Shown: one piece after another, positions 1 to 64,000 of the stretch
How positions within the stretch are numbered: position 1 is the first letter of the stretch
Layout: every line of letters begins with the position of its first letter
Virus record (IMG/VR): IMGVR_UViG_3300048881_000780
Direction: 5' to 3' (one strand)
Source of the DNA: a virus
Lineage: Duplodnaviria > Caudoviricetes
Length of the DNA stretch: 64,000 nt
Notes under the pieces: generated by a model
What the model was told of the DNA's origin: nothing
Database searches by the model: none
Seen by the model: the letters and a program-made list of their open reading frames with translations, nothing else
Position numbers and translations under genes: made by a program

Positions 1-119
1 AAGTATTTATTATTCTTTCCTTTTTTTATCGCGATAGGATCATAAACCTTGCTCTTAGTTGAATCTGCAAATGATGCCCCAGACAATAGAAATAATATTG
101 TTACTATGATATTTTTCAT
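1..119 (-). CDS. Partial secreted protein running off the window edge (VirB9-like position)
   Basis: ATG at 119 overlaps the stop of the upstream ORF. Translates MKNIIVTILFLLSGASFA-DSTKSKVY..., a typical signal peptide, and is open to the window edge. Confidence 0.6.
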   Translation of the reverse strand, partial: MKNIIVTILFLLSGASFADSTKSKVYDPIAIKKGKNNKY

Positions 120-838
120 TACTTTATATCTCCTAATTTCCACAGACCCCATTTACTTCTTCGCTCCCCACTAATTGGGTCATAGATATACTGAAACTTA
201 AATCCCTCATAGTAGAGACCAGATAGGGATTCATTCTTCTTTGCATCATGGAAACCTATATGAAGAAACATCTTTGCGTAAAAAACAGCTTCTTTTGAAT
301 TTCTTCTTTTAACTAAAATACCTTCAACTGTTACAACCCACCCCTTACTAGGGTCATTGGCGTCAATTCTTCTTTGTCTATACTTTTCTTTAGTATGCAC
401 AGGATAAAAATCCCAGCGATCACCAAAACTCAATTTCTCTTTATATTTATGAGATTCATCTAAATAGGCATCAAAAATATCCTTTAATCTTCCGTGTGAA
501 TTATCTCTTAAATACTTAAACCTTAAATCAAATAAATTCTGATCTTTAGTAAAGAAGGCCTGATAAAATCTTCTAGTAACGGCTCTTAATTTTCTTTCTT
601 GAAATACTGCACTCTTTTCTTCTGTTACTTTTACAAGAAAAGTTTCCTGATCTACTGAATATGTATTGTCTGGGAAATAAGTGATTACTCTTTGATCTGA
701 AAGAAATTTATATCCCACAAAGAGACAAAGTAAAATTGACGTCATCAAAGCGGAGATAACCACCAATTGCTTGATTCCCTCTTCTTTTTTTTCAATCTCT
801 TTTTCTTTTAAAGACTCAGCTAATGACTTATTACTCAT
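119..838 (-). CDS. Bitopic membrane protein, VirB8/TrbF-like T4SS component
   Basis: Charged N-tail, single TM (LVVISALMTSILLCLFVGY), then helices followed by beta strands. Size and context fit VirB8; no diagnostic motif. Confidence 0.45.
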   Translation of the reverse strand: MSNKSLAESLKEKEIEKKEEGIKQLVVISALMTSILLCLFVGYKFLSDQRVITYFPDNTYSVDQETFLVKVTEEKSAVFQERKLRAVTRRFYQAFFTKDQNLFDLRFKYLRDNSHGRLKDIFDAYLDESHKYKEKLSFGDRWDFYPVHTKEKYRQRRIDANDPSKGWVVTVEGILVKRRNSKEAVFYAKMFLHIGFHDAKKNESLSGLYYEGFKFQYIYDPISGERRSKWGLWKLGDIK

Positions 839-857
839 ACAACACCTAATTAATTAT

Positions 858-874
858 TTAACATAACACGTTAT
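858..874. promoter_or_regulatory. 17-bp palindromic operator copy
   Basis: TTAACATAACACGTTAT upstream of the virB8-like gene. Confidence 0.55.
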
Positions 875-913
875 TATTATAACCTATTTAGAAACGATAA
901 TTTTTATAGGTGC

Positions 914-1702
914 TTATTTTTCTTCAATAAGTACATCGCGTTTTTTAGCATCACAATAGATAATAGCGGTATCGTTGATCTTGCCAAATCCCATATTTGT
1001 ACTTCCAACAAGTGAATATATTTGACCGCTCTCGTCACGCTTACTCTTGATAATCTTTACTCTCTTCTCGAGTAAATCAACTTCTCTAGCAATTTCAACT
1101 ACTTTACCTTCTCTATCTTTTTGAAATTTCATCTTTCGAACGCATTCACCAGTAATCACAACACTTTTAGCGCTAGATTTTAGTTTTTTTACAAAATTAT
1201 TGGCCTTAGTTAGCTTTTCGATATCCTCACGACACTTAGCAAGCTCTTTTGAAAATCTTTCGCCACTCTCCAACTTGAGCTTATTTCTAAATTTCTTATT
1301 CTCCAGAGATATCCTAATGGCCTCTGCCTTTGAAATAGCATTATATTGAATGTCTTTTAAGTTGCACGTCGTGAGATGAGGATTCTCGTCTACCGTATTT
1401 ATAATAACTTTAATCAAAAAGTCAGTATCATTGATCTTCTCTACATTACTTACTGAGGCCAGGGCATCGGTATAGAGCCTGTCATTATCACAGCGACCAG
1501 TAATTAGAACTGATTTATTGCCAAGTTCACTCTTATAGATAGAAAAAACTGACGTTTTCTTTTCCATATGATCAATTAAATAGGGAATATTTCCCAAAAT
1601 AAGGCCAACTCGATCTGAAATCTTATAACTAGTATCAATATGAGATATGGCCGCAAAGAGAACTGCAAATATATAAACATAGCTTGAATTGAATTTTTTC
1701 AT
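914..1702 (-). CDS. Hypothetical protein with N-terminal hydrophobic segment
   Basis: 262-aa ORF with signal/anchor-like N-terminus. Confidence 0.7.
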   Translation of the reverse strand: MKKFNSSYVYIFAVLFAAISHIDTSYKISDRVGLILGNIPYLIDHMEKKTSVFSIYKSELGNKSVLITGRCDNDRLYTDALASVSNVEKINDTDFLIKVIINTVDENPHLTTCNLKDIQYNAISKAEAIRISLENKKFRNKLKLESGERFSKELAKCREDIEKLTKANNFVKKLKSSAKSVVITGECVRKMKFQKDREGKVVEIAREVDLLEKRVKIIKSKRDESGQIYSLVGSTNMGFGKINDTAIIYCDAKKRDVLIEEK

Positions 1703-1705
1703 CTC

Positions 1706-1975
1706 TTAATCCTCTTTTTCTGGGGTTACTTTCTTTTTCAAATTAAGTCCCTTAACGAACTTAAGCTCCTTTTCTAGGCGCTCACACTGCTTAAGCAAAG
1801 GATTCATTAACTCGCTGATTATAGTTAACAACTCCATGTCATTTTCAATAGTTACGCAACTAATATCTAGCCCATCAGGATTGTAGACACTAACTTGATA
1901 GCCTCCACTCTCCAGTGGTTTCACCTCTTTTAAATAGGAAACTTGAACCTTCTTTAATGATTTATAGTCAGTCAC
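1706..1975 (-). CDS. Hypothetical protein
   Basis: 89-aa ORF, GTG start, co-oriented and 3 bp from the next gene. Confidence 0.6.
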   Translation of the reverse strand: MTDYKSLKKVQVSYLKEVKPLESGGYQVSVYNPDGLDISCVTIENDMELLTIISELMNPLLKQCERLEKELKFVKGLNLKKKVTPEKED

Positions 1976-2063
1976 AAATACTCTCTTGCTTTAAGTTAAT
2001 TCCTATCTATTTTAAATAAATTTGAGCAATAAACTCTTTTTTTCAACAATTTCCTTTCCAAAG

Positions 2064-2080
2064 TTAACACTTGGCGTTAA
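2064..2080. promoter_or_regulatory. 17-bp palindromic operator copy
   Basis: TTAACACTTGGCGTTAA in the divergent promoter region before the A1-like gene. Confidence 0.75.
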
Positions 2081-2126
2081 TATCTAAATAACACAACGCA
2101 ACGCACACGATTTAAGGAATGAAGAC

Positions 2127-4712
2127 ATGAAAATTTTAGCTATGCAATTTGAAGGACTAGTAAGAGCATTTGGTCTAAAGAGTGATAGAAAAGTATTCAA
2201 AAAGATGTTAGATACATCCAAATTTTCACCAAAAGAGATTGAAGAGTTTTCTAAAGTAAAAGTAACTAAAACTGAACTAAAGAAAATGAATACTTCATTT
2301 GCTGAAAAATTTCTAATAAGAACAATGAACGATGCAAATAATTTGCAAGCAGTACTATGTGAAGTCTCTAACTTCTCTATGGGTATCGTCGCTCCGTTTT
2401 TATCATTTTACTCAGATGAAATTTTAGCGCTTATCAGTCAGGCCAGAGAAAGCTACCTAAAAGAGGTGGCCACTAGCACAGTAGAATCTTTTGAAAGAGA
2501 ATTAAGTACTGAAATTGAATATGACGAGAGTATGTTTAATGAAAAAATGATTAACTCTCAAATTCTAGTAGATTCAAACCTTAAAGAGAGAATGGAGAGA
2601 GTTCAAATCATTGAGTGCTTCTTTAAGAAGGCAACCGTAATTAATATTTTAAATACTTCAAATTTAAATTTAAGCGAAATGGCCACAAATGCCTTTGCAA
2701 CTATTGGTGTTACAAATCCTTCAACTATTCAATCTCTAGTTGATAGAATCCAAGATGATATGCCTAGCGAATTTCCTTATATGTTTACACCTAAGGGATC
2801 TTCAATTGAGACATCAATGTACTACAAGGATATAGATAGTATCGCAAGATACGCCAAAAAGATTAGTCCTGAAAAATTTAGAGAGATTACTTCAAAATAT
2901 TATGAACAAATGGTTTCAACATGTTCAAACTTCTATGTTCAAGCATATCGAGCGAAGAAGTACTATGATAAGAATCCAACGAGACAAGAGATTCTTGACC
3001 AGGGGATTTCTTCATCAGACTTTAAAAGATTCTTTGTTAATGCAAAACTAGCGTTCTCACTATCAAGAGTATTTGTACCTGAAGAACTTATCGAAAACTA
3101 CACGCCAGAAGAGTTATGGAATAAAGAAATATCAAATAGAGCCAAAAAGGAAATTAAAGAATGCCAAAGACTTTATATTTCTAGTATGGGTCAAGGTGGC
3201 GTTTCTGAGGATCTTAATACACTTTTATTTATGGCAAAAGTAAATGGTGGAAGAGTATTTCTAATGCCTGTTAAGCACACTGTACACAAGCTTGACCCTA
3301 AAATTTTAAGAATGCACTTACAAGGTGAACTTACAGTTCTTTTTGAAAGTATGAAAATCAATAGTAACCTTTATCTAGATTGCCTAGAAATTAAAGGGAC
3401 AGCTAGAAGACCTCTTAATGGTTTAGATAGCTACCGTGGTGGAAAATTTAAAAGAAACCACGATATGAGAGACAATCCTTCAATTATTATTGCAGGAACA
3501 AAACAAATTTTAAAATCTATTGCCACTGGTGGTACTCGTCACGCTAGAGTTAGCTATACGCCAGGTGCAATCACTAAACCTTTTTATCCATCTAAGACAT
3601 ATATGAAGTCTAAGGCCAATGCGCTAGCAACTGAAGAGCACTTTATGGGAGCTTTAGTTGTAGAAAAAGATGTAAGAGATACATTCCACGTTAGACAATT
3701 AATGTTTCAGGATAATTTCTCTTGTGTTGATATGGGTATTAGATATTTTCAAGATAGAGCGGAAACAACAAATGCTCAATGTGTAGTATACGGTGATATC
3801 CACTCTGATGACCTAGATAGAAAAGCACTTAAACTATTTACAGATTTAGCAGTTTCTCTTGATACTAAAGAATCTGTTATTCAAGATATTTACGATGCGG
3901 CATCTACAAATCCACATGAAGCAAAGAACCAAACTAAGAAAATGGCAACTGCTCTAGAAGGAAAAGCACACGCAAAAGATGAACTGCAACTACTAAGAGA
4001 TGATCTTAACTTCTTTGGAAAGAGATATGAAAAGACTTACATCCCTTACTCAAATCACGATGATATGTTCACTAGAGCATTTAACTCTAATGAAATTAAC
4101 AACAATCCATTCAACGCCATTTTAGCGTCAATCCTTATGCCGATGGCCATTAATACCAACCTAAGACACCACTACTCTTCTGAACAAATTCTAGAGCAAT
4201 GGTCAAAGGGAACTGGTATTAGTAAGAAAGTTCTAAAGAGACAATATCCTTTCTTAGACTCTAAGAAGCAATTACTACAATATGTAATGGAAGATCTTTT
4301 CGAATTAAAGAATCCAGGTAAGTTTAAGTGGTTTGAGCTCTATAGTGAACACAGAATTGGTGGTTACAATGTAGCAGTTCATGGTGATAAAGGTGCAAAC
4401 GGAGCGAGAGGAAGCCATCAGGCCAATTGTAAGATAGATAAGAAACAAATCTCTGGTCACACTCACGTAGCTGCCCAAATGAACCACAATATCAGTGTAG
4501 GCCATCTTCATCAGGTAGAAGGTGGTGTAGGCCCTCAGTACGCCCTAGGAGGCGCCAGCTCTTGGATGCAGACTTGTGTTTACATCTATGAAACGGGAGA
4601 GGCCCAATTGATCACCAATATCAATGGAAGACTACAAAATAATGTTGGTAGACTTACTCCACAAAATTTTAAATCAACTTATAAGAAAAGAATGAAGTCT
4701 CTACAGGCATAG
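2127..4712 (+). CDS. Calcineurin-like metallophosphoesterase, phage T5 A1 protein-like, with long N-terminal extension
   Basis: Motifs GDIH, QDIYD, SNHDD, HGDKGANGARGS, SGHTH and C-terminal GASSW..T...IYETG..QLI match my recollection of the T5 A1 family. Confidence 0.7.
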   Translation: MKILAMQFEGLVRAFGLKSDRKVFKKMLDTSKFSPKEIEEFSKVKVTKTELKKMNTSFAEKFLIRTMNDANNLQAVLCEVSNFSMGIVAPFLSFYSDEILALISQARESYLKEVATSTVESFERELSTEIEYDESMFNEKMINSQILVDSNLKERMERVQIIECFFKKATVINILNTSNLNLSEMATNAFATIGVTNPSTIQSLVDRIQDDMPSEFPYMFTPKGSSIETSMYYKDIDSIARYAKKISPEKFREITSKYYEQMVSTCSNFYVQAYRAKKYYDKNPTRQEILDQGISSSDFKRFFVNAKLAFSLSRVFVPEELIENYTPEELWNKEISNRAKKEIKECQRLYISSMGQGGVSEDLNTLLFMAKVNGGRVFLMPVKHTVHKLDPKILRMHLQGELTVLFESMKINSNLYLDCLEIKGTARRPLNGLDSYRGGKFKRNHDMRDNPSIIIAGTKQILKSIATGGTRHARVSYTPGAITKPFYPSKTYMKSKANALATEEHFMGALVVEKDVRDTFHVRQLMFQDNFSCVDMGIRYFQDRAETTNAQCVVYGDIHSDDLDRKALKLFTDLAVSLDTKESVIQDIYDAASTNPHEAKNQTKKMATALEGKAHAKDELQLLRDDLNFFGKRYEKTYIPYSNHDDMFTRAFNSNEINNNPFNAILASILMPMAINTNLRHHYSSEQILEQWSKGTGISKKVLKRQYPFLDSKKQLLQYVMEDLFELKNPGKFKWFELYSEHRIGGYNVAVHGDKGANGARGSHQANCKIDKKQISGHTHVAAQMNHNISVGHLHQVEGGVGPQYALGGASSWMQTCVYIYETGEAQLITNINGRLQNNVGRLTPQNFKSTYKKRMKSLQA

Positions 4713-4740
4713 AAGTCCTGTAAGTGTTGTGTTTAATAAG

Positions 4741-4770
4741 AAAAGGCCCTCTTCTGTAAGAGGGCCTTTT
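4741..4770. terminator. Bidirectional intrinsic terminator
   Basis: AAAAGGCCCTCTT-CTGT-AAGAGGGCCTTTT between convergent genes. Confidence 0.9.
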
Positions 4771-4818
4771 ATTTTTAAGAAGCTTCTGACAGATGATAAA
4801 GAAGCCTTTTAATCTCTT

Positions 4819-5445
4819 TTATTTAGCTGTAATAGAGAAAGTAATAGTATCTGAGTACTCACCTTCTTCTCGAGCTCTTAGATAAGCTGGATCTGCGTGA
4901 GATAGATCAATTGTTAAATCAATCGCCGCAGTATCAACACTAATCATATTAGCATTTTGATTATCAAACTTCTCACCTTCAGAAACTACACCTGTAGGGA
5001 AGTTAGTATTAATCTGAGAATCAGCTGTTCTATTTGCTGTTGCAACTGTATCTTCACCAGTCCAACCAGTTGTAACCTCACCTGGAAGGTGATCCCCTAG
5101 GGCCGCTCTATCATACTCAAGTCCATACTCGTAAGTAATTGACTCGTGAGCTTCTGAAAGATCTTTATCTTCACCAGCTCTTAGTAATTTCCACCCATTT
5201 TGAGATGTCACGTCAATAATCATTCCATTAAATGAATTACTTTGAAAATCCATTCCTAAGAATAGTACATTTGGTTGACCAAGTGAACTTGTTACATCAA
5301 CATCTTGAGATAGGTACTTAGCTCCGTCGATCCAAATATTCATTAGAGAATACTCTCCCTTTGAAGCTGTCATATCAATACTCTTATCAATTGCCATTGA
5401 TAGCGAGCTTGATAAAATTAAAAATAATGCAATAAATTTTTTCAT
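4819..5445 (-). CDS. Chaperone-usher-type pilin subunit
   Basis: Signal peptide, beta-rich, internal SQNGWKL, C-terminal GEYSDTITFSITAK. Confidence 0.65.
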   Translation of the reverse strand: MKKFIALFLILSSSLSMAIDKSIDMTASKGEYSLMNIWIDGAKYLSQDVDVTSSLGQPNVLFLGMDFQSNSFNGMIIDVTSQNGWKLLRAGEDKDLSEAHESITYEYGLEYDRAALGDHLPGEVTTGWTGEDTVATANRTADSQINTNFPTGVVSEGEKFDNQNANMISVDTAAIDLTIDLSHADPAYLRAREEGEYSDTITFSITAK

Positions 5446-5460
5446 CTATATCTCCTATTC

Positions 5461-6138
5461 TTACTTATCTGTTAGAGTGAAAGTTAAAGTGTCAATAAAG
5501 TCACCACTTGCTAATTCTCCAGCAACAACTTCAATTACAACAGGTACATCAAGTGAACCATCTGCCTTTGCCGCCGCCACAGGTGATCCTGCCGCAGTTG
5601 TTCTAGCTGGCGTTGAAACACTTGAATCGTCAAGGTTAACCATAGCACTTGCGTGCTCAACAGTATTACCACAATTCGCGGCCTCGTCAGCACCACTAGT
5701 TTCCATTCCTAGAACATCACTAGCTGACTCACCAAACTTTAATCTATAACGAGCAGAAATAGCATTACATCCACTTAGTGGGTAAACTGCTCCGGCCATT
5801 TGATCATGAATTAGTCTAAAAGAATTTGCTGAAGCAACGCTTAAATCATAACCAGATGTATTGTTAGTAAAATAAACAACATCAAAATCACCAGATCCAG
5901 CATTATTAGAATCTAGAGGAATTGAAAGAGTTGCCTTCTCTGCACAAGACTGATCGTTATCAGCAGAGTTACATAGCTTTAATTGAGATTGCGCTACAAT
6001 AGTTGTTCCGATTGTAAATTGCATACTTGAATCAAGTGCATCCGCTGAGTGAGATTGACTTTGGTCAACTGCAATAGCAAGAGGACTTAATGTAATAGCA
6101 AGAATCGCCACTAAATTTTTCAACGTTTTTTTATTCAT
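5461..6138 (-). CDS. Chaperone-usher-type pilin subunit
   Basis: Signal peptide, 4 Cys, SANSFRLIH, C-terminal GDFIDTLTFTLTDK. Confidence 0.65.
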   Translation of the reverse strand: MNKKTLKNLVAILAITLSPLAIAVDQSQSHSADALDSSMQFTIGTTIVAQSQLKLCNSADNDQSCAEKATLSIPLDSNNAGSGDFDVVYFTNNTSGYDLSVASANSFRLIHDQMAGAVYPLSGCNAISARYRLKFGESASDVLGMETSGADEAANCGNTVEHASAMVNLDDSSVSTPARTTAAGSPVAAAKADGSLDVPVVIEVVAGELASGDFIDTLTFTLTDK

Positions 6139-6214
6139 AATTTCTCCGTTTTCACGTTTGTAAAAGTGTCGTTACACCTATTTTAAATTATTTTTAAAAA
6201 AAATTAATAAATAG

Positions 6215-7093
6215 TCAGATATCCTGTTTTAAGAATAATTGCCCGCGCTGGCGAAGTTTTAACAACCTCTTCATTACTCTATTTGGAGCAACTTCCTTAA
6301 ACTCACCTCTGCGATAATCGACCTTTGAAATCCCAGTATCTTTAATCTCTTTAATGATTCTCCAATAAGGAAATTCTGGAAAGTGAACTAATATATCCGC
6401 TACTAATGAAGTTACTATGGCCGCAGATTGAGAAGTTCCCGATTTAACACTGAGAGCGTCTCTCTTATAAAATGAAATAATATCCTCTCCATCAGCGAAA
6501 ATATCCACTAAGTTACCGTAATTAGAGAAATTTGAAATCTCTCCTCCCTTGCCACTACCGACGCTTAAAATATTGTCCTGATCATAACAGGCCGGGTAGT
6601 AACAACTCTCCTTTCTTAGGTATTCACCTGGATGTTTATTTCCAGCACTTGAGACAATGATAATTCCTCTCTTCTTTGCCTTTTTAACTAACTCTAATTC
6701 CACCTCATCTGGATAAGGACCACCACCTGAATAATTAATTACATCGGCCTTAATATTAAAAATCGCATACTCTAGGGCCCTATTGTATTCCTTCACGGTT
6801 TCCTCTTCTGATAAATAGGGATCTATAGCGAGAGAGACAATCTTTACATCTGGATGAGTATTTAAGGCAATAATTCCGGCCACATGGGTACCATGATTAC
6901 TATTTTTATCAAAATCCCTATAAAGAGAGCGGATTTTACCATTTCTAAATTCTCTATTTTTATCCATTAGAAACTTATTTTTTAGCGATTTATCAAAGCT
7001 CCCAAGGCCAGTGTCGATAACCGCAACAACAATATCCCCAGCATGAGAATTGATAGCGATAAGTAAATAAAGAATCACAAGAACTTTTTTCAT
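6215..7093 (-). CDS. Secreted subtilisin-family (S8) serine protease
   Basis: Signal peptide; catalytic motifs VIDTG, HGTHVAG, SAGN, SGTSQSA. Confidence 0.93.
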   Translation of the reverse strand: MKKVLVILYLLIAINSHAGDIVVAVIDTGLGSFDKSLKNKFLMDKNREFRNGKIRSLYRDFDKNSNHGTHVAGIIALNTHPDVKIVSLAIDPYLSEEETVKEYNRALEYAIFNIKADVINYSGGGPYPDEVELELVKKAKKRGIIIVSSAGNKHPGEYLRKESCYYPACYDQDNILSVGSGKGGEISNFSNYGNLVDIFADGEDIISFYKRDALSVKSGTSQSAAIVTSLVADILVHFPEFPYWRIIKEIKDTGISKVDYRRGEFKEVAPNRVMKRLLKLRQRGQLFLKQDI

Positions 7094-7124
7094 GTGACTA
7101 TTATAAATTTTTTTAAGGACTAAT

Positions 7125-7346
7125 ATGAGAGTTAAAAAAGCGCTAGAAGATATATCAACACTACCCCAGGCAAGATGGTTTTTTCATTCCTATAAGTCTG
7201 TAATCACTACAGAACAACAAGAGTGTCTACTAATTAGAATTGAAGAGATTAAGTGTTTTTCTAATACACGAGACTGGGAAATAGCAAGTCTTAATGAGCT
7301 CATTGAAGATATCAAGGAAGAATTTAAAGAGTGTTCTTCCAATTAA
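7125..7346 (+). CDS. Hypothetical small protein
   Basis: 73 aa, AAGGA SD upstream, fills the intergenic gap. Confidence 0.55.
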   Translation: MRVKKALEDISTLPQARWFFHSYKSVITTEQQECLLIRIEEIKCFSNTRDWEIASLNELIEDIKEEFKECSSN

Positions 7347-9226
7347 TTATGGGTAACACTCTCAATTCTTTTTGCGTAAATAACATTATTAATATTCATT
7401 CCTCGATAATCACTTCTTAGACATTTAGTTATCTCTACATCTTTTGATATAGTTTTATAAGAAACGATTCCTTCACTAGCAAATGAGATATTATTTATTA
7501 AATCTTCCTCTGATTCGTAAATATCAATGATTGCATTCTTAATGTGATTCGAAAGAGAAGTCTTTGCTTTTCTAATATCTCCAGATAGATCATTGGTATC
7601 TAAGTAATCACTGATAAAATCTCTCGATATCTCAATTTCTCCTCTAACAATCTCAAGACAAGTTGATATTTCACCACCAAGACACTTACTAAATATTGAA
7701 CTAATTTGAGGGGTACCAAGAGGCTTGAATATAAAATCTCTACTTACTCTACTCATAAACTCTGGAGAAAAAGTATTCTTTAATTCATCGTTTCTAATTC
7801 TATCTCTCTTAACTTGTAAACTATCTATACTATTTAATCCAACAAGTTTAGTTCTAGAACTCTCTTTCTCTCCCACATTGGAGGTCATTATGACTATTAA
7901 ATTAGAAGCTGAATAATCACCAACTCGATTATCGTAACCTATACCTGTATCAAGTAACTTTAATAAAATATTTATTATCTCAGGCGGGGCCTTTTCTATT
8001 TCATCAATAAGCAGAATCTTTAATCCAAGTCCGGCCTCTTTTATTTTAATGTGAAGACTTCCACCTCGAGTATCTCCCTCGTAACCCCTAGGAGATCCTA
8101 TAAGGGCCCACGAATCTTCTTTTGTTGTAAAATTATTAAAATCTAACCTAATTAAAGGAATATCTAATGTTTCCTTTAAAATAGTCGCGCTAAATGTTTT
8201 TCCACACCCTGAAGGACCTCTTATTAAGTAAACTCCCACTGGAGCATTATCAGTTGATTTAACTGAGTGCTCTAGAATTCGTAAATCTTTCACTAATTCA
8301 CTTGAGAACTCTCTACAATGCTCCAACTTATTTTTAAGCTCTTTAATTTGATCTTTATTGAATTTAGTTTTTCCAACTTTGAAATTATCATCAACATATT
8401 GAATTAATTTATCTTCTAATTCCTCTTCATCTTCTCTGTCAAAAGAAATTAGAAAATGTATTAATTCATTTAGCTTCATCGCAATAGCTTTCTTTCCTTG
8501 ATAACTGCAATAACTCTTAATAAGTTTGATCGTTGAACTAGAGAAGCTTTTTAAATCAAATTTAAATTGATTTTCATGGTAGCACTTAATCCTATAAGAT
8601 GAATTAAAGTAGTCCCAAATGGCCTGCTCGTCACTTTTAAGTTGAGTAACATAGAATAAATTCAAGAAGTCACTAAATACCTCTTTAATCACCTTACTCT
8701 TCTCTTTGTCACAAAAGATATATATCAAAGACTTTCTATTCTTTAATTCCTTTATGATATCCATTACCTCATTGGAAATTTCTTTAAGTATAAAGAGGTT
8801 ATCATGGGCCTTCTCATCTTGGGCCACTTCAGTGAGAATTGATAAATCTAGAAAAACACAATCCGAATCCAATTGAGATAGAATATCTCTTCTAAATTTA
8901 TTTAAAGTAAGAGATATATTATCACTTCTAAAAGAATTCACATAACTTGAGTAATTCATCTCTACTAAAGAGTCTTCATACTCTATTAAAGTGTTAGTTA
9001 AAACTAGCGACGTACTACATTGAATAGATAGATCAAGAAAATCGATCTTCGTCTCATCCTCTTCGTTAACATGGACTTCATCGCCAATGGCCTCAAATAG
9101 ATTACTTCTTAAATGTTTTGAGATTTTCTTTCTGGCAAATAACTGAGCATCATACTCAACTAACACCCCTTGAACATTCTTATTGTTCAGTCCATCCATG
9201 GACTCTTTAACAATATTTGTTAACAT
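7343..9226 (-). CDS. ClpA/B-family AAA+ ATPase with intact NBD2 and degenerate NBD1
   Basis: GPSGCGKT, LIGSPRGYEG pore loop, LLIDEIEKA, MTSNVG, FSPEFMSRV; no Walker A in the N-terminal half. Confidence 0.85.
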   Translation of the reverse strand: MLTNIVKESMDGLNNKNVQGVLVEYDAQLFARKKISKHLRSNLFEAIGDEVHVNEEDETKIDFLDLSIQCSTSLVLTNTLIEYEDSLVEMNYSSYVNSFRSDNISLTLNKFRRDILSQLDSDCVFLDLSILTEVAQDEKAHDNLFILKEISNEVMDIIKELKNRKSLIYIFCDKEKSKVIKEVFSDFLNLFYVTQLKSDEQAIWDYFNSSYRIKCYHENQFKFDLKSFSSSTIKLIKSYCSYQGKKAIAMKLNELIHFLISFDREDEEELEDKLIQYVDDNFKVGKTKFNKDQIKELKNKLEHCREFSSELVKDLRILEHSVKSTDNAPVGVYLIRGPSGCGKTFSATILKETLDIPLIRLDFNNFTTKEDSWALIGSPRGYEGDTRGGSLHIKIKEAGLGLKILLIDEIEKAPPEIINILLKLLDTGIGYDNRVGDYSASNLIVIMTSNVGEKESSRTKLVGLNSIDSLQVKRDRIRNDELKNTFSPEFMSRVSRDFIFKPLGTPQISSIFSKCLGGEISTCLEIVRGEIEISRDFISDYLDTNDLSGDIRKAKTSLSNHIKNAIIDIYESEEDLINNISFASEGIVSYKTISKDVEITKCLRSDYRGMNINNVIYAKRIESVTHN

Positions 9227-9450
9227 TATACCTCCTGTATTTATAAATTCATTTTGGTGATGAATGAATAAATTATACTTAAGAGTATTATTTGCTCATA
9301 AGTTTTTTTTCTAAAGATTCCTTAAGAAAACCTTTAAATCCGAGAAAAAATATTTAGAAATATGACAAAAATGTTGTTTTTTGAAATCTTTTTTTTTAGA
9401 TGTTTTTTGTTTATGGATTTTTTCTCAAGAGTTCTTGATTTAAATAAATA

Positions 9451-9476
9451 AAAAAAGAGGGCATACGCCCCCTCTT
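9451..9476 (-). terminator. Intrinsic terminator after the pilin pair
   Basis: Minus strand AAGAGGGGGC-GTAT-GCCCTCTTTTTT. Confidence 0.75.
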
Positions 9477-9499
9477 CTTTCAAAACCTATCTTTATTTA

Positions 9500-10180
9500 T
9501 TACAGTTGAGCTGTAAAAGTAAAAGTAATTGTATCAGTGTAAACACCTGATGCTAGTTGATCAATAACACCAGCTGGTGCCTTTTGGATGAAAACACCCA
9601 TCTCTACTGGAGCAACTAGACCCGCTGTAGCACTCTCTGCTGAAGCATCAAGTGTATTTTGAGATCCTGTAACTCCGTTTGTTTCAAGACTTACAATATT
9701 CTTCGCTGAACCTGACATCATTGAGCTTGCATCACTATATACAGAGTTCATTTTTGCACCAATTGCTAGATCAGAAGAAATCCCTGAACCTTGGTGGTTA
9801 TCTAGCATTTCCATTTTAACTTCATAAGGAATATGAAATCTAGCGTCAGCGAAATCAGTGTCTCCACCAGCGATTTGCGCATCGTCAGTCATCTTTCCTT
9901 TTGCACTTGAAATTTCTAAATCAAACTTATCATTTGATTCGATTTCAACTTTAAAAAGAGGATCAAGACTAACACTTCCGTCTCTGATAGAGTCGATAGT
10001 GAAATCAGCATATCTTCTATCTTCTTGACTAAGAACAGTTGAACCATCCTTAATAGTCATGTGAGCAACTTGAGGAACTTCTAATTGAAGAGTCTCTGAA
10101 TCGCTTGCACTTAGGATATCTGCTGCATTAACAGAGTTAACCATTAATCCAAGAAGTAGTGTAGTTAATAGTTTATTCAT
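9500..10180 (-). CDS. Chaperone-usher-type pilin subunit
   Basis: Signal peptide, HIPYEV, C-terminal GVYTDTITFTFTAQL. Confidence 0.68.
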   Translation of the reverse strand: MNKLLTTLLLGLMVNSVNAADILSASDSETLQLEVPQVAHMTIKDGSTVLSQEDRRYADFTIDSIRDGSVSLDPLFKVEIESNDKFDLEISSAKGKMTDDAQIAGGDTDFADARFHIPYEVKMEMLDNHQGSGISSDLAIGAKMNSVYSDASSMMSGSAKNIVSLETNGVTGSQNTLDASAESATAGLVAPVEMGVFIQKAPAGVIDQLASGVYTDTITFTFTAQL

Positions 10181-10197
10181 AAATATCTCCTTCTAAA

Positions 10198-10869
10198 TTA
10201 TAGAATTTCAATTGAAAAAGTTAATACATCTGAGAAAACACCTCTATGAAGCTGTCTTGCTTTCAGTGGTGGCATTTTAACAGTTAGACTTCCACTCTCA
10301 TCTCCAACTACACCAGCTGATGATTTTGATGGCTCTGCTACAAGAGGATCTACAAATAGATTCTTTGCAGTCTTATGAGAATCTGAAATACTTAGTGCTT
10401 GTGCTTCACAGTCAACCTGAGTAAGTGCGGCACCGTAACCAAGAGCATTTGAAACTGCTTGAGTTGGAAGACTCTCTCCAGATGCACCAAATAGAGAAGC
10501 AGTATCCCCTGCTAGTTGGTAAGGAATTGAGTAAGCTGAACAAAGTTTAGCACCTTGACTTCCAAAATTTAATCCGTCAATGGCAGAGTGTCTAAGAACA
10601 AATCCATTTTGAGACTGAACTTTAACTTCCCAGTTCTTCATATTTGAATACATTCTTAAATCAATACTAGAGTCAGCTAGAACTTCATCTTCGCTGGCCA
10701 TAATACCTTTATCCATTTGGGCCTTATTAGTAATTTCAATTTCAACTTTCTTCTCGATATGAGTATGTAAGTTAAATTGTCTATCTTCTGCTGTAAACTC
10801 TGCACCAGGATCAGCAAATGAGAAACCTGACGATAATAGAGCAAGACCAATAATTGTTTTCTTTAACAT
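10198..10869 (-). CDS. Chaperone-usher-type pilin subunit
   Basis: Signal peptide, SQNGFVLRH, SIPYQL, C-terminal GVFSDVLTFSIEIL. Confidence 0.65.
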   Translation of the reverse strand: MLKKTIIGLALLSSGFSFADPGAEFTAEDRQFNLHTHIEKKVEIEITNKAQMDKGIMASEDEVLADSSIDLRMYSNMKNWEVKVQSQNGFVLRHSAIDGLNFGSQGAKLCSAYSIPYQLAGDTASLFGASGESLPTQAVSNALGYGAALTQVDCEAQALSISDSHKTAKNLFVDPLVAEPSKSSAGVVGDESGSLTVKMPPLKARQLHRGVFSDVLTFSIEIL

Positions 10870-11051
10870 ATTTTTCCTCCAAAATTGTTTTTAAAATCCA
10901 ACTTCCCCACTATTATATATTTTTTTAAAAAAAATTTAAAAGTTACCAATCCTCCCAATTAAAGACCTCCTTTATGTACAATTCTCACATTGAATACCCC
11001 TACATAGTGAATTCAGCAACTTACAAGAAATGGGTAAAGTTGTATGAAATA

Positions 11052-11068
11052 TTAACACCTTATGTTAT
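11052..11068. promoter_or_regulatory. 17-bp operator overlapping the extended -10 of recD2
   Basis: TTAACACCTTATGTTAT overlaps TATAAT at 11066-11071. Confidence 0.65.
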
Positions 11069-11078
11069 AATATAGCCT

Positions 11079-13244
11079 ATGAAAGTAACTGCGTCTTTAA
11101 AGAGAGTGATTTATCAAAATGAAAAGAATTGGGGTATCTATATCTTTTCTATAAAGGATTCCTTTAAAGATATCAAAGTAACTGGAGTTATCAATAAACC
11201 TGTAAAGGGTGTGAATTTCTCGCTAGATTTAGAATCAATATCAAATAATGAATATGGTGATCAATATAAGATAAACTCGATTATCTTAGAGACGGATTTA
11301 AATGACCCCGCGCAAATACTCGCGGTACTAAGCAGTGGCCTTATACCTGGAGTGAGAGAGAAGATGGCCCTAACTCTCCTTAAGGAGTTCAGGGAAGATA
11401 TTGGTGATATTATTAAAGACCACCCTATGGAGCTTACTAGAATTAAAGGTATTACTAAAAAGAAGGCCCTATTAATTCAAGAAGCTTGGATAAATATTGA
11501 AGTAAATAGTCACTACTTAAGTATTTTAATTGCTAAAGGATTCACTAAAAACAGGGCCCAATTTATTTGCGAAAATCACGATCAACCATTTATAGAGAGC
11601 GCTCTTTTAAATCCCTATGAATTCACAAAAGTTAAAGGAATTGGCTTTAGATTAATAGATGAGCTCGCCGTGGCAAACTTTAAAATAGAAAGAGATTGTA
11701 TCCATAGGATTCGATCTGGAATCAAGTGCGCTCTAAAGGAATCTCAAACTAATGGGAGTTTCTATATTAATGTCATAGATCTGACAAATAGAACCACTGA
11801 ATTATTTAAAGGTGACTTTAGCTTCGATGATATCTTTATAAAGATTAAACAAATGGCAAAAGAAGATAATCTCCTACATCACTGTAAAGTAGATGGAGAA
11901 GTATACTTGTGCTTTCCAAAAGATAGAGAATTGGAAATAAAATTAGCGCAAGAAATTGAGCGACTTAAAGAAGAGATTGAAATTGACTACTCAAAGGCCA
12001 ATGAGGCCATGGCCCAAGCAATTGATGACATTGGCTATCCATTAGATGAAATTCAAAAGATTGCCATATTAAAATCACTAGGAAATAGGATTTCAATCAT
12101 TACAGGTGGTCCTGGTAGAGGTAAAACCACCGTCGCTAGAACACTAATTGAAACACTGGAAAACCTCGAGGGAAATAAAGTTACTTATCTAAATGCCCTA
12201 TCAGCTAAGGCCGCAAAGAAAATCGGAGAATCCTGTCAAAGGGATTCCTCTACTCTACACTCACTACTTAGAATTGGTGGTGACGAAAGTGCAGAAATTA
12301 ACTTAGGTACAATTCATGGTGATCTTTTTATTATCGACGAGAGCTCTATGGTTGGTTCAAGTCTATTCTACACTTATCTAAGTGTTATTCCTTCTACTGC
12401 CCGAGTTGTAATACTAGGAGATCCCGATCAGCTACAAAGTATTGATTGTGGTAATGTTTTAAGAGATCTTATCTCTTCTGGAAAAATCCCTGTTACCACT
12501 CTTGAGAAAATTTATAGAGTTAAGAATGGGTCTGAAAATATCATTATTAGCTCTGATAAAGTTATCCAAGGTGAAATTCCAACGATTGAAGATTTTGACC
12601 AGTCAATTGTTTCACAAAGTGTAGGTTTCCTAAAAACAGATGATGTTAAAAATATTTGCGATATCTTTCTTAGTTACGAAAGAAGGAGAATAGATTCGCA
12701 GATATTATCTCCATACAAAAAAGGAGAGCTTGGTACAGAAAATATCAACAAAATAATTCAAGCTAGATACTTTTCTCACCTTGGTGATGATTGCTTTATG
12801 AGTAAAAAACATAAAGATAAGAGATTTTATATAGGTGATCGAGTTATTCAGACCCAAAACACTAGATATAGTGACATATATCTATGTAATGGTTCTATCG
12901 GTGTCGTTATTGATTACCTATATAAGAAAGATGGCACTATAAAAGGAATAATAGTTGAATTTGACGACATTATTGTTGAGATTATAAGTCCTACTCACAT
13001 AGAACTAGCGTACGCTACGACTGTTCATAAAGCACAGGGAAATGAGTACAGCTGTGTTTTAATGGCCGTATCAAAGGCCCATTACCACTTAATGAGTCGA
13101 GAACTCCTTTACACTGGAATGACTCGAGCAAAGGAGAAATTAATTCTCTTTGGAGATAAGAGAGCATTAAGTTTATACTGTATAAAAGAAAACCAAAAAA
13201 GAATCTCTTTTCTAAAAGAAGAGATCTTAAAGTTAGTATCTTAA
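11079..13244 (+). CDS. recD2: RecD2-like SF1B DNA helicase
   Basis: N-terminal HhH motifs (IPGV, IKGI, VKGIGF), GGPGRGKT, IIDESSM, GDPDQL, YATTVHKAQGNEY, LLYTGMTRAK. Confidence 0.93.
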   Translation: MKVTASLKRVIYQNEKNWGIYIFSIKDSFKDIKVTGVINKPVKGVNFSLDLESISNNEYGDQYKINSIILETDLNDPAQILAVLSSGLIPGVREKMALTLLKEFREDIGDIIKDHPMELTRIKGITKKKALLIQEAWINIEVNSHYLSILIAKGFTKNRAQFICENHDQPFIESALLNPYEFTKVKGIGFRLIDELAVANFKIERDCIHRIRSGIKCALKESQTNGSFYINVIDLTNRTTELFKGDFSFDDIFIKIKQMAKEDNLLHHCKVDGEVYLCFPKDRELEIKLAQEIERLKEEIEIDYSKANEAMAQAIDDIGYPLDEIQKIAILKSLGNRISIITGGPGRGKTTVARTLIETLENLEGNKVTYLNALSAKAAKKIGESCQRDSSTLHSLLRIGGDESAEINLGTIHGDLFIIDESSMVGSSLFYTYLSVIPSTARVVILGDPDQLQSIDCGNVLRDLISSGKIPVTTLEKIYRVKNGSENIIISSDKVIQGEIPTIEDFDQSIVSQSVGFLKTDDVKNICDIFLSYERRRIDSQILSPYKKGELGTENINKIIQARYFSHLGDDCFMSKKHKDKRFYIGDRVIQTQNTRYSDIYLCNGSIGVVIDYLYKKDGTIKGIIVEFDDIIVEIISPTHIELAYATTVHKAQGNEYSCVLMAVSKAHYHLMSRELLYTGMTRAKEKLILFGDKRALSLYCIKENQKRISFLKEEILKLVS

Positions 13245-13246
13245 TA

Positions 13247-14314
13247 ATGGCATTATTTTTTAACCCCAATTTAACTATTGATGACAATATTGTAGAAGTA
13301 ATTCTAAAGAGCTCTAAATTTAATAAGAGTGAACTTCGTCACATAAGATCACTGGTTGCCAATATTGTATTAAATACCAATTGTTATATTCCACTTAATA
13401 ATAGATTTTGGCCCAAGTTGAGCGAGAGGTATAACCCTCAAAAGTTAAATTACAATGGTCTTCTTAAGGCCGTTGAAACTCTTGAGGCCAAGAAGATTAT
13501 TTCTAAGTCTTGGGCGCCTGGCATGAGAGCAACTAAGCTTGATACCCTTTGTGATCTAGATCTCTATAAGGCTGGAGTTAAATTTTGCTACAATAGAGAA
13601 CTCATTGTTCTTAGAAGTGAATTTAGAGAACCCCTTCCCTATGAAGATACTAATAGATTATCAATGCAAAGAAGAGCTCTTAAGAAGATTAATGATCTAA
13701 ATGCTTCATTTGACATTGAACTTGGTAACTCTAAACTAGAAACCGATTTAACCAGATTATACAAAATTGACTTCAACTCGGGGGGAAGATTCTTTGCTCC
13801 CTATCAATTTATTGAAAAAGATAAGAGAAAGTACATAACTATTAACAAAGAAAAGACTGTCGAAATTGATTACCAGTCTATGCATATCTACTTGGCATTT
13901 CATCTTCTAGGACAAGTCGCTCCGGTTGGGGATTTTTATAATCACCCATTTATCCAAAGAGACATTGTAAAGTTAGCAACACTTATCTCCTTAAATGCTA
14001 AGAGCTTTAAAGAGGCCATATTCGCGCTCTCTAAGAAAACAGGACTAAGTGACTTAGATAGTGAAAATATTCTAAGATCAATTACAGCTAATTCTCCCTA
14101 CTTTAATGAAATATTCTATTCAGGGATTGCCCTTAAGTTACAAAAACTAGAAAGTGATACTATCTTTGATATTATGAAATATGCTACAAAGAAGAAGCTT
14201 CCTCACTTAGTGGTTCACGACTCATTTATAGTTAGAGAAAAAGAGCAAGAAATCGTTCGCGCCATGATGATTGATATTCCTAAGAAATTAAATGATTTAA
14301 ATCTCTACTTGTAA
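13247..14314 (+). CDS. Minimal family-A-like DNA polymerase (palm/fingers only)
   Basis: GGRFF, motif A VEIDYQSMH, motif B-like RDIVK, LQKLES, motif C VHDSF; no exonuclease domains. Confidence 0.65.
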   Translation: MALFFNPNLTIDDNIVEVILKSSKFNKSELRHIRSLVANIVLNTNCYIPLNNRFWPKLSERYNPQKLNYNGLLKAVETLEAKKIISKSWAPGMRATKLDTLCDLDLYKAGVKFCYNRELIVLRSEFREPLPYEDTNRLSMQRRALKKINDLNASFDIELGNSKLETDLTRLYKIDFNSGGRFFAPYQFIEKDKRKYITINKEKTVEIDYQSMHIYLAFHLLGQVAPVGDFYNHPFIQRDIVKLATLISLNAKSFKEAIFALSKKTGLSDLDSENILRSITANSPYFNEIFYSGIALKLQKLESDTIFDIMKYATKKKLPHLVVHDSFIVREKEQEIVRAMMIDIPKKLNDLNLYL

Positions 14315-14451
14315 GACATTGAATATTGGTAATTCATGTAATTATTCTATGTCAATGATCACCTAGTGACATTAGTTTGTTACATCTAAGTAAATTAATT
14401 ACGATAAATATTATAATGAAACTAGGTTTCAAAATATTAGAATTGGTAATT

Positions 14452-14889
14452 ATGAATTTTACGATTAATAAGAACACATTTATTCTAGAAAAATGCAAGA
14501 AGACTGTAGTCGAAGGACAACTAGTTCCAGACTACCCAAGAAAGCTTGTTATTTTAAAAATACTACAGGCCATAATCTTAAGACCAGGTAAACTAACTGG
14601 AAACGAAGTATTCTTTATTAGAAAAGAATTTGGACTATCTAAGGTAAAGCTTGGACAAATGTTTGGAACAAGTCACACTGCCGTAGCTAAGTGGGAAGCC
14701 AGTAAGAATCAGGCAAGTTGTATGGATTTATTAAAAGATAAAGAGTTAAGACTCTCTATTTTTAAATATATTGCTAAAGAGGTTAAATTATCACAAAGAC
14801 AAATTGAAAGTGAGTTTTTTAACCTATATCAAAATATTCCAAAGATTCAAAAAAAGAAGAGCTCACCTATTAAAGTCATTATGGAGTAG
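14452..14889 (+). CDS. XRE-family HTH protein, MqsA-like antitoxin
   Basis: LTGNEVFFIRKEFGLSKVKLGQMFGTSHTAVAKWE. Start uncertain; the ORF track gives TTG at 14377. Confidence 0.7.
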   Translation: MNFTINKNTFILEKCKKTVVEGQLVPDYPRKLVILKILQAIILRPGKLTGNEVFFIRKEFGLSKVKLGQMFGTSHTAVAKWEASKNQASCMDLLKDKELRLSIFKYIAKEVKLSQRQIESEFFNLYQNIPKIQKKKSSPIKVIME

Positions 14890-15079
14890 TTCTGTTAAAA
14901 GCAGATCTTAAAGCATCTAAAGCCTCATCACCCAGCGAGTGCTCTTCTTTTACTTTTAGACATTCTTCAAACTCTTCGTCTTTGTATCTTTCAACATCTA
15001 GAACGAGATCCTCCATTGAGAACTCTGCCCCTAAATCCCTATGTCCATATTTTTCTTCAAAGTATTTCATATAACTCAT
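14879..15079 (-). CDS. Small acidic hypothetical protein
   Basis: 66 aa, AGGA SD, follows the upstream gene by 8 bp. Confidence 0.55.
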   Translation of the reverse strand: MSYMKYFEEKYGHRDLGAEFSMEDLVLDVERYKDEEFEECLKVKEEHSLGDEALDALRSAFNRTTP

Positions 15080-15087
15080 AGTAAATC

Positions 15088-15876
15088 CTAAGCAACTTTT
15101 AAAAAGTTATAGTTTCCAAATTCATTTTCAAAGTAATCATCTAGATCGTCTCCGACCATCTCAAATATCCATCTATTTTCTTTAACGATAGGAATATAGT
15201 TTTTCTCATCTTGAACTTCTAGCGTACAAACACTAGTAAAGATTGACATGAATTTTGAGTCAACTAATAGTTTTCTCCAGTTTTCACAGTGATGACTAAA
15301 TAGAATATTCTTCTTTGGTGCCTGAGTGCCATCTTTTCCGTAAACTTGAGTCCCCATAAAGGCACACATTGCATGTAAGAAGTTTCCACGATACGAGGCA
15401 CCTCTTTTTAAATGATCCCAAACACTCTTTCTAAAACTTAAATGATCCTCGATCTCAACAGTCGCATAGCGTTTTGACTCAAGAAAAATTCTATACTCAT
15501 CAAAACATCTCACCATAAACTGATAAGACTCTTCGTCTTCATGGATTACACTATCGTAGAAGTATGTTAGAGATAGTTGATCAAGACTAGTGAAGTTAAC
15601 TTTTTCAAACTCACACTCTAAAAAGAAGCTCAATGAAACAGAGGCCTTTTCAAAGCTAATATTCTTAAATGAACAATTTATAAAAATACAATTTTCAATA
15701 TATAATTCTTTGTAATCGACATTATCAAAAGAGCAGTTTACATAGATCTTACTTTTTATTTTTTCATTTTTAAACTTCTTCTTCTTTAACTTTAAATCAA
15801 GAAATTCCTTTCTCCTTCCTTTTGGTAGAATTTTCTTTTCCTTCAGTAGATCCAACCACTTCTTCTTTAATTCCAT
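15088..15876 (-). CDS. Pentapeptide-repeat-like protein
   Basis: NCSFDNVDY..NCIFINCSFKNISF..ECEFEKVNF shows 5-residue periodicity. Confidence 0.6.
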   Translation of the reverse strand: MELKKKWLDLLKEKKILPKGRRKEFLDLKLKKKKFKNEKIKSKIYVNCSFDNVDYKELYIENCIFINCSFKNISFEKASVSLSFFLECEFEKVNFTSLDQLSLTYFYDSVIHEDEESYQFMVRCFDEYRIFLESKRYATVEIEDHLSFRKSVWDHLKRGASYRGNFLHAMCAFMGTQVYGKDGTQAPKKNILFSHHCENWRKLLVDSKFMSIFTSVCTLEVQDEKNYIPIVKENRWIFEMVGDDLDDYFENEFGNYNFLKVA

Positions 15877-15933
15877 ATCTTTTCCAATCCGTGTGTGCGG
15901 TAAAATAGTAAGTCAAATACTATTAATTAAATC

Positions 15934-15950
15934 TTAACACTTTGCGGTAA
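15934..15950. promoter_or_regulatory. 17-bp palindromic operator copy
   Basis: TTAACACTTTGCGGTAA. Confidence 0.6.
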
Positions 15951-16148
15951 CTAAAAAAAGAAATAAACTTGCAATCTAATTTTCAAATAATCCATAAGAT
16001 ACTGAAACTAGTTAACTCTTGACCGCTTGCGACACATTTTTATCTATTTTTCTATTCTTTTATCTCGATATTGAAGGTCTTTGATTAGTTTTCTGTACAT
16101 TTTCCATATATCCTCTTGATTTTTAATACCTCTGCAAAGCTCCCCAAA

Positions 16149-16187
16149 ATTGCACCAAATTTATTTACATTGCACCAAAATGCACAA
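16149..16187. repeat. Short direct repeats ATTGCACCAAA x2 plus a partial copy
   Basis: Copies at 16149-16159 and 16169-16179; ATGCACAA at 16180-16187. Confidence 0.6.
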
Positions 16188-16244
16188 GTGAAGCTATGCT
16201 ACCTGTTAGCCAAGTTTACGAAATTAACTTTAAAGGTTTTGCTT

Positions 16245-18533
16245 TTACTGAAATTCTTCAGTTACGAGTGATTTAAAATTAGAGATATCAATCTCTGTGG
16301 TGCCATCAATAATATCCATGCCCATATCTCCAGCATAGTTTTCAATACTCCACTGACCAGAAGTTACAACGGCTTCAATCTGAGCGTTAGCATCAGTTTT
16401 TTGATACTTGTATTCATTTAATTCTCTATTGGCCAAGTAGAATTCTCGACCAATGACAGGTTTGCCATTTTCATAAATTGTAAGTTTAATAATTTTTGAC
16501 TCTATCGTCTCTATATCTAGATAGTGACCAGAGTTTCTATAGTTATATATAGTTTGCTGAGAGTTTTTAATAGTATCATTTAAGCTCGTTAAATTAAGTC
16601 TTGAGATGTCATATGACTTTAGACCACCAATATAGCTAGTATTTAGTGAATCCAGATCTCCCTTATTGGAAGTAACTCCCTTTTTAGAAGTCAGAGCAAA
16701 TGGTTTATCTACTTCTCTATTAACTATGGCCATGGCCCCTGGAACAAAGAATAGAGAAGTCGAGGCCTTTAGTGAAACACTTTGATTTAAGCTCTCACTA
16801 TCCATTCTAGGGATTCTGACACTATATCCTTTGGAGAGGTAGAATAAATCGTTATTGTGGCTTAAAACTGAATTTAGACTCGATCCATTCTCATCATTAT
16901 TTGAAGTGACACTAAGGCTATTTTTATCGTGGGAAAAATTAAAATCATAATTAATTGAAAAGCTTTGGGCCTTTTGATCATTATATGAATAATTTAAACT
17001 TAAACCATTGTAGTGATAAGAACTATATAGTCGATATCGATAATTTCTATCAAATTTATCAAATTCTAAATCATACTCTCCTCCCACTTTAAAATCACTT
17101 AAGTTTAAAGAGAGATCTGTATTTATACTATCATTGAACCAACCACCAAAATCCTTAGATGCTCTATAACCATAACTTAGAGCAAAAGGCCCCCATCTCT
17201 TAGAGATATTAAAAGACATTGATAAATTATCAAAATCAGAACTAGAGTACTCCTTATCTTGATATTGAGTTTGCAATGTAAAGTTATGCCCAAATAAACT
17301 AAGAGGAATATTAGACTGATAGGACGAACCAAAGTCTTCACCTCTTTTTCTATAATTAGAATTAAGCTTTAAATTACCAAACCTAGAAGCGTATATATAG
17401 TTTTGACCTACTTCATAATTTCCTAATTCACTAAAAAAGACAGAACTTTCAAGAGTTAGATTCTTTGTTACCCCATATGCCGCGGCCACAAAGTACTCAT
17501 CAATATTTGGCAATTCTGAGTAGAATTCACTTTGATCTGATCTCTTTCCAGTTGCAGAAATATCCCAATAGAACTTACCTGGTGAAATTAAATCAGAAGA
17601 GCCCATCACTTGGTACTCAATAATCCTCTTTTTCTTGTCCTCATCAGTAATGACTATTTTTACATCGTTAAATTCATTGTAAAACGGCAACCCCTCTAGA
17701 GTGTGAACTCCCTTATCTAAGTGAAGTGAGCTAACATTTTTAGAGTTAACAATAATATCAACTTTAGATCTTTTCTTTAGAATGATTTTTCTTGAGTATT
17801 CATTTCTTATATCAATATCTTTAAGGCCACTACCTCGATTACCAATTCTTATACCACTTCCTGAGTGGGACTGATTTCCATAATTAAGAGAGCTGATATT
17901 TAAAAAGTTAAAGTATAGATTATGCTCTGGGAAATCTAGATATCCCCTGGGCTCATCAATCATCCACTTATCTCTTGATGATTTCTTAGTCACTTCAGAA
18001 TCAAGCCATATTCTCCATAATTGCAGGCCACCATCTAAATTAATTCCAGTGGTGCTCTTTCTCTCTTTTGTTAAGCCCATATTGTGGTCTAAATTAACTC
18101 TAAATTGTCCCGAAAATATACTAGGCCTTAATGCCTCAACTTCCCAAGGACGCTGTTCACCTTCTTTTAAATTACTCTTAGTTCCCTTATAGAATTTTGA
18201 TGGTAAATCTAACTTAATAGTCATGGTTTCCATCTCGTAATCAAATTTATAAGAAGAGATGTCACTTTTAGACAGCTTTTGAAATAGTTTATCTCTAAAT
18301 TCTTTTTTTATTTTATTTTTAGAAAAATGAGAGTTCTTTAATCCACTTAGGTCAATACTAACGAGAGTTTCTCCATCAGCATATGCCTCAACCTCTCCCA
18401 CATAGCTTCCCCCAATATACATAGTGCCAAGGACTAAGTCCTTGGCACTGGAGTTTGTGCTATATAAAAACACAAGGAGAAACACATGCAGAGAATAAAG
18501 GAGGCACCCTCTGTGTAATTTTTTATCAAACAA
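16245..18533 (-). CDS. Fimbrial outer-membrane usher-like protein
   Basis: 762 aa, signal peptide, plug-like KRSKVDIIVN..LDKGVHTLEGLPFYNEFNDVKIVITD, DLISPGKFYW, YGVTKNLTL, Tyr/Ser-rich beta-barrel strands; directly downstream of the chaperone. Confidence 0.75.
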   Translation of the reverse strand: MFDKKLHRGCLLYSLHVFLLVFLYSTNSSAKDLVLGTMYIGGSYVGEVEAYADGETLVSIDLSGLKNSHFSKNKIKKEFRDKLFQKLSKSDISSYKFDYEMETMTIKLDLPSKFYKGTKSNLKEGEQRPWEVEALRPSIFSGQFRVNLDHNMGLTKERKSTTGINLDGGLQLWRIWLDSEVTKKSSRDKWMIDEPRGYLDFPEHNLYFNFLNISSLNYGNQSHSGSGIRIGNRGSGLKDIDIRNEYSRKIILKKRSKVDIIVNSKNVSSLHLDKGVHTLEGLPFYNEFNDVKIVITDEDKKKRIIEYQVMGSSDLISPGKFYWDISATGKRSDQSEFYSELPNIDEYFVAAAYGVTKNLTLESSVFFSELGNYEVGQNYIYASRFGNLKLNSNYRKRGEDFGSSYQSNIPLSLFGHNFTLQTQYQDKEYSSSDFDNLSMSFNISKRWGPFALSYGYRASKDFGGWFNDSINTDLSLNLSDFKVGGEYDLEFDKFDRNYRYRLYSSYHYNGLSLNYSYNDQKAQSFSINYDFNFSHDKNSLSVTSNNDENGSSLNSVLSHNNDLFYLSKGYSVRIPRMDSESLNQSVSLKASTSLFFVPGAMAIVNREVDKPFALTSKKGVTSNKGDLDSLNTSYIGGLKSYDISRLNLTSLNDTIKNSQQTIYNYRNSGHYLDIETIESKIIKLTIYENGKPVIGREFYLANRELNEYKYQKTDANAQIEAVVTSGQWSIENYAGDMGMDIIDGTTEIDISNFKSLVTEEFQ

Positions 18534-18537
18534 TTCA

Positions 18538-19521
18538 CTATTCCTTAATCGAAACCTTTAAATCCTTTTGACAGCTTTTAAGATCCGATTTGCTAAGTGC
18601 CATATGAAAGTCCATTTCACTTTTGGCCAGAACATTAGTGATTGCATTGGTCTTCTTTACGAAGCTTGATTTAACAACTTTTCCATTACATTTTAATTTT
18701 AGAGTTTTAAACATTACATTCTTTGAACCAACATTTTTTACTCTAACTACCACTCTGTCCTTCTTAACTGTCTTATTAGCTATTTTAAGGTTTCCAGCAG
18801 TAGTCTTAGATCCATTAACATAGATATTTCCAACATATCTAAGTCTTTGAATTATCTGAGTTCTTGTTCCCTTTGCCTTCTTATCTCTCTTAGGCATTTC
18901 AGGGACTTGTGTGAAAATAACTCTATAACTCTTTTGTTTTGAGAAATTATGATCACCAGTGTAGAGAACTTTTACTACCGCACTACCTGGTTTTCCGTCC
19001 TTCGCTGGTGGAATAAACACTGGTGAGCGATAAATTTTAAATTCTTTTGCTAAAGGTCTTGCTCTTGTTTTAACCATCTCTCTTAGTGGTAAGACAGTGT
19101 CTCTTAACTCTTTTTGAGTCAAAATAGTTTTGGCCTTCTTGCCTTTTCCACTCTTTTGAAAGAGAATTCTCTCAATGGCCATAAATTCATTTGCTTCAAG
19201 AATATGAGTCTTTTCTAGTTTATTTAATAATTTAGATAGGACTTCTTTATTCTTTTTAGAAATAAGCTTATGATTTTCTAGTTTTCTTAATTTTCTAAGA
19301 GTACTTTCAACATTTAAAAATACTTCCTTTTCAGTTCCATCTAACAGTTGAATTCTGTGAGCAGTATCAACAACTACCTCCATCTTCTTATTGGATCCAT
19401 TTTGTAACTTAAAAATAGCTACCTTTTGACCATTTTCCAGCGTTGCCGAAGTTGGGGATAACGAAAACCCGTAACTAAGAGTAGATAGGGTGAACATTAA
19501 TAACATTAAACATTTTTTCAT
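18538..19521 (-). CDS. Periplasmic pilus chaperone (PapD/FimC-like) with insertion
   Basis: Signal peptide, FSLSPTS, F.LQN, VKVLYTG, KQKSYRVIFTQVP, RYVGNIYV, VKNVGSKNV. Confidence 0.75.
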   Translation of the reverse strand: MKKCLMLLMFTLSTLSYGFSLSPTSATLENGQKVAIFKLQNGSNKKMEVVVDTAHRIQLLDGTEKEVFLNVESTLRKLRKLENHKLISKKNKEVLSKLLNKLEKTHILEANEFMAIERILFQKSGKGKKAKTILTQKELRDTVLPLREMVKTRARPLAKEFKIYRSPVFIPPAKDGKPGSAVVKVLYTGDHNFSKQKSYRVIFTQVPEMPKRDKKAKGTRTQIIQRLRYVGNIYVNGSKTTAGNLKIANKTVKKDRVVVRVKNVGSKNVMFKTLKLKCNGKVVKSSFVKKTNAITNVLAKSEMDFHMALSKSDLKSCQKDLKVSIKE

Positions 19522-19582
19522 TTTTTTCTCCTTTAATTAGTAACTACATTTTAAGGCACAAAGGAGTGGTAAGAATTAATTT

Positions 19583-19599
19583 TTAACATATTGCGTTTA
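19583..19599. promoter_or_regulatory. 17-bp palindromic operator copy (imperfect)
   Basis: TTAACATATTGCGTTTA upstream of the chaperone-usher operon. Confidence 0.5.
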
Positions 19600-19752
19600 A
19601 ATATAAATATTCAACAAGATAAGATAGGAACCACCATGGGGTATTCTCTATGATTACGAATACTTAAAAAGAAAACACTTCCATTCCTAGATCTTTTAAA
19701 GAAGGGGGCCTTAAGGCGTAAATTTGGACTTTAATTTATTTAAAATGAACAC

Positions 19753-20352
19753 ATGAAATACTTATTACTATTATTAATGCTTAGTTCTTGTGGTGTTTTA
19801 AATGACACTCTAAATGAAGATATGGTTGTGGAGCACATTCCCTTTGATGAAGTAGATGATCCACGTCTATTTACTAGTGGAGTCAATGAGAATGTTAGTC
19901 CATATATCGATCAATACATAAATAGACTAATACTTCTCACTCCAGTTTCTATTGATATAAATCACATCCCAGTGAATATCATTAACTTCCTAGAGTACCC
20001 AGAGTACAAGAAAAAATTAGAACAAGATAATGTAAGAGCAATTTGCATTGTCTATAGCAATGAATACACTCAACAAACTTTCAAAGAGATTCTAATTGAC
20101 GCAAGTTTTTGGTCTAATGCAAATGAAAGCACTAGAGAGTTAGTAGTTACTCATGAACTTGGCCACTGTCACCTCGATTTAAGACATACAGATGAAAATT
20201 TAATTTACGTATCTCCAGGTGTTCCAAAAATTATGAACCCATCTCCAGATACCTCGGTCTTTGTCGGAGACGCAGTAATTAGAGAGGCAATTTACGATAT
20301 GTTAATTGACGCCAATATTGAGTTATATCCGTGGGAGAGTTTAGATGAATAA
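19753..20352 (+). CDS. Lipoprotein zinc metalloprotease (metzincin-like)
   Basis: Lipobox LSSC; HELGHCHLDLRH; Met-turn-like KIMNP. Confidence 0.8.
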   Translation: MKYLLLLLMLSSCGVLNDTLNEDMVVEHIPFDEVDDPRLFTSGVNENVSPYIDQYINRLILLTPVSIDINHIPVNIINFLEYPEYKKKLEQDNVRAICIVYSNEYTQQTFKEILIDASFWSNANESTRELVVTHELGHCHLDLRHTDENLIYVSPGVPKIMNPSPDTSVFVGDAVIREAIYDMLIDANIELYPWESLDE

Positions 20353-20956
20353 TAGCGGTGCTGAATACTTAAGAGAAGAAGAGGATTACCCCAATTTAAA
20401 ACCATCTCTTCGAAATTCTCCTTTATTTTTATTCTTTAGTGCTCTCTTAGTGTACTTACTTTCAAATTATGAGATCTACTCTAAAAGTTCTAAGAGTTTT
20501 TATAGGCTGGTTTTAAAACACTTTAATTACTATGATTTAAATAGAGAATATGGTGAAATAACATTTCTTATAAAAAAGATGGCCCTTCTCTGTAGTCAAA
20601 ATTACTACGAGCTCATCTATCTTTCAGTTGGTGTAATACTCGCAGTTATTATTAGATATAAACTCATTAATTTCATAAGTTTTGATAATCACCAAAAAGG
20701 TGTTGAGATCCGCTGGATTGACTCATCTGGGTTAACCCGAGACTTTATCGATATTACGCAAATAAAAGATTGTGACTTAGAAATGGGCCCTTGGCAATTT
20801 CTCACTCTTACCTATCGACTTAAAATTTCTTCAAGAACTGAAGGTATTAAATACTTCTCTGGCCTTCCTATTAGTAAGTTAACAAGAAAATATAGAAAAT
20901 CTATTAATAGAAAAGGTGTTGATAGCTACACTGAGTTTAAAATTAAAAGTAATTAA
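20345..20956 (+). CDS. Membrane protein with C-terminal bacterial PH-like domain
   Basis: Two TM segments, then GLTRDFIDITQIKDCDLEMGPWQFL. Confidence 0.5.
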   Translation: MNNSGAEYLREEEDYPNLKPSLRNSPLFLFFSALLVYLLSNYEIYSKSSKSFYRLVLKHFNYYDLNREYGEITFLIKKMALLCSQNYYELIYLSVGVILAVIIRYKLINFISFDNHQKGVEIRWIDSSGLTRDFIDITQIKDCDLEMGPWQFLTLTYRLKISSRTEGIKYFSGLPISKLTRKYRKSINRKGVDSYTEFKIKSN

Positions 20957-20959
20957 AAT

Positions 20960-21325
20960 ATGAAAAGAGTATTTGAGACAATTTTTGGAAGTTCTGTATT
21001 TTCACTATGCCTATATAGTTGTTATCAACTTTGTAGTCATTTAAATTTTGAACTAGAAGATCTTGGTGATAATAGAATTTATCTGGCATTAACGGCCATT
21101 ATCATGTCTCTACTTTTTTGTTTTGAGGCCACAAATGGAGACTATGAGTACCCAGACCCTCTCGCCTTTTGGGGTGAGATATCTAGAAGAACTTTCTTCT
21201 TGGCCTTTGCTATTTATACCTCAACTTATTTACAAGGAGAGATAGGACCTCCTATTCTCATCGCTTTTAGTTGGCTAACTCTCTATTTAATAATCTACAA
21301 AGTACAAGAAGTTCAGCATGAATAG
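20960..21325 (+). CDS. Small integral membrane protein
   Basis: About four hydrophobic segments; operonic spacing. Confidence 0.65.
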   Translation: MKRVFETIFGSSVFSLCLYSCYQLCSHLNFELEDLGDNRIYLALTAIIMSLLFCFEATNGDYEYPDPLAFWGEISRRTFFLAFAIYTSTYLQGEIGPPILIAFSWLTLYLIIYKVQEVQHE

Positions 21326-21608
21326 CTTAATGACCTTTATCTCTATTCTTATAGTTGTAGTTGTTATATCAATTTTTATCGTTAAGTTTTTTAATTATAT
21401 CACTACTCCAAACTATATTAACTATAGTGATGAATTGCTTATTACAAAGTGTAAAAAACATATCATTGATTTTCACTTAAATCCCAAGCTTCATGAAGTA
21501 CAAATTAAGAAAATTATATTTGAATTAAAGTGTCGAGGAGTAGACCCCTCATCACTAGATGATGACTTTACTCAAGTCATGATAAAGAAGTGGGAAAGAG
21601 ACTTATAG
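21318..21608 (+). CDS. Single-TM hypothetical protein
   Basis: N-terminal TM; start overlaps the end of the upstream gene. Confidence 0.6.
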   Translation: MNSLMTFISILIVVVVISIFIVKFFNYITTPNYINYSDELLITKCKKHIIDFHLNPKLHEVQIKKIIFELKCRGVDPSSLDDDFTQVMIKKWERDL

Positions 21609-21611
21609 ATT

Positions 21612-22061
21612 TTAGTCTTTAAGCTTTCTTTTTATTCTTTCAATATCCTCTAATTCAGATCTCACTCGATCTGCTTCACTTTTAAGATAATTTATATAAC
21701 CCGAATCCGCTATCTTCTTTTCTTCTATTCTAAGAATTAAAAAATCCATGGCCATAAAGTAAATAAGAATGGGTGTGATCATTATAAATACTAAACCATT
21801 AAAGAAGGCCTCATTGCTAATGAATTTTGATAATGGCACTACTGGATTATGAATAATGAAGAGTATCCATATAAATAAATTGGGACGTCGAGAATAGGTA
21901 TTAAACTTTGCTCTAATGATTATCACAAGACCCAGACAGATTGGAAATACCCACTTTAATAGTGTGTAAAACTCTGTTGGCATTGTAAGAAGACTTAGAC
22001 CTGAGAATATAGTGATTGTGGTTAGAAGAAAAATAGTAATGATTCTTTCATTTAAGATCAT
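21612..22061 (-). CDS. Membrane protein (DUF6804-like)
   Basis: MPTEFYTLLKW and IHNPVVPL motifs, 4 TMs, C-terminal coiled coil. Confidence 0.5.
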   Translation of the reverse strand: MILNERIITIFLLTTITIFSGLSLLTMPTEFYTLLKWVFPICLGLVIIIRAKFNTYSRRPNLFIWILFIIHNPVVPLSKFISNEAFFNGLVFIMITPILIYFMAMDFLILRIEEKKIADSGYINYLKSEADRVRSELEDIERIKRKLKD

Positions 22062-22138
22062 AATAAGAATTCCTTTTTCTTAATCTCTTTAGTAACACTT
22101 TTTTCGTGATGCTAACAAAGAAATGTTAATATCACGAT

Positions 22139-22390
22139 TTATATATCGTGCCTTAAGTTAGCGCCCAACTCTCCGCGATCAAAGCGCTCTTGCAATTGAT
22201 CACAAGTGCTCTTAGCTACTACCATCCCCTCGCCAATGGGGACTGCTAAGGCCAGAGATTTAATGGCCAGAATTTCACCATTACCAGCATCGATGCCGTG
22301 CAGATAGACGCCCTGGTCGATGCCATCTTTAAAAATACCCATTTTATATTCACCACTATCACTGTGGAGAATTGGTACAAATGTAATCAC
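22139..22390 (-). CDS. Hypothetical protein
   Basis: 83 aa, GAGGA SD upstream of a GTG start. Confidence 0.6.
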   Translation of the reverse strand: MITFVPILHSDSGEYKMGIFKDGIDQGVYLHGIDAGNGEILAIKSLALAVPIGEGMVVAKSTCDQLQERFDRGELGANLRHDI

Positions 22391-22506
22391 TTAATTTTCC
22401 TCGCTCTACTTTAAAGTGATATTCTAACATAGGGTTATAGATTGCTTAAAATAAACTTACGACTCAAGTATATGTAATTAAAATAATTTCAGTATTTACC
22501 TTTTCC

Positions 22507-22709
22507 TGAACACGACAAATCAATTACTTAACGCTGTTTAACTTTTTCTGAACACAAAAATTCAAACACTTACAATGTTCAGCTTTTCGTGAACACCCAA
22601 AATTTAGTGAACATTCTTTAAATTTCAAACACTTAAGAGTGTTCAGCTTTTCGTGAACACCCAAATTGAGTGAACATTTATTAAATTTTAAGTACTTAAA
22701 GGTGTTCAG
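22507..22709. repeat. Array of TGAACA/TGTTCA boxes with ~63-64-bp periodicity and IHF-like spacers
   Basis: Ten boxes. TGTTCAGCTTTTCGTGAACACCCAAA is exact at 22576 and 22640. AATCAATTACTTA at 22518 matches WATCAANNNNTTR. Confidence 0.85.
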
Positions 22710-22710
22710 C

Positions 22711-23067
22711 TTACTCTATAAGTTTCTTTACAAGCTCCATACTCTTGCCCTCTTCAATGGAGACGCCCTTTATTTCCGCTATTTTAGTAATTATGTCCAA
22801 CTCTTCTTTCTCTTCTCTTTTTCTCTTATTACACTCTTTACAAGAGGGCCTTCGACCATCACTTCTTTGCTTATCTCTAGCAAAGTAATCTATGTTCTTC
22901 TTCTCTTTGCAAATGGTGCAAATTTTCCTTTTTTCATTCTCTATCCCCACATCATTTACAGGTGAACAAACCTCTAGAGAATAGATCTCTTGTGACCTTA
23001 AAAAGCTTTCAAATTTTTCCAGAGAAGATTTTGTTGGAAATATTAGGGAGTAATTCTTTTTAAACAT
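22711..23067 (-). CDS. Small C4 zinc-finger protein
   Basis: KICTICKEKK...DGRRPSCKEC, the zinc ribbon typical of phage HNH/endoVII N-termini; no nuclease domain. Confidence 0.65.
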   Translation of the reverse strand: MFKKNYSLIFPTKSSLEKFESFLRSQEIYSLEVCSPVNDVGIENEKRKICTICKEKKNIDYFARDKQRSDGRRPSCKECNKRKREEKEELDIITKIAEIKGVSIEEGKSMELVKKLIE

Positions 23068-23142
23068 TTTTAAATCTCTTAATTAAAGTTACTAAAAACT
23101 TATAGGAGTTTCTTTTCTTTAAAACTGAACAACGAAATAGAT

Positions 23143-23556
23143 TCATGGACTCATTCTGTATTCTAGATAATTTCTAACATCTCTAAGGTGGGCCGGATGC
23201 TTAAAGATATACGACATTGGCGATAAATGGCCAAAGGTCTTATGCTCCGTCTTTAACCATTTAACCTGATCTTCAGTTCTTACAAAGTAACTTGAGAGAC
23301 AATCATATAACTCGATTAGCTCATAAATTTGAACATCATCGGGTGTATATCTACTTTTAGAAACTTTAACACTTCCATTTTTAAACCATCCATTAACTGT
23401 CGTTCTTGGCTTGTGTAAGAGTTTAGAAATCTCTGATTCATCAAACCCAAACTCTCTTTGAATACCACGCAAAATCTTATACAACCCCCTATAAAGGTCT
23501 TCTGGTGATGATGATCTTAATGGCATTGGAACTAAAGCTTCCATAGTATCCTCCAC
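23143..23556 (-). CDS. Xre/MbcA/ParS-family antitoxin (orphan)
   Basis: N-terminal HTH (EISKLLHKPRTTVNGW), C-terminal KWLKTEHKTFGHLSPMSYI..LRDVRNYL. Confidence 0.75.
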   Translation of the reverse strand: MEDTMEALVPMPLRSSSPEDLYRGLYKILRGIQREFGFDESEISKLLHKPRTTVNGWFKNGSVKVSKSRYTPDDVQIYELIELYDCLSSYFVRTEDQVKWLKTEHKTFGHLSPMSYIFKHPAHLRDVRNYLEYRMSP

Positions 23557-23695
23557 ACTTATTATACTACTTTAAATTACTATTTAGTGCTCTTAATTAA
23601 AACAATGTCAATAATACACACAAGTACTAATATTATTAACAGTTTACAACTATACGAATTAGTAAAACATCATTATTTAAGGTTTTTAAATGTCA

Positions 23696-23764
23696 TTACA
23701 TATGTTAAAAAATGAAATAATTCTAACATATGTCAAAGTTTTTGAATTTATATAACATATGTTA
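23696..23764. repeat. Three palindromic TAACATATGTTA boxes
   Basis: 23696-23707, 23724-23735, 23753-23764; period 28-29 bp. Confidence 0.8.
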
Positions 23765-23811
23765 AAAAAGCGATCTAAATTCAATAACTTAAATCAACTT
23801 TTCGTCATTTT

Positions 23812-24612
23812 CTAAAGAATTAGACCATCGATAAAGGGAGTTAGGATAGCTAATAATTCGGATTCTCTCTTAGGGTCAGGTATGTTTCCATTATTCATAT
23901 CAACCAAGAGTTTCTTCATCGTGTATGAGTTCTTGGCCATATTAGTTATGACAGCTGATAAATCACTGCCAGCTAAAAGAAATTGAATTCTAGATGCAAA
24001 AATGGATATCCACAGGCCATCTTCGTCACCAATGTATTTTTCAAAGAGAGATTCATTCCTATCTTCATGAAAGTCATCATCAAGATCAGGGCAAAGAGTC
24101 TTCACATTCTGTAAAACAACTTTTATATCAACGGCATCCTTTCTTCTAACTTCAGAGTGGCACCAACTTGATAATTTAAGGGCAATTAACATCTCTGGTA
24201 TAATCACTTTAACGGCAGTATCAGCTAAATTAATATCTACTGCACATTCAAAGGCCTTATTAAAACCCATAACCTTCATTCTAGACCTAAAAGGCCTTGG
24301 CCACTTAATTGTTTCAGAATCTCCAGCAATATCACCAAATGGAATCAAATCAATTGGGATTTCTCCTAATAATAATCGATAGGATTTTTCGGGATCTTCT
24401 TTCATCGACTTCTCAGTCTTTAAAAGTTCTTTAATCTTTTTAAATTCATCCCAATCCTTCACCAGTATAGCAAAGTCGACATCTCTCGTTTTTATACCCT
24501 GGGGTAAACTTCTTTCTTCAAAGTAAATATCTCTTGCGAGAGCTCCAATAACAATGAAGTCAATTGCTTCTCTATTAAATATTTTAGATATTTCTACCAC
24601 TATGTCTTTCAT
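23812..24612 (-). CDS. AbiEii-like nucleotidyltransferase toxin
   Basis: VIGALARD, TRDVDFAI, IDLIPFG, LKLSSW, RKDAVDI. Confidence 0.85.
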   Translation of the reverse strand: MKDIVVEISKIFNREAIDFIVIGALARDIYFEERSLPQGIKTRDVDFAILVKDWDEFKKIKELLKTEKSMKEDPEKSYRLLLGEIPIDLIPFGDIAGDSETIKWPRPFRSRMKVMGFNKAFECAVDINLADTAVKVIIPEMLIALKLSSWCHSEVRRKDAVDIKVVLQNVKTLCPDLDDDFHEDRNESLFEKYIGDEDGLWISIFASRIQFLLAGSDLSAVITNMAKNSYTMKKLLVDMNNGNIPDPKRESELLAILTPFIDGLIL

Positions 24613-25615
24613 TTAGTATTTTCTTGGCCTTATTGAGGTACTTCTTAAATCTAACTTCTCCAGCTTCCTTAACTCTTTGATCACTAGAGTTCATTAATTC
24701 CGCACTTATAATAATATCGTGAGCAAACTGAGCTCTATCTCTTAAGTCTAATCGAGTTGGATAGAGAACTACACTACCTCTATTATCCGGAATTAGTCCC
24801 AATCTCTTATAAAGTGATTTTTGAGATTTAGTCTCCATAAAAATAGACATCTCAAGAGCGTTATCAAGATAACCGTCTCTCTTTATACAATCAATTCTTG
24901 GGCCACTTAGCGCCCACAAACCATCGTTAAGTTCATTACTGGCTATATCTATAAGTTCATCATTACTTAGCTTTGTTTTAAATCTGGCATACTCTTTCTT
25001 TGTCTTATATTGAGAAAGAATAAATCTCCACCTCTCAAAGTAAGTTTCTATATTGGTCAGGTGATACCCGTCATTAATTTTCACAATAAGATTTTCTTTT
25101 TCCATACTCTTAAGTGTTATGTTGACGGTGGCCGCGGATTTACCAATTAGCTCTCCGATCTCGGCCTGAGTTAAATCTAGGAGTCCATGGTTTTTAAAGA
25201 ATAGATACCCGATTGGAAATTCATTTAAGACACTAGAAGATCTGGTCTGCTCTTTCTTTTCTTCCGAGTAAAATGAATCACTGGAAATTAAATGCAGTGG
25301 TATATAGAAGTGATTTTCATTATCAATATATCCAATCCCTTTTTCCTTTAGAAACCTCATCTGCTCTTCGTTTAGATAACTAGAATAAATGATCACTCTC
25401 TCATACTCTGAAAGTTGAATAATATCTCTAATGTCACTTTTAATATCAAAGGATTCATTTAACTCAACTAATATTACCGCCAAAGTGGATCTTCCTAGAG
25501 AGATGGAAGCTCGCTGGACCGATCTACCATTACCAAGTAGTAGAGAGTCTCTATATTGAAATTCGAGACCAGTATGATTAAATATGATTTCACTTATATT
25601 ACTCATATTTAACAC
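24584..25615 (-). CDS. AbiEi-like antitoxin / transcriptional regulator
   Basis: GIGYIDNENH, wHTH TQAEIGELIGKSAATVNITLKSM, C-terminal AELMNSSDQRVKEAG; overlaps the toxin gene. Confidence 0.8.
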   Translation of the reverse strand: MLNMSNISEIIFNHTGLEFQYRDSLLLGNGRSVQRASISLGRSTLAVILVELNESFDIKSDIRDIIQLSEYERVIIYSSYLNEEQMRFLKEKGIGYIDNENHFYIPLHLISSDSFYSEEKKEQTRSSSVLNEFPIGYLFFKNHGLLDLTQAEIGELIGKSAATVNITLKSMEKENLIVKINDGYHLTNIETYFERWRFILSQYKTKKEYARFKTKLSNDELIDIASNELNDGLWALSGPRIDCIKRDGYLDNALEMSIFMETKSQKSLYKRLGLIPDNRGSVVLYPTRLDLRDRAQFAHDIIISAELMNSSDQRVKEAGEVRFKKYLNKAKKILNERHSGRNI

Positions 25616-25683
25616 TATATCACATATTTAACTTTAAAGCAACATGAAAACCATGCTTAACTACCTAATTTTACATATTTATT
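25604..25683. promoter_or_regulatory. CATATTTAAC direct repeats at the abiEi start
   Basis: Exact at 25604 and 25623; variants at 25652 and 25674. Confidence 0.45.
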
Positions 25684-25775
25684 TAATAAAAACAACGCAT
25701 TTAATTTTATTTAAATGAATAATTACTTAGAAATCATCTAAACTAGGTCGGATCAAAATATTCTGAACTGACACC

Positions 25776-26162
25776 CTAAGAATTTAGGCCATCTAAAATA
25801 GTATCAATTTTTTTAACAACTCCAGGCAAACTACTAGAGCCTCTCTTTATTTCAGATAAGAGCTCTTTAAAGCGTATTCCCGAAATTTCACAATCTTCAT
25901 CAAGGTACTGATAGAGGCCCATTACACAGGCCTCTCTCAAGTAAGGTGAATCACTGGATTTAAATTCTTTAATATATTCGTAAAAATCTCTATTAGTATC
26001 ATTTTTTGCAATTCCAACAAGAGCATACCCTTTAGCAAGAGCTCCTACTCTTGTACTTGCAATAATTTCCTTTAAAATTTGATAATCACCAGCGATGCAA
26101 GCCTTTTCAATATTTTCTTCATTGAAGTGACCATAGTTTAATCTAAATCTCTCCATTGGCAT
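25776..26162 (-). CDS. Hypothetical helical (HEAT-like) protein
   Basis: SSDSPYLREACVMGL resembles a HEAT repeat. Confidence 0.5.
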   Translation of the reverse strand: MPMERFRLNYGHFNEENIEKACIAGDYQILKEIIASTRVGALAKGYALVGIAKNDTNRDFYEYIKEFKSSDSPYLREACVMGLYQYLDEDCEISGIRFKELLSEIKRGSSSLPGVVKKIDTILDGLNS

Positions 26163-26257
26163 TACTCTCTCACAGTTATCGACTTTATTTTTAGATCTCT
26201 AATATACTTATCGGCCAAATTGTTTACCTATAATCGATAGGAATATATCTGAATTAA

Positions 26258-26548
26258 TTAAGCGACGTTCTTATATTTTAACTCAACCTTTTTCCCTAAT
26301 GATGATAAAACTCTAATTAATCTATCTATAGTTACTCTCTGTAAACTCCCATTTACAACTCCAGTTACAGTAGATCTAGAAACTCCTGATAACTCAGATA
26401 CCTCTTTGTGAGTAAGTTTCTTTTTTTCTATAGTTTTGATGATTTCTTTTGTTAGACTAGCTTTCATTTGTGCAATTACGCCATTCTCACTAGTCAGCCC
26501 AAGAGCAACTGCCAGTTCAGAAGTATTTTTATATGTTTTAGATTTCAT
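26258..26548 (-). CDS. XRE HTH antitoxin (HigA-like)
   Basis: LTHKEVSELSGVSRSTVTGVVNG..TIDRLIRVLSSLG; translationally coupled downstream of the toxin. Confidence 0.85.
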   Translation of the reverse strand: MKSKTYKNTSELAVALGLTSENGVIAQMKASLTKEIIKTIEKKKLTHKEVSELSGVSRSTVTGVVNGSLQRVTIDRLIRVLSSLGKKVELKYKNVA

Positions 26549-26862
26549 TACAGACCCCTAATGCGCTTTTTCACAAGCTCAATTGTTTTCAGTGGTGTTT
26601 TATTAGATTTTTTTTGAAAAGCGTGAATAACGTAAATCGCATCCTTCTTTCTTATAACGTAAAAAACTCTATATATTCCATTTCTATCTTTAAGTCTTAA
26701 TTCATGTGTATCTTTATCAATACTAGGCATATGCTTAGATAGTGGCATACTAAGAAATACCCCTTCTCGAAGCTTGGATATGGCATCTAAAAAATCCTCG
26801 AGCACTTCTCTTGGAAACTTTTTCAACTCTTTTTCACATACGTTTAGTACTTTTATATCCAC
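26548..26862 (-). CDS. RelE/ParE-family toxin (HigB/Gp49-like)
   Basis: HELRLKDRNGIYRVFY, YVIHAFQKKSNKTP. Confidence 0.9.
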   Translation of the reverse strand: MDIKVLNVCEKELKKFPREVLEDFLDAISKLREGVFLSMPLSKHMPSIDKDTHELRLKDRNGIYRVFYVIRKKDAIYVIHAFQKKSNKTPLKTIELVKKRIRGL

Positions 26863-27005
26863 GTCTTCAATGTCTCATAAATAAGACCATAAGGCAAGTT
26901 ATTTTTAGTAGTACAAAATGTAAAGTATTAGAATCTCAAAGGCTATTTAACTTATTCTTGAATTAACTATACGATCATCATTTTCTAACTCGTCCACATC
27001 AAGTC

Positions 27006-28370
27006 CTAACTAGAGAAGCTAAATAATCTCTTTAATAGAGATTTCTTAGGTTTTTTAATTTTACCTTCTTTAATTAAACGCTCTTGTTCTTTAGCAAACT
27101 CTTCTCTTCTCTTTTTACTGAGCCTTTCACCTTTTTTACTAAACTTTAAATCCTTAAGCTTTTCAATTGTAATTTCACAAGGATCATTTTCCTTTAGTTG
27201 CTCAAAGTTCTGCTCCCAAAATGAAGTATAATTGTAATTCTCTTTCAGCCACTTTCTTGGACCAACTTTAGGGATATCCCCCCCCACTCTTGGAGTAAAT
27301 GCTCTTCCCATGTCAGAACGAATCTTTAAATATCCATCAAAAATATCCATTCCATTTCTCTTTGCTCCACGAGATTTTGCAGTTCGAGACTGAATATATG
27401 CATCTAATAATATTTCCCAGTCGCAAGATGCTTCCTCATTTATTAGATCACTTCTATTGGCCTTAAGCCTCTCTTTTAACTTGTACCACTCGGTAACCAA
27501 AGCACTTGTTTGTAGATATGACTTACTATCCATAAGGGCATTAAGATCAAATACTTGCCACAGGTTACTAACGTAACTAGAAATATTAAAGGATCTATCA
27601 ACAATATTTACACCGTCGTAATAATATCTTCCCTCTAATTTAACTAGTGGGATAAAATCAAATCCGTCTACTGAGAATACTACTCCCATATACTTATTCT
27701 TATAGTCGATACTCTTGTAAACAATTGAGCTAAACTCTCCCTCTTTAAGAGGTAGGTAACCACAAGGTTGCAATCCGTATAGTTTATTAGGTAATAACTC
27801 TTGATGAGTATGATTAATTACTAGATCCATCCAACGGGCCATTCTAATTTGATCATTCACTTCAATGTCACTATCTTCTAATGCACATCTAATATAACCA
27901 GCAGATAGCGCTGTGCAATTTGTTATTGGATTAATTCTTTCGAACTCAATATCTTTTAATATAGAATGAGCTCTATCTAGAATCTCTTGGTCATATCTAA
28001 AATTAAAGAAATCATTTATTTTAATATTATAAGAATATTCAAATACAATCTCAGGATTTGACGGCTTAAGGGCGCTTCTATATAAATCAGCCATCTCACT
28101 TGGATATCTAAAGAAATCTGAATGACTTCCAAATTGGTCAGAGTTAAATGGTCTCTCCTTCCAAAAACAATTTACTTTCCCGAGAGTGTGGCATCTGTCA
28201 CCAATACCCTTAAGACCACTAACTCTTTCTCTAATTAGATAATTCTTAGCACTTCTATTTTCAATAATAAATTTAACTAGATCTAGATTTTCATCTAAAA
28301 ATTTTGTACTTGGAAAATTGATACGACCATCAATAATGAGAGCATTTGCTCTTTTTTCTAACTCGTCCAC
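27006..28370 (-). CDS. Hypothetical protein
   Basis: 454-aa ORF with GAGG SD and GTG start; no motif recognised. Confidence 0.75.
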   Translation of the reverse strand: MDELEKRANALIIDGRINFPSTKFLDENLDLVKFIIENRSAKNYLIRERVSGLKGIGDRCHTLGKVNCFWKERPFNSDQFGSHSDFFRYPSEMADLYRSALKPSNPEIVFEYSYNIKINDFFNFRYDQEILDRAHSILKDIEFERINPITNCTALSAGYIRCALEDSDIEVNDQIRMARWMDLVINHTHQELLPNKLYGLQPCGYLPLKEGEFSSIVYKSIDYKNKYMGVVFSVDGFDFIPLVKLEGRYYYDGVNIVDRSFNISSYVSNLWQVFDLNALMDSKSYLQTSALVTEWYKLKERLKANRSDLINEEASCDWEILLDAYIQSRTAKSRGAKRNGMDIFDGYLKIRSDMGRAFTPRVGGDIPKVGPRKWLKENYNYTSFWEQNFEQLKENDPCEITIEKLKDLKFSKKGERLSKKRREEFAKEQERLIKEGKIKKPKKSLLKRLFSFSS

Positions 28371-28489
28371 TTCAACCTCAACTTTATTAACAACAACTTT
28401 ATATTCGAGTTATTAATATTATACTATATACTATGGTAAGATACGAGATTAAGGTGTCAATATGTGAAATATCAACACCTTATGTGGCA

Positions 28490-31400
28490 TTATTTTCCTA
28501 GAATGCGCTTAAATAGCTCAATTCTCTCAGGAGTTAACTTTTTATCCTTTAAAAAGCTCTCAACTTCTTTTAATTCATTATTTCTAACACTTAGTGTTCT
28601 ACTCTTTACTGCTGCCTCTAATTCAGAAGTTAAACTAGTTACCGACTCCACTTCCTTGGCCATAAACTCTAACTCCCAGAGATCTTTTCTTAGATAATTT
28701 CCACTACTGATAATATCTTGTAGCTTCTTGAAATTAGAATTACTTAAATTACCATTTCTTTGTAATTCATCTCTTAGAGCTTCAATTAAGTTATAATTTT
28801 TAGATCTTTTATCTATAAACTCGCTTAAGAAACTGTGAGGATTATCTTTTTCAAGATTCTCTTCATTACTTGGTTGATAAGAGTTCACTAAATCGTTCAC
28901 TTGGTCAAATTGCTCTTGCGTTAGTATCGAAGTATTTCTGACCTCTCTAGCATAGAACTCTAACGCCTCTCTATTTTGATGGTACTTTGAGTTATCTAAT
29001 CTGGCTTCAATTTGAGAAAGGTATGATAGATCCTCTGCGCTTACTCCACCAAGAGAATCCAATTCCTTAGAAATCTTCTCGGAGTTCTTTTTAAGTTTTT
29101 CAACTTGTCTATTATATTGGCTTTCGTTGAGACCACTCGCCTCTATTCCAGCACTAGTGAGAGCTTCTAATTCAGATTCAACCATTGATTTTAATTTCAT
29201 CTTCTTATTTCTCTCTCCAATTTTACCACTACTAATAATATCAAATCTATCTCGCTCTCTTTGGGTAAGGTTTGACATTAAATCACTTTTCTTATTTAAG
29301 CTAGACATTCTAGCGTCAACAATTGCTTGTGAAGCTTCAGGTGTTGAAGAAACCATACTTGAGAGTGTACTCTCCCTCTTTACTCTAAGCGTCTCTCTAA
29401 CCATTGGATCAGTAGTCCCACTCATCTCTCTATCAATCTTAGAGATGTCACTAAGAGCATCTTCTACTTTAATTTTAGCAGGAAGAGAGAATTTACCACT
29501 CTTAAGATTAGCTCTAAGAATATCTTCACTAGATTTTCTCGCTCCAGCATCAGAGATCATAGCTAAACCAGTTTCATCTATCGCAATCTTATTTTCCATC
29601 TCTTTTGTTAACTTAGTCTCTTTGTTTAAATTTTCAGAAAGCATTTCAATGTTACGATCCCTCTCTTCAGATTGAGGCAATTGTTTTAAATCATTAATCT
29701 CTTGATCAAGCTCCTCTTTTCTTCCTTCACTTTCAATTAGATCTTGCTGACTACCTTCCATTGAAGATTGTAGATCACTTGCTCCGTCCATTTCGTAATT
29801 TCTAGTTTCTTCACCTTCTGAAGTTCTTTGTTCTACATCTACGTAATTTGAAACCTGAGCGTTTCCAACGCTAGCATTGGCCTCATCATATGATGCACGG
29901 GCCTTCTTTAGGTCTTCAGAGTTTGGAATAAATGAATTTGCGAAATTCTCAAAATTTCCACCCTTTTGCATGAATGCACTCTTAGCAAATCCCATCATGG
30001 CACCGCGCTTATCCCACATAGAATCTTTAAGAGAACTTAGATATGCTCTTCTCTTTAAAGATGCCTCTTCTTTGGCCTTTTGTTCAGCTGTTAGACTCTC
30101 ATCTCCAGAAAGTACCTGAGTTCCCTCTTTTCCAGGTCCAACAAACTCACCAGCTTCCATATTTCTGATTTCATCTAAATCACTCTTAGATTCAGTCTCG
30201 GCGCTAACTCCTTCAACTTTAGTAGGAACTTTAACATCTTCATCTCTAGTGATGATATCTCTTTTCTTTTTCTCATCCTTCTTATCACTAAGAGGAGAGC
30301 TTCCACTTTCAAAAACTGATTTAGAACCTGGTGCCGATGGCGCACTCATTGGTGATTCAGTTGGAGCACTTGCTCGACTAGTTGGAGCTTGAACAGATGG
30401 GGCGCTCGCAGTGGACATCTCTGGAACCGCTGGTGGTTTCACTCTATCCCATGCACTACCTGGCTTTTTTGGTGCTCCACTCATTCCCATGGCGCCAGAT
30501 CCACCACCGCCACCAAAAGATCCACCAAGTCCACCTGGCATCTTTAACTTTTGCAGTAATCCAGAACCCATCATCTTAGAGGCCATTGGACCAGCAAGAG
30601 AAGCTCCCGCTGTTAGTGCAATTCCTGAGATCATCACCGCACCAGCAATGGCCTCATTTCCAATATTAACCATGGTGCTCATATTATTATCAATTAAGCT
30701 CTTAGAGATGGATAATACCTTAAGCGTTAATCCAACTTTAATAATTAGAGCACCGATTCCAATAAATAGGGCCTGTGGAACAAAGGTCAAATCACTAGAA
30801 GCTACTCGATAAGCAATGATCACTAAGTAGTCAGTGATAAACATAATAAATCCCATTGTCGCTGGAACAATGGCAAATGTTAGATAACTCTTTAAATTAC
30901 TAAAGTACTGTTTTCTAGTTTTTGAATAAAGAATCGACGGAGCGTAAATTAACATGGCAAATGTTGCAAACGCGGCCAGAATAGATATCCCAAGATATAC
31001 AATAGAGCCGATAATATAAGCTACCCATGTAAAGAAAGTTGAGATCATTAACATAATATTATCAGCGTTAAAGAAATTTCTCTTTATTTGCTCCCAAATG
31101 GCAAATTCACTCATATCCTTTATCTTGGCCCAAAAACCAGTATGGCGCTTTGAGTTTAATTCCTTTTTAAGTGCAACTAATCTAGCGTGACTAACATCTT
31201 CAAATTTTCCGGCCTTATCCGCCACACATTGAACAATAGTTCTATTTTTTACCTCAATCTTATCATCACCTTGCGCCGCTCTGATAATTCCAGAGTACTG
31301 TGGCATATCATCAATATAAGCATTACAAAGAGAATTGGATGCTGATAATACATCTTTATAAAGAGTTACCTTTAAACGATGCTTTTTAAGTTCATCCAAA

Positions 31401-31798
31401 TCGAAGTACTTTTCTTGAAATGAAACAGATAGATTTGTTACTAGGTTATAGATATCTCTTAAAAGAAATTTATTATTAGATTCATAGTCTTGAATCTTAA
31501 AAGATCCATAGACTTCGGCCCTAAGCATTCCAATCCCTTTGGTATTACTTGGGGTAAGTCCGGTAAATAGAAATGCTAAGAGAATCCACCAAATGAGACC
31601 CCAGACTTTATTAAAGAGATCTCCCGATTTGCCATTTACATAAGGCTTAAAATAACTATGGTATAACTCCAAACAAAGTGCAAACATCATAAGAACAACA
31701 ATAAAGTTATTCGATCCATCAGTCGTCTTATCTAGAACAAAGTTAACCATTTCTCCAATGACTGACTGTATGAACTCTGTTGAATGATTTAGTGTCAT
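28490..31798 (-). CDS. Extended VirB6/TrbL-like polytopic membrane protein
   Basis: 2 N-terminal TMs, soluble loop, 5-6 TM cluster, Gly/Ala-rich segment, Pro/Ser linker, then ~600 aa coiled-coil tail. Confidence 0.7.
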   Translation of the reverse strand: MTLNHSTEFIQSVIGEMVNFVLDKTTDGSNNFIVVLMMFALCLELYHSYFKPYVNGKSGDLFNKVWGLIWWILLAFLFTGLTPSNTKGIGMLRAEVYGSFKIQDYESNNKFLLRDIYNLVTNLSVSFQEKYFDLDELKKHRLKVTLYKDVLSASNSLCNAYIDDMPQYSGIIRAAQGDDKIEVKNRTIVQCVADKAGKFEDVSHARLVALKKELNSKRHTGFWAKIKDMSEFAIWEQIKRNFFNADNIMLMISTFFTWVAYIIGSIVYLGISILAAFATFAMLIYAPSILYSKTRKQYFSNLKSYLTFAIVPATMGFIMFITDYLVIIAYRVASSDLTFVPQALFIGIGALIIKVGLTLKVLSISKSLIDNNMSTMVNIGNEAIAGAVMISGIALTAGASLAGPMASKMMGSGLLQKLKMPGGLGGSFGGGGGSGAMGMSGAPKKPGSAWDRVKPPAVPEMSTASAPSVQAPTSRASAPTESPMSAPSAPGSKSVFESGSSPLSDKKDEKKKRDIITRDEDVKVPTKVEGVSAETESKSDLDEIRNMEAGEFVGPGKEGTQVLSGDESLTAEQKAKEEASLKRRAYLSSLKDSMWDKRGAMMGFAKSAFMQKGGNFENFANSFIPNSEDLKKARASYDEANASVGNAQVSNYVDVEQRTSEGEETRNYEMDGASDLQSSMEGSQQDLIESEGRKEELDQEINDLKQLPQSEERDRNIEMLSENLNKETKLTKEMENKIAIDETGLAMISDAGARKSSEDILRANLKSGKFSLPAKIKVEDALSDISKIDREMSGTTDPMVRETLRVKRESTLSSMVSSTPEASQAIVDARMSSLNKKSDLMSNLTQRERDRFDIISSGKIGERNKKMKLKSMVESELEALTSAGIEASGLNESQYNRQVEKLKKNSEKISKELDSLGGVSAEDLSYLSQIEARLDNSKYHQNREALEFYAREVRNTSILTQEQFDQVNDLVNSYQPSNEENLEKDNPHSFLSEFIDKRSKNYNLIEALRDELQRNGNLSNSNFKKLQDIISSGNYLRKDLWELEFMAKEVESVTSLTSELEAAVKSRTLSVRNNELKEVESFLKDKKLTPERIELFKRILGK

Positions 31799-31811
31799 AA
31801 TATTATCCTAT

Positions 31812-33548
31812 TTAAAAAGTATTAGGTGGTTCTGGAATCTCTGGAACTAATAGTCCTTCGTTTTCAATTTCGACTTCCTTGGCCCTTCTTTCCAGTTTTC
31901 TCCTAATATCTCTTTCTTCTTCATCTCTTCTTTCTTTATCTCTTCTGGATTTCTCCATAGCATTTAGTTCTAATAGCTTCTCCGCTGCGATCTGATTGTA
32001 CTCATTGGCAACTGCTTGTTGCTTGTTTGCAATCATTTGCAGATCAGTAACATTTGTACTCTGCTGACAAGTAACTTCCTCTCTAACAAAAGCAGGCTGA
32101 TACTTGGTTTTTACATTCTTTGTTTCAATCTTGTAGTAATTACCAAAGTACTTAGACCCAAAAGTAAAAATTTTCTTTTCACCATTTTTAATCTTTCTAT
32201 TTAGCTCAAAAATACGATCGGCATACATAGCTAGTAATCCATTGGCATTTTCAACCTTTTCTCCTGCATTATCTAAACAAGCATCCATCTTCTTTTTGTA
32301 CTTTAAATCAAACTTAGGATCTTCAATATCTAACCCCTTCTTCATCTGCTCTGGAGGACAGAACATACTGGTATTGCTAAACTCACTCTCAATCGCACGC
32401 TCAGGTGCACTCCCCGCACCAAATGCGCCACCAGCTAAGTTAAAAGATGATGAGTACTTCATCTTTGTTACATACTCATTCCATCTCTCAGCATAATTTT
32501 CTTTAAATTCCTTTAAATACTTCTTATCTTCAGTAACCTTAAAATTTTGATACTTTTGATCAATCTTTGTATCTACGGCCTTGTATTTATCATCCATTGG
32601 ATCGTCAGATTTAGTTTTGATCTCTTTAATAGTTTGAGACTTAACCTTTCTAGTCTTTGGATCCTCTTCAGTTAATACAACTGCATTAACAAGTAGGTCA
32701 TTTAACCTAGTTGAAAATAAATTATAGGCCCTATCAAAACTACTCTTTCTAGCTACAACACCATCTGTTTCCACATCATGTTTATTAACAATTCTCACAC
32801 CCATGTCTAAGAGATATCTATAAATGACATCCCTTTCGTCTCTACTGTCTTCAACAATAACTTGTTGCTTCTGGTAAACCTCTTCGTACTCTTTTAAAGC
32901 ATCTGGCGGTAAATCATTATATCCAGGTTGAGGACACTTATTTAAATTAGAGTACTTCTTTTGAGAGTACGCAATTTGAGCGAGTCTCCCAACATCTGAC
33001 TCAATTTCATTTCTACTTCTAACATCCACAGGGTCATCTTGAGTAACATACTTATTAGACCACTCCCCAATATCTCTAACTGAATTATTTAAGCGAGATG
33101 CAAGCATCTGAGCATCAACTCCATCTTTTAGAGATGGTTTACCGTCTCTAAAAGTGAAGGTTGAAGTTCCCGTGTCATATAAACTTCTAGAAAGATATAA
33201 GTGATCATCCCACTTATTTCCTGTTAACTTATTTAAATACTCTGCTGACCTAAAAAGAGCTTCAGCTGTACTTAGTTGACTAATGTCATAGAGCAATGAG
33301 CAAAAATCTAAGATAACATTGGGATTTGTCGCAATACCCAAAGTGAAACCAACACTACCTTGTAGTGGCCAGTTGATAGTCGTTAAACTAGTCATAATGC
33401 TAGATAAATATTGGACATCTTCACAAAATCCAAGATTTACATTTACTGGCCCAATTTGAGCACTTTGATCTTGAGCATAAGCTTGTTGTCCTAAAAATAA
33501 ATTTAGAATCAATGAGCTGTAGACAATAAGGTGTTTCACTAGTTTCAT
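31812..33548 (-). CDS. Large secreted protein at VirB5/TrbJ position (paralogue 1)
   Basis: Signal peptide (AYA), immediately upstream of the virB6-like gene, paralogous to 40570-42198. Confidence 0.55.
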   Translation of the reverse strand: MKLVKHLIVYSSLILNLFLGQQAYAQDQSAQIGPVNVNLGFCEDVQYLSSIMTSLTTINWPLQGSVGFTLGIATNPNVILDFCSLLYDISQLSTAEALFRSAEYLNKLTGNKWDDHLYLSRSLYDTGTSTFTFRDGKPSLKDGVDAQMLASRLNNSVRDIGEWSNKYVTQDDPVDVRSRNEIESDVGRLAQIAYSQKKYSNLNKCPQPGYNDLPPDALKEYEEVYQKQQVIVEDSRDERDVIYRYLLDMGVRIVNKHDVETDGVVARKSSFDRAYNLFSTRLNDLLVNAVVLTEEDPKTRKVKSQTIKEIKTKSDDPMDDKYKAVDTKIDQKYQNFKVTEDKKYLKEFKENYAERWNEYVTKMKYSSSFNLAGGAFGAGSAPERAIESEFSNTSMFCPPEQMKKGLDIEDPKFDLKYKKKMDACLDNAGEKVENANGLLAMYADRIFELNRKIKNGEKKIFTFGSKYFGNYYKIETKNVKTKYQPAFVREEVTCQQSTNVTDLQMIANKQQAVANEYNQIAAEKLLELNAMEKSRRDKERRDEEERDIRRKLERRAKEVEIENEGLLVPEIPEPPNTF

Positions 33549-33643
33549 ATATACATTTTAATAAATCTGAGGTGATACTCATCGTTTCTATTACTATATT
33601 TATCGCTATTTCTGACCCTAAATAAATTAATTAGTTGAATATA

Positions 33644-33660
33644 TTGACGGAAGGTGTTAA
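33644..33660. promoter_or_regulatory. 17-bp palindromic operator copy
   Basis: TTGACGGAAGGTGTTAA. Confidence 0.55.
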
Positions 33661-33690
33661 TATTTGAATATTAACCAGATGGAGGCATAA

Positions 33691-33975
33691 ATGAAGCTAT
33701 TTGCACTAGAAAAAATGCTACATTTTAAGCAGGAATTTGACCAAGATGCTAAATTACCCAAGACTGAAGAGGAGTTTAGAACATGGTTTATCCAGCTAGT
33801 TAAAGAACTGGAGCCTGAAAAACTATCCAGTGGTGGAGAGGCCACTAGAGCTGAGATGAGAGAGCGAAAGAAGGAGTTAGATTCCGCTTGGACAGAACTC
33901 GAGTTCCTAAGAGGTAAGAAAGTGAGCTTTAATGAGGCCGAGTCATGGCTCTTTGAAAGTGTAAAATCTACTTAG
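33691..33975 (+). CDS. Hypothetical protein
   Basis: 94 aa with GGAGG SD. Confidence 0.7.
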   Translation: MKLFALEKMLHFKQEFDQDAKLPKTEEEFRTWFIQLVKELEPEKLSSGGEATRAEMRERKKELDSAWTELEFLRGKKVSFNEAESWLFESVKST

Positions 33976-34255
33976 TAATCGCTTTTCTATAGTTAATCAC
34001 CATATCTTCATAAGAAGTGTAGTTTCCAAAATGACATTCTCCATTTGGATCTGGAATTGGTATTCTAAATTTGTAATCACAAATATCCCAAGAATCTAAG
34101 CCAACTCCCTTTTTAAAATATGAACCATCAGAAATTTCATATTCAATATTCTTTAATTTCTTTCTAATTTTAGAATTTGAATACCTCTTTGCGGATTTTC
34201 TCCACTTAGATCCATAACCTTCAGTTACAAACGCTTTTCTTCTACTCTTTCCCAT
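33968..34255 (-). CDS. Basic hypothetical protein (phage-like)
   Basis: AGGAG SD; MGKSRRK...KRYSNSKIR...DSWDICDYK. Confidence 0.65.
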   Translation of the reverse strand: MGKSRRKAFVTEGYGSKWRKSAKRYSNSKIRKKLKNIEYEISDGSYFKKGVGLDSWDICDYKFRIPIPDPNGECHFGNYTSYEDMVINYRKAITK

Positions 34256-34290
34256 ATAAAAACTCCTTAAAGCTCTCTATTATAAGAAAT

Positions 34291-34698
34291 TTAAATCAAA
34301 GACTTTAACCACGAATTATTCTTGGTAACGGGAATCTTCTTAATATCCTCTTTCTTACTCAAATCTTCCATCTCTCCATCAAATATCCCATTCGGAGGTA
34401 ATCTCTCCTCTAGTGTATGAATATCTACTTCTTTAATTACTGGATCACTATTAATTGGATACGTTACAAGATATGAGGTTTTAGACTTAAGAAAAGTTGA
34501 TCTGGTATCACAGACCTTATCTTTAAGGTCTATAAAATCAGCTGTTTTTAATTTTGAAAATAGCATGGTTCTAGAATCTAGAGCAATTGTTAGATAGCTT
34601 GAAGTTTCTCTTTCCTTATCATGGTAAACACCCAGTCCTGAAACTTGATCAAGAAAGCTACCCATTGTAAGTTCATTTAAATTCAACATATTAATCAC
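34291..34698 (-). CDS. Hypothetical protein
   Basis: 135-aa ORF. Confidence 0.6.
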   Translation of the reverse strand: MINMLNLNELTMGSFLDQVSGLGVYHDKERETSSYLTIALDSRTMLFSKLKTADFIDLKDKVCDTRSTFLKSKTSYLVTYPINSDPVIKEVDIHTLEERLPPNGIFDGEMEDLSKKEDIKKIPVTKNNSWLKSLI

Positions 34699-34747
34699 CC
34701 ATTACTATTATAATTAAATTACGATAAGCACTTTAGGAGACAAAATT

Positions 34748-35116
34748 ATGATAGAAATTAAAAAAGTAAGCGTTGATAACTATAAAATAGATCTAAAGAA
34801 TTCTAGAAAAAAAGAAAGGCCCACAATGACTGATCCTGGATCTCCTGCATCACTAGCGATTGATATCTATAGAATTAGCGTTGAAGATAAGAGCGCTCTT
34901 TTAAAAACATTAAGTGTAGGTAAAACGATTCGTTTTAAAATTGATCAAGACTTACTACTTACTCATCCTAAAAAAGATATCGATATGGAACACTATGCAA
35001 ATGGATGGGGAGAGGGAGAAATCTCTTCTATTGAAAATTTTGATAAAAATTGCGAAGATGATGAAACCCAAGAAATCACAATTAACTTAGAGAGTGGATA
35101 CGCTGAAGAGCTATGA
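34748..35116 (+). CDS. Hypothetical protein
   Basis: 122 aa with AGGAG SD. Confidence 0.7.
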   Translation: MIEIKKVSVDNYKIDLKNSRKKERPTMTDPGSPASLAIDIYRISVEDKSALLKTLSVGKTIRFKIDQDLLLTHPKKDIDMEHYANGWGEGEISSIENFDKNCEDDETQEITINLESGYAEEL

Positions 35117-36550
35117 TTTAAAAGATCCCTTCTTCTTTAACCACGTCAATCGATCTAACCCTTGAAGGTGAGGTGGAATATCAAAGATTCTCTCCTCTAT
35201 TGTTTGTGCCAGGTAATAGCAAAAATATTGAACTGTCTTAGTTGTTGAAATTCTCTGAAATCTACCAATTAGTTGATTTCTCTTTTCTTGCTCAAAACTT
35301 AGAGAAAAATCCAGACAAATATCACAGTAATCTAAATTAAGACCTCTAGAGTCTACCTTTGCATTAAAAAGGAGTATTTGATAAGCGTGATTCTCACCTA
35401 TAAAGTGCGGGTGACTAAAACTCTTAGAAAATTCCTTCATTGTGAGATCGCTTGGGAAAATCACAGCAATTCTAGCGCTTGGAAACTCCTTAATCTTTTT
35501 TAATAATTCGCTCTTTACTTTAGAGATTCTTATATTTGCAAGGCCCTTTAACTCAAGACTCAAGTCATCGGACTTTTGATAATTTCCAGCCTTTAATGGT
35601 GTTTTAATAACTTTAGAAACATTTTTAAAAAGACCTTTAGCGGTTCTTCTTAGGTAGTACTTCTTTACATCAGTCAGTAAATTCCCCTTGGCCTGATGAG
35701 TATTTGTATCTTTTTCAAAGTAAAAATACCTTTTAAGGAATTCTGTCTTTAATAAATCTTTTTGAATAAGCGACAATTCCCCATAGAATCTCAATTGATC
35801 GAGTTCCAAATCAAAGGCATTTAGAAAAGTTATCTTATCAGTATGAGATAGGCCCTTCTTAAATAGTTTATACTTCTTTGTTGTCGTATTTCTAAGGCAT
35901 TGTGATTCATCAATAACTACATAATGATAGTCACTAAAATGATCAATATCTTTTTTTAACTTTTCTAGATAATTCTTATGTGAACATAGCAGTATTGGGG
36001 TATTTTTACTCTCATCACTGCTAATAATAGTGGCAAATCTTCTACCATAAACAAGAGAGGCCTCAGTCTCCCAAGTTTTAATGAGATGTTCTGGTGCGAG
36101 AATTAACGCCCTTTTAGAGGAGTTTACTAATACTAAGAGAGCGCAGAGAGAAATTGTTGTCTTCCCCATACCTGGATCATCTCTAAGAAAGGCCTTTCCG
36201 TCGTTTTTCACAATAAAACTAACTCCCTTTTCTTGAAAGGGGTATAACTTTCTCTTGATTGGATATTCAGAGAGGTTGACCACTCGCTTTTTAAATTCAT
36301 TATTATTTAAATAATCTTCTAAATCTGAATCGGCCTTAAATTGATAATTTAAATGAGAAGCAAACTCAAGGAAGTTATATAAATGATCGCGATTCACTGG
36401 AAAATCCCAATAAAACTTACCCTTTATTTTCTTACCGACAACTTCCTTATATTTTTTTACTTCTTTTAGTAGGATTGCATCATAGGGGAAAGATAACCTA
36501 AAAATAGGTTCTTGTGTGTTATTAAAATATTCACACTTAATTAACTTCAA
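35111..36550 (-). CDS. SNF2-like (SF2) helicase/ATPase, divergent
   Basis: LYPFQEKGV, DDPGMGKT, VIDESQ, RGLNL, QLIGRFQRI, TIEERI. Confidence 0.85.
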   Translation of the reverse strand: MKLIKCEYFNNTQEPIFRLSFPYDAILLKEVKKYKEVVGKKIKGKFYWDFPVNRDHLYNFLEFASHLNYQFKADSDLEDYLNNNEFKKRVVNLSEYPIKRKLYPFQEKGVSFIVKNDGKAFLRDDPGMGKTTISLCALLVLVNSSKRALILAPEHLIKTWETEASLVYGRRFATIISSDESKNTPILLCSHKNYLEKLKKDIDHFSDYHYVVIDESQCLRNTTTKKYKLFKKGLSHTDKITFLNAFDLELDQLRFYGELSLIQKDLLKTEFLKRYFYFEKDTNTHQAKGNLLTDVKKYYLRRTAKGLFKNVSKVIKTPLKAGNYQKSDDLSLELKGLANIRISKVKSELLKKIKEFPSARIAVIFPSDLTMKEFSKSFSHPHFIGENHAYQILLFNAKVDSRGLNLDYCDICLDFSLSFEQEKRNQLIGRFQRISTTKTVQYFCYYLAQTIEERIFDIPPHLQGLDRLTWLKKKGSFKS

Positions 36551-37509
36551 CCTACTCGCTCCTTAAGATTATCTAACAACTCGATCAGTATCTTAAACCT
36601 CTCAACCATCCCTGAATAGATTATAGAATCCATCTCATCTAGACCCTCGTCATCATCGTATTTAACGAAACTTCTATCTTTTACCCCATCTACACCAAGA
36701 GAAGATTGAGATAGTTTGATCTTAGATATCTGTTCACTCATTTTCATTAATTGAGGATTAAAACTAATGGAATCGACCTCAAATTTTTCTTCGGCCATTC
36801 CTTCATAGACAAAATTATCAAGTTTACTAAAACTACCCCTATAATCAATTTTTTCACTCTTAATTAAATTTTCTCTACTTTTAAAAGTGATACTCACCTT
36901 CTCATCCTTCATATCTGGAGAGTCTGATAATAGAAAAAATAATGAATTTAAGATATCTGCTCTTTGATAAGTTTTATTTTCTTCATCAAAGAAGCAATAT
37001 GTTAAACAAGATAATTCAATATCAATACCAAGATATTGCTTTAAATAGAGCATGAAAGAATAATTATAGTCCTTTCGAATAATACTTGAAGCAAAGAGAT
37101 TATCCTTAGTTGAAATAAAGAAAGTAACTTCCTTTTCTTTAATTGGAGAAGTTAATAGACACTCTTTTCTTGCTTGGGCCTCAATAGTGTACCTATCATC
37201 ACGATACTCTCTTTTTCTCCACCATTTATTTGGAAAACCATTTTTTAAGATGGCCTGTTGATATAGATCCTTTTTTCTCTTTTTTACATCAGATTCTTTA
37301 ACAACCACTTCTTTACAAATAAAAGTTAAATAACAAATATCTAAATCATCTAGATACCTTGATTTCTTTTCCTTAAATACCCAAGATCTTCCATATTCTC
37401 TAACATTTAAAGGTTTTGAATCTATTAGAGAATAAAATAGAAAAGATAAGTCAACCTGGTTGTCTATATTGAATATTTGCGCACTATACGTTTGCGTCAA
37501 CATAGACAT
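36547..37509 (-). CDS. Possible RdgC-like recombination-associated protein
   Basis: Size, and the pattern LTFICKEVVVKESDVKK...ARKECLLTSPIKEKEV....NLFASS, resemble RdgC; DNA-repair context. Confidence 0.4.
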   Translation of the reverse strand: MSMLTQTYSAQIFNIDNQVDLSFLFYSLIDSKPLNVREYGRSWVFKEKKSRYLDDLDICYLTFICKEVVVKESDVKKRKKDLYQQAILKNGFPNKWWRKREYRDDRYTIEAQARKECLLTSPIKEKEVTFFISTKDNLFASSIIRKDYNYSFMLYLKQYLGIDIELSCLTYCFFDEENKTYQRADILNSLFFLLSDSPDMKDEKVSITFKSRENLIKSEKIDYRGSFSKLDNFVYEGMAEEKFEVDSISFNPQLMKMSEQISKIKLSQSSLGVDGVKDRSFVKYDDDEGLDEMDSIIYSGMVERFKILIELLDNLKERVG

Positions 37510-37735
37510 CAGTTAACTCCTGTAAGGTAGTAATAACTTCGTTAAAAACCTTTTCATCATTAAATGAAAGACTGTAGTTTTGGGAACATTGTCCAAAGAA
37601 CTTAAAATCTTCTTTGAATTTAAGGTCAAATTTATTCTCAATAAGTTCAATTAGATCTTTTGAGCTTAAACCTGTATTCTTCTCTTTAAAGAATATAGAA
37701 AAATCCTTGAACGTCAGTCCAATTGTAAACTTCAT
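37484..37735 (-). CDS. Hypothetical protein
   Basis: 83 aa with AGGAG SD. Confidence 0.65.
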   Translation of the reverse strand: MKFTIGLTFKDFSIFFKEKNTGLSSKDLIELIENKFDLKFKEDFKFFGQCSQNYSLSFNDEKVFNEVITTLQELTDVYVDANV

Positions 37736-37762
37736 AAAAACTCCTAATGGTGTGTTATGCGA

Positions 37763-37966
37763 TTAAGGAACCATTAAATAGATAACGCCACTTGTGTATT
37801 TTAAGGCGCCATTAACTCCATCCTTAGATTCACTTTCTTGAATATCTAATTCCCTTTGCTTGTCTTTGATAAATGAATTGACATCACTACTCTCGACCTT
37901 ACCTTTAGAAGATCCGGCGCAAGAAGCGAAAACAAATAAAGTGAACAATAATACAAATATTTTCAT
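37763..37966 (-). CDS. Small lipoprotein
   Basis: Re-started at MKIFVLLFTLFVFASC (lipobox); TATAAT 6 nt upstream. Confidence 0.65.
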   Translation of the reverse strand: MKIFVLLFTLFVFASCAGSSKGKVESSDVNSFIKDKQRELDIQESESKDGVNGALKYTSGVIYLMVP

Positions 37967-37975
37967 AAATATATT

Positions 37976-37992
37976 ATAACAGATTGTGTTAA
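37976..37992. promoter_or_regulatory. 17-bp operator overlapping -10
   Basis: ATAACAGATTGTGTTAA, heading the lipoprotein/RdgC-like/SNF2 run. Confidence 0.7.
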
Positions 37993-38109
37993 CTATAAAA
38001 AGCATCATAAGTACCTAAAAAAGCTTAGATGTGTAATGTTTTTCTCATTCTTAACCTTTAGTTGACGATATTTAGGCCCGCACACTACTCATTAAATTAA
38101 AATAGATAT

Positions 38110-38598
38110 ATGAGATTATTAATTCTAGCTCTATTTTTTTCTATGACATCAAGTGCTTATGATTTAATTATTCCAAGCCCTCTGATTTCTTGTTACAAAG
38201 AAAATAAAGACTTTATTAAGGAAAGGGCCTTAGTTACCATTAGGGCCAAGTTAAAAGATGAAATAAAGGAAAAGATGAGAGCTAAGAATTTAAATGATAC
38301 AGATATATATAGATTTATCACAAATCCCTATCTCGATTTAAATGTAAAGATTAACAAAATTAAAGAATACGTCGAATTTAGCTTTTCACCAAATTCATCT
38401 ATTTACGAACAGGATTTTCAAAAAAGACTTCACAATTTTTCAAATCATCCATTCTTAGAGATTAAAAGTATTACTAAAAGTCGAGTTAATGATATAAAAC
38501 GGGTACATGATTTTTCTATAGGTTGTCAGGCCCATTATTTTCACGACACAAAGAATGATGATCACAGAATACAATTTCTATTTAAATGGTCATTTTAA
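38110..38598 (+). CDS. Secreted hypothetical protein
   Basis: Signal peptide MRLLILALFFSMTSSA; ends in F. Confidence 0.65.
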   Translation: MRLLILALFFSMTSSAYDLIIPSPLISCYKENKDFIKERALVTIRAKLKDEIKEKMRAKNLNDTDIYRFITNPYLDLNVKINKIKEYVEFSFSPNSSIYEQDFQKRLHNFSNHPFLEIKSITKSRVNDIKRVHDFSIGCQAHYFHDTKNDDHRIQFLFKWSF

Positions 38599-40235
38599 AC
38601 TCTTTTAATATCCGATAGAATCATCTCGCCACTTGAAGTAACACCATAAGTAATTTCAACACGTTTATTTAAAAACAAAGATAGATTATCTCTGTTTAAG
38701 AGTTTCATGATCTTATCAGAGTATTTCCAGAAAAATAAAAGCCCAGTAGATGTAGTAGACTTATCCTTTAAGATTAATTTGAAATGATCTCCGTTTTTTC
38801 CCAAAGACTCTATATCTAGTAATGTGGCCCTACTTTTAAACTCGGGCGCTTCTCTTTTTTCTCCAAATGGAAAGAGGGTTTTATATTGATCTTGAAAATC
38901 ACTACTAAAAACTTCACTTAGTTCTATCTTAAGAGACTTATCAATTATGCATGGTTTTCTTTTTTGTAAGTTTTCCTGTAAATACTCAAGCTCACTTTCT
39001 CTCAAACTCATACCACAGGCCATTTTGTGACCACCAAAAGATATAAATAGATCTCGTCCCTTTTCCTCTCGATGCTTAGAGTTAATTTGAGATAAGTGAT
39101 CATACAAGTTAAAGTCTTCAGTGGAGCGAGCACTACCTTTATAACAGTCCTTTTCTTTATTGTAAGTAAGACAAATACAAGGATAATGAAGCGACCTAAC
39201 TAAACTTCCGGCCACTAACCCTGCTACTCCCTCATGAATAGAACTATCAACATAGAGAAACACGCCACTTGGTGACTTATCACTAAGTGCTTCAAGCGCC
39301 CTATGAGTATTTTCTCTTTGAATATCTTTTCTATTTTTATTTTCATTTTGTAGAAACTTAATTGCTGAGAAATCATAATTTCCCAAAAGAAACTTAAGCG
39401 ATAGATCCATATCACCCAATCTTCCTTTGGCATTTAAAATGGGACATATTTGAAACCCCACCTTTTCAAAATCTATGGATTCATTACCTTTTAAGTAAAC
39501 TAGAGTCTTAAGATGTGAATACATCTTCATACTATTTAAACTTACAAGGCCTTTTTTACAAAGTTCAATATTTACTCCCTGCATGGGAACTCGATCACCA
39601 ATCGTTGCAAGACATACAAAGCCAGTTAAGGCCTTCAAGCTGATTCCTACTTTTTCACTCTTTTTTAACTGATCGTTAATTGCCCATGATAAGTAAAATG
39701 CGACTGCACAACCGCAAAGTATAGATAATTCATTCTCTTTGGAGTCAAATCTCTTAGGGTTTACAACACTGTGAGCATATGGAAGTTCTAAGCTACCGTT
39801 CTCGTGATGATCTGTAATAATTAATTCCAAACCAATTTCTTTAGCAAAAACAGCACTGGAGATTGCGGTGATTCCACAGTCCACAGTGATTAACAGATCT
39901 ACTTTATCTTCTTGCTTGGCCTTTTTAATAATATCTTTATGTAGGCCATAACCATCTATAAAACGATCCGGTTGATAAGTTGAAATCTTGGATTTAAACC
40001 CATTATGCTTTATTATTTCGGATAGATAGATATAGAGAGTTGCTATACTAGTGGTACCATCGACGTCATAGTCTCCATAGATACCAATATTCTCTCCATT
40101 CTCTAGGGCCTGAAATACTCGCTTTGAGGCCTTTTCACAGTCAATTAGCTTGGAGTAGTGAGGAATGGATATTTCTTCATTAGGATCAATATTTGACCTT
40201 CTTAGATATTCTTTTAAGATTTCATTTGTTATCAT
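38595..40235 (-). CDS. recJ: Single-stranded-DNA exonuclease RecJ (DHH family)
   Basis: YGDYDVDG, PDRFIDGYG, TVDCG, TDHH, ATIGDRVP, NAKGRL, GSARS, FGGHKMACG. Confidence 0.95.
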   Translation of the reverse strand: MITNEILKEYLRRSNIDPNEEISIPHYSKLIDCEKASKRVFQALENGENIGIYGDYDVDGTTSIATLYIYLSEIIKHNGFKSKISTYQPDRFIDGYGLHKDIIKKAKQEDKVDLLITVDCGITAISSAVFAKEIGLELIITDHHENGSLELPYAHSVVNPKRFDSKENELSILCGCAVAFYLSWAINDQLKKSEKVGISLKALTGFVCLATIGDRVPMQGVNIELCKKGLVSLNSMKMYSHLKTLVYLKGNESIDFEKVGFQICPILNAKGRLGDMDLSLKFLLGNYDFSAIKFLQNENKNRKDIQRENTHRALEALSDKSPSGVFLYVDSSIHEGVAGLVAGSLVRSLHYPCICLTYNKEKDCYKGSARSTEDFNLYDHLSQINSKHREEKGRDLFISFGGHKMACGMSLRESELEYLQENLQKRKPCIIDKSLKIELSEVFSSDFQDQYKTLFPFGEKREAPEFKSRATLLDIESLGKNGDHFKLILKDKSTTSTGLLFFWKYSDKIMKLLNRDNLSLFLNKRVEITYGVTSSGEMILSDIKRV

Positions 40236-40273
40236 CTATTCCTCACATAATTAATTATAACACAAATCATATC

Positions 40274-40290
40274 TTAACGCAAGCTGTCAG
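40274..40290. promoter_or_regulatory. 17-bp palindromic operator copy (imperfect)
   Basis: TTAACGCAAGCTGTCAG upstream of recJ. Confidence 0.55.
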
Positions 40291-40333
40291 CTTTTATTAA
40301 AATTTCCACTCTGTTTTCTCATATAATCCCTGT

Positions 40334-40573
40334 ATGAGAAAAATTAAATATGCGCGACAATTACCAAGTGATAATCAAAAAAAGTATAGAGTTAGAGAAT
40401 ACCTTAAAGAAGTTAATGAGGTGATGAAGGATATGGTCTTAGCAAAGAAGTCCAAAAGAGAAATATTGCTCTATATTCAATCAAAGAGAGATCACGTTAA
40501 AAAACTTCCATCAACAGAAGTAAATAGATTGATTTTAAATAGTTTAAATACTTTACTTAGATTAAAATCTTAA
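40334..40573 (+). CDS. Small basic hypothetical protein
   Basis: 79 aa; TATAAT 6 nt before the ATG. Confidence 0.55.
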   Translation: MRKIKYARQLPSDNQKKYRVREYLKEVNEVMKDMVLAKKSKREILLYIQSKRDHVKKLPSTEVNRLILNSLNTLLRLKS

Positions 40574-42198
40574 AAGGTCTTAGGGGCACTAGGTATTTGA
40601 GGAATTATTAGAGATTCATTTTCTATTTCAACCTCTTTTTCTCGCCTCTCAAGCTTTCTTCTTAAATCTCTCTCTTGCTCATTCTTTTTTTCAGCTTGTA
40701 GAGCTCTCCTTTTACTAATAACTCTCTTAGTATACTCACTGGCCAATATAGATTTTAGATGAACCTCTTGAGCAACTAATTGATTATTTAAAAGCTTCAT
40801 TTCTGATTTATTCATTGAATTTGAGCAACTTACCTCTTGAGAAGCAAAGGTCTTAGAAGATGAATCTGAAAAATGTCTCTTTCTACCGTAATGAAAAGAC
40901 TCTTGAGTCCAAACCCCGGCCTGATTATCTCTTTCAATTTTCATTTGTTTATAATACTCGTTAGCAGTAGCGTTTAAAATATCATATGGATCAATCTTGC
41001 TATCACTAACACATTTTTGATATTCTCTTTCTATAAATTGATTTCTTGCGTTCTCATCATATCCAAATTTATCTAGATTACCTTTATTATAGTGGTCATC
41101 TTCAATTTTTGAGTAATTACAATCTGGATTAAAAGTTTGATAAGAGTCAGTTTGTTGTTCAATCAATGTCCCAGATGCCAATCCATAAGTATTAGTATAG
41201 CGAATTCTATTTAAGAAGGCCGTCCATTCTTCATTGTATAATTCTAGAAACTTATTTAATTGAGATCTATCGGCATTAACTGAAACCCTTTGATATTCTT
41301 TATTAACAAAGCCCATTTTACCTGGAGCACTTTCGGATTTTCTTTTTCTCACTTTCATCTTAGTTTTATAACTAAATGAATTGTTAGATAAACTATTTAA
41401 AGTGGAAATATACTTTTTAAACTTCTTAATATCTTGAGCGTACATCTCCTTTCCCATATCAACTAAATGGTATCTAAGTTCAGTTTGCCTATCTTTAGCG
41501 ACAACTATGCTATTCTTCTTAGGTTCCACAATCTTAGAATAGTATTCATTATAGTCCTGATTGAATAATTCTCTTTGATTATCGTCGGGACAACTAATCT
41601 CTTTCTTTAATGAATTCATATTATAAGCAACTGATGCCAATTCATTTACTCTAGCTTCACGCTCATAAACTGTTGAAAAGATCTTATCTTCTGTCTTTTG
41701 ACCTGGATTATAATTTTCATTGTAATAAGATTGTGCATCTAATAGTAAATCTGTTGTTTGATTAATAGTGTTAGCAGTCTTGAAAAACTCTGGATCACTA
41801 GGATTTAAGCTATGTCTACCAGTTGTTTGAGAGATTGAATTCGCCTTTAAAAATAGATTGATCTCATCGTCAAACTTCTTACCAGTTATATGATTAAATT
41901 GCTCCGCAGCGAAGGCCCTCAGTTCAGCATTTTTAAGCTCTCTAGCTTTCATTACGACATTGCAAACCATCATCATTGCACCATCATTTTCCATGGCCGC
42001 AAAGAAAGTTACCACTGGAGTTACAACAGGTCCCTTTATCTCTAAACCAGCATGGGGTAGTAAGTTTGGCATAGATTGAATTACTGCCAATATGGCCTCT
42101 GCCTGCTCACAAAGTGCCTCAAATTTAGTTTTCTTTGGGGCCTCATAAGCACCTACAGAAAGTATTATAAATAGAAAACTCAATAATATCTTACGCAC
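40570..42198 (-). CDS. Large secreted protein at VirB5 position (paralogue 2)
   Basis: Likely GTG start at 42198 overlapping the virB4 end, giving signal peptide MRKILLSFLFIILSVGA; C-terminus closely matches that of 31812-33548. Confidence 0.55.
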   Translation of the reverse strand: MRKILLSFLFIILSVGAYEAPKKTKFEALCEQAEAILAVIQSMPNLLPHAGLEIKGPVVTPVVTFFAAMENDGAMMMVCNVVMKARELKNAELRAFAAEQFNHITGKKFDDEINLFLKANSISQTTGRHSLNPSDPEFFKTANTINQTTDLLLDAQSYYNENYNPGQKTEDKIFSTVYEREARVNELASVAYNMNSLKKEISCPDDNQRELFNQDYNEYYSKIVEPKKNSIVVAKDRQTELRYHLVDMGKEMYAQDIKKFKKYISTLNSLSNNSFSYKTKMKVRKRKSESAPGKMGFVNKEYQRVSVNADRSQLNKFLELYNEEWTAFLNRIRYTNTYGLASGTLIEQQTDSYQTFNPDCNYSKIEDDHYNKGNLDKFGYDENARNQFIEREYQKCVSDSKIDPYDILNATANEYYKQMKIERDNQAGVWTQESFHYGRKRHFSDSSSKTFASQEVSCSNSMNKSEMKLLNNQLVAQEVHLKSILASEYTKRVISKRRALQAEKKNEQERDLRRKLERREKEVEIENESLIIPQIPSAPKTF

Positions 42199-45100
42199 TC
42201 TTATAACCAGTTTTTCTAAATGAGTTAATTTTCCCAAGTATTTCTTCATAGTGAGAATTAATCTCTGAAACTTTAGAAAATCCAATCTCTGCTTTTATGT
42301 TGAAAATTTCATTGCTTAAATTTTCATCCGGAGATGTTTCAAATCTAGATTCAAGCTTTTTTAAGGTTTTGAGCTTTTGAATCCTCTCATCTCTTTTTTC
42401 ACTTAAATAATCTAGTAATTCATGATCATCTTGATAAACTTCCCTATTGAATACCTTTTCTATAGACTCAAGATAATCTAAACCTCTGACCTTATAAAAG
42501 AATTCACATATGTCATATCCAGTGTTATTAAAATTTGAGACTATCTTATGTGCTTTATCGTCTACTCTTAAGTGTGACATCAATTTGTGATCATCTTTAA
42601 ATAACCACTCTTTTGCAAATATATATACAGCATCTTCTTTTAGCATCTTCATATTCTTCTCTAGATACTTCTTAATGAAATTATCAGACTTATCTGAAGA
42701 ACTTATCGCAATTTCAGTTGAACACATTACGTTTTGCAGTAGAACACACTTTTCTTTTTCTGATTCTTTTACCTTAGAGAGAAGAAAGAAGTTATTAAAT
42801 ACTTTCTTATTCTTAGAAAATGGATCTCTTCTGAGTCCAACCTTAGTTAAAGCATGTGCAGACGATGGAGTTAGCTCGAAGTAACTAGCTATTCTCTTTC
42901 TATCATTGGCATCCGCAACTCCAGCTATAAAGAATTGAGTAATTAGACCCAAGATCGCATCACCTTGAGTGGGGGAAATTCTTTGAAGATCAAAGAGATT
43001 TTGACTCGCTAATCCTAAGATTGCCTGATACTTTCTTGCAATTCTTACGAACTCCTCTAAGAACGGAAGGAGACCTCCATCCATTGTCTTATGAATCTCA
43101 TCGGCCATAATAAATCTTTTCTTATCTTGATTATAGTAAGTGTCCCTTGATATGATTTTCATAATGATGATCGTATACAATTTTTCTAGTGCCGGATCTT
43201 CTTCTAGTCCATAGAGGTCAAATAAAATTGCTCTATTGCTAGTATCGATATCCCCTCTTTTAGTATCAAAACTATCGTATACGCCACCTCTTTTTACAGA
43301 GTACCTAGATAGCTTTCTAATTAATGATTCAACTGCATTGGTCGCACCACGTTTTCTTGCCTGAGCTTCAATTGTGTCTATAACATCGGAAATAATAGGA
43401 AAGCCATCATCAACTCTCTCGTATGTTTCTTTAATAAAGTAAGCTATCTCATCTCTATCAAATAATCTAAATCCATCCAAACCATTGTCTGGATTACTAC
43501 TTAGAAATATTTCAAATATCTTAAGAATGAAATTTTCACCATTTAGGTTTGGAATGACTTCACCAGGCAATAGATCTAGCTGTTCGATATGATCTGCGCC
43601 GTTTTCAACTTCAAAAATCTCATTAAAGATTTCTACCTTGGCATCTCTAGTTAGATTAGTTTCTAAAAGTGAAAACTTATTATAGTAGGCCTCGATATAA
43701 AGATCGACTTCTCTTTCTTCCTCATCAAGTTTTCTTTCTATTTTATGATAAACTTCTCTTTCCTCTCTTAATAGATTATCTAGTGAAGTTACCTTTACTC
43801 TAAGTAAGTCTTTTTCCACGTCTGACTTAACTTCACTAATTTCTCTTTCAAGTACTCTAATTTCATTCTCTAATTCTGATACTCTTTTAAATTTTGATGA
43901 ATACTCCTCGTAGGTATCAAAGAGATGTCCAAATCTATCTGGAAAAATATTCATTAGATATTTTCTAATTTTCATCTTTTTTTCTTTCTTTGGTCTTTGA
44001 GTTAAATCATCTAAACTAAGGGGATTAAATTTTGGTTTTTGAACACCATTGAATTTAATAATTTGCCCACCCATCATTTCAATACGAGTAAAGAATGATC
44101 CAGCAGGACCAGCATAATCTATCCCTCTAACTAAAATACTGTCTAAATTCCCAGTTTTTAAGACTGTTTCTTCCATAAAGGAGATAACTTTATTTAGTAA
44201 AATCGATTTACCACTACCCATTGGGCCAGTACAATACATACTCCATGAAGATAGTGAAGGTGAAAGGCTATCGTAAGGGAATATAGTTCCCTCTTCTGAG
44301 TAGAAGTGGTTAATATAACCATGATCATCAACAGATCTTTGCTCCCAAATTGGAAACATTGTTACACAAGCATCTACCAGTTGGATAAAGTAGTCATACA
44401 TCTTTGAATGAATAGAAAATTGTCCAAATGCTAAATCACAAAATAATGGATATTGGCCATATCTAACCGCTCTCCATTTAGAATTACAAAATTTTGAAAA
44501 GAAATTACTTTCTAAGAAATAGTCCATTTTTTTAACATAATCTTTTGTAGTTAAATTCTCTCTTTTTGCATTCTTTCTTAAATTTCCATTAGATATTCTA
44601 ATATTCATGAATGCTGTCATTTTAACGACACCATTTCTAGAGAGTGCTGTTTCATGGAAATTTTCCTCAACAGTCTCTAACTCTTTCTGCTTTCTAGGAT
44701 CATCTTCTAGCTCTTTTTCATCCCCTGCAACAAAGCGAGCCCATCTCTTAGCATTTTTCATTTCTTTGAAGCCCTCTTCATTATCCATATTTCTAAAGAC
44801 AATATGATAATCAAGCTCAAATGGGGCCTTTAGAATATCCTTAATCTCTCCACCAGTAATCTCTTCATTACTTTCAATTTCATCAATTTGATAAATTCTG
44901 TTGAAGTAATTTTCCATATTAATTCCAAATGGAACCTCTTTTACGTTAAGACCATCTAATATCTGCTCTCTTAAAGAAGTATCTTCAGATCTTCCATCTG
45001 GCTTAATATCAAAGCTTTTTAAACTACTTGTATTTTGCCTGAAGTATTGAACGAATAAGTTAGATAAGTTAACTCTCCCTTCTATTTCTTCAATTCCAAT

Positions 45101-45685
45101 ACCTACAGAAGTAAGACTCTGTTTCATTACTCCCGCAAATTCATTAACAGTTCGTGCTCTATCAACGACTCCTTCAAACTTCTTTGATAAAAAAGAAGTA
45201 TCTGTAGTTTTTTTAATAAATTGCTCTAATCTCTTATAACTAGACTTCACTTTTTCTTTAAAAGGTTGTTTATCAAATTTAGGATAAATATTTACAGATA
45301 GATAAATTTCGATATCGTAACACTCACCATCCTCTCTTAATTTGTTATAGAATGCTCTTGACGCTTTGGCCTCCATTGAAGCAATCACTGGAAGAGCTGG
45401 AAGTTCCTTTGCCTTCTTTTTAAAAAAGGAAGTTGTTACCGTGATATCCCTTGGTGCACCTGAAAATAATTCACTAAGAGCTTTAAATACATTTGCATAA
45501 TCTGAGTCAATAAAGGTAGAAGAATCTATACCCTGCAATTTAAAAATTTTAGCAATTGATCCATCATCATTTATGATAAACCATCCCTGCTGGTCAATTT
45601 GAACAATATCTCTTAACCCTAGATGGGAAAAGTTATTAGATTCAAAATCTAAATACCTTTTTTGATTATTTATACTCTTTTTCAT
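42191..45685 (-). CDS. virB4: VirB4/TraC-family T4SS ATPase
   Basis: DDGSIAKIFKLQGID N-terminus, Walker A GPMGSGKS, Walker B IMADEIH, RIARKYQ..GLASQNLFD; follows pilin- and VirB3-like genes. Confidence 0.88.
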   Translation of the reverse strand: MKKSINNQKRYLDFESNNFSHLGLRDIVQIDQQGWFIINDDGSIAKIFKLQGIDSSTFIDSDYANVFKALSELFSGAPRDITVTTSFFKKKAKELPALPVIASMEAKASRAFYNKLREDGECYDIEIYLSVNIYPKFDKQPFKEKVKSSYKRLEQFIKKTTDTSFLSKKFEGVVDRARTVNEFAGVMKQSLTSVGIGIEEIEGRVNLSNLFVQYFRQNTSSLKSFDIKPDGRSEDTSLREQILDGLNVKEVPFGINMENYFNRIYQIDEIESNEEITGGEIKDILKAPFELDYHIVFRNMDNEEGFKEMKNAKRWARFVAGDEKELEDDPRKQKELETVEENFHETALSRNGVVKMTAFMNIRISNGNLRKNAKRENLTTKDYVKKMDYFLESNFFSKFCNSKWRAVRYGQYPLFCDLAFGQFSIHSKMYDYFIQLVDACVTMFPIWEQRSVDDHGYINHFYSEEGTIFPYDSLSPSLSSWSMYCTGPMGSGKSILLNKVISFMEETVLKTGNLDSILVRGIDYAGPAGSFFTRIEMMGGQIIKFNGVQKPKFNPLSLDDLTQRPKKEKKMKIRKYLMNIFPDRFGHLFDTYEEYSSKFKRVSELENEIRVLEREISEVKSDVEKDLLRVKVTSLDNLLREEREVYHKIERKLDEEEREVDLYIEAYYNKFSLLETNLTRDAKVEIFNEIFEVENGADHIEQLDLLPGEVIPNLNGENFILKIFEIFLSSNPDNGLDGFRLFDRDEIAYFIKETYERVDDGFPIISDVIDTIEAQARKRGATNAVESLIRKLSRYSVKRGGVYDSFDTKRGDIDTSNRAILFDLYGLEEDPALEKLYTIIIMKIISRDTYYNQDKKRFIMADEIHKTMDGGLLPFLEEFVRIARKYQAILGLASQNLFDLQRISPTQGDAILGLITQFFIAGVADANDRKRIASYFELTPSSAHALTKVGLRRDPFSKNKKVFNNFFLLSKVKESEKEKCVLLQNVMCSTEIAISSSDKSDNFIKKYLEKNMKMLKEDAVYIFAKEWLFKDDHKLMSHLRVDDKAHKIVSNFNNTGYDICEFFYKVRGLDYLESIEKVFNREVYQDDHELLDYLSEKRDERIQKLKTLKKLESRFETSPDENLSNEIFNIKAEIGFSKVSEINSHYEEILGKINSFRKTGYKSA

Positions 45686-46497
45686 TATTTCATTCCTATT
45701 AATTTAAAAATAATCTTCTCACACTCACTCTTACTAACTTTCATAACACTTAGCGAATGATCACTAATTCCAACCGAACCTGGAATAAAGTTACTTAAAA
45801 AAGGAGAGCCAAAATCTACGAGACTCTGATGTAGAGACCAATTTGGTAAAATATTTTTAAATAGATAATTTTTAAATACATATTGAGTGTATCTTTCGAA
45901 TAAATCATCCGGACTTAAGTCAAAGATTTTCAAATCTTCCATCATTTTAAATTTATCTTCAACTAGACATAAGTTAACTGAGATATAAAATTCTTCTTGC
46001 TCTTTTTTTAAGTTAATTAATTTAAGCATCTTTTTTGGAATTACTTTTTCATTGTCTATATTAATTAAGCTAGAATCCATCCTAAAGAATGTGTATAAAT
46101 CATCACCATGAAAGAACCAATTATTATAGGATTTGATATTTTTAAAATCCAGGCCATTTGATAGTAATAAATCTCTTACTTCGCTAAAAGTGATTGACTC
46201 TAAATTAAGATCTTTTTGCAGAACCTTTAAGTTTTCTATATCTTGCTCGAGCTCATCAGAATTAATTCTCTCTTCTAACATTCTCTTTATAAGTTTCTTT
46301 TTAGGATAAAACTTTGAAAGACTAATTATAGAACAATCATTAACATTAAAGATGTGCACTTCTACCCATGGTGGTAATTGTTCTAAATTTTCAGCAATCA
46401 ACTCACCGTGAACAAGAAAGAATGTTGACACTCTGTCGTCAAATAAAGTTATATCTTCTCTTTCTTTAACTATGTTTAATGATAAAAAATTATCCAT
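45685..46497 (-). CDS. Hypothetical protein, apparent degenerate paralogue of the VirB4 N-terminal domain
   Basis: Segments align by eye with VirB4 residues ~15-430; translationally coupled on both sides. Confidence 0.45.
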   Translation of the reverse strand: MDNFLSLNIVKEREDITLFDDRVSTFFLVHGELIAENLEQLPPWVEVHIFNVNDCSIISLSKFYPKKKLIKRMLEERINSDELEQDIENLKVLQKDLNLESITFSEVRDLLLSNGLDFKNIKSYNNWFFHGDDLYTFFRMDSSLINIDNEKVIPKKMLKLINLKKEQEEFYISVNLCLVEDKFKMMEDLKIFDLSPDDLFERYTQYVFKNYLFKNILPNWSLHQSLVDFGSPFLSNFIPGSVGISDHSLSVMKVSKSECEKIIFKLIGMK

Positions 46498-46850
46498 TAT
46501 TCACCCTTAACCTTGTCGAATTCATCCCAGCCATCAATATTTGCTTTAGGTGACTCTGTCCACCAGGCCACATCTTTTAGACTATCCAATTCTTGAATAT
46601 TTCTTACGTGATATGTATCGACAGAATGTGAGTTTAAAAATGTTCTTCTTAAGCTATAAAATATTCTTCTAATTTCAGTTCTTGGATTTTGAGAAAACAT
46701 AAAGTATAGAACGATGACCGTTGGCCCCATATACCAAAAGTAATTATCAAAGAAATAGGCCTCTAAAATTAGAACGATTAGTGAAACGGGAAAGAATACA
46801 GGTGATACTGTATTTTTAAGTTTTGACTTAACTTGCATGAATCGAATCAT
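46497..46850 (-). CDS. VirB3/TraL-like membrane protein
   Basis: 117 aa, two TMs, lies between pilin and virB4. Confidence 0.55.
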   Translation of the reverse strand: MIRFMQVKSKLKNTVSPVFFPVSLIVLILEAYFFDNYFWYMGPTVIVLYFMFSQNPRTEIRRIFYSLRRTFLNSHSVDTYHVRNIQELDSLKDVAWWTESPKANIDGWDEFDKVKGE

Positions 46851-46916
46851 TTTAAACTCCTATATATATATTTTAAATTATTAAGGAGTGGTTCTTAAAA
46901 ATGATTCAATATAAGA

Positions 46917-46930
46917 GGGCCTAACGGCCC
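46917..46930 (-). terminator. Hairpin after the pilin gene
   Basis: GGGCC-TAAC-GGCCC just downstream of the virB2-like stop. Confidence 0.5.
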
Positions 46931-46938
46931 ACTTTATA

Positions 46939-47235
46939 TTAGCTAAATACGCCTTTAATCATATTAATCAGAAGCTCTGGTTTGAAGTATAAACCAACGC
47001 AAAGAGCGATACCTAGAATCTTAACTACAGGATTTGTAACCTTTAGATCTTTATCTAGGGCCTCCTGAACGATTCTTCCAAATAGCGCACCACCAATTAG
47101 AGCAAATACGAATTTAAATAATCCTTTACCCTTTGTTGCTGCATCTCCAATCATTTGTCCAAAAGAAGCAAATGCAGGATGTGTTAATAAGAATGCCGCT
47201 AGTGCAATTTGTAGGTGTGTAATCTTTTTTAACAT
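46939..47235 (-). CDS. VirB2/TrbC-like conjugative pilin
   Basis: Re-started at MLKKITH (GGAGA SD): signal peptide ending PAFA, then two hydrophobic helices with a charged loop, 98 aa. Confidence 0.65.
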   Translation of the reverse strand: MLKKITHLQIALAAFLLTHPAFASFGQMIGDAATKGKGLFKFVFALIGGALFGRIVQEALDKDLKVTNPVVKILGIALCVGLYFKPELLINMIKGVFS

Positions 47236-47338
47236 TATAGTCTCCATATTTTTTATTCTTATGTATTCTTTATAAATTTTTTGGAGTAATAATTTATAAA
47301 AAGAGGAGACGATAAAAGTGGAGAGTAAGATACCGGAA

Positions 47339-48073
47339 TTACTTAAGAAATCTAAAGTAAATGGCCCTAAAGAAACCAGGTGGGTGACGATAAGAACAAA
47401 AAGGTGTTCCATTTCTAATACTGTCGGCCATATCAACAGAAGAGTGCATAATGTCGCTTAAATATATTGGAAGTGCGTAAATTAAAAATTCATTTTTCCA
47501 AAAGAATTCTTTTTCACTAAAATCAAAAGAGATGATCATTTCACTTAAGTAAGTTAGTTTTACTCTGACATACTCAAGATCTACACCAATACTCTTTTCT
47601 ATAATTAAACTTAAAACGAGAGAAATAAATAGTAAGTACAGGGTCCTTACCCATACACCAATCACAGGCCAGTGTGATATCCCTCTGTGAGTTACTAAAT
47701 ACGTAAAAGGTGCCCAAGTGTAGTACCAAACTCTATTTATGATAAGAAAGAATAACATTGGAAAGCTTCTTACATGTGGGCCAAATAGCATGATTAATAG
47801 GTTTCTACCAATTGGCATCAGATGTCCCAGATCAAAACTTAGAGCATTCCAAAGCTTTTGACCCAATGGAAAATACTTTTTACCTGGTCTATTCCCTCTA
47901 ACATCTAAATCAGGTTGAAAGAAGGTAGAACAAAATAAGTAGATACCTACAAAGATTAATCCCTCTTTTAAAGAAGGAGTCATCCATTTGAAAGAAATAT
48001 AGCAGTACACTCCAATTATTAGAGGAGTGGCCATGGCATTAAACTTAACATTATCTGTATAGGTATTCTTCAT
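47339..48073 (-). CDS. DUF2227-like membrane metal-binding protein
   Basis: QPDLD, HRGISHWPVIG and MHSSVD motifs with TM segments. Confidence 0.75.
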   Translation of the reverse strand: MKNTYTDNVKFNAMATPLIIGVYCYISFKWMTPSLKEGLIFVGIYLFCSTFFQPDLDVRGNRPGKKYFPLGQKLWNALSFDLGHLMPIGRNLLIMLFGPHVRSFPMLFFLIINRVWYYTWAPFTYLVTHRGISHWPVIGVWVRTLYLLFISLVLSLIIEKSIGVDLEYVRVKLTYLSEMIISFDFSEKEFFWKNEFLIYALPIYLSDIMHSSVDMADSIRNGTPFCSYRHPPGFFRAIYFRFLK

Positions 48074-48083
48074 TGCCTATATT

Positions 48084-48100
48084 TTAACACAACGTGTTAT
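48084..48100. promoter_or_regulatory. 17-bp operator overlapping -10
   Basis: TTAACACAACGTGTTAT. Confidence 0.75.
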
Positions 48101-48330
48101 GGTTTAAATTTCTTAATTATGGATTAATAAATATATTAGTTAGTAAATATGAACCAAAAAGTAGCCAAGCATTGGATTTGACAATCGATATCCCTTCTCA
48201 ATATCCCACTGGAGTTTTTTTGAATGTAAGGTATTAATTATATTACTTGTAGTCTTTGGAATTAGATTTATGGTAACAAGTTTACGGTAATAGTGTTACC
48301 GCAACAATATCCATCATTTCGAATACTTAA

Positions 48331-48972
48331 CTATCGCCCCTTGGATTTTTCTGTTAATCTACATAGAAAACTAGGATCCTTTTCCATTGCGTAATATGCA
48401 AACAAGAAGGCATCGTTTAAATCATCGGTAATGAAACTCATACCTGTTATATGCCTAACAACTGCCTCTAATTGTTCTTTACTAGCGTGACCATTGCCCG
48501 AAACCAATTTCTTTAAAGTCGTTGGTGTATATCCGTAAATATCCATATTTAGATCGTTCATGGCATTCTCGAGTCCCCCGAAGGCCCTAGATATACTCAT
48601 TAACTTATTTGTAGAGCCAGTACTTGGTAATTCAATGATTCCATACGTTAGTTTATTTTTAATTTTATCCTTTAAAAACTTATAGAGATACTCGCCCATC
48701 ATCTCTCCTCTTAGCGAGGACGATAATTTAGACTTACTCTCAGCTGGCAATATTCTGCGTTTCTTTTTAGCTGGTATCTCATCAATGCTAAAGGGCTCTT
48801 CCTTTCCGAGTCTATAGTGAGAGACTTTTAGATATTCCCCCTTTTTCTTTGAGTTTTTAAATTCAAACTGAAGACCTAGAATATCATTTCCTTCAATAAT
48901 ACAAACCCCGCCCTTAACTACAGAGATATCTAATCCAATTGTTAATTTAGAGGCTTTCTTTTTCTTGATCAT
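48331..48972 (-). CDS. ruvC: RuvC-like Holliday junction resolvase
   Basis: IGLDIS, IIELP, PTTLKKLVSGNGHASKEQ, DDLNDA. Confidence 0.85.
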   Translation of the reverse strand: MIKKKKASKLTIGLDISVVKGGVCIIEGNDILGLQFEFKNSKKKGEYLKVSHYRLGKEEPFSIDEIPAKKKRRILPAESKSKLSSSLRGEMMGEYLYKFLKDKIKNKLTYGIIELPSTGSTNKLMSISRAFGGLENAMNDLNMDIYGYTPTTLKKLVSGNGHASKEQLEAVVRHITGMSFITDDLNDAFLFAYYAMEKDPSFLCRLTEKSKGR

Positions 48973-48982
48973 AATTTAATAT

Positions 48983-48999
48983 ATACCACATCGCGTTAA
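48983..48999. promoter_or_regulatory. 17-bp operator overlapping -10
   Basis: ATACCACATCGCGTTAA upstream of ruvC. Confidence 0.65.
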
Positions 49000-49007
49000 A
49001 ATACAAT

Positions 49008-49033
49008 AAAAAAGGGTCAGCATATACTGACCC
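49008..49033 (-). terminator. Intrinsic terminator
   Basis: GGGTCAG-6nt-CTGACCC with a T-run on the minus strand. Confidence 0.85.
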
Positions 49034-49058
49034 ATTTATTAAATTTCAATAGCTTAAA

Positions 49059-51002
49059 TTAAGGATTATTAAAAAGAGCACTTGCTCCAGTAACATCATT
49101 TGACTCACCAATCACACCTTTATAGTCTTTATCATCTGTAGGATACCCAGTTCCTTTATTTAAAAGAAAGAATCCTCTAGATGCTGGAATAATCTTTGTG
49201 TAATCATTACTAGTTATATCAACATCTATCCCAGTCTCTACAACAATATGCCCCTGAGTCCCCTCTCCATATCTCCAAAACCCAAGTGAATCAGCAATCA
49301 TAAAACTACCTTTATAGTAACCATACTCTTTTTTCATTGCTTTCATTTGTTGGATTCCAATTACTGCTTGTGATGAAAAATCGTGAGACCCACCATATGA
49401 TGCCATACCAAAAGTCATTGCATCTCCAAGATCACTTTTAACCATGTAGGCACCACCGTTAGCAATAAGGCCATCTAGATTTCCAGCAACCGTGAGAATC
49501 CTCGTTGAAACGTTTGAAAACTCTTGAGACCAAGTTCCTTTACAATCAATTGTTCCAGAAGTTGTAATAATACAAGTTGAGTGTCCTGCCGAGGCCAGAT
49601 GAGCAACATCACTCCTGCCATTAAAATTATATTGATTAGCTGTAGTCGCAACTACGTTATTACCCGTTTTAAAGTGAGCTCCATCTGATGTTTGAGTAAA
49701 TTGCTCTACACCTGGACCAGTTAAAACTTCGTTCCCAAAAGCATTAGGTGCCCAAGTTAAGTAAGATTTATCATCAAACTCAATAACTGGATAAAGCTCG
49801 GAGCCACAATGAACGTCAGTAATAGATCTACCATTACTAACATGATTAGAGATAAATGTTCCAGAAGCTTGATAATTAAGATTACTAGTTTTACTTTTCT
49901 TTGCTCTTATTTGACTAGAGTTGGCAACCATTACGAGTTCACCACCACAAATCATAGTGGCTCCAATACCACTTAAATGAGCATCCTCTAAAACAATTGT
50001 CGCTCCACTAGTGCTAGACATATCAATTCTAAAAACTTTTCCATTTGAACCCAGAGCAAAAACGCCATCGTTCTTTAATCTAACAATATCTAAAATTGAA
50101 GGAAGTGCATTAGAGTTAATATCTTCACTAATTAAATTGTATGTTCCAAGAGCTCCAGATCCTCCAGGTATTCTCCAGTGAATTTGACCAGTATTATTTA
50201 ACTTAACTAGAGTTGAATTAACTCCAACCATCTTTTTTAAGTCACTTGTATCTGCCGCAATTGCCTGTGAACCAAATGCACTATAAGATCTTGGAGAACC
50301 TTCTGTCTCTCTGTAAGAAAGAATAGAAACTGTTCCAAATGTATCGTACTCATATTGTTCAAATGTCTCAGATCCACTACCCTGATCTCCTGATCCACCT
50401 TGGTCACCGCCAGCATCTTCAATAACTGCTGAAGTTGAAGATTTTGTAATTGTCACACTTCCACTAGGAGTACCGTCAACTAAAATCTCTAGAATACCAT
50501 CTTGACTTGCTCCAACTAGAGCATATCTATCAACAACAGGAAGTGATTGAGTATCAATCTCCGCTGTTACTGAACCATTACCGCTAACAGGAAGTTTAAC
50601 CCATTGAGAAATTCCAACTGGTAATTCAAGAGTTACTCCTGACTCGACACTTGCTGAAACTCCAGGGAAGATAAAAGCGAAAATAACACCTTGGATATTT
50701 TCATAAACAATAGACTCTTTCTTTGGTGCAGTAGGAAGGATTTCTGCTTGGTGATTCTCTCCAACAAGAGAGAAGCTTAAAAATTGAGATAATCTGACCG
50801 GAACTGAAAGCTCTGAATTTCCAAGTAAGGCAGAGCTTCCCAGCAAAACTTGACCACTTTCTAATAGTCTAATTTCATGAACTTTTTCTACAACTTCTCG
50901 TCTCTCGATATTATTATCAGGATTTTGTTGATCAACCATATTCTTTGAGCAACCAGACAAAAATAGAGTACTAAGTAAAATGAGGGCAAGTTTATTTTTC
51001 AT
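49059..51002 (-). CDS. Large surface lipoprotein with beta-propeller/RCC1-like C-terminal region
   Basis: Lipobox LSGC; Gly/Ser linker GGDQGGSGDQGSGS; RCC1-like SAGHSTCIITTSGTIDCKG. Confidence 0.6.
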   Translation of the reverse strand: MKNKLALILLSTLFLSGCSKNMVDQQNPDNNIERREVVEKVHEIRLLESGQVLLGSSALLGNSELSVPVRLSQFLSFSLVGENHQAEILPTAPKKESIVYENIQGVIFAFIFPGVSASVESGVTLELPVGISQWVKLPVSGNGSVTAEIDTQSLPVVDRYALVGASQDGILEILVDGTPSGSVTITKSSTSAVIEDAGGDQGGSGDQGSGSETFEQYEYDTFGTVSILSYRETEGSPRSYSAFGSQAIAADTSDLKKMVGVNSTLVKLNNTGQIHWRIPGGSGALGTYNLISEDINSNALPSILDIVRLKNDGVFALGSNGKVFRIDMSSTSGATIVLEDAHLSGIGATMICGGELVMVANSSQIRAKKSKTSNLNYQASGTFISNHVSNGRSITDVHCGSELYPVIEFDDKSYLTWAPNAFGNEVLTGPGVEQFTQTSDGAHFKTGNNVVATTANQYNFNGRSDVAHLASAGHSTCIITTSGTIDCKGTWSQEFSNVSTRILTVAGNLDGLIANGGAYMVKSDLGDAMTFGMASYGGSHDFSSQAVIGIQQMKAMKKEYGYYKGSFMIADSLGFWRYGEGTQGHIVVETGIDVDITSNDYTKIIPASRGFFLLNKGTGYPTDDKDYKGVIGESNDVTGASALFNNP

Positions 51003-51055
51003 TATATCTCCTTAATTTAACTAATACTTCCATTATAAGGAAATTACATGAAAAA

Positions 51056-51368
51056 TTACTGAACACCACCTAGAAACTCATCTCTATTGCAAACCCATTT
51101 ATAAGATGATTTTCCTTCAAATTTTACTAAATTCAACTTTTCACTAAAATATGATTCAATAAGTTTCATATGAGTGGCACCACAACTTCTACAAGTTTCA
51201 AGCTCTGTTGCACCCATACAGTGTTCGCATAGATATACTTCAAAGAAATCGTCAGAATTCTCTAACTCTTCCTCTAATTTTTTAGATACTTCTTCATTTG
51301 AGTTTAACTCATTAATTAGAGCTTCTCTCTGTTCTTTGTTCGCCTTTTGAAACTTTTGTAGCATCATC
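51056..51368 (-). CDS. Small zinc-ribbon protein
   Basis: CEHC..CRSC. Likely start near MMLQKF rather than 51415; start coordinate approximate. Confidence 0.55.
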
Positions 51369-51746
51369 TTTACTCTCCCTGTCAAATGCCATAAAAACAA
51401 TATTGCTTTCATCACACTTATCGTTTTCTGCGATCTTACGTAGATAGAATTCTGTAAACTCTATAACTTCCGTAGCAAATTCAGGTCGAAGATTAAATGT
51501 AGTCTCGTCAAGATTGGAGAATAACTCTCCTAGATTTTTTAAATAAGTGATTTCTGACAACTCAAGATTCTTTTTTGATACCACTGTTTTAATTGTTAAA
51601 AGTAGTAAATTTCTAATGGATTTAAAATTTCTATCATTAACACATAACTGATACTGAGCGGCCAACATTCGATAATCCATAAATAACTCCTTATTCTTAT
51701 TATATTTATAAATAAGTGGGAATATCTCACCTGAGTGCCTTTTCAT
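51312..51746 (-). CDS. Hypothetical protein
   Basis: 144-aa ORF; alternative start at MDYR with AAGGAG SD. Confidence 0.6.
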   Translation of the reverse strand: MKRHSGEIFPLIYKYNKNKELFMDYRMLAAQYQLCVNDRNFKSIRNLLLLTIKTVVSKKNLELSEITYLKNLGELFSNLDETTFNLRPEFATEVIEFTEFYLRKIAENDKCDESNIVFMAFDRESKDDATKVSKGEQRTERSSN

Positions 51747-51754
51747 TGCATTTT

Positions 51755-51771
51755 ATAACGTACTGTGTTAA
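51755..51771. promoter_or_regulatory. 17-bp palindromic operator copy
   Basis: ATAACGTACTGTGTTAA in a divergent promoter region. Confidence 0.7.
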
Positions 51772-51809
51772 TATTTAGATGTATTAATTTAATAAAAGGA
51801 TGTAAATTA

Positions 51810-53900
51810 ATGAAATCACTAAAATCTCCCCAAAAAGTAACTAGAGCTTGCAATAATTTCGAGACCTTAATTAATGACGCCAAAAAAGGAAATTTACTTA
51901 CCAAGGTAACTGTCGAAAGCAAGAAAGTTGAAACAGTGATGGAATTATCTACTCTAGAGGTCATTAAAAAACTATTAAATAATAAAACTATTAGGCCATA
52001 CTCAAAAGAATTTGAAATCATAAAGATGGTTAGTGATGAGGCCAAAGTTCAGGCCTTTGATAGTGATTTTAAAACCCTGGTAAATAGATGTCACTTAATT
52101 AGTGAAAATACACTGGGGATTTTAGAGAAAAGTGCCACTGAAGCAAGGCTTGAGATTAAAAATAAGGCCATTCAAACTTTTTTAAAAGCACTTGAGAAAA
52201 AGAATAAGGTTGGCGAGAAGACTCAAAGCCTGGCCACGAGCTTAATTGGAAAAGGCATCTTGACCAACGTAAAGCTTGAGCGCGACAAAGGATTAGATTA
52301 TATAAAAATCAGCTTTTCAAAATCAATGAAATCTAAAATTGAAAATGAAAGCTTTCTAACTAAAACCCAAAAGAAAACTAAAACTAGAACGTTTAATGCA
52401 AAATTATATATCTCTGAGATAAAAGAAAAAACTAGTGTTTCTCAAGATGTTGAAACTGATGAAAATGGGAAGATTTTAAAAGTTGTCGGAAATAAGAAGA
52501 TAGACTCATCGATTGTTGTAACAATGGAGCTACATAGAGAGAAAGTTAAACTTCCTCTATTTAAAAAAGATCTTACACTAACTGGTTACAATATCTTATC
52601 AAATATTAGCGAGAGTATAGAGTACTTCTCTGACTCTCTTGAAAATAAAACTCCACTAATTACTCTCTTAACTAAGCATTTATTTGTGGGACTATATGAT
52701 CAAGTAAAAGAGTATCAAGAAAAAGAGCTCCAACGACTTGATCTTGGTAATGTTGAAAAAAAGCTCAAAGAAATTATTTTAAGCTCTAAAAGTCTTGAAC
52801 CCCAAGGTTTCTTCTGTCATGAGAAAAAAGATACTCAAGTAGGAGAAATTGCTTACAGAAACCATGATTCTTACAATCAATCAAAAGTCTCTAAGGCCAT
52901 AAGAAGTAGAACTGAGTACGAAAACCACAAAGATTTGGGTGTAAAAGTAACCAAGAAAATGGAGCAAGGAACTAAACTACACCAATTCTTGCTTGAGAGA
53001 GTGAAATTTAAAAACGAAATGATTATTGAAGAAGATTACTCTTTTTCAAAACACCAACTTGAAGTTTTAAAATTATTTAAAAATGTTATTAAAAGAGATG
53101 ATTTAAATAAATTTGAAAATATCCATAAAACAATTACAGAAAGGTATCCCGTTGTATCTCAAATTTTAAAAGAATCACTAAATGAAATTACATTCTTTCA
53201 TCATGACAAAGTTAAATTAACTAAAAATTCAATCAAATCTGGATTATATGATTTAACAGATCATGGTAGACAGGCCGAGTTAACAAACGTAAATGTTGTC
53301 TGTAAAGGAAAGTTAGATATTTACGTTGATAAACCATCAAAGAAGTTAAGAGATCTAATTAATGAGCATCTCGCACCTGAGGGACTAAGACCTCTAGCTG
53401 AAGATGACGTGATCATGGCCGATATAAAGTATACTGCTGATTATATCCCTGAAGATTTTCACTCTAAGAACTTTAAAAACAATCAATTCTACCCGATTCA
53501 GGTAGGACATTACTCCAGGGCCATAGAGGTTATTGATAATAAGAAACTTGCTGACATTAGAGTTTTCTATATTCTAATTGACAGTAAAACTGAGGTTAAC
53601 CCTGAAGTAAATATTTTAGAGATTCCTTATGGTGATGTTGAGTTTTTTGCAAGAAACTATAGAGATCATGTCCTATCTAAGGCCGCACTATTTGACGGAC
53701 TTTTTGACGACTACTTAAAGAAGAAGAAAATTAAAGTTGAATGGTCTAACAAGGGTCGCTTAATCCAATCAATCCCTCTATTTGGTGAACCAGGGGGAGG
53801 TTTTTTAAAGCACGGCAACAATATGGGCCTTGATATAAATGGCACGAATTTAAAAGATAAGAACAACTCGAAGAAAAAAGATCTTAAAAAGGCGAGCTAA
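51810..53900 (+). CDS. PD-(D/E)XK nuclease (RecE/exonuclease VIII, DUF3799-like) with long N-terminal region
   Basis: QGTKLHQFLLE, CKGKLDIY, ADIKYT, YPIQVGHY; ATG at 51810 follows AAAGGA. Confidence 0.75.
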   Translation: MKSLKSPQKVTRACNNFETLINDAKKGNLLTKVTVESKKVETVMELSTLEVIKKLLNNKTIRPYSKEFEIIKMVSDEAKVQAFDSDFKTLVNRCHLISENTLGILEKSATEARLEIKNKAIQTFLKALEKKNKVGEKTQSLATSLIGKGILTNVKLERDKGLDYIKISFSKSMKSKIENESFLTKTQKKTKTRTFNAKLYISEIKEKTSVSQDVETDENGKILKVVGNKKIDSSIVVTMELHREKVKLPLFKKDLTLTGYNILSNISESIEYFSDSLENKTPLITLLTKHLFVGLYDQVKEYQEKELQRLDLGNVEKKLKEIILSSKSLEPQGFFCHEKKDTQVGEIAYRNHDSYNQSKVSKAIRSRTEYENHKDLGVKVTKKMEQGTKLHQFLLERVKFKNEMIIEEDYSFSKHQLEVLKLFKNVIKRDDLNKFENIHKTITERYPVVSQILKESLNEITFFHHDKVKLTKNSIKSGLYDLTDHGRQAELTNVNVVCKGKLDIYVDKPSKKLRDLINEHLAPEGLRPLAEDDVIMADIKYTADYIPEDFHSKNFKNNQFYPIQVGHYSRAIEVIDNKKLADIRVFYILIDSKTEVNPEVNILEIPYGDVEFFARNYRDHVLSKAALFDGLFDDYLKKKKIKVEWSNKGRLIQSIPLFGEPGGGFLKHGNNMGLDINGTNLKDKNNSKKKDLKKAS

Positions 53901-54316
53901 TGGAATATATTAAGCACGCCGCGATTAGGTCAGTAAATGGACTTATTATAAAAGGAAAGAGTCACTCTAAATGTTTTAAAAACATGAATAAATCATTTGG
54001 TGAAGTTGAATCGTCAGGCTTTTTAACTAGTGATAATCGCTATGTTAATAGAAAAGAAGGCGCCGTCATTGCTTTTAAAGCAAATCAAATTAGAAAGGAG
54101 ATAAAAATTCTCTCATCTGAGCACCTATGGTGTCCAACTTATCAAGGTGAATTTAACTATTGTCACGAAAATGGATATGTAAAGAGAGGAAATCTACAAG
54201 AAGAGATTGAATCGATCCTACATCCTTGTAATTCTACTTATAAGTGTAGTCGAGAAAAAACGGCCAAGAGAATTATAATGAAGCTACAAGAATTAAATAT
54301 TTTAAATAGAGAGTAG
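53900..54316 (+). CDS. Phage-like hypothetical protein
   Basis: GFLTSDNRYVNRKEG...LSSEHLW; translationally coupled. Confidence 0.65.
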   Translation: MEYIKHAAIRSVNGLIIKGKSHSKCFKNMNKSFGEVESSGFLTSDNRYVNRKEGAVIAFKANQIRKEIKILSSEHLWCPTYQGEFNYCHENGYVKRGNLQEEIESILHPCNSTYKCSREKTAKRIIMKLQELNILNRE

Positions 54317-54318
54317 TT

Positions 54319-54816
54319 ATGAGTTTTAAAGATTATCCAATTGGTTCTCACTGGGCAAATGAATCTGGACTCATTTATGAGTTAATTTTAAATGGTGAAA
54401 TTACCGATTTTAGAGATGGTCATCCATTCATTTATCCATCATGCACCCTAAGAGAGCTTAATGGCAAAAAAACTATAACCGTTCCTTGCGCTAATATGGA
54501 ATCAATTCTATTTAGAACTGTTCTTCCAAAGCTACCTGATGATCACCAAGAGATGCTCAAAAGTAGCCTTGAATTATTCTCAAAGGCGCTAGATATGGCC
54601 AGCGAGGGGAAGTATACATCCAATAAGGAAATGCAATATAAAATAGAAGTGGCCGCAGAAAATCTAAGCTCATCTTACTTGGATCTTACATTTAGAGGTG
54701 ACGATAGTGGTTATTGTCATGAACAAACGATGGATTTTCTTAAATCATATACTAAGTACATCATCATACATTTAGAAGTTCTCAAATCTATAAAAAAGGA
54801 TGATAAGAGCGCCTAG
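54319..54816 (+). CDS. Hypothetical protein
   Basis: 165-aa operonic ORF. Confidence 0.65.
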   Translation: MSFKDYPIGSHWANESGLIYELILNGEITDFRDGHPFIYPSCTLRELNGKKTITVPCANMESILFRTVLPKLPDDHQEMLKSSLELFSKALDMASEGKYTSNKEMQYKIEVAAENLSSSYLDLTFRGDDSGYCHEQTMDFLKSYTKYIIIHLEVLKSIKKDDKSA

Positions 54817-56705
54817 AAGTCTAATTTAGGAGCCTCTCCCTCTTCTTTATTTTCAATCTGGTCTTCTTCACTAGATTCAGAGCTACCTTTTATTAAGTCA
54901 TCAGCAAGAGAACCAGAAGGATTCTCTTCTTTCTTTATCTGATCAAGTACCTCTGGGTCAGCTAGTACTAGGTCTTTATATAAACTATTGTAAAAGTTCT
55001 CTTTTCTATTTTCTTTCTCATTATCTATAAATCTAGCATGAGTAAGTAAGTCATCTAATCTTAAATCAAAGAAATTAGATGCCTCTTCTCCTTTAGGAGT
55101 GGTATTTCTCTTAAGAGGGGAAATATCTTGAAAAGAAACAGATACTAGACCTTTAATAGTAATATCTTTATCAGCGTGCATTTCTCGTACATATGACTGA
55201 GCTTGGTTTACTAGTTTTTTATAATCAAAGGTTTTTTCTTCAAAGAAACTACTGGCCTTCATTCTTGGTTTAAGAGTTATATAAGCGTAGTATTCTCCTC
55301 CTCTAGAGCAAATACCATTTATATCAAAACTGGCATTAGGAATTTCTTCTGTTTCAAAGCCAAAGTAGTTAATTAGTCTCTTGGCCATAAATGGGATATC
55401 TTCCAAGAAGATTTTAGAGTTATTTAATACCCCTTCAAAAGGGAAGTTATTAATTAAATACTCTAATCCTTCACTGGCCATGGCCTCTTTATATTCATTT
55501 GCTTTGTGACTTAGAAGCATTCCTCTAAACTTTGGTACATCTTTATTTAGTTTATAAAATAATTCATCAGTAATAAATGGAAACTGAAATAATCCCTCAC
55601 GACTGTAACCTCTTCCTTTAATTGGGCCCAACTCAGCCGCAACCTCAAGATTAAAACCTGAAGATAGAGAAGCATTTGTCACTCTGTGAGACAAAGGATT
55701 TAAAAGTCCGGCCTTAAGATCTGTTGGTATCTCAGCGCTGGATGCACTCTGAGTAATTATAATAAGATCCATCATTGCAGATCTTCCCTCTTTGGCAACA
55801 CGCTTTAAAATATTAGCGATTGTACCAACACGGTCTTTATTGTCTATAAATGACATTTCATCAGAGTTAATTATCGCGTGAAACTCTTCCATCACTACAA
55901 CAAATAAGGCCACGGGAGGAAGAGGCTCTAGATTTCTCATTCTTTCAATACTTTCAGAATGAACGCTTCGGCCCTTTTTTATATCTTTAAAAGAATCGTG
56001 AATATCTTCATCCCACTCAAGTACATTGGCATCAATTTGAATATTGAAAAGCTCAAGTAAATTAGATTCAACTAAGATCGTATTCTTAGTTGTATCTGGT
56101 CTACTCTTGGAGTAGTGCATTTTTTCACTTTGATTATCCTTGTATACGTAGAGCTCTTCACCTTCAAGAGATTTAAGATCTAGAGATTCACTACTCAGTT
56201 TTGGGTATAGGTGTTCATTAAATGCTTGTCTATAGATCTCTAGATTCTTCTCGTAAGTGTACACATTATTAGAAGACCAAAGAGTAAAGAATTTATGACC
56301 TCTGGCGTTCATCTCATTTTCAATCATATAGAACATTGAAAATAATTTTCTCTTATCTCTAACCGCCGCCGCCGCGTTATCTAAATTTAAAACTTTATTG
56401 TAATCACCCATTGCCTTATCTGACATATCAATCATAGCAAAGAAAGTGGCCTCTCCACTTGTCAGCTGTAATGTATCAACAATTCCTCTACCAGTAATAG
56501 ACTTACCAGAACCCATACTACCAACAATACCAATACCAGGCTCTTCCACCGGATCTTTTGTCACAAAACCATTGGCACTCTCCCCAATTCCCAGAAAGAA
56601 TGTTCTAAAGTGTTTCGGATTTTTTACATATTCTATAAACGCACTCTTATCGATTCGATTCGGTTGATATTTTCCCTCAAAGAGAAACTTAAATGGATTT
56701 TTCAT
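54813..56705 (-). CDS. FtsK/SpoIIIE-family ATPase with Mrr-like C-terminal segment
   Basis: GSMGSGKS, EMNARG, VVVMEEFH, KEGRSAMMDLIIITQ, KGRG; no TM anchor. Confidence 0.75.
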   Translation of the reverse strand: MKNPFKFLFEGKYQPNRIDKSAFIEYVKNPKHFRTFFLGIGESANGFVTKDPVEEPGIGIVGSMGSGKSITGRGIVDTLQLTSGEATFFAMIDMSDKAMGDYNKVLNLDNAAAAVRDKRKLFSMFYMIENEMNARGHKFFTLWSSNNVYTYEKNLEIYRQAFNEHLYPKLSSESLDLKSLEGEELYVYKDNQSEKMHYSKSRPDTTKNTILVESNLLELFNIQIDANVLEWDEDIHDSFKDIKKGRSVHSESIERMRNLEPLPPVALFVVVMEEFHAIINSDEMSFIDNKDRVGTIANILKRVAKEGRSAMMDLIIITQSASSAEIPTDLKAGLLNPLSHRVTNASLSSGFNLEVAAELGPIKGRGYSREGLFQFPFITDELFYKLNKDVPKFRGMLLSHKANEYKEAMASEGLEYLINNFPFEGVLNNSKIFLEDIPFMAKRLINYFGFETEEIPNASFDINGICSRGGEYYAYITLKPRMKASSFFEEKTFDYKKLVNQAQSYVREMHADKDITIKGLVSVSFQDISPLKRNTTPKGEEASNFFDLRLDDLLTHARFIDNEKENRKENFYNSLYKDLVLADPEVLDQIKKEENPSGSLADDLIKGSSESSEEDQIENKEEGEAPKLDF

Positions 56706-56831
56706 AATTTACCTCATTATTATTATATTTTTTTTGAGGTAATGATTTTGTTAGCTAAGTAGCTTAAATATGGTGAATTATTTTTCTAGATATTTGAAAG
56801 AAACCACTCGAGGTTAGACTATAATATAATT

Positions 56832-56904
56832 ACAGAGAGACAATAACGTCTCCTCCTGTCTTGTTGTTTTACTAAATCCCTCTTATTTTAAGAGGGATTT
56901 TTTT
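56832..56904 (+). ncRNA. Candidate small RNA
   Basis: Tandem TATAAT at 56820-56830, hairpin GAGAC-AATAAC-GTCTC, CTCCTCCT, + strand terminator; no + strand ORF. Confidence 0.35.
56874..56904 (+). terminator. Intrinsic terminator
   Basis: AAATCCCTCTTA-TTT-TAAGAGGGATTT-TTTT. Confidence 0.85.
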
Positions 56905-56907
56905 GGA

Positions 56908-57486
56908 CTAGATATCAAAAATATCTCTTCTTAGAAGTTTTAAATAATTAAAGCAGAAACTAAGTGGATCTCTTCTCTCTTCAATTAATTTAAATGAATC
57001 CTTTTTTTTGAAAATCATCAATGGATGAAGTAATTCTTTAAATTCTTTTAAATAGAGAGATGAGAAATCTATTATATTGTAGTGAAACTTAGGATGAGAA
57101 GAAATGTGATTCATCCCATGTCTTGATAATTCCTTAAAGCAGAATCTAGATAGCGAGCGCCCTAGTAGGTAAATGCCTTCATTGTCACAACTATTAATAT
57201 CTTCATTACTCATAAAGTCACTAAATCTAGTTTTTAACTCTTCTGGAGCAATTAGCTCATAAGTTCTTTGCTCACCTTTTAAAATCTTCTGGTACCAATT
57301 GTAATGCATTTTATGGGCCTTATCTTCCCAGTTAATATCCTCATCGTACTTAAAGGCCAAACAAAGACGAGGTTGATCAGTAAGTTTACCAACTCCAGTA
57401 TCAAATACCATCGATAGACCTAGAATCCTAGATTCACTTGATAGTCCTGAGGTTGCAATTTTTAATACCATAACTGGTTTTCTCAT
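56908..57486 (-). CDS. DnaQ-like 3'-5' exonuclease fold, catalytic residues apparently lost
   Basis: VMVLKIATSGL in place of hhhDxETTGL; GRSLSRFC in place of GxNxxFD. Confidence 0.5.
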   Translation of the reverse strand: MRKPVMVLKIATSGLSSESRILGLSMVFDTGVGKLTDQPRLCLAFKYDEDINWEDKAHKMHYNWYQKILKGEQRTYELIAPEELKTRFSDFMSNEDINSCDNEGIYLLGRSLSRFCFKELSRHGMNHISSHPKFHYNIIDFSSLYLKEFKELLHPLMIFKKKDSFKLIEERRDPLSFCFNYLKLLRRDIFDI

Positions 57487-58088
57487 TAACTGGCCTTCTT
57501 AACTTCGAATAATTCGCGATTTAAATTCTCTGCTAAATCATCATTAACATCACCATCGCTAATTATTTTTATATTTATATTATCTTTTTTAAAGTCGCCT
57601 CGATTATACATTTCCATAAATGTTTTTCGAGTATCAGCTCTTTGGTCTCGAAGAGAGTCATTGCCAGCTCCATGAGATCTAAGAAGATCATCTGATACTG
57701 CAAAATAAACAACACTCATATCGACACTAATCCCTCTAGTTTTTAACATATCGATCGTGTCATTAATGGCCTCTGGGGTTGCTACAAAAATTCCAGTGGT
57801 CTCACTATTGATTAAATCTTCATAGAGATGCATTTCAGTACCATAGATATTTCCACCATATTCAACAGATTGAAGGAATCTATCGTTTTCAAGTTTTTTG
57901 AGCATTTCAATTCTATCTCTGAAAAAGTAGTGAATACCATCTTTCTCTCCTTCCCTCATTTTTCTAGAAGTTGAAGAAATGATTCTCTTAAAGTTTCCTA
58001 TTTTTAAAAGTCTTTCCTGTAAATGTGTTTTCCCACAATAAGAAGGACCTACTAGAATTAACATTTTTATTAGATTTTCTGTGTGCAT
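57486..58088 (-). CDS. gmk: Guanylate kinase-like protein
   Basis: GPSYCGKT, ISSTSRKMREGEKDGIHYFF, YGGNIYGT. Confidence 0.85.
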   Translation of the reverse strand: MHTENLIKMLILVGPSYCGKTHLQERLLKIGNFKRIISSTSRKMREGEKDGIHYFFRDRIEMLKKLENDRFLQSVEYGGNIYGTEMHLYEDLINSETTGIFVATPEAINDTIDMLKTRGISVDMSVVYFAVSDDLLRSHGAGNDSLRDQRADTRKTFMEMYNRGDFKKDNINIKIISDGDVNDDLAENLNRELFEVKKAS

Positions 58089-58110
58089 AAATGCTCCTTT
58101 ATTTACAATT

Positions 58111-58127
58111 ATAACACACGGCGTTAA
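58111..58127. promoter_or_regulatory. 17-bp operator overlapping -10
   Basis: ATAACACACGGCGTTAA. Confidence 0.75.
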
Positions 58128-58177
58128 TAAATAGAAGCACTATTAAATAACTTAAAATAGTAAAAATAGGAGCATTT

Positions 58178-58492
58178 ATGAAATTTGAAATTACAGATAT
58201 CGAGAACTTTCTAAGTAACCAAAAATTCAACAAGAAAGATGACAATTTCTTCTTTAAGGGAGAGTTAAGCGGATATCTCATTAAGGTAGAAATTTTAAAT
58301 AATCTAATATCAGTGCAATTCAACCTAAGAGAACATGAGTTTTCAAAAACTTATAACTTAAATGATGCTAAATCTATTAGAAACTTCTATATTAACACTA
58401 CAGAAGTCGTTAGAATGTCTCATGTAATAGAAGGATCATTTACTACTATGGCAAATGCTATTTTTTCAATTGAAGATATCTTAAGGAAGTAA
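58178..58492 (+). CDS. Hypothetical protein
   Basis: 104 aa with AGGAG SD. Confidence 0.7.
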   Translation: MKFEITDIENFLSNQKFNKKDDNFFFKGELSGYLIKVEILNNLISVQFNLREHEFSKTYNLNDAKSIRNFYINTTEVVRMSHVIEGSFTTMANAIFSIEDILRK

Positions 58493-58493
58493 A

Positions 58494-58518
58494 AAATGGC
58501 CTCAGAGAGAGGCCATTT
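58494..58518. terminator. Bidirectional terminator
   Basis: AAATGGCCTC-AGAGA-GAGGCCATTT between convergent genes. Confidence 0.85.
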
Positions 58519-58525
58519 ATAGATT

Positions 58526-59122
58526 CTAAGCTCTTAATTCGTTAAATATACTAGTTAGGACTTTATAACTTAAGTTAACGTCATATTCTTCCATCAGAAG
58601 GCCAGGCTCATATCTTACGACTCCTACAACGGCCTTAACAATGCGATCTTCCGCATCTTGAGTAAGCGTAACTCCAGCTAGCTCAAAAATATCAGAAAAG
58701 TACTCTCTTCTAAAAGTTGTCTCGTAATCATGTAGGTTAATATTTTCAGAGATGATTCGCTCCCTTCCCACTACTCGAGAAAGAACTTCAATACTTAGCT
58801 CATCAACACTTCTATCTCTATTCTTAGATGGAACGACTACTCTACCCTTTACTGGCATTACTCTTTTTGAACTATTGGCCACAGGAAGCTTAACTCCGTC
58901 CTCTGGCTTAACTCTTGGGTCAATTGTCCCCATAGCAGACGCTTTTCTTAATTTGTTGAATTTTTCACTCTTATCTACTGAAAGACATTTAGTCTTACCT
59001 GTTAGTAGCTTATGAATTCCCGTATGGTGAAAACCTAGGTGTCTAGCAACCATAGCTCCTGAAACATCATACTCATTCATAAATGCTTTAATTTCTTCTT
59101 TTGTTGTTCTTGGTGTTTCCAT
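58526..59122 (-). CDS. XRE/Cro-like HTH protein, candidate global regulator
   Basis: EIKAFMNEYDVSGAMVARHLGFHHTGIHKLLTGK; operator copy upstream. Confidence 0.65.
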   Translation of the reverse strand: METPRTTKEEIKAFMNEYDVSGAMVARHLGFHHTGIHKLLTGKTKCLSVDKSEKFNKLRKASAMGTIDPRVKPEDGVKLPVANSSKRVMPVKGRVVVPSKNRDRSVDELSIEVLSRVVGRERIISENINLHDYETTFRREYFSDIFELAGVTLTQDAEDRIVKAVVGVVRYEPGLLMEEYDVNLSYKVLTSIFNELRA

Positions 59123-59168
59123 TGTTTTCTCCGTTAAGTGTGTGTTATATTTAATGTGTATTTAAATA

Positions 59169-59185
59169 ATAACACCTTGCGTTAA
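59169..59185. promoter_or_regulatory. 17-bp palindromic operator copy
   Basis: ATAACACCTTGCGTTAA upstream of the HTH gene. Confidence 0.75.
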
Positions 59186-59204
59186 CTTTGCCAACAACAG
59201 GAAA

Positions 59205-61448
59205 TTATTTCAGATAAAAACCTTCATTATCTGTGTAATTTAAGGTCATTACATCACTTAATTTCGCACTTTCTTCCATTTTTGAAATAATTGCTTCACT
59301 TAGAACACGAGAGACCGCCTTTTCAATATCGCGCCCCCCATAGTTGATAAAATTACTACTCTTTAAAATCTCATCTACTGCAATATCTGTTGGATTAATC
59401 TGCCATTTACCATTAGTTAATTTCTTAATTTTTGAAAATAGAATCTCTCTGGCCACATCTTCATCAATACCATTAAAGTAAACAATCTTATCGATTCTAC
59501 CCATGACTTCAGGTTTAAAGTACTTGTAAATCTCAGAGCTATCTACCTCGTGAGAGCTCTTTTCTTTATTTTCTGCAAGAGATATAGAGTTTCTCTTCTT
59601 TTTACCTGTTCCTAAATTTGTAGTTAGAAAAACCATACAATTAGAAAAATCTGTAACCTTTCCTGTTGAACTTGTTAGTCTGGCCGATCCTAAAATCTGT
59701 AATAGTATATTTTGAAAGTCTGGATGGGCCTTTTCTACTTCATCAAATAAAATAATGGATCTTGGGTGTTTTTCTATTTCATTAGTTAGAATACCACCCT
59801 GATCAAATCCTGCGTAACCTGGAGGAGCACCAATTAACTTGGATATACTGTGTTTTTCCTCATATTCTGATAAATCAAATCTTACGAAATGAAAATCATC
59901 CATTTTTGATAATTCTAATACTGTGGCAGTTTTACCAACCCCTGATTTTCCTGCAAGAATAAAATTACCCAAAGTTGTATTTTCAACGTCACCAAGACCA
60001 ACTTCTTTAACCATTATGGACTTAGTTATCTCATCAATATTTAGATCTTGACCTTTTATTACATCTTTTAAATGATTTGAACGTAAATCTCTTTTCTCGC
60101 TAAGTGAAAGGTTGTGGTCTTTTATTTTCTTGTTAGAAAGTTTTTCAATACAAGAGTTTATATGCTCAATCTGAACTGCTTCTTCATTTTTTAATTTTGC
60201 CATAGCGAAACTATTATCTAATACATCAATAGCAACATCTGGCATCACTCTATCTAAAAAGTATTTTGGAGTGGTTTTAATTATATATTCAATATTTTCA
60301 TCTGAGCATTTAAGGGAGTGAAAGTTAGATAAATCTGTACTTCTATCATTAATAATATTCTTTACCACACTTTCACCCGGTGGATTTAGACTAAGCATAG
60401 AGAAACGCCTTTTAAACGCCTCGTCTTTATTAAAGTGCTTTAGATACTCATCTTCCGTCGTACATCCAATAATGATCAAATCACTCTCTTTTAAATGCGG
60501 TTTAAATAAATCCATTAAAGGTGGTGAATTAACTCCCCCTACAGAAGTAAGTGAGTGAATCTCATCAATAAAGAGAATGATCTTTCCATGAGTCTTAGTC
60601 ATTTCATTTAATTCTTTAAATAATGACTCTACTCTACCTTCAATTTCACCTCTCATCATAGTTCCGGCCATAAATGAGGCCATACTAAATTCAAATATTT
60701 TAGTATTAGCATCAAGACTTGTTTTAGAATCTCTCACTTTATTAAAGAATCCATAACAAAAACTAGTCTTACCAATTCCCGCTTGACCAACCACAATCGC
60801 GTTTTTCTTATATTTTCTAAGGCAGATAAACTCAAGTTCACTCTCCTCTTCCCTAGAAGTAAATTCTTGATGTCTAGTGTACTCTGTTAGAAACGACAAT
60901 TTCTTATCACTTTTTTCTTGAGCATCTCCACTATTTGAGCTTTTATTGACCCTCTTATTAAGTTCAATTGCCAATTGATTCGCTCTATCTAGAACTTTTT
61001 TATTATTTAATAAACGACCAAGAACAGTCATATCGCTAATAAGTCTTGCATGAGTGGCAACTGATATAATATTAATATTTTTTGGATCACCAAATTTAAG
61101 AATTGTATTCATTAAATAAGAGGACTCTGTATTCATAGAAGCGATATACTTCATACCTTTCTCTTTTCTTAAACTATCTGGATAGACAGGGTCACTCTTA
61201 GTGGCCTCAATCTTAGCTTCCATTTCTTCTAACGTAAGAATCTTCTTAGCTGAGTTTTCAATTCTTTCTTGAATAATTTTTCTAACACTAGTCAGATCAA
61301 CACCCGTTAATAGATAATCTTGAACAAAGGCACTCTCTAAAAAGGCCATGCCTATTACATCTATATCAATATTTGCAAAATAGTACTTATTGCAAATTTC
61401 ATGGGATCTTACTAGTAGGTCATAAATTGTTGTAATATCTTTTCTCAT
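59205..61448 (-). CDS. ClpA/B-family AAA+ ATPase with two NBDs and no M-domain
   Basis: GQAGIGKT, LFIDEIH, AFKRRF; GKSGVGKT, LIGAPPGYAG, FDEVEKAH. Confidence 0.92.
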   Translation of the reverse strand: MRKDITTIYDLLVRSHEICNKYYFANIDIDVIGMAFLESAFVQDYLLTGVDLTSVRKIIQERIENSAKKILTLEEMEAKIEATKSDPVYPDSLRKEKGMKYIASMNTESSYLMNTILKFGDPKNINIISVATHARLISDMTVLGRLLNNKKVLDRANQLAIELNKRVNKSSNSGDAQEKSDKKLSFLTEYTRHQEFTSREEESELEFICLRKYKKNAIVVGQAGIGKTSFCYGFFNKVRDSKTSLDANTKIFEFSMASFMAGTMMRGEIEGRVESLFKELNEMTKTHGKIILFIDEIHSLTSVGGVNSPPLMDLFKPHLKESDLIIIGCTTEDEYLKHFNKDEAFKRRFSMLSLNPPGESVVKNIINDRSTDLSNFHSLKCSDENIEYIIKTTPKYFLDRVMPDVAIDVLDNSFAMAKLKNEEAVQIEHINSCIEKLSNKKIKDHNLSLSEKRDLRSNHLKDVIKGQDLNIDEITKSIMVKEVGLGDVENTTLGNFILAGKSGVGKTATVLELSKMDDFHFVRFDLSEYEEKHSISKLIGAPPGYAGFDQGGILTNEIEKHPRSIILFDEVEKAHPDFQNILLQILGSARLTSSTGKVTDFSNCMVFLTTNLGTGKKKRNSISLAENKEKSSHEVDSSEIYKYFKPEVMGRIDKIVYFNGIDEDVAREILFSKIKKLTNGKWQINPTDIAVDEILKSSNFINYGGRDIEKAVSRVLSEAIISKMEESAKLSDVMTLNYTDNEGFYLK

Positions 61449-61643
61449 ACCCCTATTTTAAAAATCCAAGAGTGGGAATATTAAAAAATTAAAACGTAAA
61501 GCACTGATAATTCATAATATAAAAATTATTTTTTTTAAAATAAAGGCCAAAACTCTCTCTATTGAGTCCCAAAGACAACAATGGAGAGTTTTATGAAATT
61601 GAAAATTAACGTAGTGATCAAAGTGACAATTAGAGTTGAGGTG

Positions 61644-61883
61644 CTAATCTCTATCTTCTTTGTGCATTTGGTAGAACTCTTCTCTATCCTCATTAGTTAG
61701 AGGGTGAGAACCTTTGTCAATATTTAGCAATTGGGTATAGAACTCTAAACAAGTTAATATGCGTGAGTGCTCTGGTTTAGATGAGTCTAGTTGATGATCC
61801 AGAAGTTCTCTTATATGAGATTCATCTACTTTACTTATCTTCGCATACATTTTTATGAATTTGTTTTTTTGAGACTTATTCAT
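61644..61883 (-). CDS. Hypothetical protein
   Basis: 79-aa ORF. Confidence 0.5.
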   Translation of the reverse strand: MNKSQKNKFIKMYAKISKVDESHIRELLDHQLDSSKPEHSRILTCLEFYTQLLNIDKGSHPLTNEDREEFYQMHKEDRD

Positions 61884-61900
61884 GATTAAGAAAGATATAT

Positions 61901-61927
61901 AAAGGGGATAATTTTGTTATCCCCTTT
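61901..61927 (-). terminator. Terminator after ssb
   Basis: AAAGGGGATAA-TTTTG-TTATCCCCTTT. Confidence 0.85.
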
Positions 61928-61939
61928 TAACTATTTAAG

Positions 61940-62374
61940 TTACCAATCTACTGGGCCATTACCACCTTCATCTTGAGCTGGCATATCAGAAGAATAATCT
62001 GGTGCCTGCTCTGGTGCTTGAGAATTAGACTTTTCACCATTAGCACTTGCCCCACTAAGAAATTGGATATTTCTAGCGTTTATTTCAGTGGTATATCTCT
62101 TACTTCCATCTTGACCTTCCCAAGATCTAGTTTGCAAAGACCCCTCGACAAAGGCCTGTTTTCCTTTACTTAAATATTGATTACAAAGCTCTGCAAGCTT
62201 TCCCCAAACAACCACTCTGTGCCATTCCGTCTTTTCTTGCTTTTGACCACTTTTATCGGCCCAAGATTCACTCGTAGCTAGGGAGAAATTACAAACCGCC
62301 GCACCAGATGGTGTGTACTTAAGTTCAGGGTCAGTTCCCAGTCTTCCTAGAATCATTACTTTATTTACAGACAT
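61940..62374 (-). CDS. ssb: Single-stranded DNA-binding protein
   Basis: [32 protein letters not shown]; acidic tail ending VDW rather than IPF. Confidence 0.97.
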
Positions 62375-62472
62375 TTAGATACTCCTTGATAACGGGTACA
62401 ACTTGAGAAACCCGCTAAATTAATATTGTGTCTATTAGATTATAACACAATTGTCACATTATACATAATTAT

Positions 62473-62489
62473 TTAACACATTTCGTTAA
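62473..62489. promoter_or_regulatory. 17-bp palindromic operator copy
   Basis: TTAACACATTTCGTTAA upstream of ssb. Confidence 0.7.
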
Positions 62490-62497
62490 CATCTACA

Positions 62498-62863
62498 CTA
62501 ACCAAGAGTTAGAATAAAGTCAGTAATATCTTTCCAGGCCCCGTCTCCTTCCTCAAAACGAATCCCTTTATCGTCAATATAGAAGAGGGCCACCACCTTA
62601 CCTTGGGAGCCATCATCGATAGCGTCATATGGAAAATCTACACTATCTAAGAATTTAACCATCTCATCGTGTTTCTCCCTCGGGGTAAATTTATTACTGC
62701 GACAACTAGAAACAATGATATAAAACTTCTCTCTAAGTCTCTTTACTTGTTCAACGACTCCATCTTGAAGCTCTCCAATTAACGGGTAGCCTTGAGTAAC
62801 AATCGTGCCATCAAAGTCAATTACAATCGGGAATTTACCTTCAATCTTATCGCTCTCATCCAT
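62498..62863 (-). CDS. Small HAD-superfamily phosphatase (phage-like)
   Basis: IDFDGTI, SSCR, YIDDK. Confidence 0.85.
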   Translation of the reverse strand: MDESDKIEGKFPIVIDFDGTIVTQGYPLIGELQDGVVEQVKRLREKFYIIVSSCRSNKFTPREKHDEMVKFLDSVDFPYDAIDDGSQGKVVALFYIDDKGIRFEEGDGAWKDITDFILTLG

Positions 62864-62953
62864 AAATCACTCCAGTTAATTTGTTAAGACTGTTTATATT
62901 TTACCACCTAACTAAGTACTTAATCGAGTGCGAGATACAACTCTTCATAATCT

Positions 62954-63001
62954 TTACGCAATCCTGTGTAATATTTTTAAATTTTACGCAAGTTTGCGTA
63001 A
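62954..63001. repeat. Two TTACGCAA-N2-TTGCGTAA palindromes, 30 bp apart
   Basis: Perfect at 62984-63001; imperfect at 62954-62971. Confidence 0.7.
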
Positions 63002-63061
63002 TTTAAATCTAGAGATAAATAGTACTTATAAGTACGTATAATAATATTAAGGAATATATTT

Positions 63062-63391
63062 ATGACTAACTACTTAGAAGAGATACTTTATTTAACTAGA
63101 TCATTGATTTTAAAAGATCGAAAAAGAAGTGATTATCTATCTAAATTTTCTTCCTTTCACTTTTACAGTTGTGATATTTGCAAAGGGTCAAATCAACCAT
63201 ATATGTTAAAGGATAAACTCTTTAAAGAAGTTATAAATTATTACCAAGAGAAAGACACTTCTATGATCTGCTTAAATTGTGTAGAAAAATCCATTGATAG
63301 AAATTTGAGATACCGAGACTTTAATATATCTAGAATAAATAGAGAGAATGGTTTAGATAAATTGAGATACCTGAAAGAATATAAAAGATGA
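63062..63391 (+). CDS. CxxC-CxxC hypothetical protein (phage-like)
   Basis: CDIC...YMLKD...ICLNCVEKSIDRNL...DF. Confidence 0.65.
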   Translation: MTNYLEEILYLTRSLILKDRKRSDYLSKFSSFHFYSCDICKGSNQPYMLKDKLFKEVINYYQEKDTSMICLNCVEKSIDRNLRYRDFNISRINRENGLDKLRYLKEYKR

Positions 63392-63482
63392 TAACCCTCT
63401 CAAATCTCTTATATTAAAATTAACAAAAAAATGTGCAATCCCTGTTTTTCACAAAAAAATGTGAAACCCAGACTAGAAATTC

Positions 63483-63956
63483 TCAGTTTAATTCTAAGAT
63501 ATCACCACTTATATACATATCTAATACTCTTCTAATTGTAGCGAGAGCAAACTGACTATGCAGAGGATTTTCTCTAGTGAGCTCTAAAGCTGAATTACCC
63601 TTAAAAATATTTCTTTTTACGTGTAACCAATTACCTATTACTTCTGGATTCCTCGAGTAAATAGTATTTAAATTTCTAACTATTCCTAAGATGATGGACA
63701 CTCGACGAAATAAATCCCACGTTTGCCCAATCGTTTGCATACGCGCCCATTCCTTAATTTGTTTAGAATCTTTTTGACCAAGAATGACCACTTGATCATC
63801 TAGATTAATATTTAGATCCTCACAAACCTTAAAGAAATTCTTCCCAAGAAGATTTGCAGACTCAGAATCTAGGGATGGAGTAAAATCATTATTCATCATG
63901 TAAATACCTCTATCTATATTATATATTGTTTTAAACTTTATCCCCCTCTGAGACAA
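63483..63956 (-). CDS. Xre/MbcA/ParS-family antitoxin (orphan)
   Basis: FFKVCEDLNI...ILG, RVSIILGI..L..IY, NWLHVKRNIFKGNSALEL, IRRVLD. True start probably at MMNNDF. Confidence 0.75.
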   Translation of the reverse strand: MSQRGIKFKTIYNIDRGIYMMNNDFTPSLDSESANLLGKNFFKVCEDLNINLDDQVVILGQKDSKQIKEWARMQTIGQTWDLFRRVSIILGIVRNLNTIYSRNPEVIGNWLHVKRNIFKGNSALELTRENPLHSQFALATIRRVLDMYISGDILELN

Positions 63957-64000
63957 CTGAAAGAAGTGATCAGAGTATTTTCACTGTCTATATATTTATC

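Follow-up and report, generated by a model that had tools for sequence, protein, structure and literature searches.

The OR and OL operators of phage lambda are 17-bp pseudo-palindromes with a 7+3+7 layout. In plasmid RK2, OA sites overlap the −10 element and korA is autoregulated. The KorA protein of RK2/RP4 (IncP-1) is a small dimeric HTH repressor that acts on a symmetric operator at several promoters and coordinates genes for the replication, transfer, and inheritance of a single plasmid (PMC2665229). The OA operator is 12 bp long (GTTTAGCTAAAC), occurs at seven promoters, and belongs to a KorA/KorB/TrbA network (PMC2665229). In Mycoplasma gallisepticum, a GTGTTAA half-site of the HsdC site and a promoter of the form TRTGNTAWAAT (TGTGTTAAAAT) overlap; repression is the authors' inference (PMC5282649).

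The window, the whole 64-kb stretch of DNA analysed here, contains a 17-bp palindrome, WTAACRC-N3-GYGTTAW. As in the KorA network, one symmetric site is repeated on the promoters of backbone genes, and this putative operator appears to overlap the −10 of the core promoter. It differs from OA in its length and layout (17 bp, 7+3+7), in its number (14 copies in 64 kb), and in that its half-site coincides with the extended −10. In addition, no second cooperating operator is seen in the window. No homologs of KorA, KorB, or TrbA were detected among the 65 ORFs scanned in the window, and the KorA/TrbA/KlcB dimerisation module has no Pfam match in these ORFs, which cover 64 kb of a 361-kb element. 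Lambdoid/XRE immunity operators share the 17-bp, 7+3+7 layout and, as far as can be judged from the sequence, the symmetric conservation. The HsdC site, in contrast, consists of direct repeats at one restriction-modification promoter, with neither an inverted repeat nor a regulon. The palindrome most likely represents plasmid control of a known type, in an undescribed plasmid-like element of 361 kb from the deep sea. The element is an orphan replicon with replication and repair genes of its own.

Occurrence of the palindrome

The motif is present at all 14 coordinates of the original prediction, with zero to three mismatches. The copies are listed below as operators, without strand, together with the genes that they precede.

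858..874, operator, 2 mismatches; 19 nt before the ATG of 119-838(-), whose 239-aa product has no Pfam or PHROGs family; TATAAT (876-881) adjoins the site, which may cover about −6 to +11
2064..2080, operator, perfect; in a divergent region, 46 nt before 2127-4712(+), a T5-A1-like DNA transfer protein (phrog_1745, E 1.3e-60), and 88 nt before 1706-1975(-); an extra half-site lies nearby (2088-2094)
11052..11068, operator, 1 mismatch; right arm is TGTTATAAT; before the RecD2-like helicase gene 11079-13244(+), whose operon continues with 13247-14314 and an HTH_3 protein (14377-14889)
15934..15950, operator, 1 mismatch; 57 nt before the pentapeptide-repeat protein gene 15088-15876(-)
19583..19599, operator, 2 mismatches; 61 nt before 18538-19521(-), followed by 16245-18533, both of no recognised family
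33644..33660, operator, 2 mismatches; 30 nt before the 94-aa gene 33691-33975(+); opposite it, a divergent 578-aa gene (33548) has its own leaderless promoter
37976..37992, operator, 1 mismatch; fused to TGTTATAAT, next to a leaderless 67-aa lipoprotein gene (start 37966), downstream of which lie 83-aa and 320-aa genes and an SNF2 helicase, 35111-36550(-)
40274..40290, operator, the weakest, 3 mismatches, distal arm CTGACAG; 38 nt before recJ, 38595-40235(-)
48084..48100, operator, perfect; fused to GTGTTAAAAT, next to the leaderless DUF2227 gene 47339-48073(-), which heads a run including a VirB4/TraC-like gene (42191-45685)
48983..48999, operator, 1 mismatch; between a terminator (49014-49033) and the leaderless ATG of RuvC-like 48331-48972(-)
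51755..51771, operator, 1 mismatch; serves both directions, 8 nt from the ATG of the 144-aa gene 51312-51746(-) and beside a 711-aa gene
58111..58127, operator, perfect; fused to TGTGTTATAAT, 22 nt before guanylate-kinase-like 57486-58088(-) and divergent from a 104-aa gene, 58178-58492(+)
59169..59185, operator, 0 mismatches and the best score in the window; inside TTGGCA-17-TATTAT (59194-59166, TG-extended), the promoter of a candidate regulator gene
62473..62489, operator, 1 mismatch; 98 nt before ssb, 61940-62374(-)

The core TAAC-N7-GTTA occurs 11 times in the window against 1.24 expected, a count reached in none of 100 shuffles, and the 17-mer occurs 15 times at up to two mismatches against 1.85 expected. 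The background in coding regions, a point flagged in the original prediction, was checked. At up to one mismatch, 10 matches are intergenic and none is coding. At up to two mismatches, the numbers are 13 and 2, a 50-fold difference in density, and the two coding matches (9207 and 28584) are as many as chance predicts. A further match at 61927 adjoins the ssb terminator and is probably not a site.

The arms are AT-rich and the intergenic DNA has a GC content of 29%, which might suggest chance or a low-complexity artefact. However, dinucleotide-preserving shuffles of the intergenic DNA alone yield a mean of 0.03 matches at up to one mismatch and 0.34 (maximum 3) at up to two, against 10 and 13 observed, and this explanation is refuted for practical purposes. 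The motif is thus common neither in ORFs nor in shuffled AT-rich intergenic DNA. Only 11.6% of the window is non-coding. Its intergenic DNA contains 22 GYGTTAW half-sites, mostly paired inside the 14 palindromes, and no truly coding half-site has a partner arm at fewer than three mismatches.

The sites had been described as all lying upstream of gene starts. This holds once the starts of two ORFs are moved: ORF 37763-38008 has its true start at 37966, and ORF 51765-53900, the 711-aa gene beside site 51755, probably begins at 51810(+). A real, promoter-confined palindrome that lies on the −10 and is common to DNA-processing and transfer genes stands as originally described.

Arm symmetry and promoter geometry

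The palindrome is conserved symmetrically. Among the 14 copies, C5 and G13 are invariant, A4 and T14 are present in 13 each, A3 and T15 in 12 and 14, and T2 and A16 in 13 and 14. The centres of the half-sites are about 11 bp apart, or about one helical turn. Positions 6 and 12 vary independently, with eight G.T, three A.C, three A-T, and no G-C combinations. A hairpin, cruciform, or RNA element was rejected because Watson-Crick covariation is absent, folding energies are weak (0 to −3.6 kcal/mol), and the sites lie upstream of leaderless starts.

The two arms differ in their relation to the promoter. Oriented to the downstream gene, the gene-proximal arm doubles as an extended −10 (TRTG-n-TAWAAT). 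The T at position 12, which belongs to the TG of the extended −10, is present in 11 of 14 proximal arms vs 6 of 14 distal arms, and positions 15-20 match TATAAT at a mean of 4.5 of 6 bases on the proximal side vs 3.4 on the distal side. With G13 and T15A16 in every copy, these are features of a sigma-70 extended −10. Part of the conservation is therefore promoter conservation. The extended −10, considered in the original prediction as a possible full explanation of the right arm, accounts for the gene-proximal arm only.

The distal arm is an inverted copy of the proximal arm and is equally conserved where no divergent gene is present. Of the 14 sites, eight are in divergent regions, and several have TAnnnT on both flanks, as expected if the symmetry were a by-product of back-to-back extended −10 elements in bidirectional promoters, with no dedicated protein. 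However, the distal arms of the six co-directional sites, among them 48084, 48983, and 59169, carry a mean of 0.5 mismatches vs 0.75 in the eight divergent contexts, so the distal arm is not there to serve a divergent promoter. Plain leaderless promoters are devoid of such symmetry, and the fixed 3-bp spacer and the invariant C5 and G13 are not promoter features. Promoter symmetry is thus a highly improbable cause of the pattern.

Several promoters fix the position of the site relative to the start codon. In five genes, the ATG lies 8-10 nt after the site and 5-7 nt after the hexamer, with no SD, and these promoters are predicted to give leaderless mRNAs. The RecD2-like gene is an example, with its ATG 7 nt after TATAAT. 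Site 48983 fills the gap between terminator and ATG, so that the core promoter must be inside the site itself. At site 59169, a promoter scan placed the TATTAT of TTGGCA-17-TATTAT exactly on positions 15-20. This promoter has a clear −35 and a 17-bp spacer; at most sites the −35 hexamer is weak. From the sequence and the leaderless geometry, which suggest the −10 register, the palindrome would span about −26 to −10 of sigma-70-type promoters. A T at position 22 in 13 of 14 copies could indicate a different register at some sites. A generic scan for sigma-70 patterns is uninformative in this AT-rich window (78 matches vs 79 expected).

The palindrome is probably the operator of one dimeric HTH regulator that occludes extended −10 promoters. 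One monomer would bind each arm of TTAACRC-N3-GYGTTAW. The proximal arm would provide the TRTG-n-TA of the extended −10, including the first two bases of the −10 hexamer, and the distal arm, its inverted copy, would be located in the spacer. The bound dimer would cover the whole span of the site and exclude RNA polymerase, resulting in repression by occlusion. We infer both the binding of a protein and its action as a repressor, over an activator, and the regulator named below is a candidate.

A positive promoter element, read by a specificity factor of the element such as an altered sigma factor or a dimeric activator, is a quite unlikely alternative. Such promoters would fire only with the element's own transcription factor and would form a second class beside TAWAAT-N6-ATG. 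The window does contain two distinct promoter classes. The TG-T extension is nearly confined to operator contexts or their neighbours (7 of 9 cases), the −35 hexamers are mostly weak, and some promoters consist of the half-site without a distal arm: a second recJ promoter, TGTGTTATAAT at 40251-40261, and two more promoters of ssb after site 62473, TGTATAAT and TGTGTTATAAT at 62436-62446. In addition, CGGTATAT promoters occur in pBdHM1, a plasmid described below. However, the elements recognised by sigma factors are asymmetric, whereas the distal arm exactly repeats the proximal arm in inverted orientation. With its centre at −18, a dimer would extend over the −10 and collide with the polymerase, and known activators bind at −41.5 or further upstream, or require spacers of 19-20 bp if of the MerR type. 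The presence of the identical 17-mer in the immunity region of a phage, beside genes for a repressor and a protease, also speaks against it.

Three other kinds of site were rejected. In a MerR-type site, the dyad is centred in a 19-20-bp spacer between −35 and −10; here, it is centred at about −18 and overlaps the −10, and the spacer is 17 bp at the one promoter with a clear −35. A restriction-modification target would be depleted by selection and not placed on promoters. In parS or KorB-type sites the half-sites are arranged differently.

Putative target genes and candidate regulator

About 40% of the promoter regions in the window carry the palindrome, which corresponds to about 14 gene units. 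The 14 promoter copies (at most three mismatches) serve units that include RecD2, SNF2, RecJ, RuvC, SSB, gmk, the T5-A1-like protein, and VirB4/TraC. The palindrome is absent from the toxin-antitoxin block (21.6-28.4 kb) and from at least six leaderless promoters of the TAWAAT-N6-ATG class. One of these leaderless promoters, TAAAAT-N6-ATG, belongs to the operon at 19753(+), 153 nt from site 19583. The sites thus define a regulon and not the general promoter of the element. A single switch would couple recombination, repair, replication, nucleotide supply, and a type IV secretion-like operon.

Pfam was searched with 65 window ORFs, representing 63 of 66 gene calls. Among the gene names originally proposed, RecD2, SNF2, RecJ, RuvC, gmk, SSB, and the T5-A1-like DNA transfer protein are confirmed; the labels 'virB8-like', 'RdgC-like', 'RecE-like', 'polymerase', and 'chaperone-usher' find no support in Pfam or PHROGs. 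No Rfam families or tRNAs are present in the window. Megablast of 42000-62000 against phage and plasmid collections returned nothing, and tblastn with SSB and RecD2 returned generic matches only. Fragments of the element from sequencing runs (X2) are identical and contain no informative variation.

The targets ssb, ruvC, recJ, and recD2, and the lack of a convincing regulator in the window, would fit a regulator encoded by the host, for example a LexA-type SOS repressor recruited for repair and recombination genes. LexA boxes differ between phyla; to our knowledge, the 17-bp motif resembles none of them. The targets also extend beyond DNA damage to the T4SS-like operon, gmk, the lipoprotein, the pentapeptide protein, and many unknowns, and many sites on a plasmid would titrate a host repressor. 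Furthermore, pBdHM1 has a different palindrome of the same geometry, a pattern in keeping with regulators carried by the elements themselves. Control by the host is very unlikely on these grounds. The proposed SOS-like signal is likewise unsupported, as the scanned ORFs contain no S24 or M78 peptidase and the targets are not limited to DNA damage. The originally suggested derepression in a naive host is speculative.

The best local candidate for a dimeric regulator is P0001.

58526..59122, minus strand, P0001, candidate regulator; 198 aa with an N-terminal three-helix HTH-like domain

In P0001, a basic, disordered linker joins the HTH-like domain to a C-terminal domain for which homodimerisation is predicted. 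Its gene is monocistronic, is closed by a terminator at 58494-58518, and has the best-scoring site of the window (59169) on its promoter. This site is weak evidence because about 40% of the promoters have one. P0001 may be the regulator of the operator, but the assignment is tentative and rather doubtful, and the true regulator may be encoded elsewhere in the 361-kb element or in the host.

The HTH of P0001 has weak fold and language-model evidence. P0001 has no Pfam match at threshold, its HTH fold matches reach Z of at most 5.7, and its atlas look-alikes are below 0.9. A homodimer model of residues 100-198 has an ipSAE of 0.58 vs 0.12 for the best control. Its runs share at least 94% of contacts, and the partner pLDDT is at least 73. 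Among known homo-pairs, 20 of 30 attained the same mark, as did 1 of 23 single chains, but these rates apply only approximately to a model built from a 2-row custom alignment. The model lends support to homodimerisation of this region, short of demonstrating it.

A word-indexed search found P0001 alone, and an exhaustive search found one remote homolog, P0003, which itself matches HTH_26 below the cutoff (E 1.1e-3). P0001 has no homolog in plasmids, including pBdHM1, and no sequence homolog in the PDB. A P0001/P0003 profile matches an HTH_17 protein of pBdHM1 (65391-65897) marginally (E 0.057), as a generic HTH only. Relatives of the 578-aa protein, P0003, and pBdHM1 TraC were not found in metagenome, genome, and viral collections.

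Related palindromes in phage contigs and pBdHM1

Two uncultivated phage contigs from IMG/VR, L119 and L121, contain three copies of the same 17-mer as the window, TTAACAC-N3-GTGTTAA. The copies are embedded in a TTGACT-17-TAAAAT promoter and have a Cro-like gene on one side and, on the other, a divergently oriented gene for an HTH_3 repressor, accompanied by an M78 (ImmA/IrrE-like) protease. These operators are clustered in threes at one locus, whereas those of the window are single and dispersed over many promoters. The window contains no detectable homologs of the L119/L121 regulators and no protease partner. A scan of viral contigs for the exact palindrome returned mostly single chance matches, with flanks not enriched in −10 elements. 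Only L119 and L121, and perhaps L078, L115, and L120, resemble real operator clusters.

Another parallel is found in pBdHM1 (AP029175.1), a plasmid of Bdellovibrio sp. HM001 and a distant relative of the element. It contains a previously undescribed palindrome, ATAYC-N6-GRTAT, in 15 exact copies vs 0.15 expected. As in the window, the palindrome is intergenic and element-wide, its half-site TACC resembles TAAC, and its half-site centres are about 11 bp apart. The TAT at the end of the arm begins a −10-like hexamer, so that the arm end supplies the start of the −10 in both elements. The sites precede homologs of four operator-controlled units of the window, namely the A1-like gene, the 578-aa gene, the traC operon, and ssb. 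However, the sequence differs, the motif is 1 bp shorter, and neither element carries the motif of the other. No regulator common to both was found among the genes of this window.

It is conceivable, though unlikely, that a master switch specific to their lineage is common to the vent element and pBdHM1. One regulator family would read an operator always composed of an extended −10 and its inverted copy centred at −18. The family and its DNA word would have changed together, from TAAC to TACC and to a spacing 1 bp shorter, with no change of target genes. If so, the switch could insulate or synchronise the backbone of self-replicating giant plasmids, and it might be a promoter-specificity system instead of a plain repressor.

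The recurrence of the operator design in pBdHM1, the plasmid of a cultured relative, makes the proposed control testable at the bench. The 17-bp word provides a handle, or bait, for the search for the regulator and for the mapping of promoters and leaderless genes. As the half-site equals an extended −10, a strong promoter could join the regulon by gaining one inverted copy. A shared operator would make the replication, recombination, and transfer functions of the element dependent on one switch.

Occurrence of the palindrome

The source element of the window is plasmid-like (361 kb, 33% GC) and derives from a hydrothermal-vent metagenome. Sequencing run X2, which belongs to another study of another hydrothermal-vent metagenome, contains fragments identical to it at window 47573-63915, suggesting that the element or its host is present in more than one sample. 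Gene calling yielded 66 genes (88.4% of the window), against which the coding background was tested; the intergenic DNA amounts to 7.4 kb of 29% GC.

The original prediction described 14 copies of a 17-bp palindrome, WTAACRC-N3-GYGTTAW, and each was confirmed, starting at 858, 2064, 11052, 15934, 19583, 33644, 37976, 40274, 48084, 48983, 51755, 58111, 59169, and 62473. The core TAAC-N7-GTTA is present in 11 copies in the window versus 1.24 expected, and the degenerate 17-mer with up to two mismatches in 15 versus 1.85. The background check that the prediction had left open favors the motif. With at most one mismatch, ten copies are intergenic and none coding; with at most two, 13 are intergenic and two coding, which makes the motif 50 times denser between genes than within them. 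Shuffling only the intergenic DNA gave 0.03 and 0.34 copies, respectively. The coding matches, at 9207 and 28584, equal the number expected by chance. GYGTTAW half-sites number 22 in intergenic DNA, where most belong to one of the 14 palindromes; of those that are truly coding, none faces a second arm with fewer than three mismatches. As judged from sequence, the palindrome is a real, promoter-embedded putative operator of a global regulon.

A match at 61927 adjoins the ssb terminator and is probably not a site. The match at 9207-9223 is a near-perfect palindrome, TTAACAATATTTGTTAA, that spans codons 2-7 of an AAA+ (ClpA/B-like) gene (7343-9226) and from which the C7/G11 pair is missing; either chance or a weak downstream operator could account for it. 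Single GTGTTAT half-sites are found at 2088-2094, 40257-40263, 59142-59148, and 62442-62448, at distances of 17-31 bp from full operators. Two of them are TGTGTTATAAT promoters, and these half-sites may act as auxiliary sites or as additional promoters.

Anatomy of the site and its position on promoters

Each of the 14 sites was oriented to its nearest downstream gene before profiling. Conservation is symmetric: C5 and G13 never vary, T15 and A16 are shared by 14/14 sites, and A4, T14, and T2 by 13/14. The bases at positions 6 and 12 change independently of each other (G.T 8, A.C 3, A-T 3, G-C 0), and predicted hairpin energies are weak (0 to -3.6 kcal/mol). Hence it is the sequence of the arms that is read, not a stem.

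The sole clear asymmetry between the arms is a T at position 12, found in 11/14 arms proximal to the downstream gene and 6/14 distal arms, by which the proximal arm becomes TRTG-n-TA. With the following bases, it reads TGTGTTATAAT, GTGTTAAAAT or GTGTTATTAT and constitutes a putative extended -10 element, the hexamer occupying positions 15-20. The mean match of these positions to TATAAT is 4.5/6 proximally and 3.4/6 distally. In another low-GC bacterium, TRTGNTAWAAT is the promoter consensus, and a repressor site described there overlies such a promoter with an identical half-site, GTGTTAA (PMC5282649). Beyond the site, T is found at +5 nt (position 22) in 13/14 and A at +2 nt (position 19) in 11/14 copies. 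This conservation exceeds the prediction from a -10 at positions 15-20 alone and might be explained by a different register or by a contact that extends further.

Five genes, 11079(+), 37966(-), 48073(-), 48972(-), and 51746(-), begin 8-10 nt past a site and lack a Shine-Dalgarno sequence. A hexamer at positions 15-20 puts the A of their ATG 6-8 bp downstream, which fits leaderless mRNAs. The 48983 site takes up the 35 bp that separate the ATG from an intrinsic terminator (49014-49033), so the core promoter must be the site itself. At 59169, a generic promoter scan found TTGGCA-17-TATTAT with a TG, whose hexamer falls exactly on positions 15-20. The leaderless geometry, the 48983 gap, and the 59169 promoter together put the palindrome at a predicted -26 to -10, approximately. 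The copy at 858 may instead cover the transcription start, because a perfect TATAAT lies immediately upstream.

The distal arm was also considered as a promoter element. A role as -35 is ruled out by a distance of merely 8 bp to the hexamer, and a role as divergent promoter by its conservation, which is no poorer in the six co-directional contexts (0.5 mismatch) than in the eight divergent ones (0.75).

Genes with and without the site and a candidate regulator

The site is found in about 14 of ~34 promoter-bearing gaps (~40%) and is associated with the following genes:

T5-A1-like DNA transfer protein (phrog_1745, E 1.3e-60)
RecD2-like helicase, then a phrog_4756 protein, then an HTH_3 protein
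pentapeptide-repeat protein
small lipoprotein, then an SNF2 helicase
RecJ
DUF2227 gene heading a run that contains a VirB4/TraC-like gene
RuvC-like protein
guanylate-kinase-like protein, P0001 (see below), and SSB, each with a site
several genes of no named family

Family searches did not support the labels virB8-like, RdgC-like, RecE-like, polymerase, and chaperone-usher given earlier to genes of this set. The site is absent from all eight intergenic regions of a toxin-antitoxin block at 21.6-28.4 kb (21612-28370), where the genes include:

23143-23556, Xre/MbcA/ParS-type antitoxin
24584-25615 and 23812-24612, AbiEi and AbiEii
26548-26862 and 26258-26548, HigB(Gp49) and HigA(HTH_37)

A second promoter class without the site, TAWAAT-N6-ATG, has AT-rich or A-tract spacers and neither TG nor Shine-Dalgarno sequence (leaderless). 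TATAAT or TAAAAT stands exactly 6 nt upstream of ATG at:

7099-7105(-), heading 7093(-)
19741-19746(+), heading 19753(+)
33555-33560(-), heading 33548(-)
38098-38103(+), heading 38110(+)
40322-40327(+), heading 40334(+)
61455-61460(-), heading the ClpB-like gene 61448(-)

The site is a regulon mark, not the general promoter of the element. At promoters related to the second class, for example 6185, 10917, and 56727, an A- or T-tract often lies just upstream of the hexamer.

P0001, a 198-residue protein, is encoded by a monocistronic gene (58526-59122(-)) with its own terminator and its own promoter, which carries the top-scoring operator. The 37-nt leader (59123-59160) is CA-rich (ATAACACACACTTAACGGAG...) and contains two direct TAAC-type half-sites. 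Among 1.8 billion representatives, P0001 has one homolog, the remote P0003, which displays two N-terminal HTH-like repeats, one with a sub-threshold HTH_26 match (E 1.1e-3). In the AF2 model of P0001 (mean pLDDT 65), three helices at the N-terminus are joined by a disordered linker (44-99) to a C-domain modeled with confidence. Foldseek matches, to XRE and HigA rows, were weak (E >1). In VIA-align comparisons with DNA-bound HTH domains, residues 2-44 gave middling Z values of 5.7 with a mycobacteriophage immunity repressor (rmsd 2.8, 42 residues) and 5.3 with KorB (rmsd 1.9, 39 residues). All look-alikes in the Atlas belong to phage-type HTH regulators, with scores <0.9. A complex model of residues 100-198 scored 0.58 versus 0.12 for the best control, with contact agreement of at least 94% and partner pLDDT of at least 73, and supports a predicted symmetric homodimer; the mark was reached by 20/30 known pairs and 1/23 single chains (rough counts, own alignment used).

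The predicted architecture would suit a palindrome reader. The original prediction listed the gene as XRE HTH and proposed an autoregulated, element-encoded repressor; P0001 has no Pfam match above threshold. That P0001 reads the site is less likely than not, because the site stands on ~40% of promoters and the window covers 64 of the 361 kb. The proposed SOS-like trigger is without support, because the window contains no S24 or M78 peptidase. Derepression when the element enters a new host, likewise proposed, would be speculative.

Comparison with phage and plasmid systems

Across viral contigs, the perfect 17-mer is mostly a single chance match. The exceptions are two related IMG/VR phage contigs, L119 and L121, with three TTAACAC-N3-GTGTTAA copies each within about 190 bp (L121:1684-1873; L119:1998-2190). 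The copies are flanked on one side by a divergent HTH_3 repressor with Peptidase_M78 gene and on the other by a Cro-like gene, and one sits within TTGACT-17-TAAAAT. Here the same word looks like part of a classical phage immunity switch. Since the window encodes no homolog of either phage regulator, the identical word is read as convergence on the extended -10.

Searches yielded no close relatives, and the sole catalogued relative of the element is the Bdellovibrio sp. HM001 plasmid pBdHM1 (AP029175.1; 161 kb, 48.7% GC), linked through the VirB4/TraC-like protein (23-24% identity). The 17-mer is absent from pBdHM1, which possesses its own element-wide palindrome, ATAYC-N6-GRTAT, of which we found no published description. 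Exact copies number 15, where shuffles give 0.15, and matrix matches about 45, against 2.5; copies at 28194, 70235, 82309, and 91436, for example, are fused to -10-like hexamers. The half-site TACC resembles TAAC of the window, and half-site centers are ~11 bp apart in both. In 9/15 copies, the arm-terminal TAT opens a TATAnT-like hexamer to one side or both, and therefore the dyad center would lie at about -17.5, compared with -18 in the window. The pBdHM1 sites stand upstream of homologs of the A1-like gene, a 578-aa gene, the traC operon, and ssb. Half-site-only promoters are found in pBdHM1 as well.

The system is most likely a new member of a class already known from plasmids and phages, the master repressor systems, with KorA/OA the nearest analogue by function and lambdoid operators by layout. 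What is noteworthy is that the half-site and the extended -10 coincide, and that the different palindrome of a distant relative has the same geometry.
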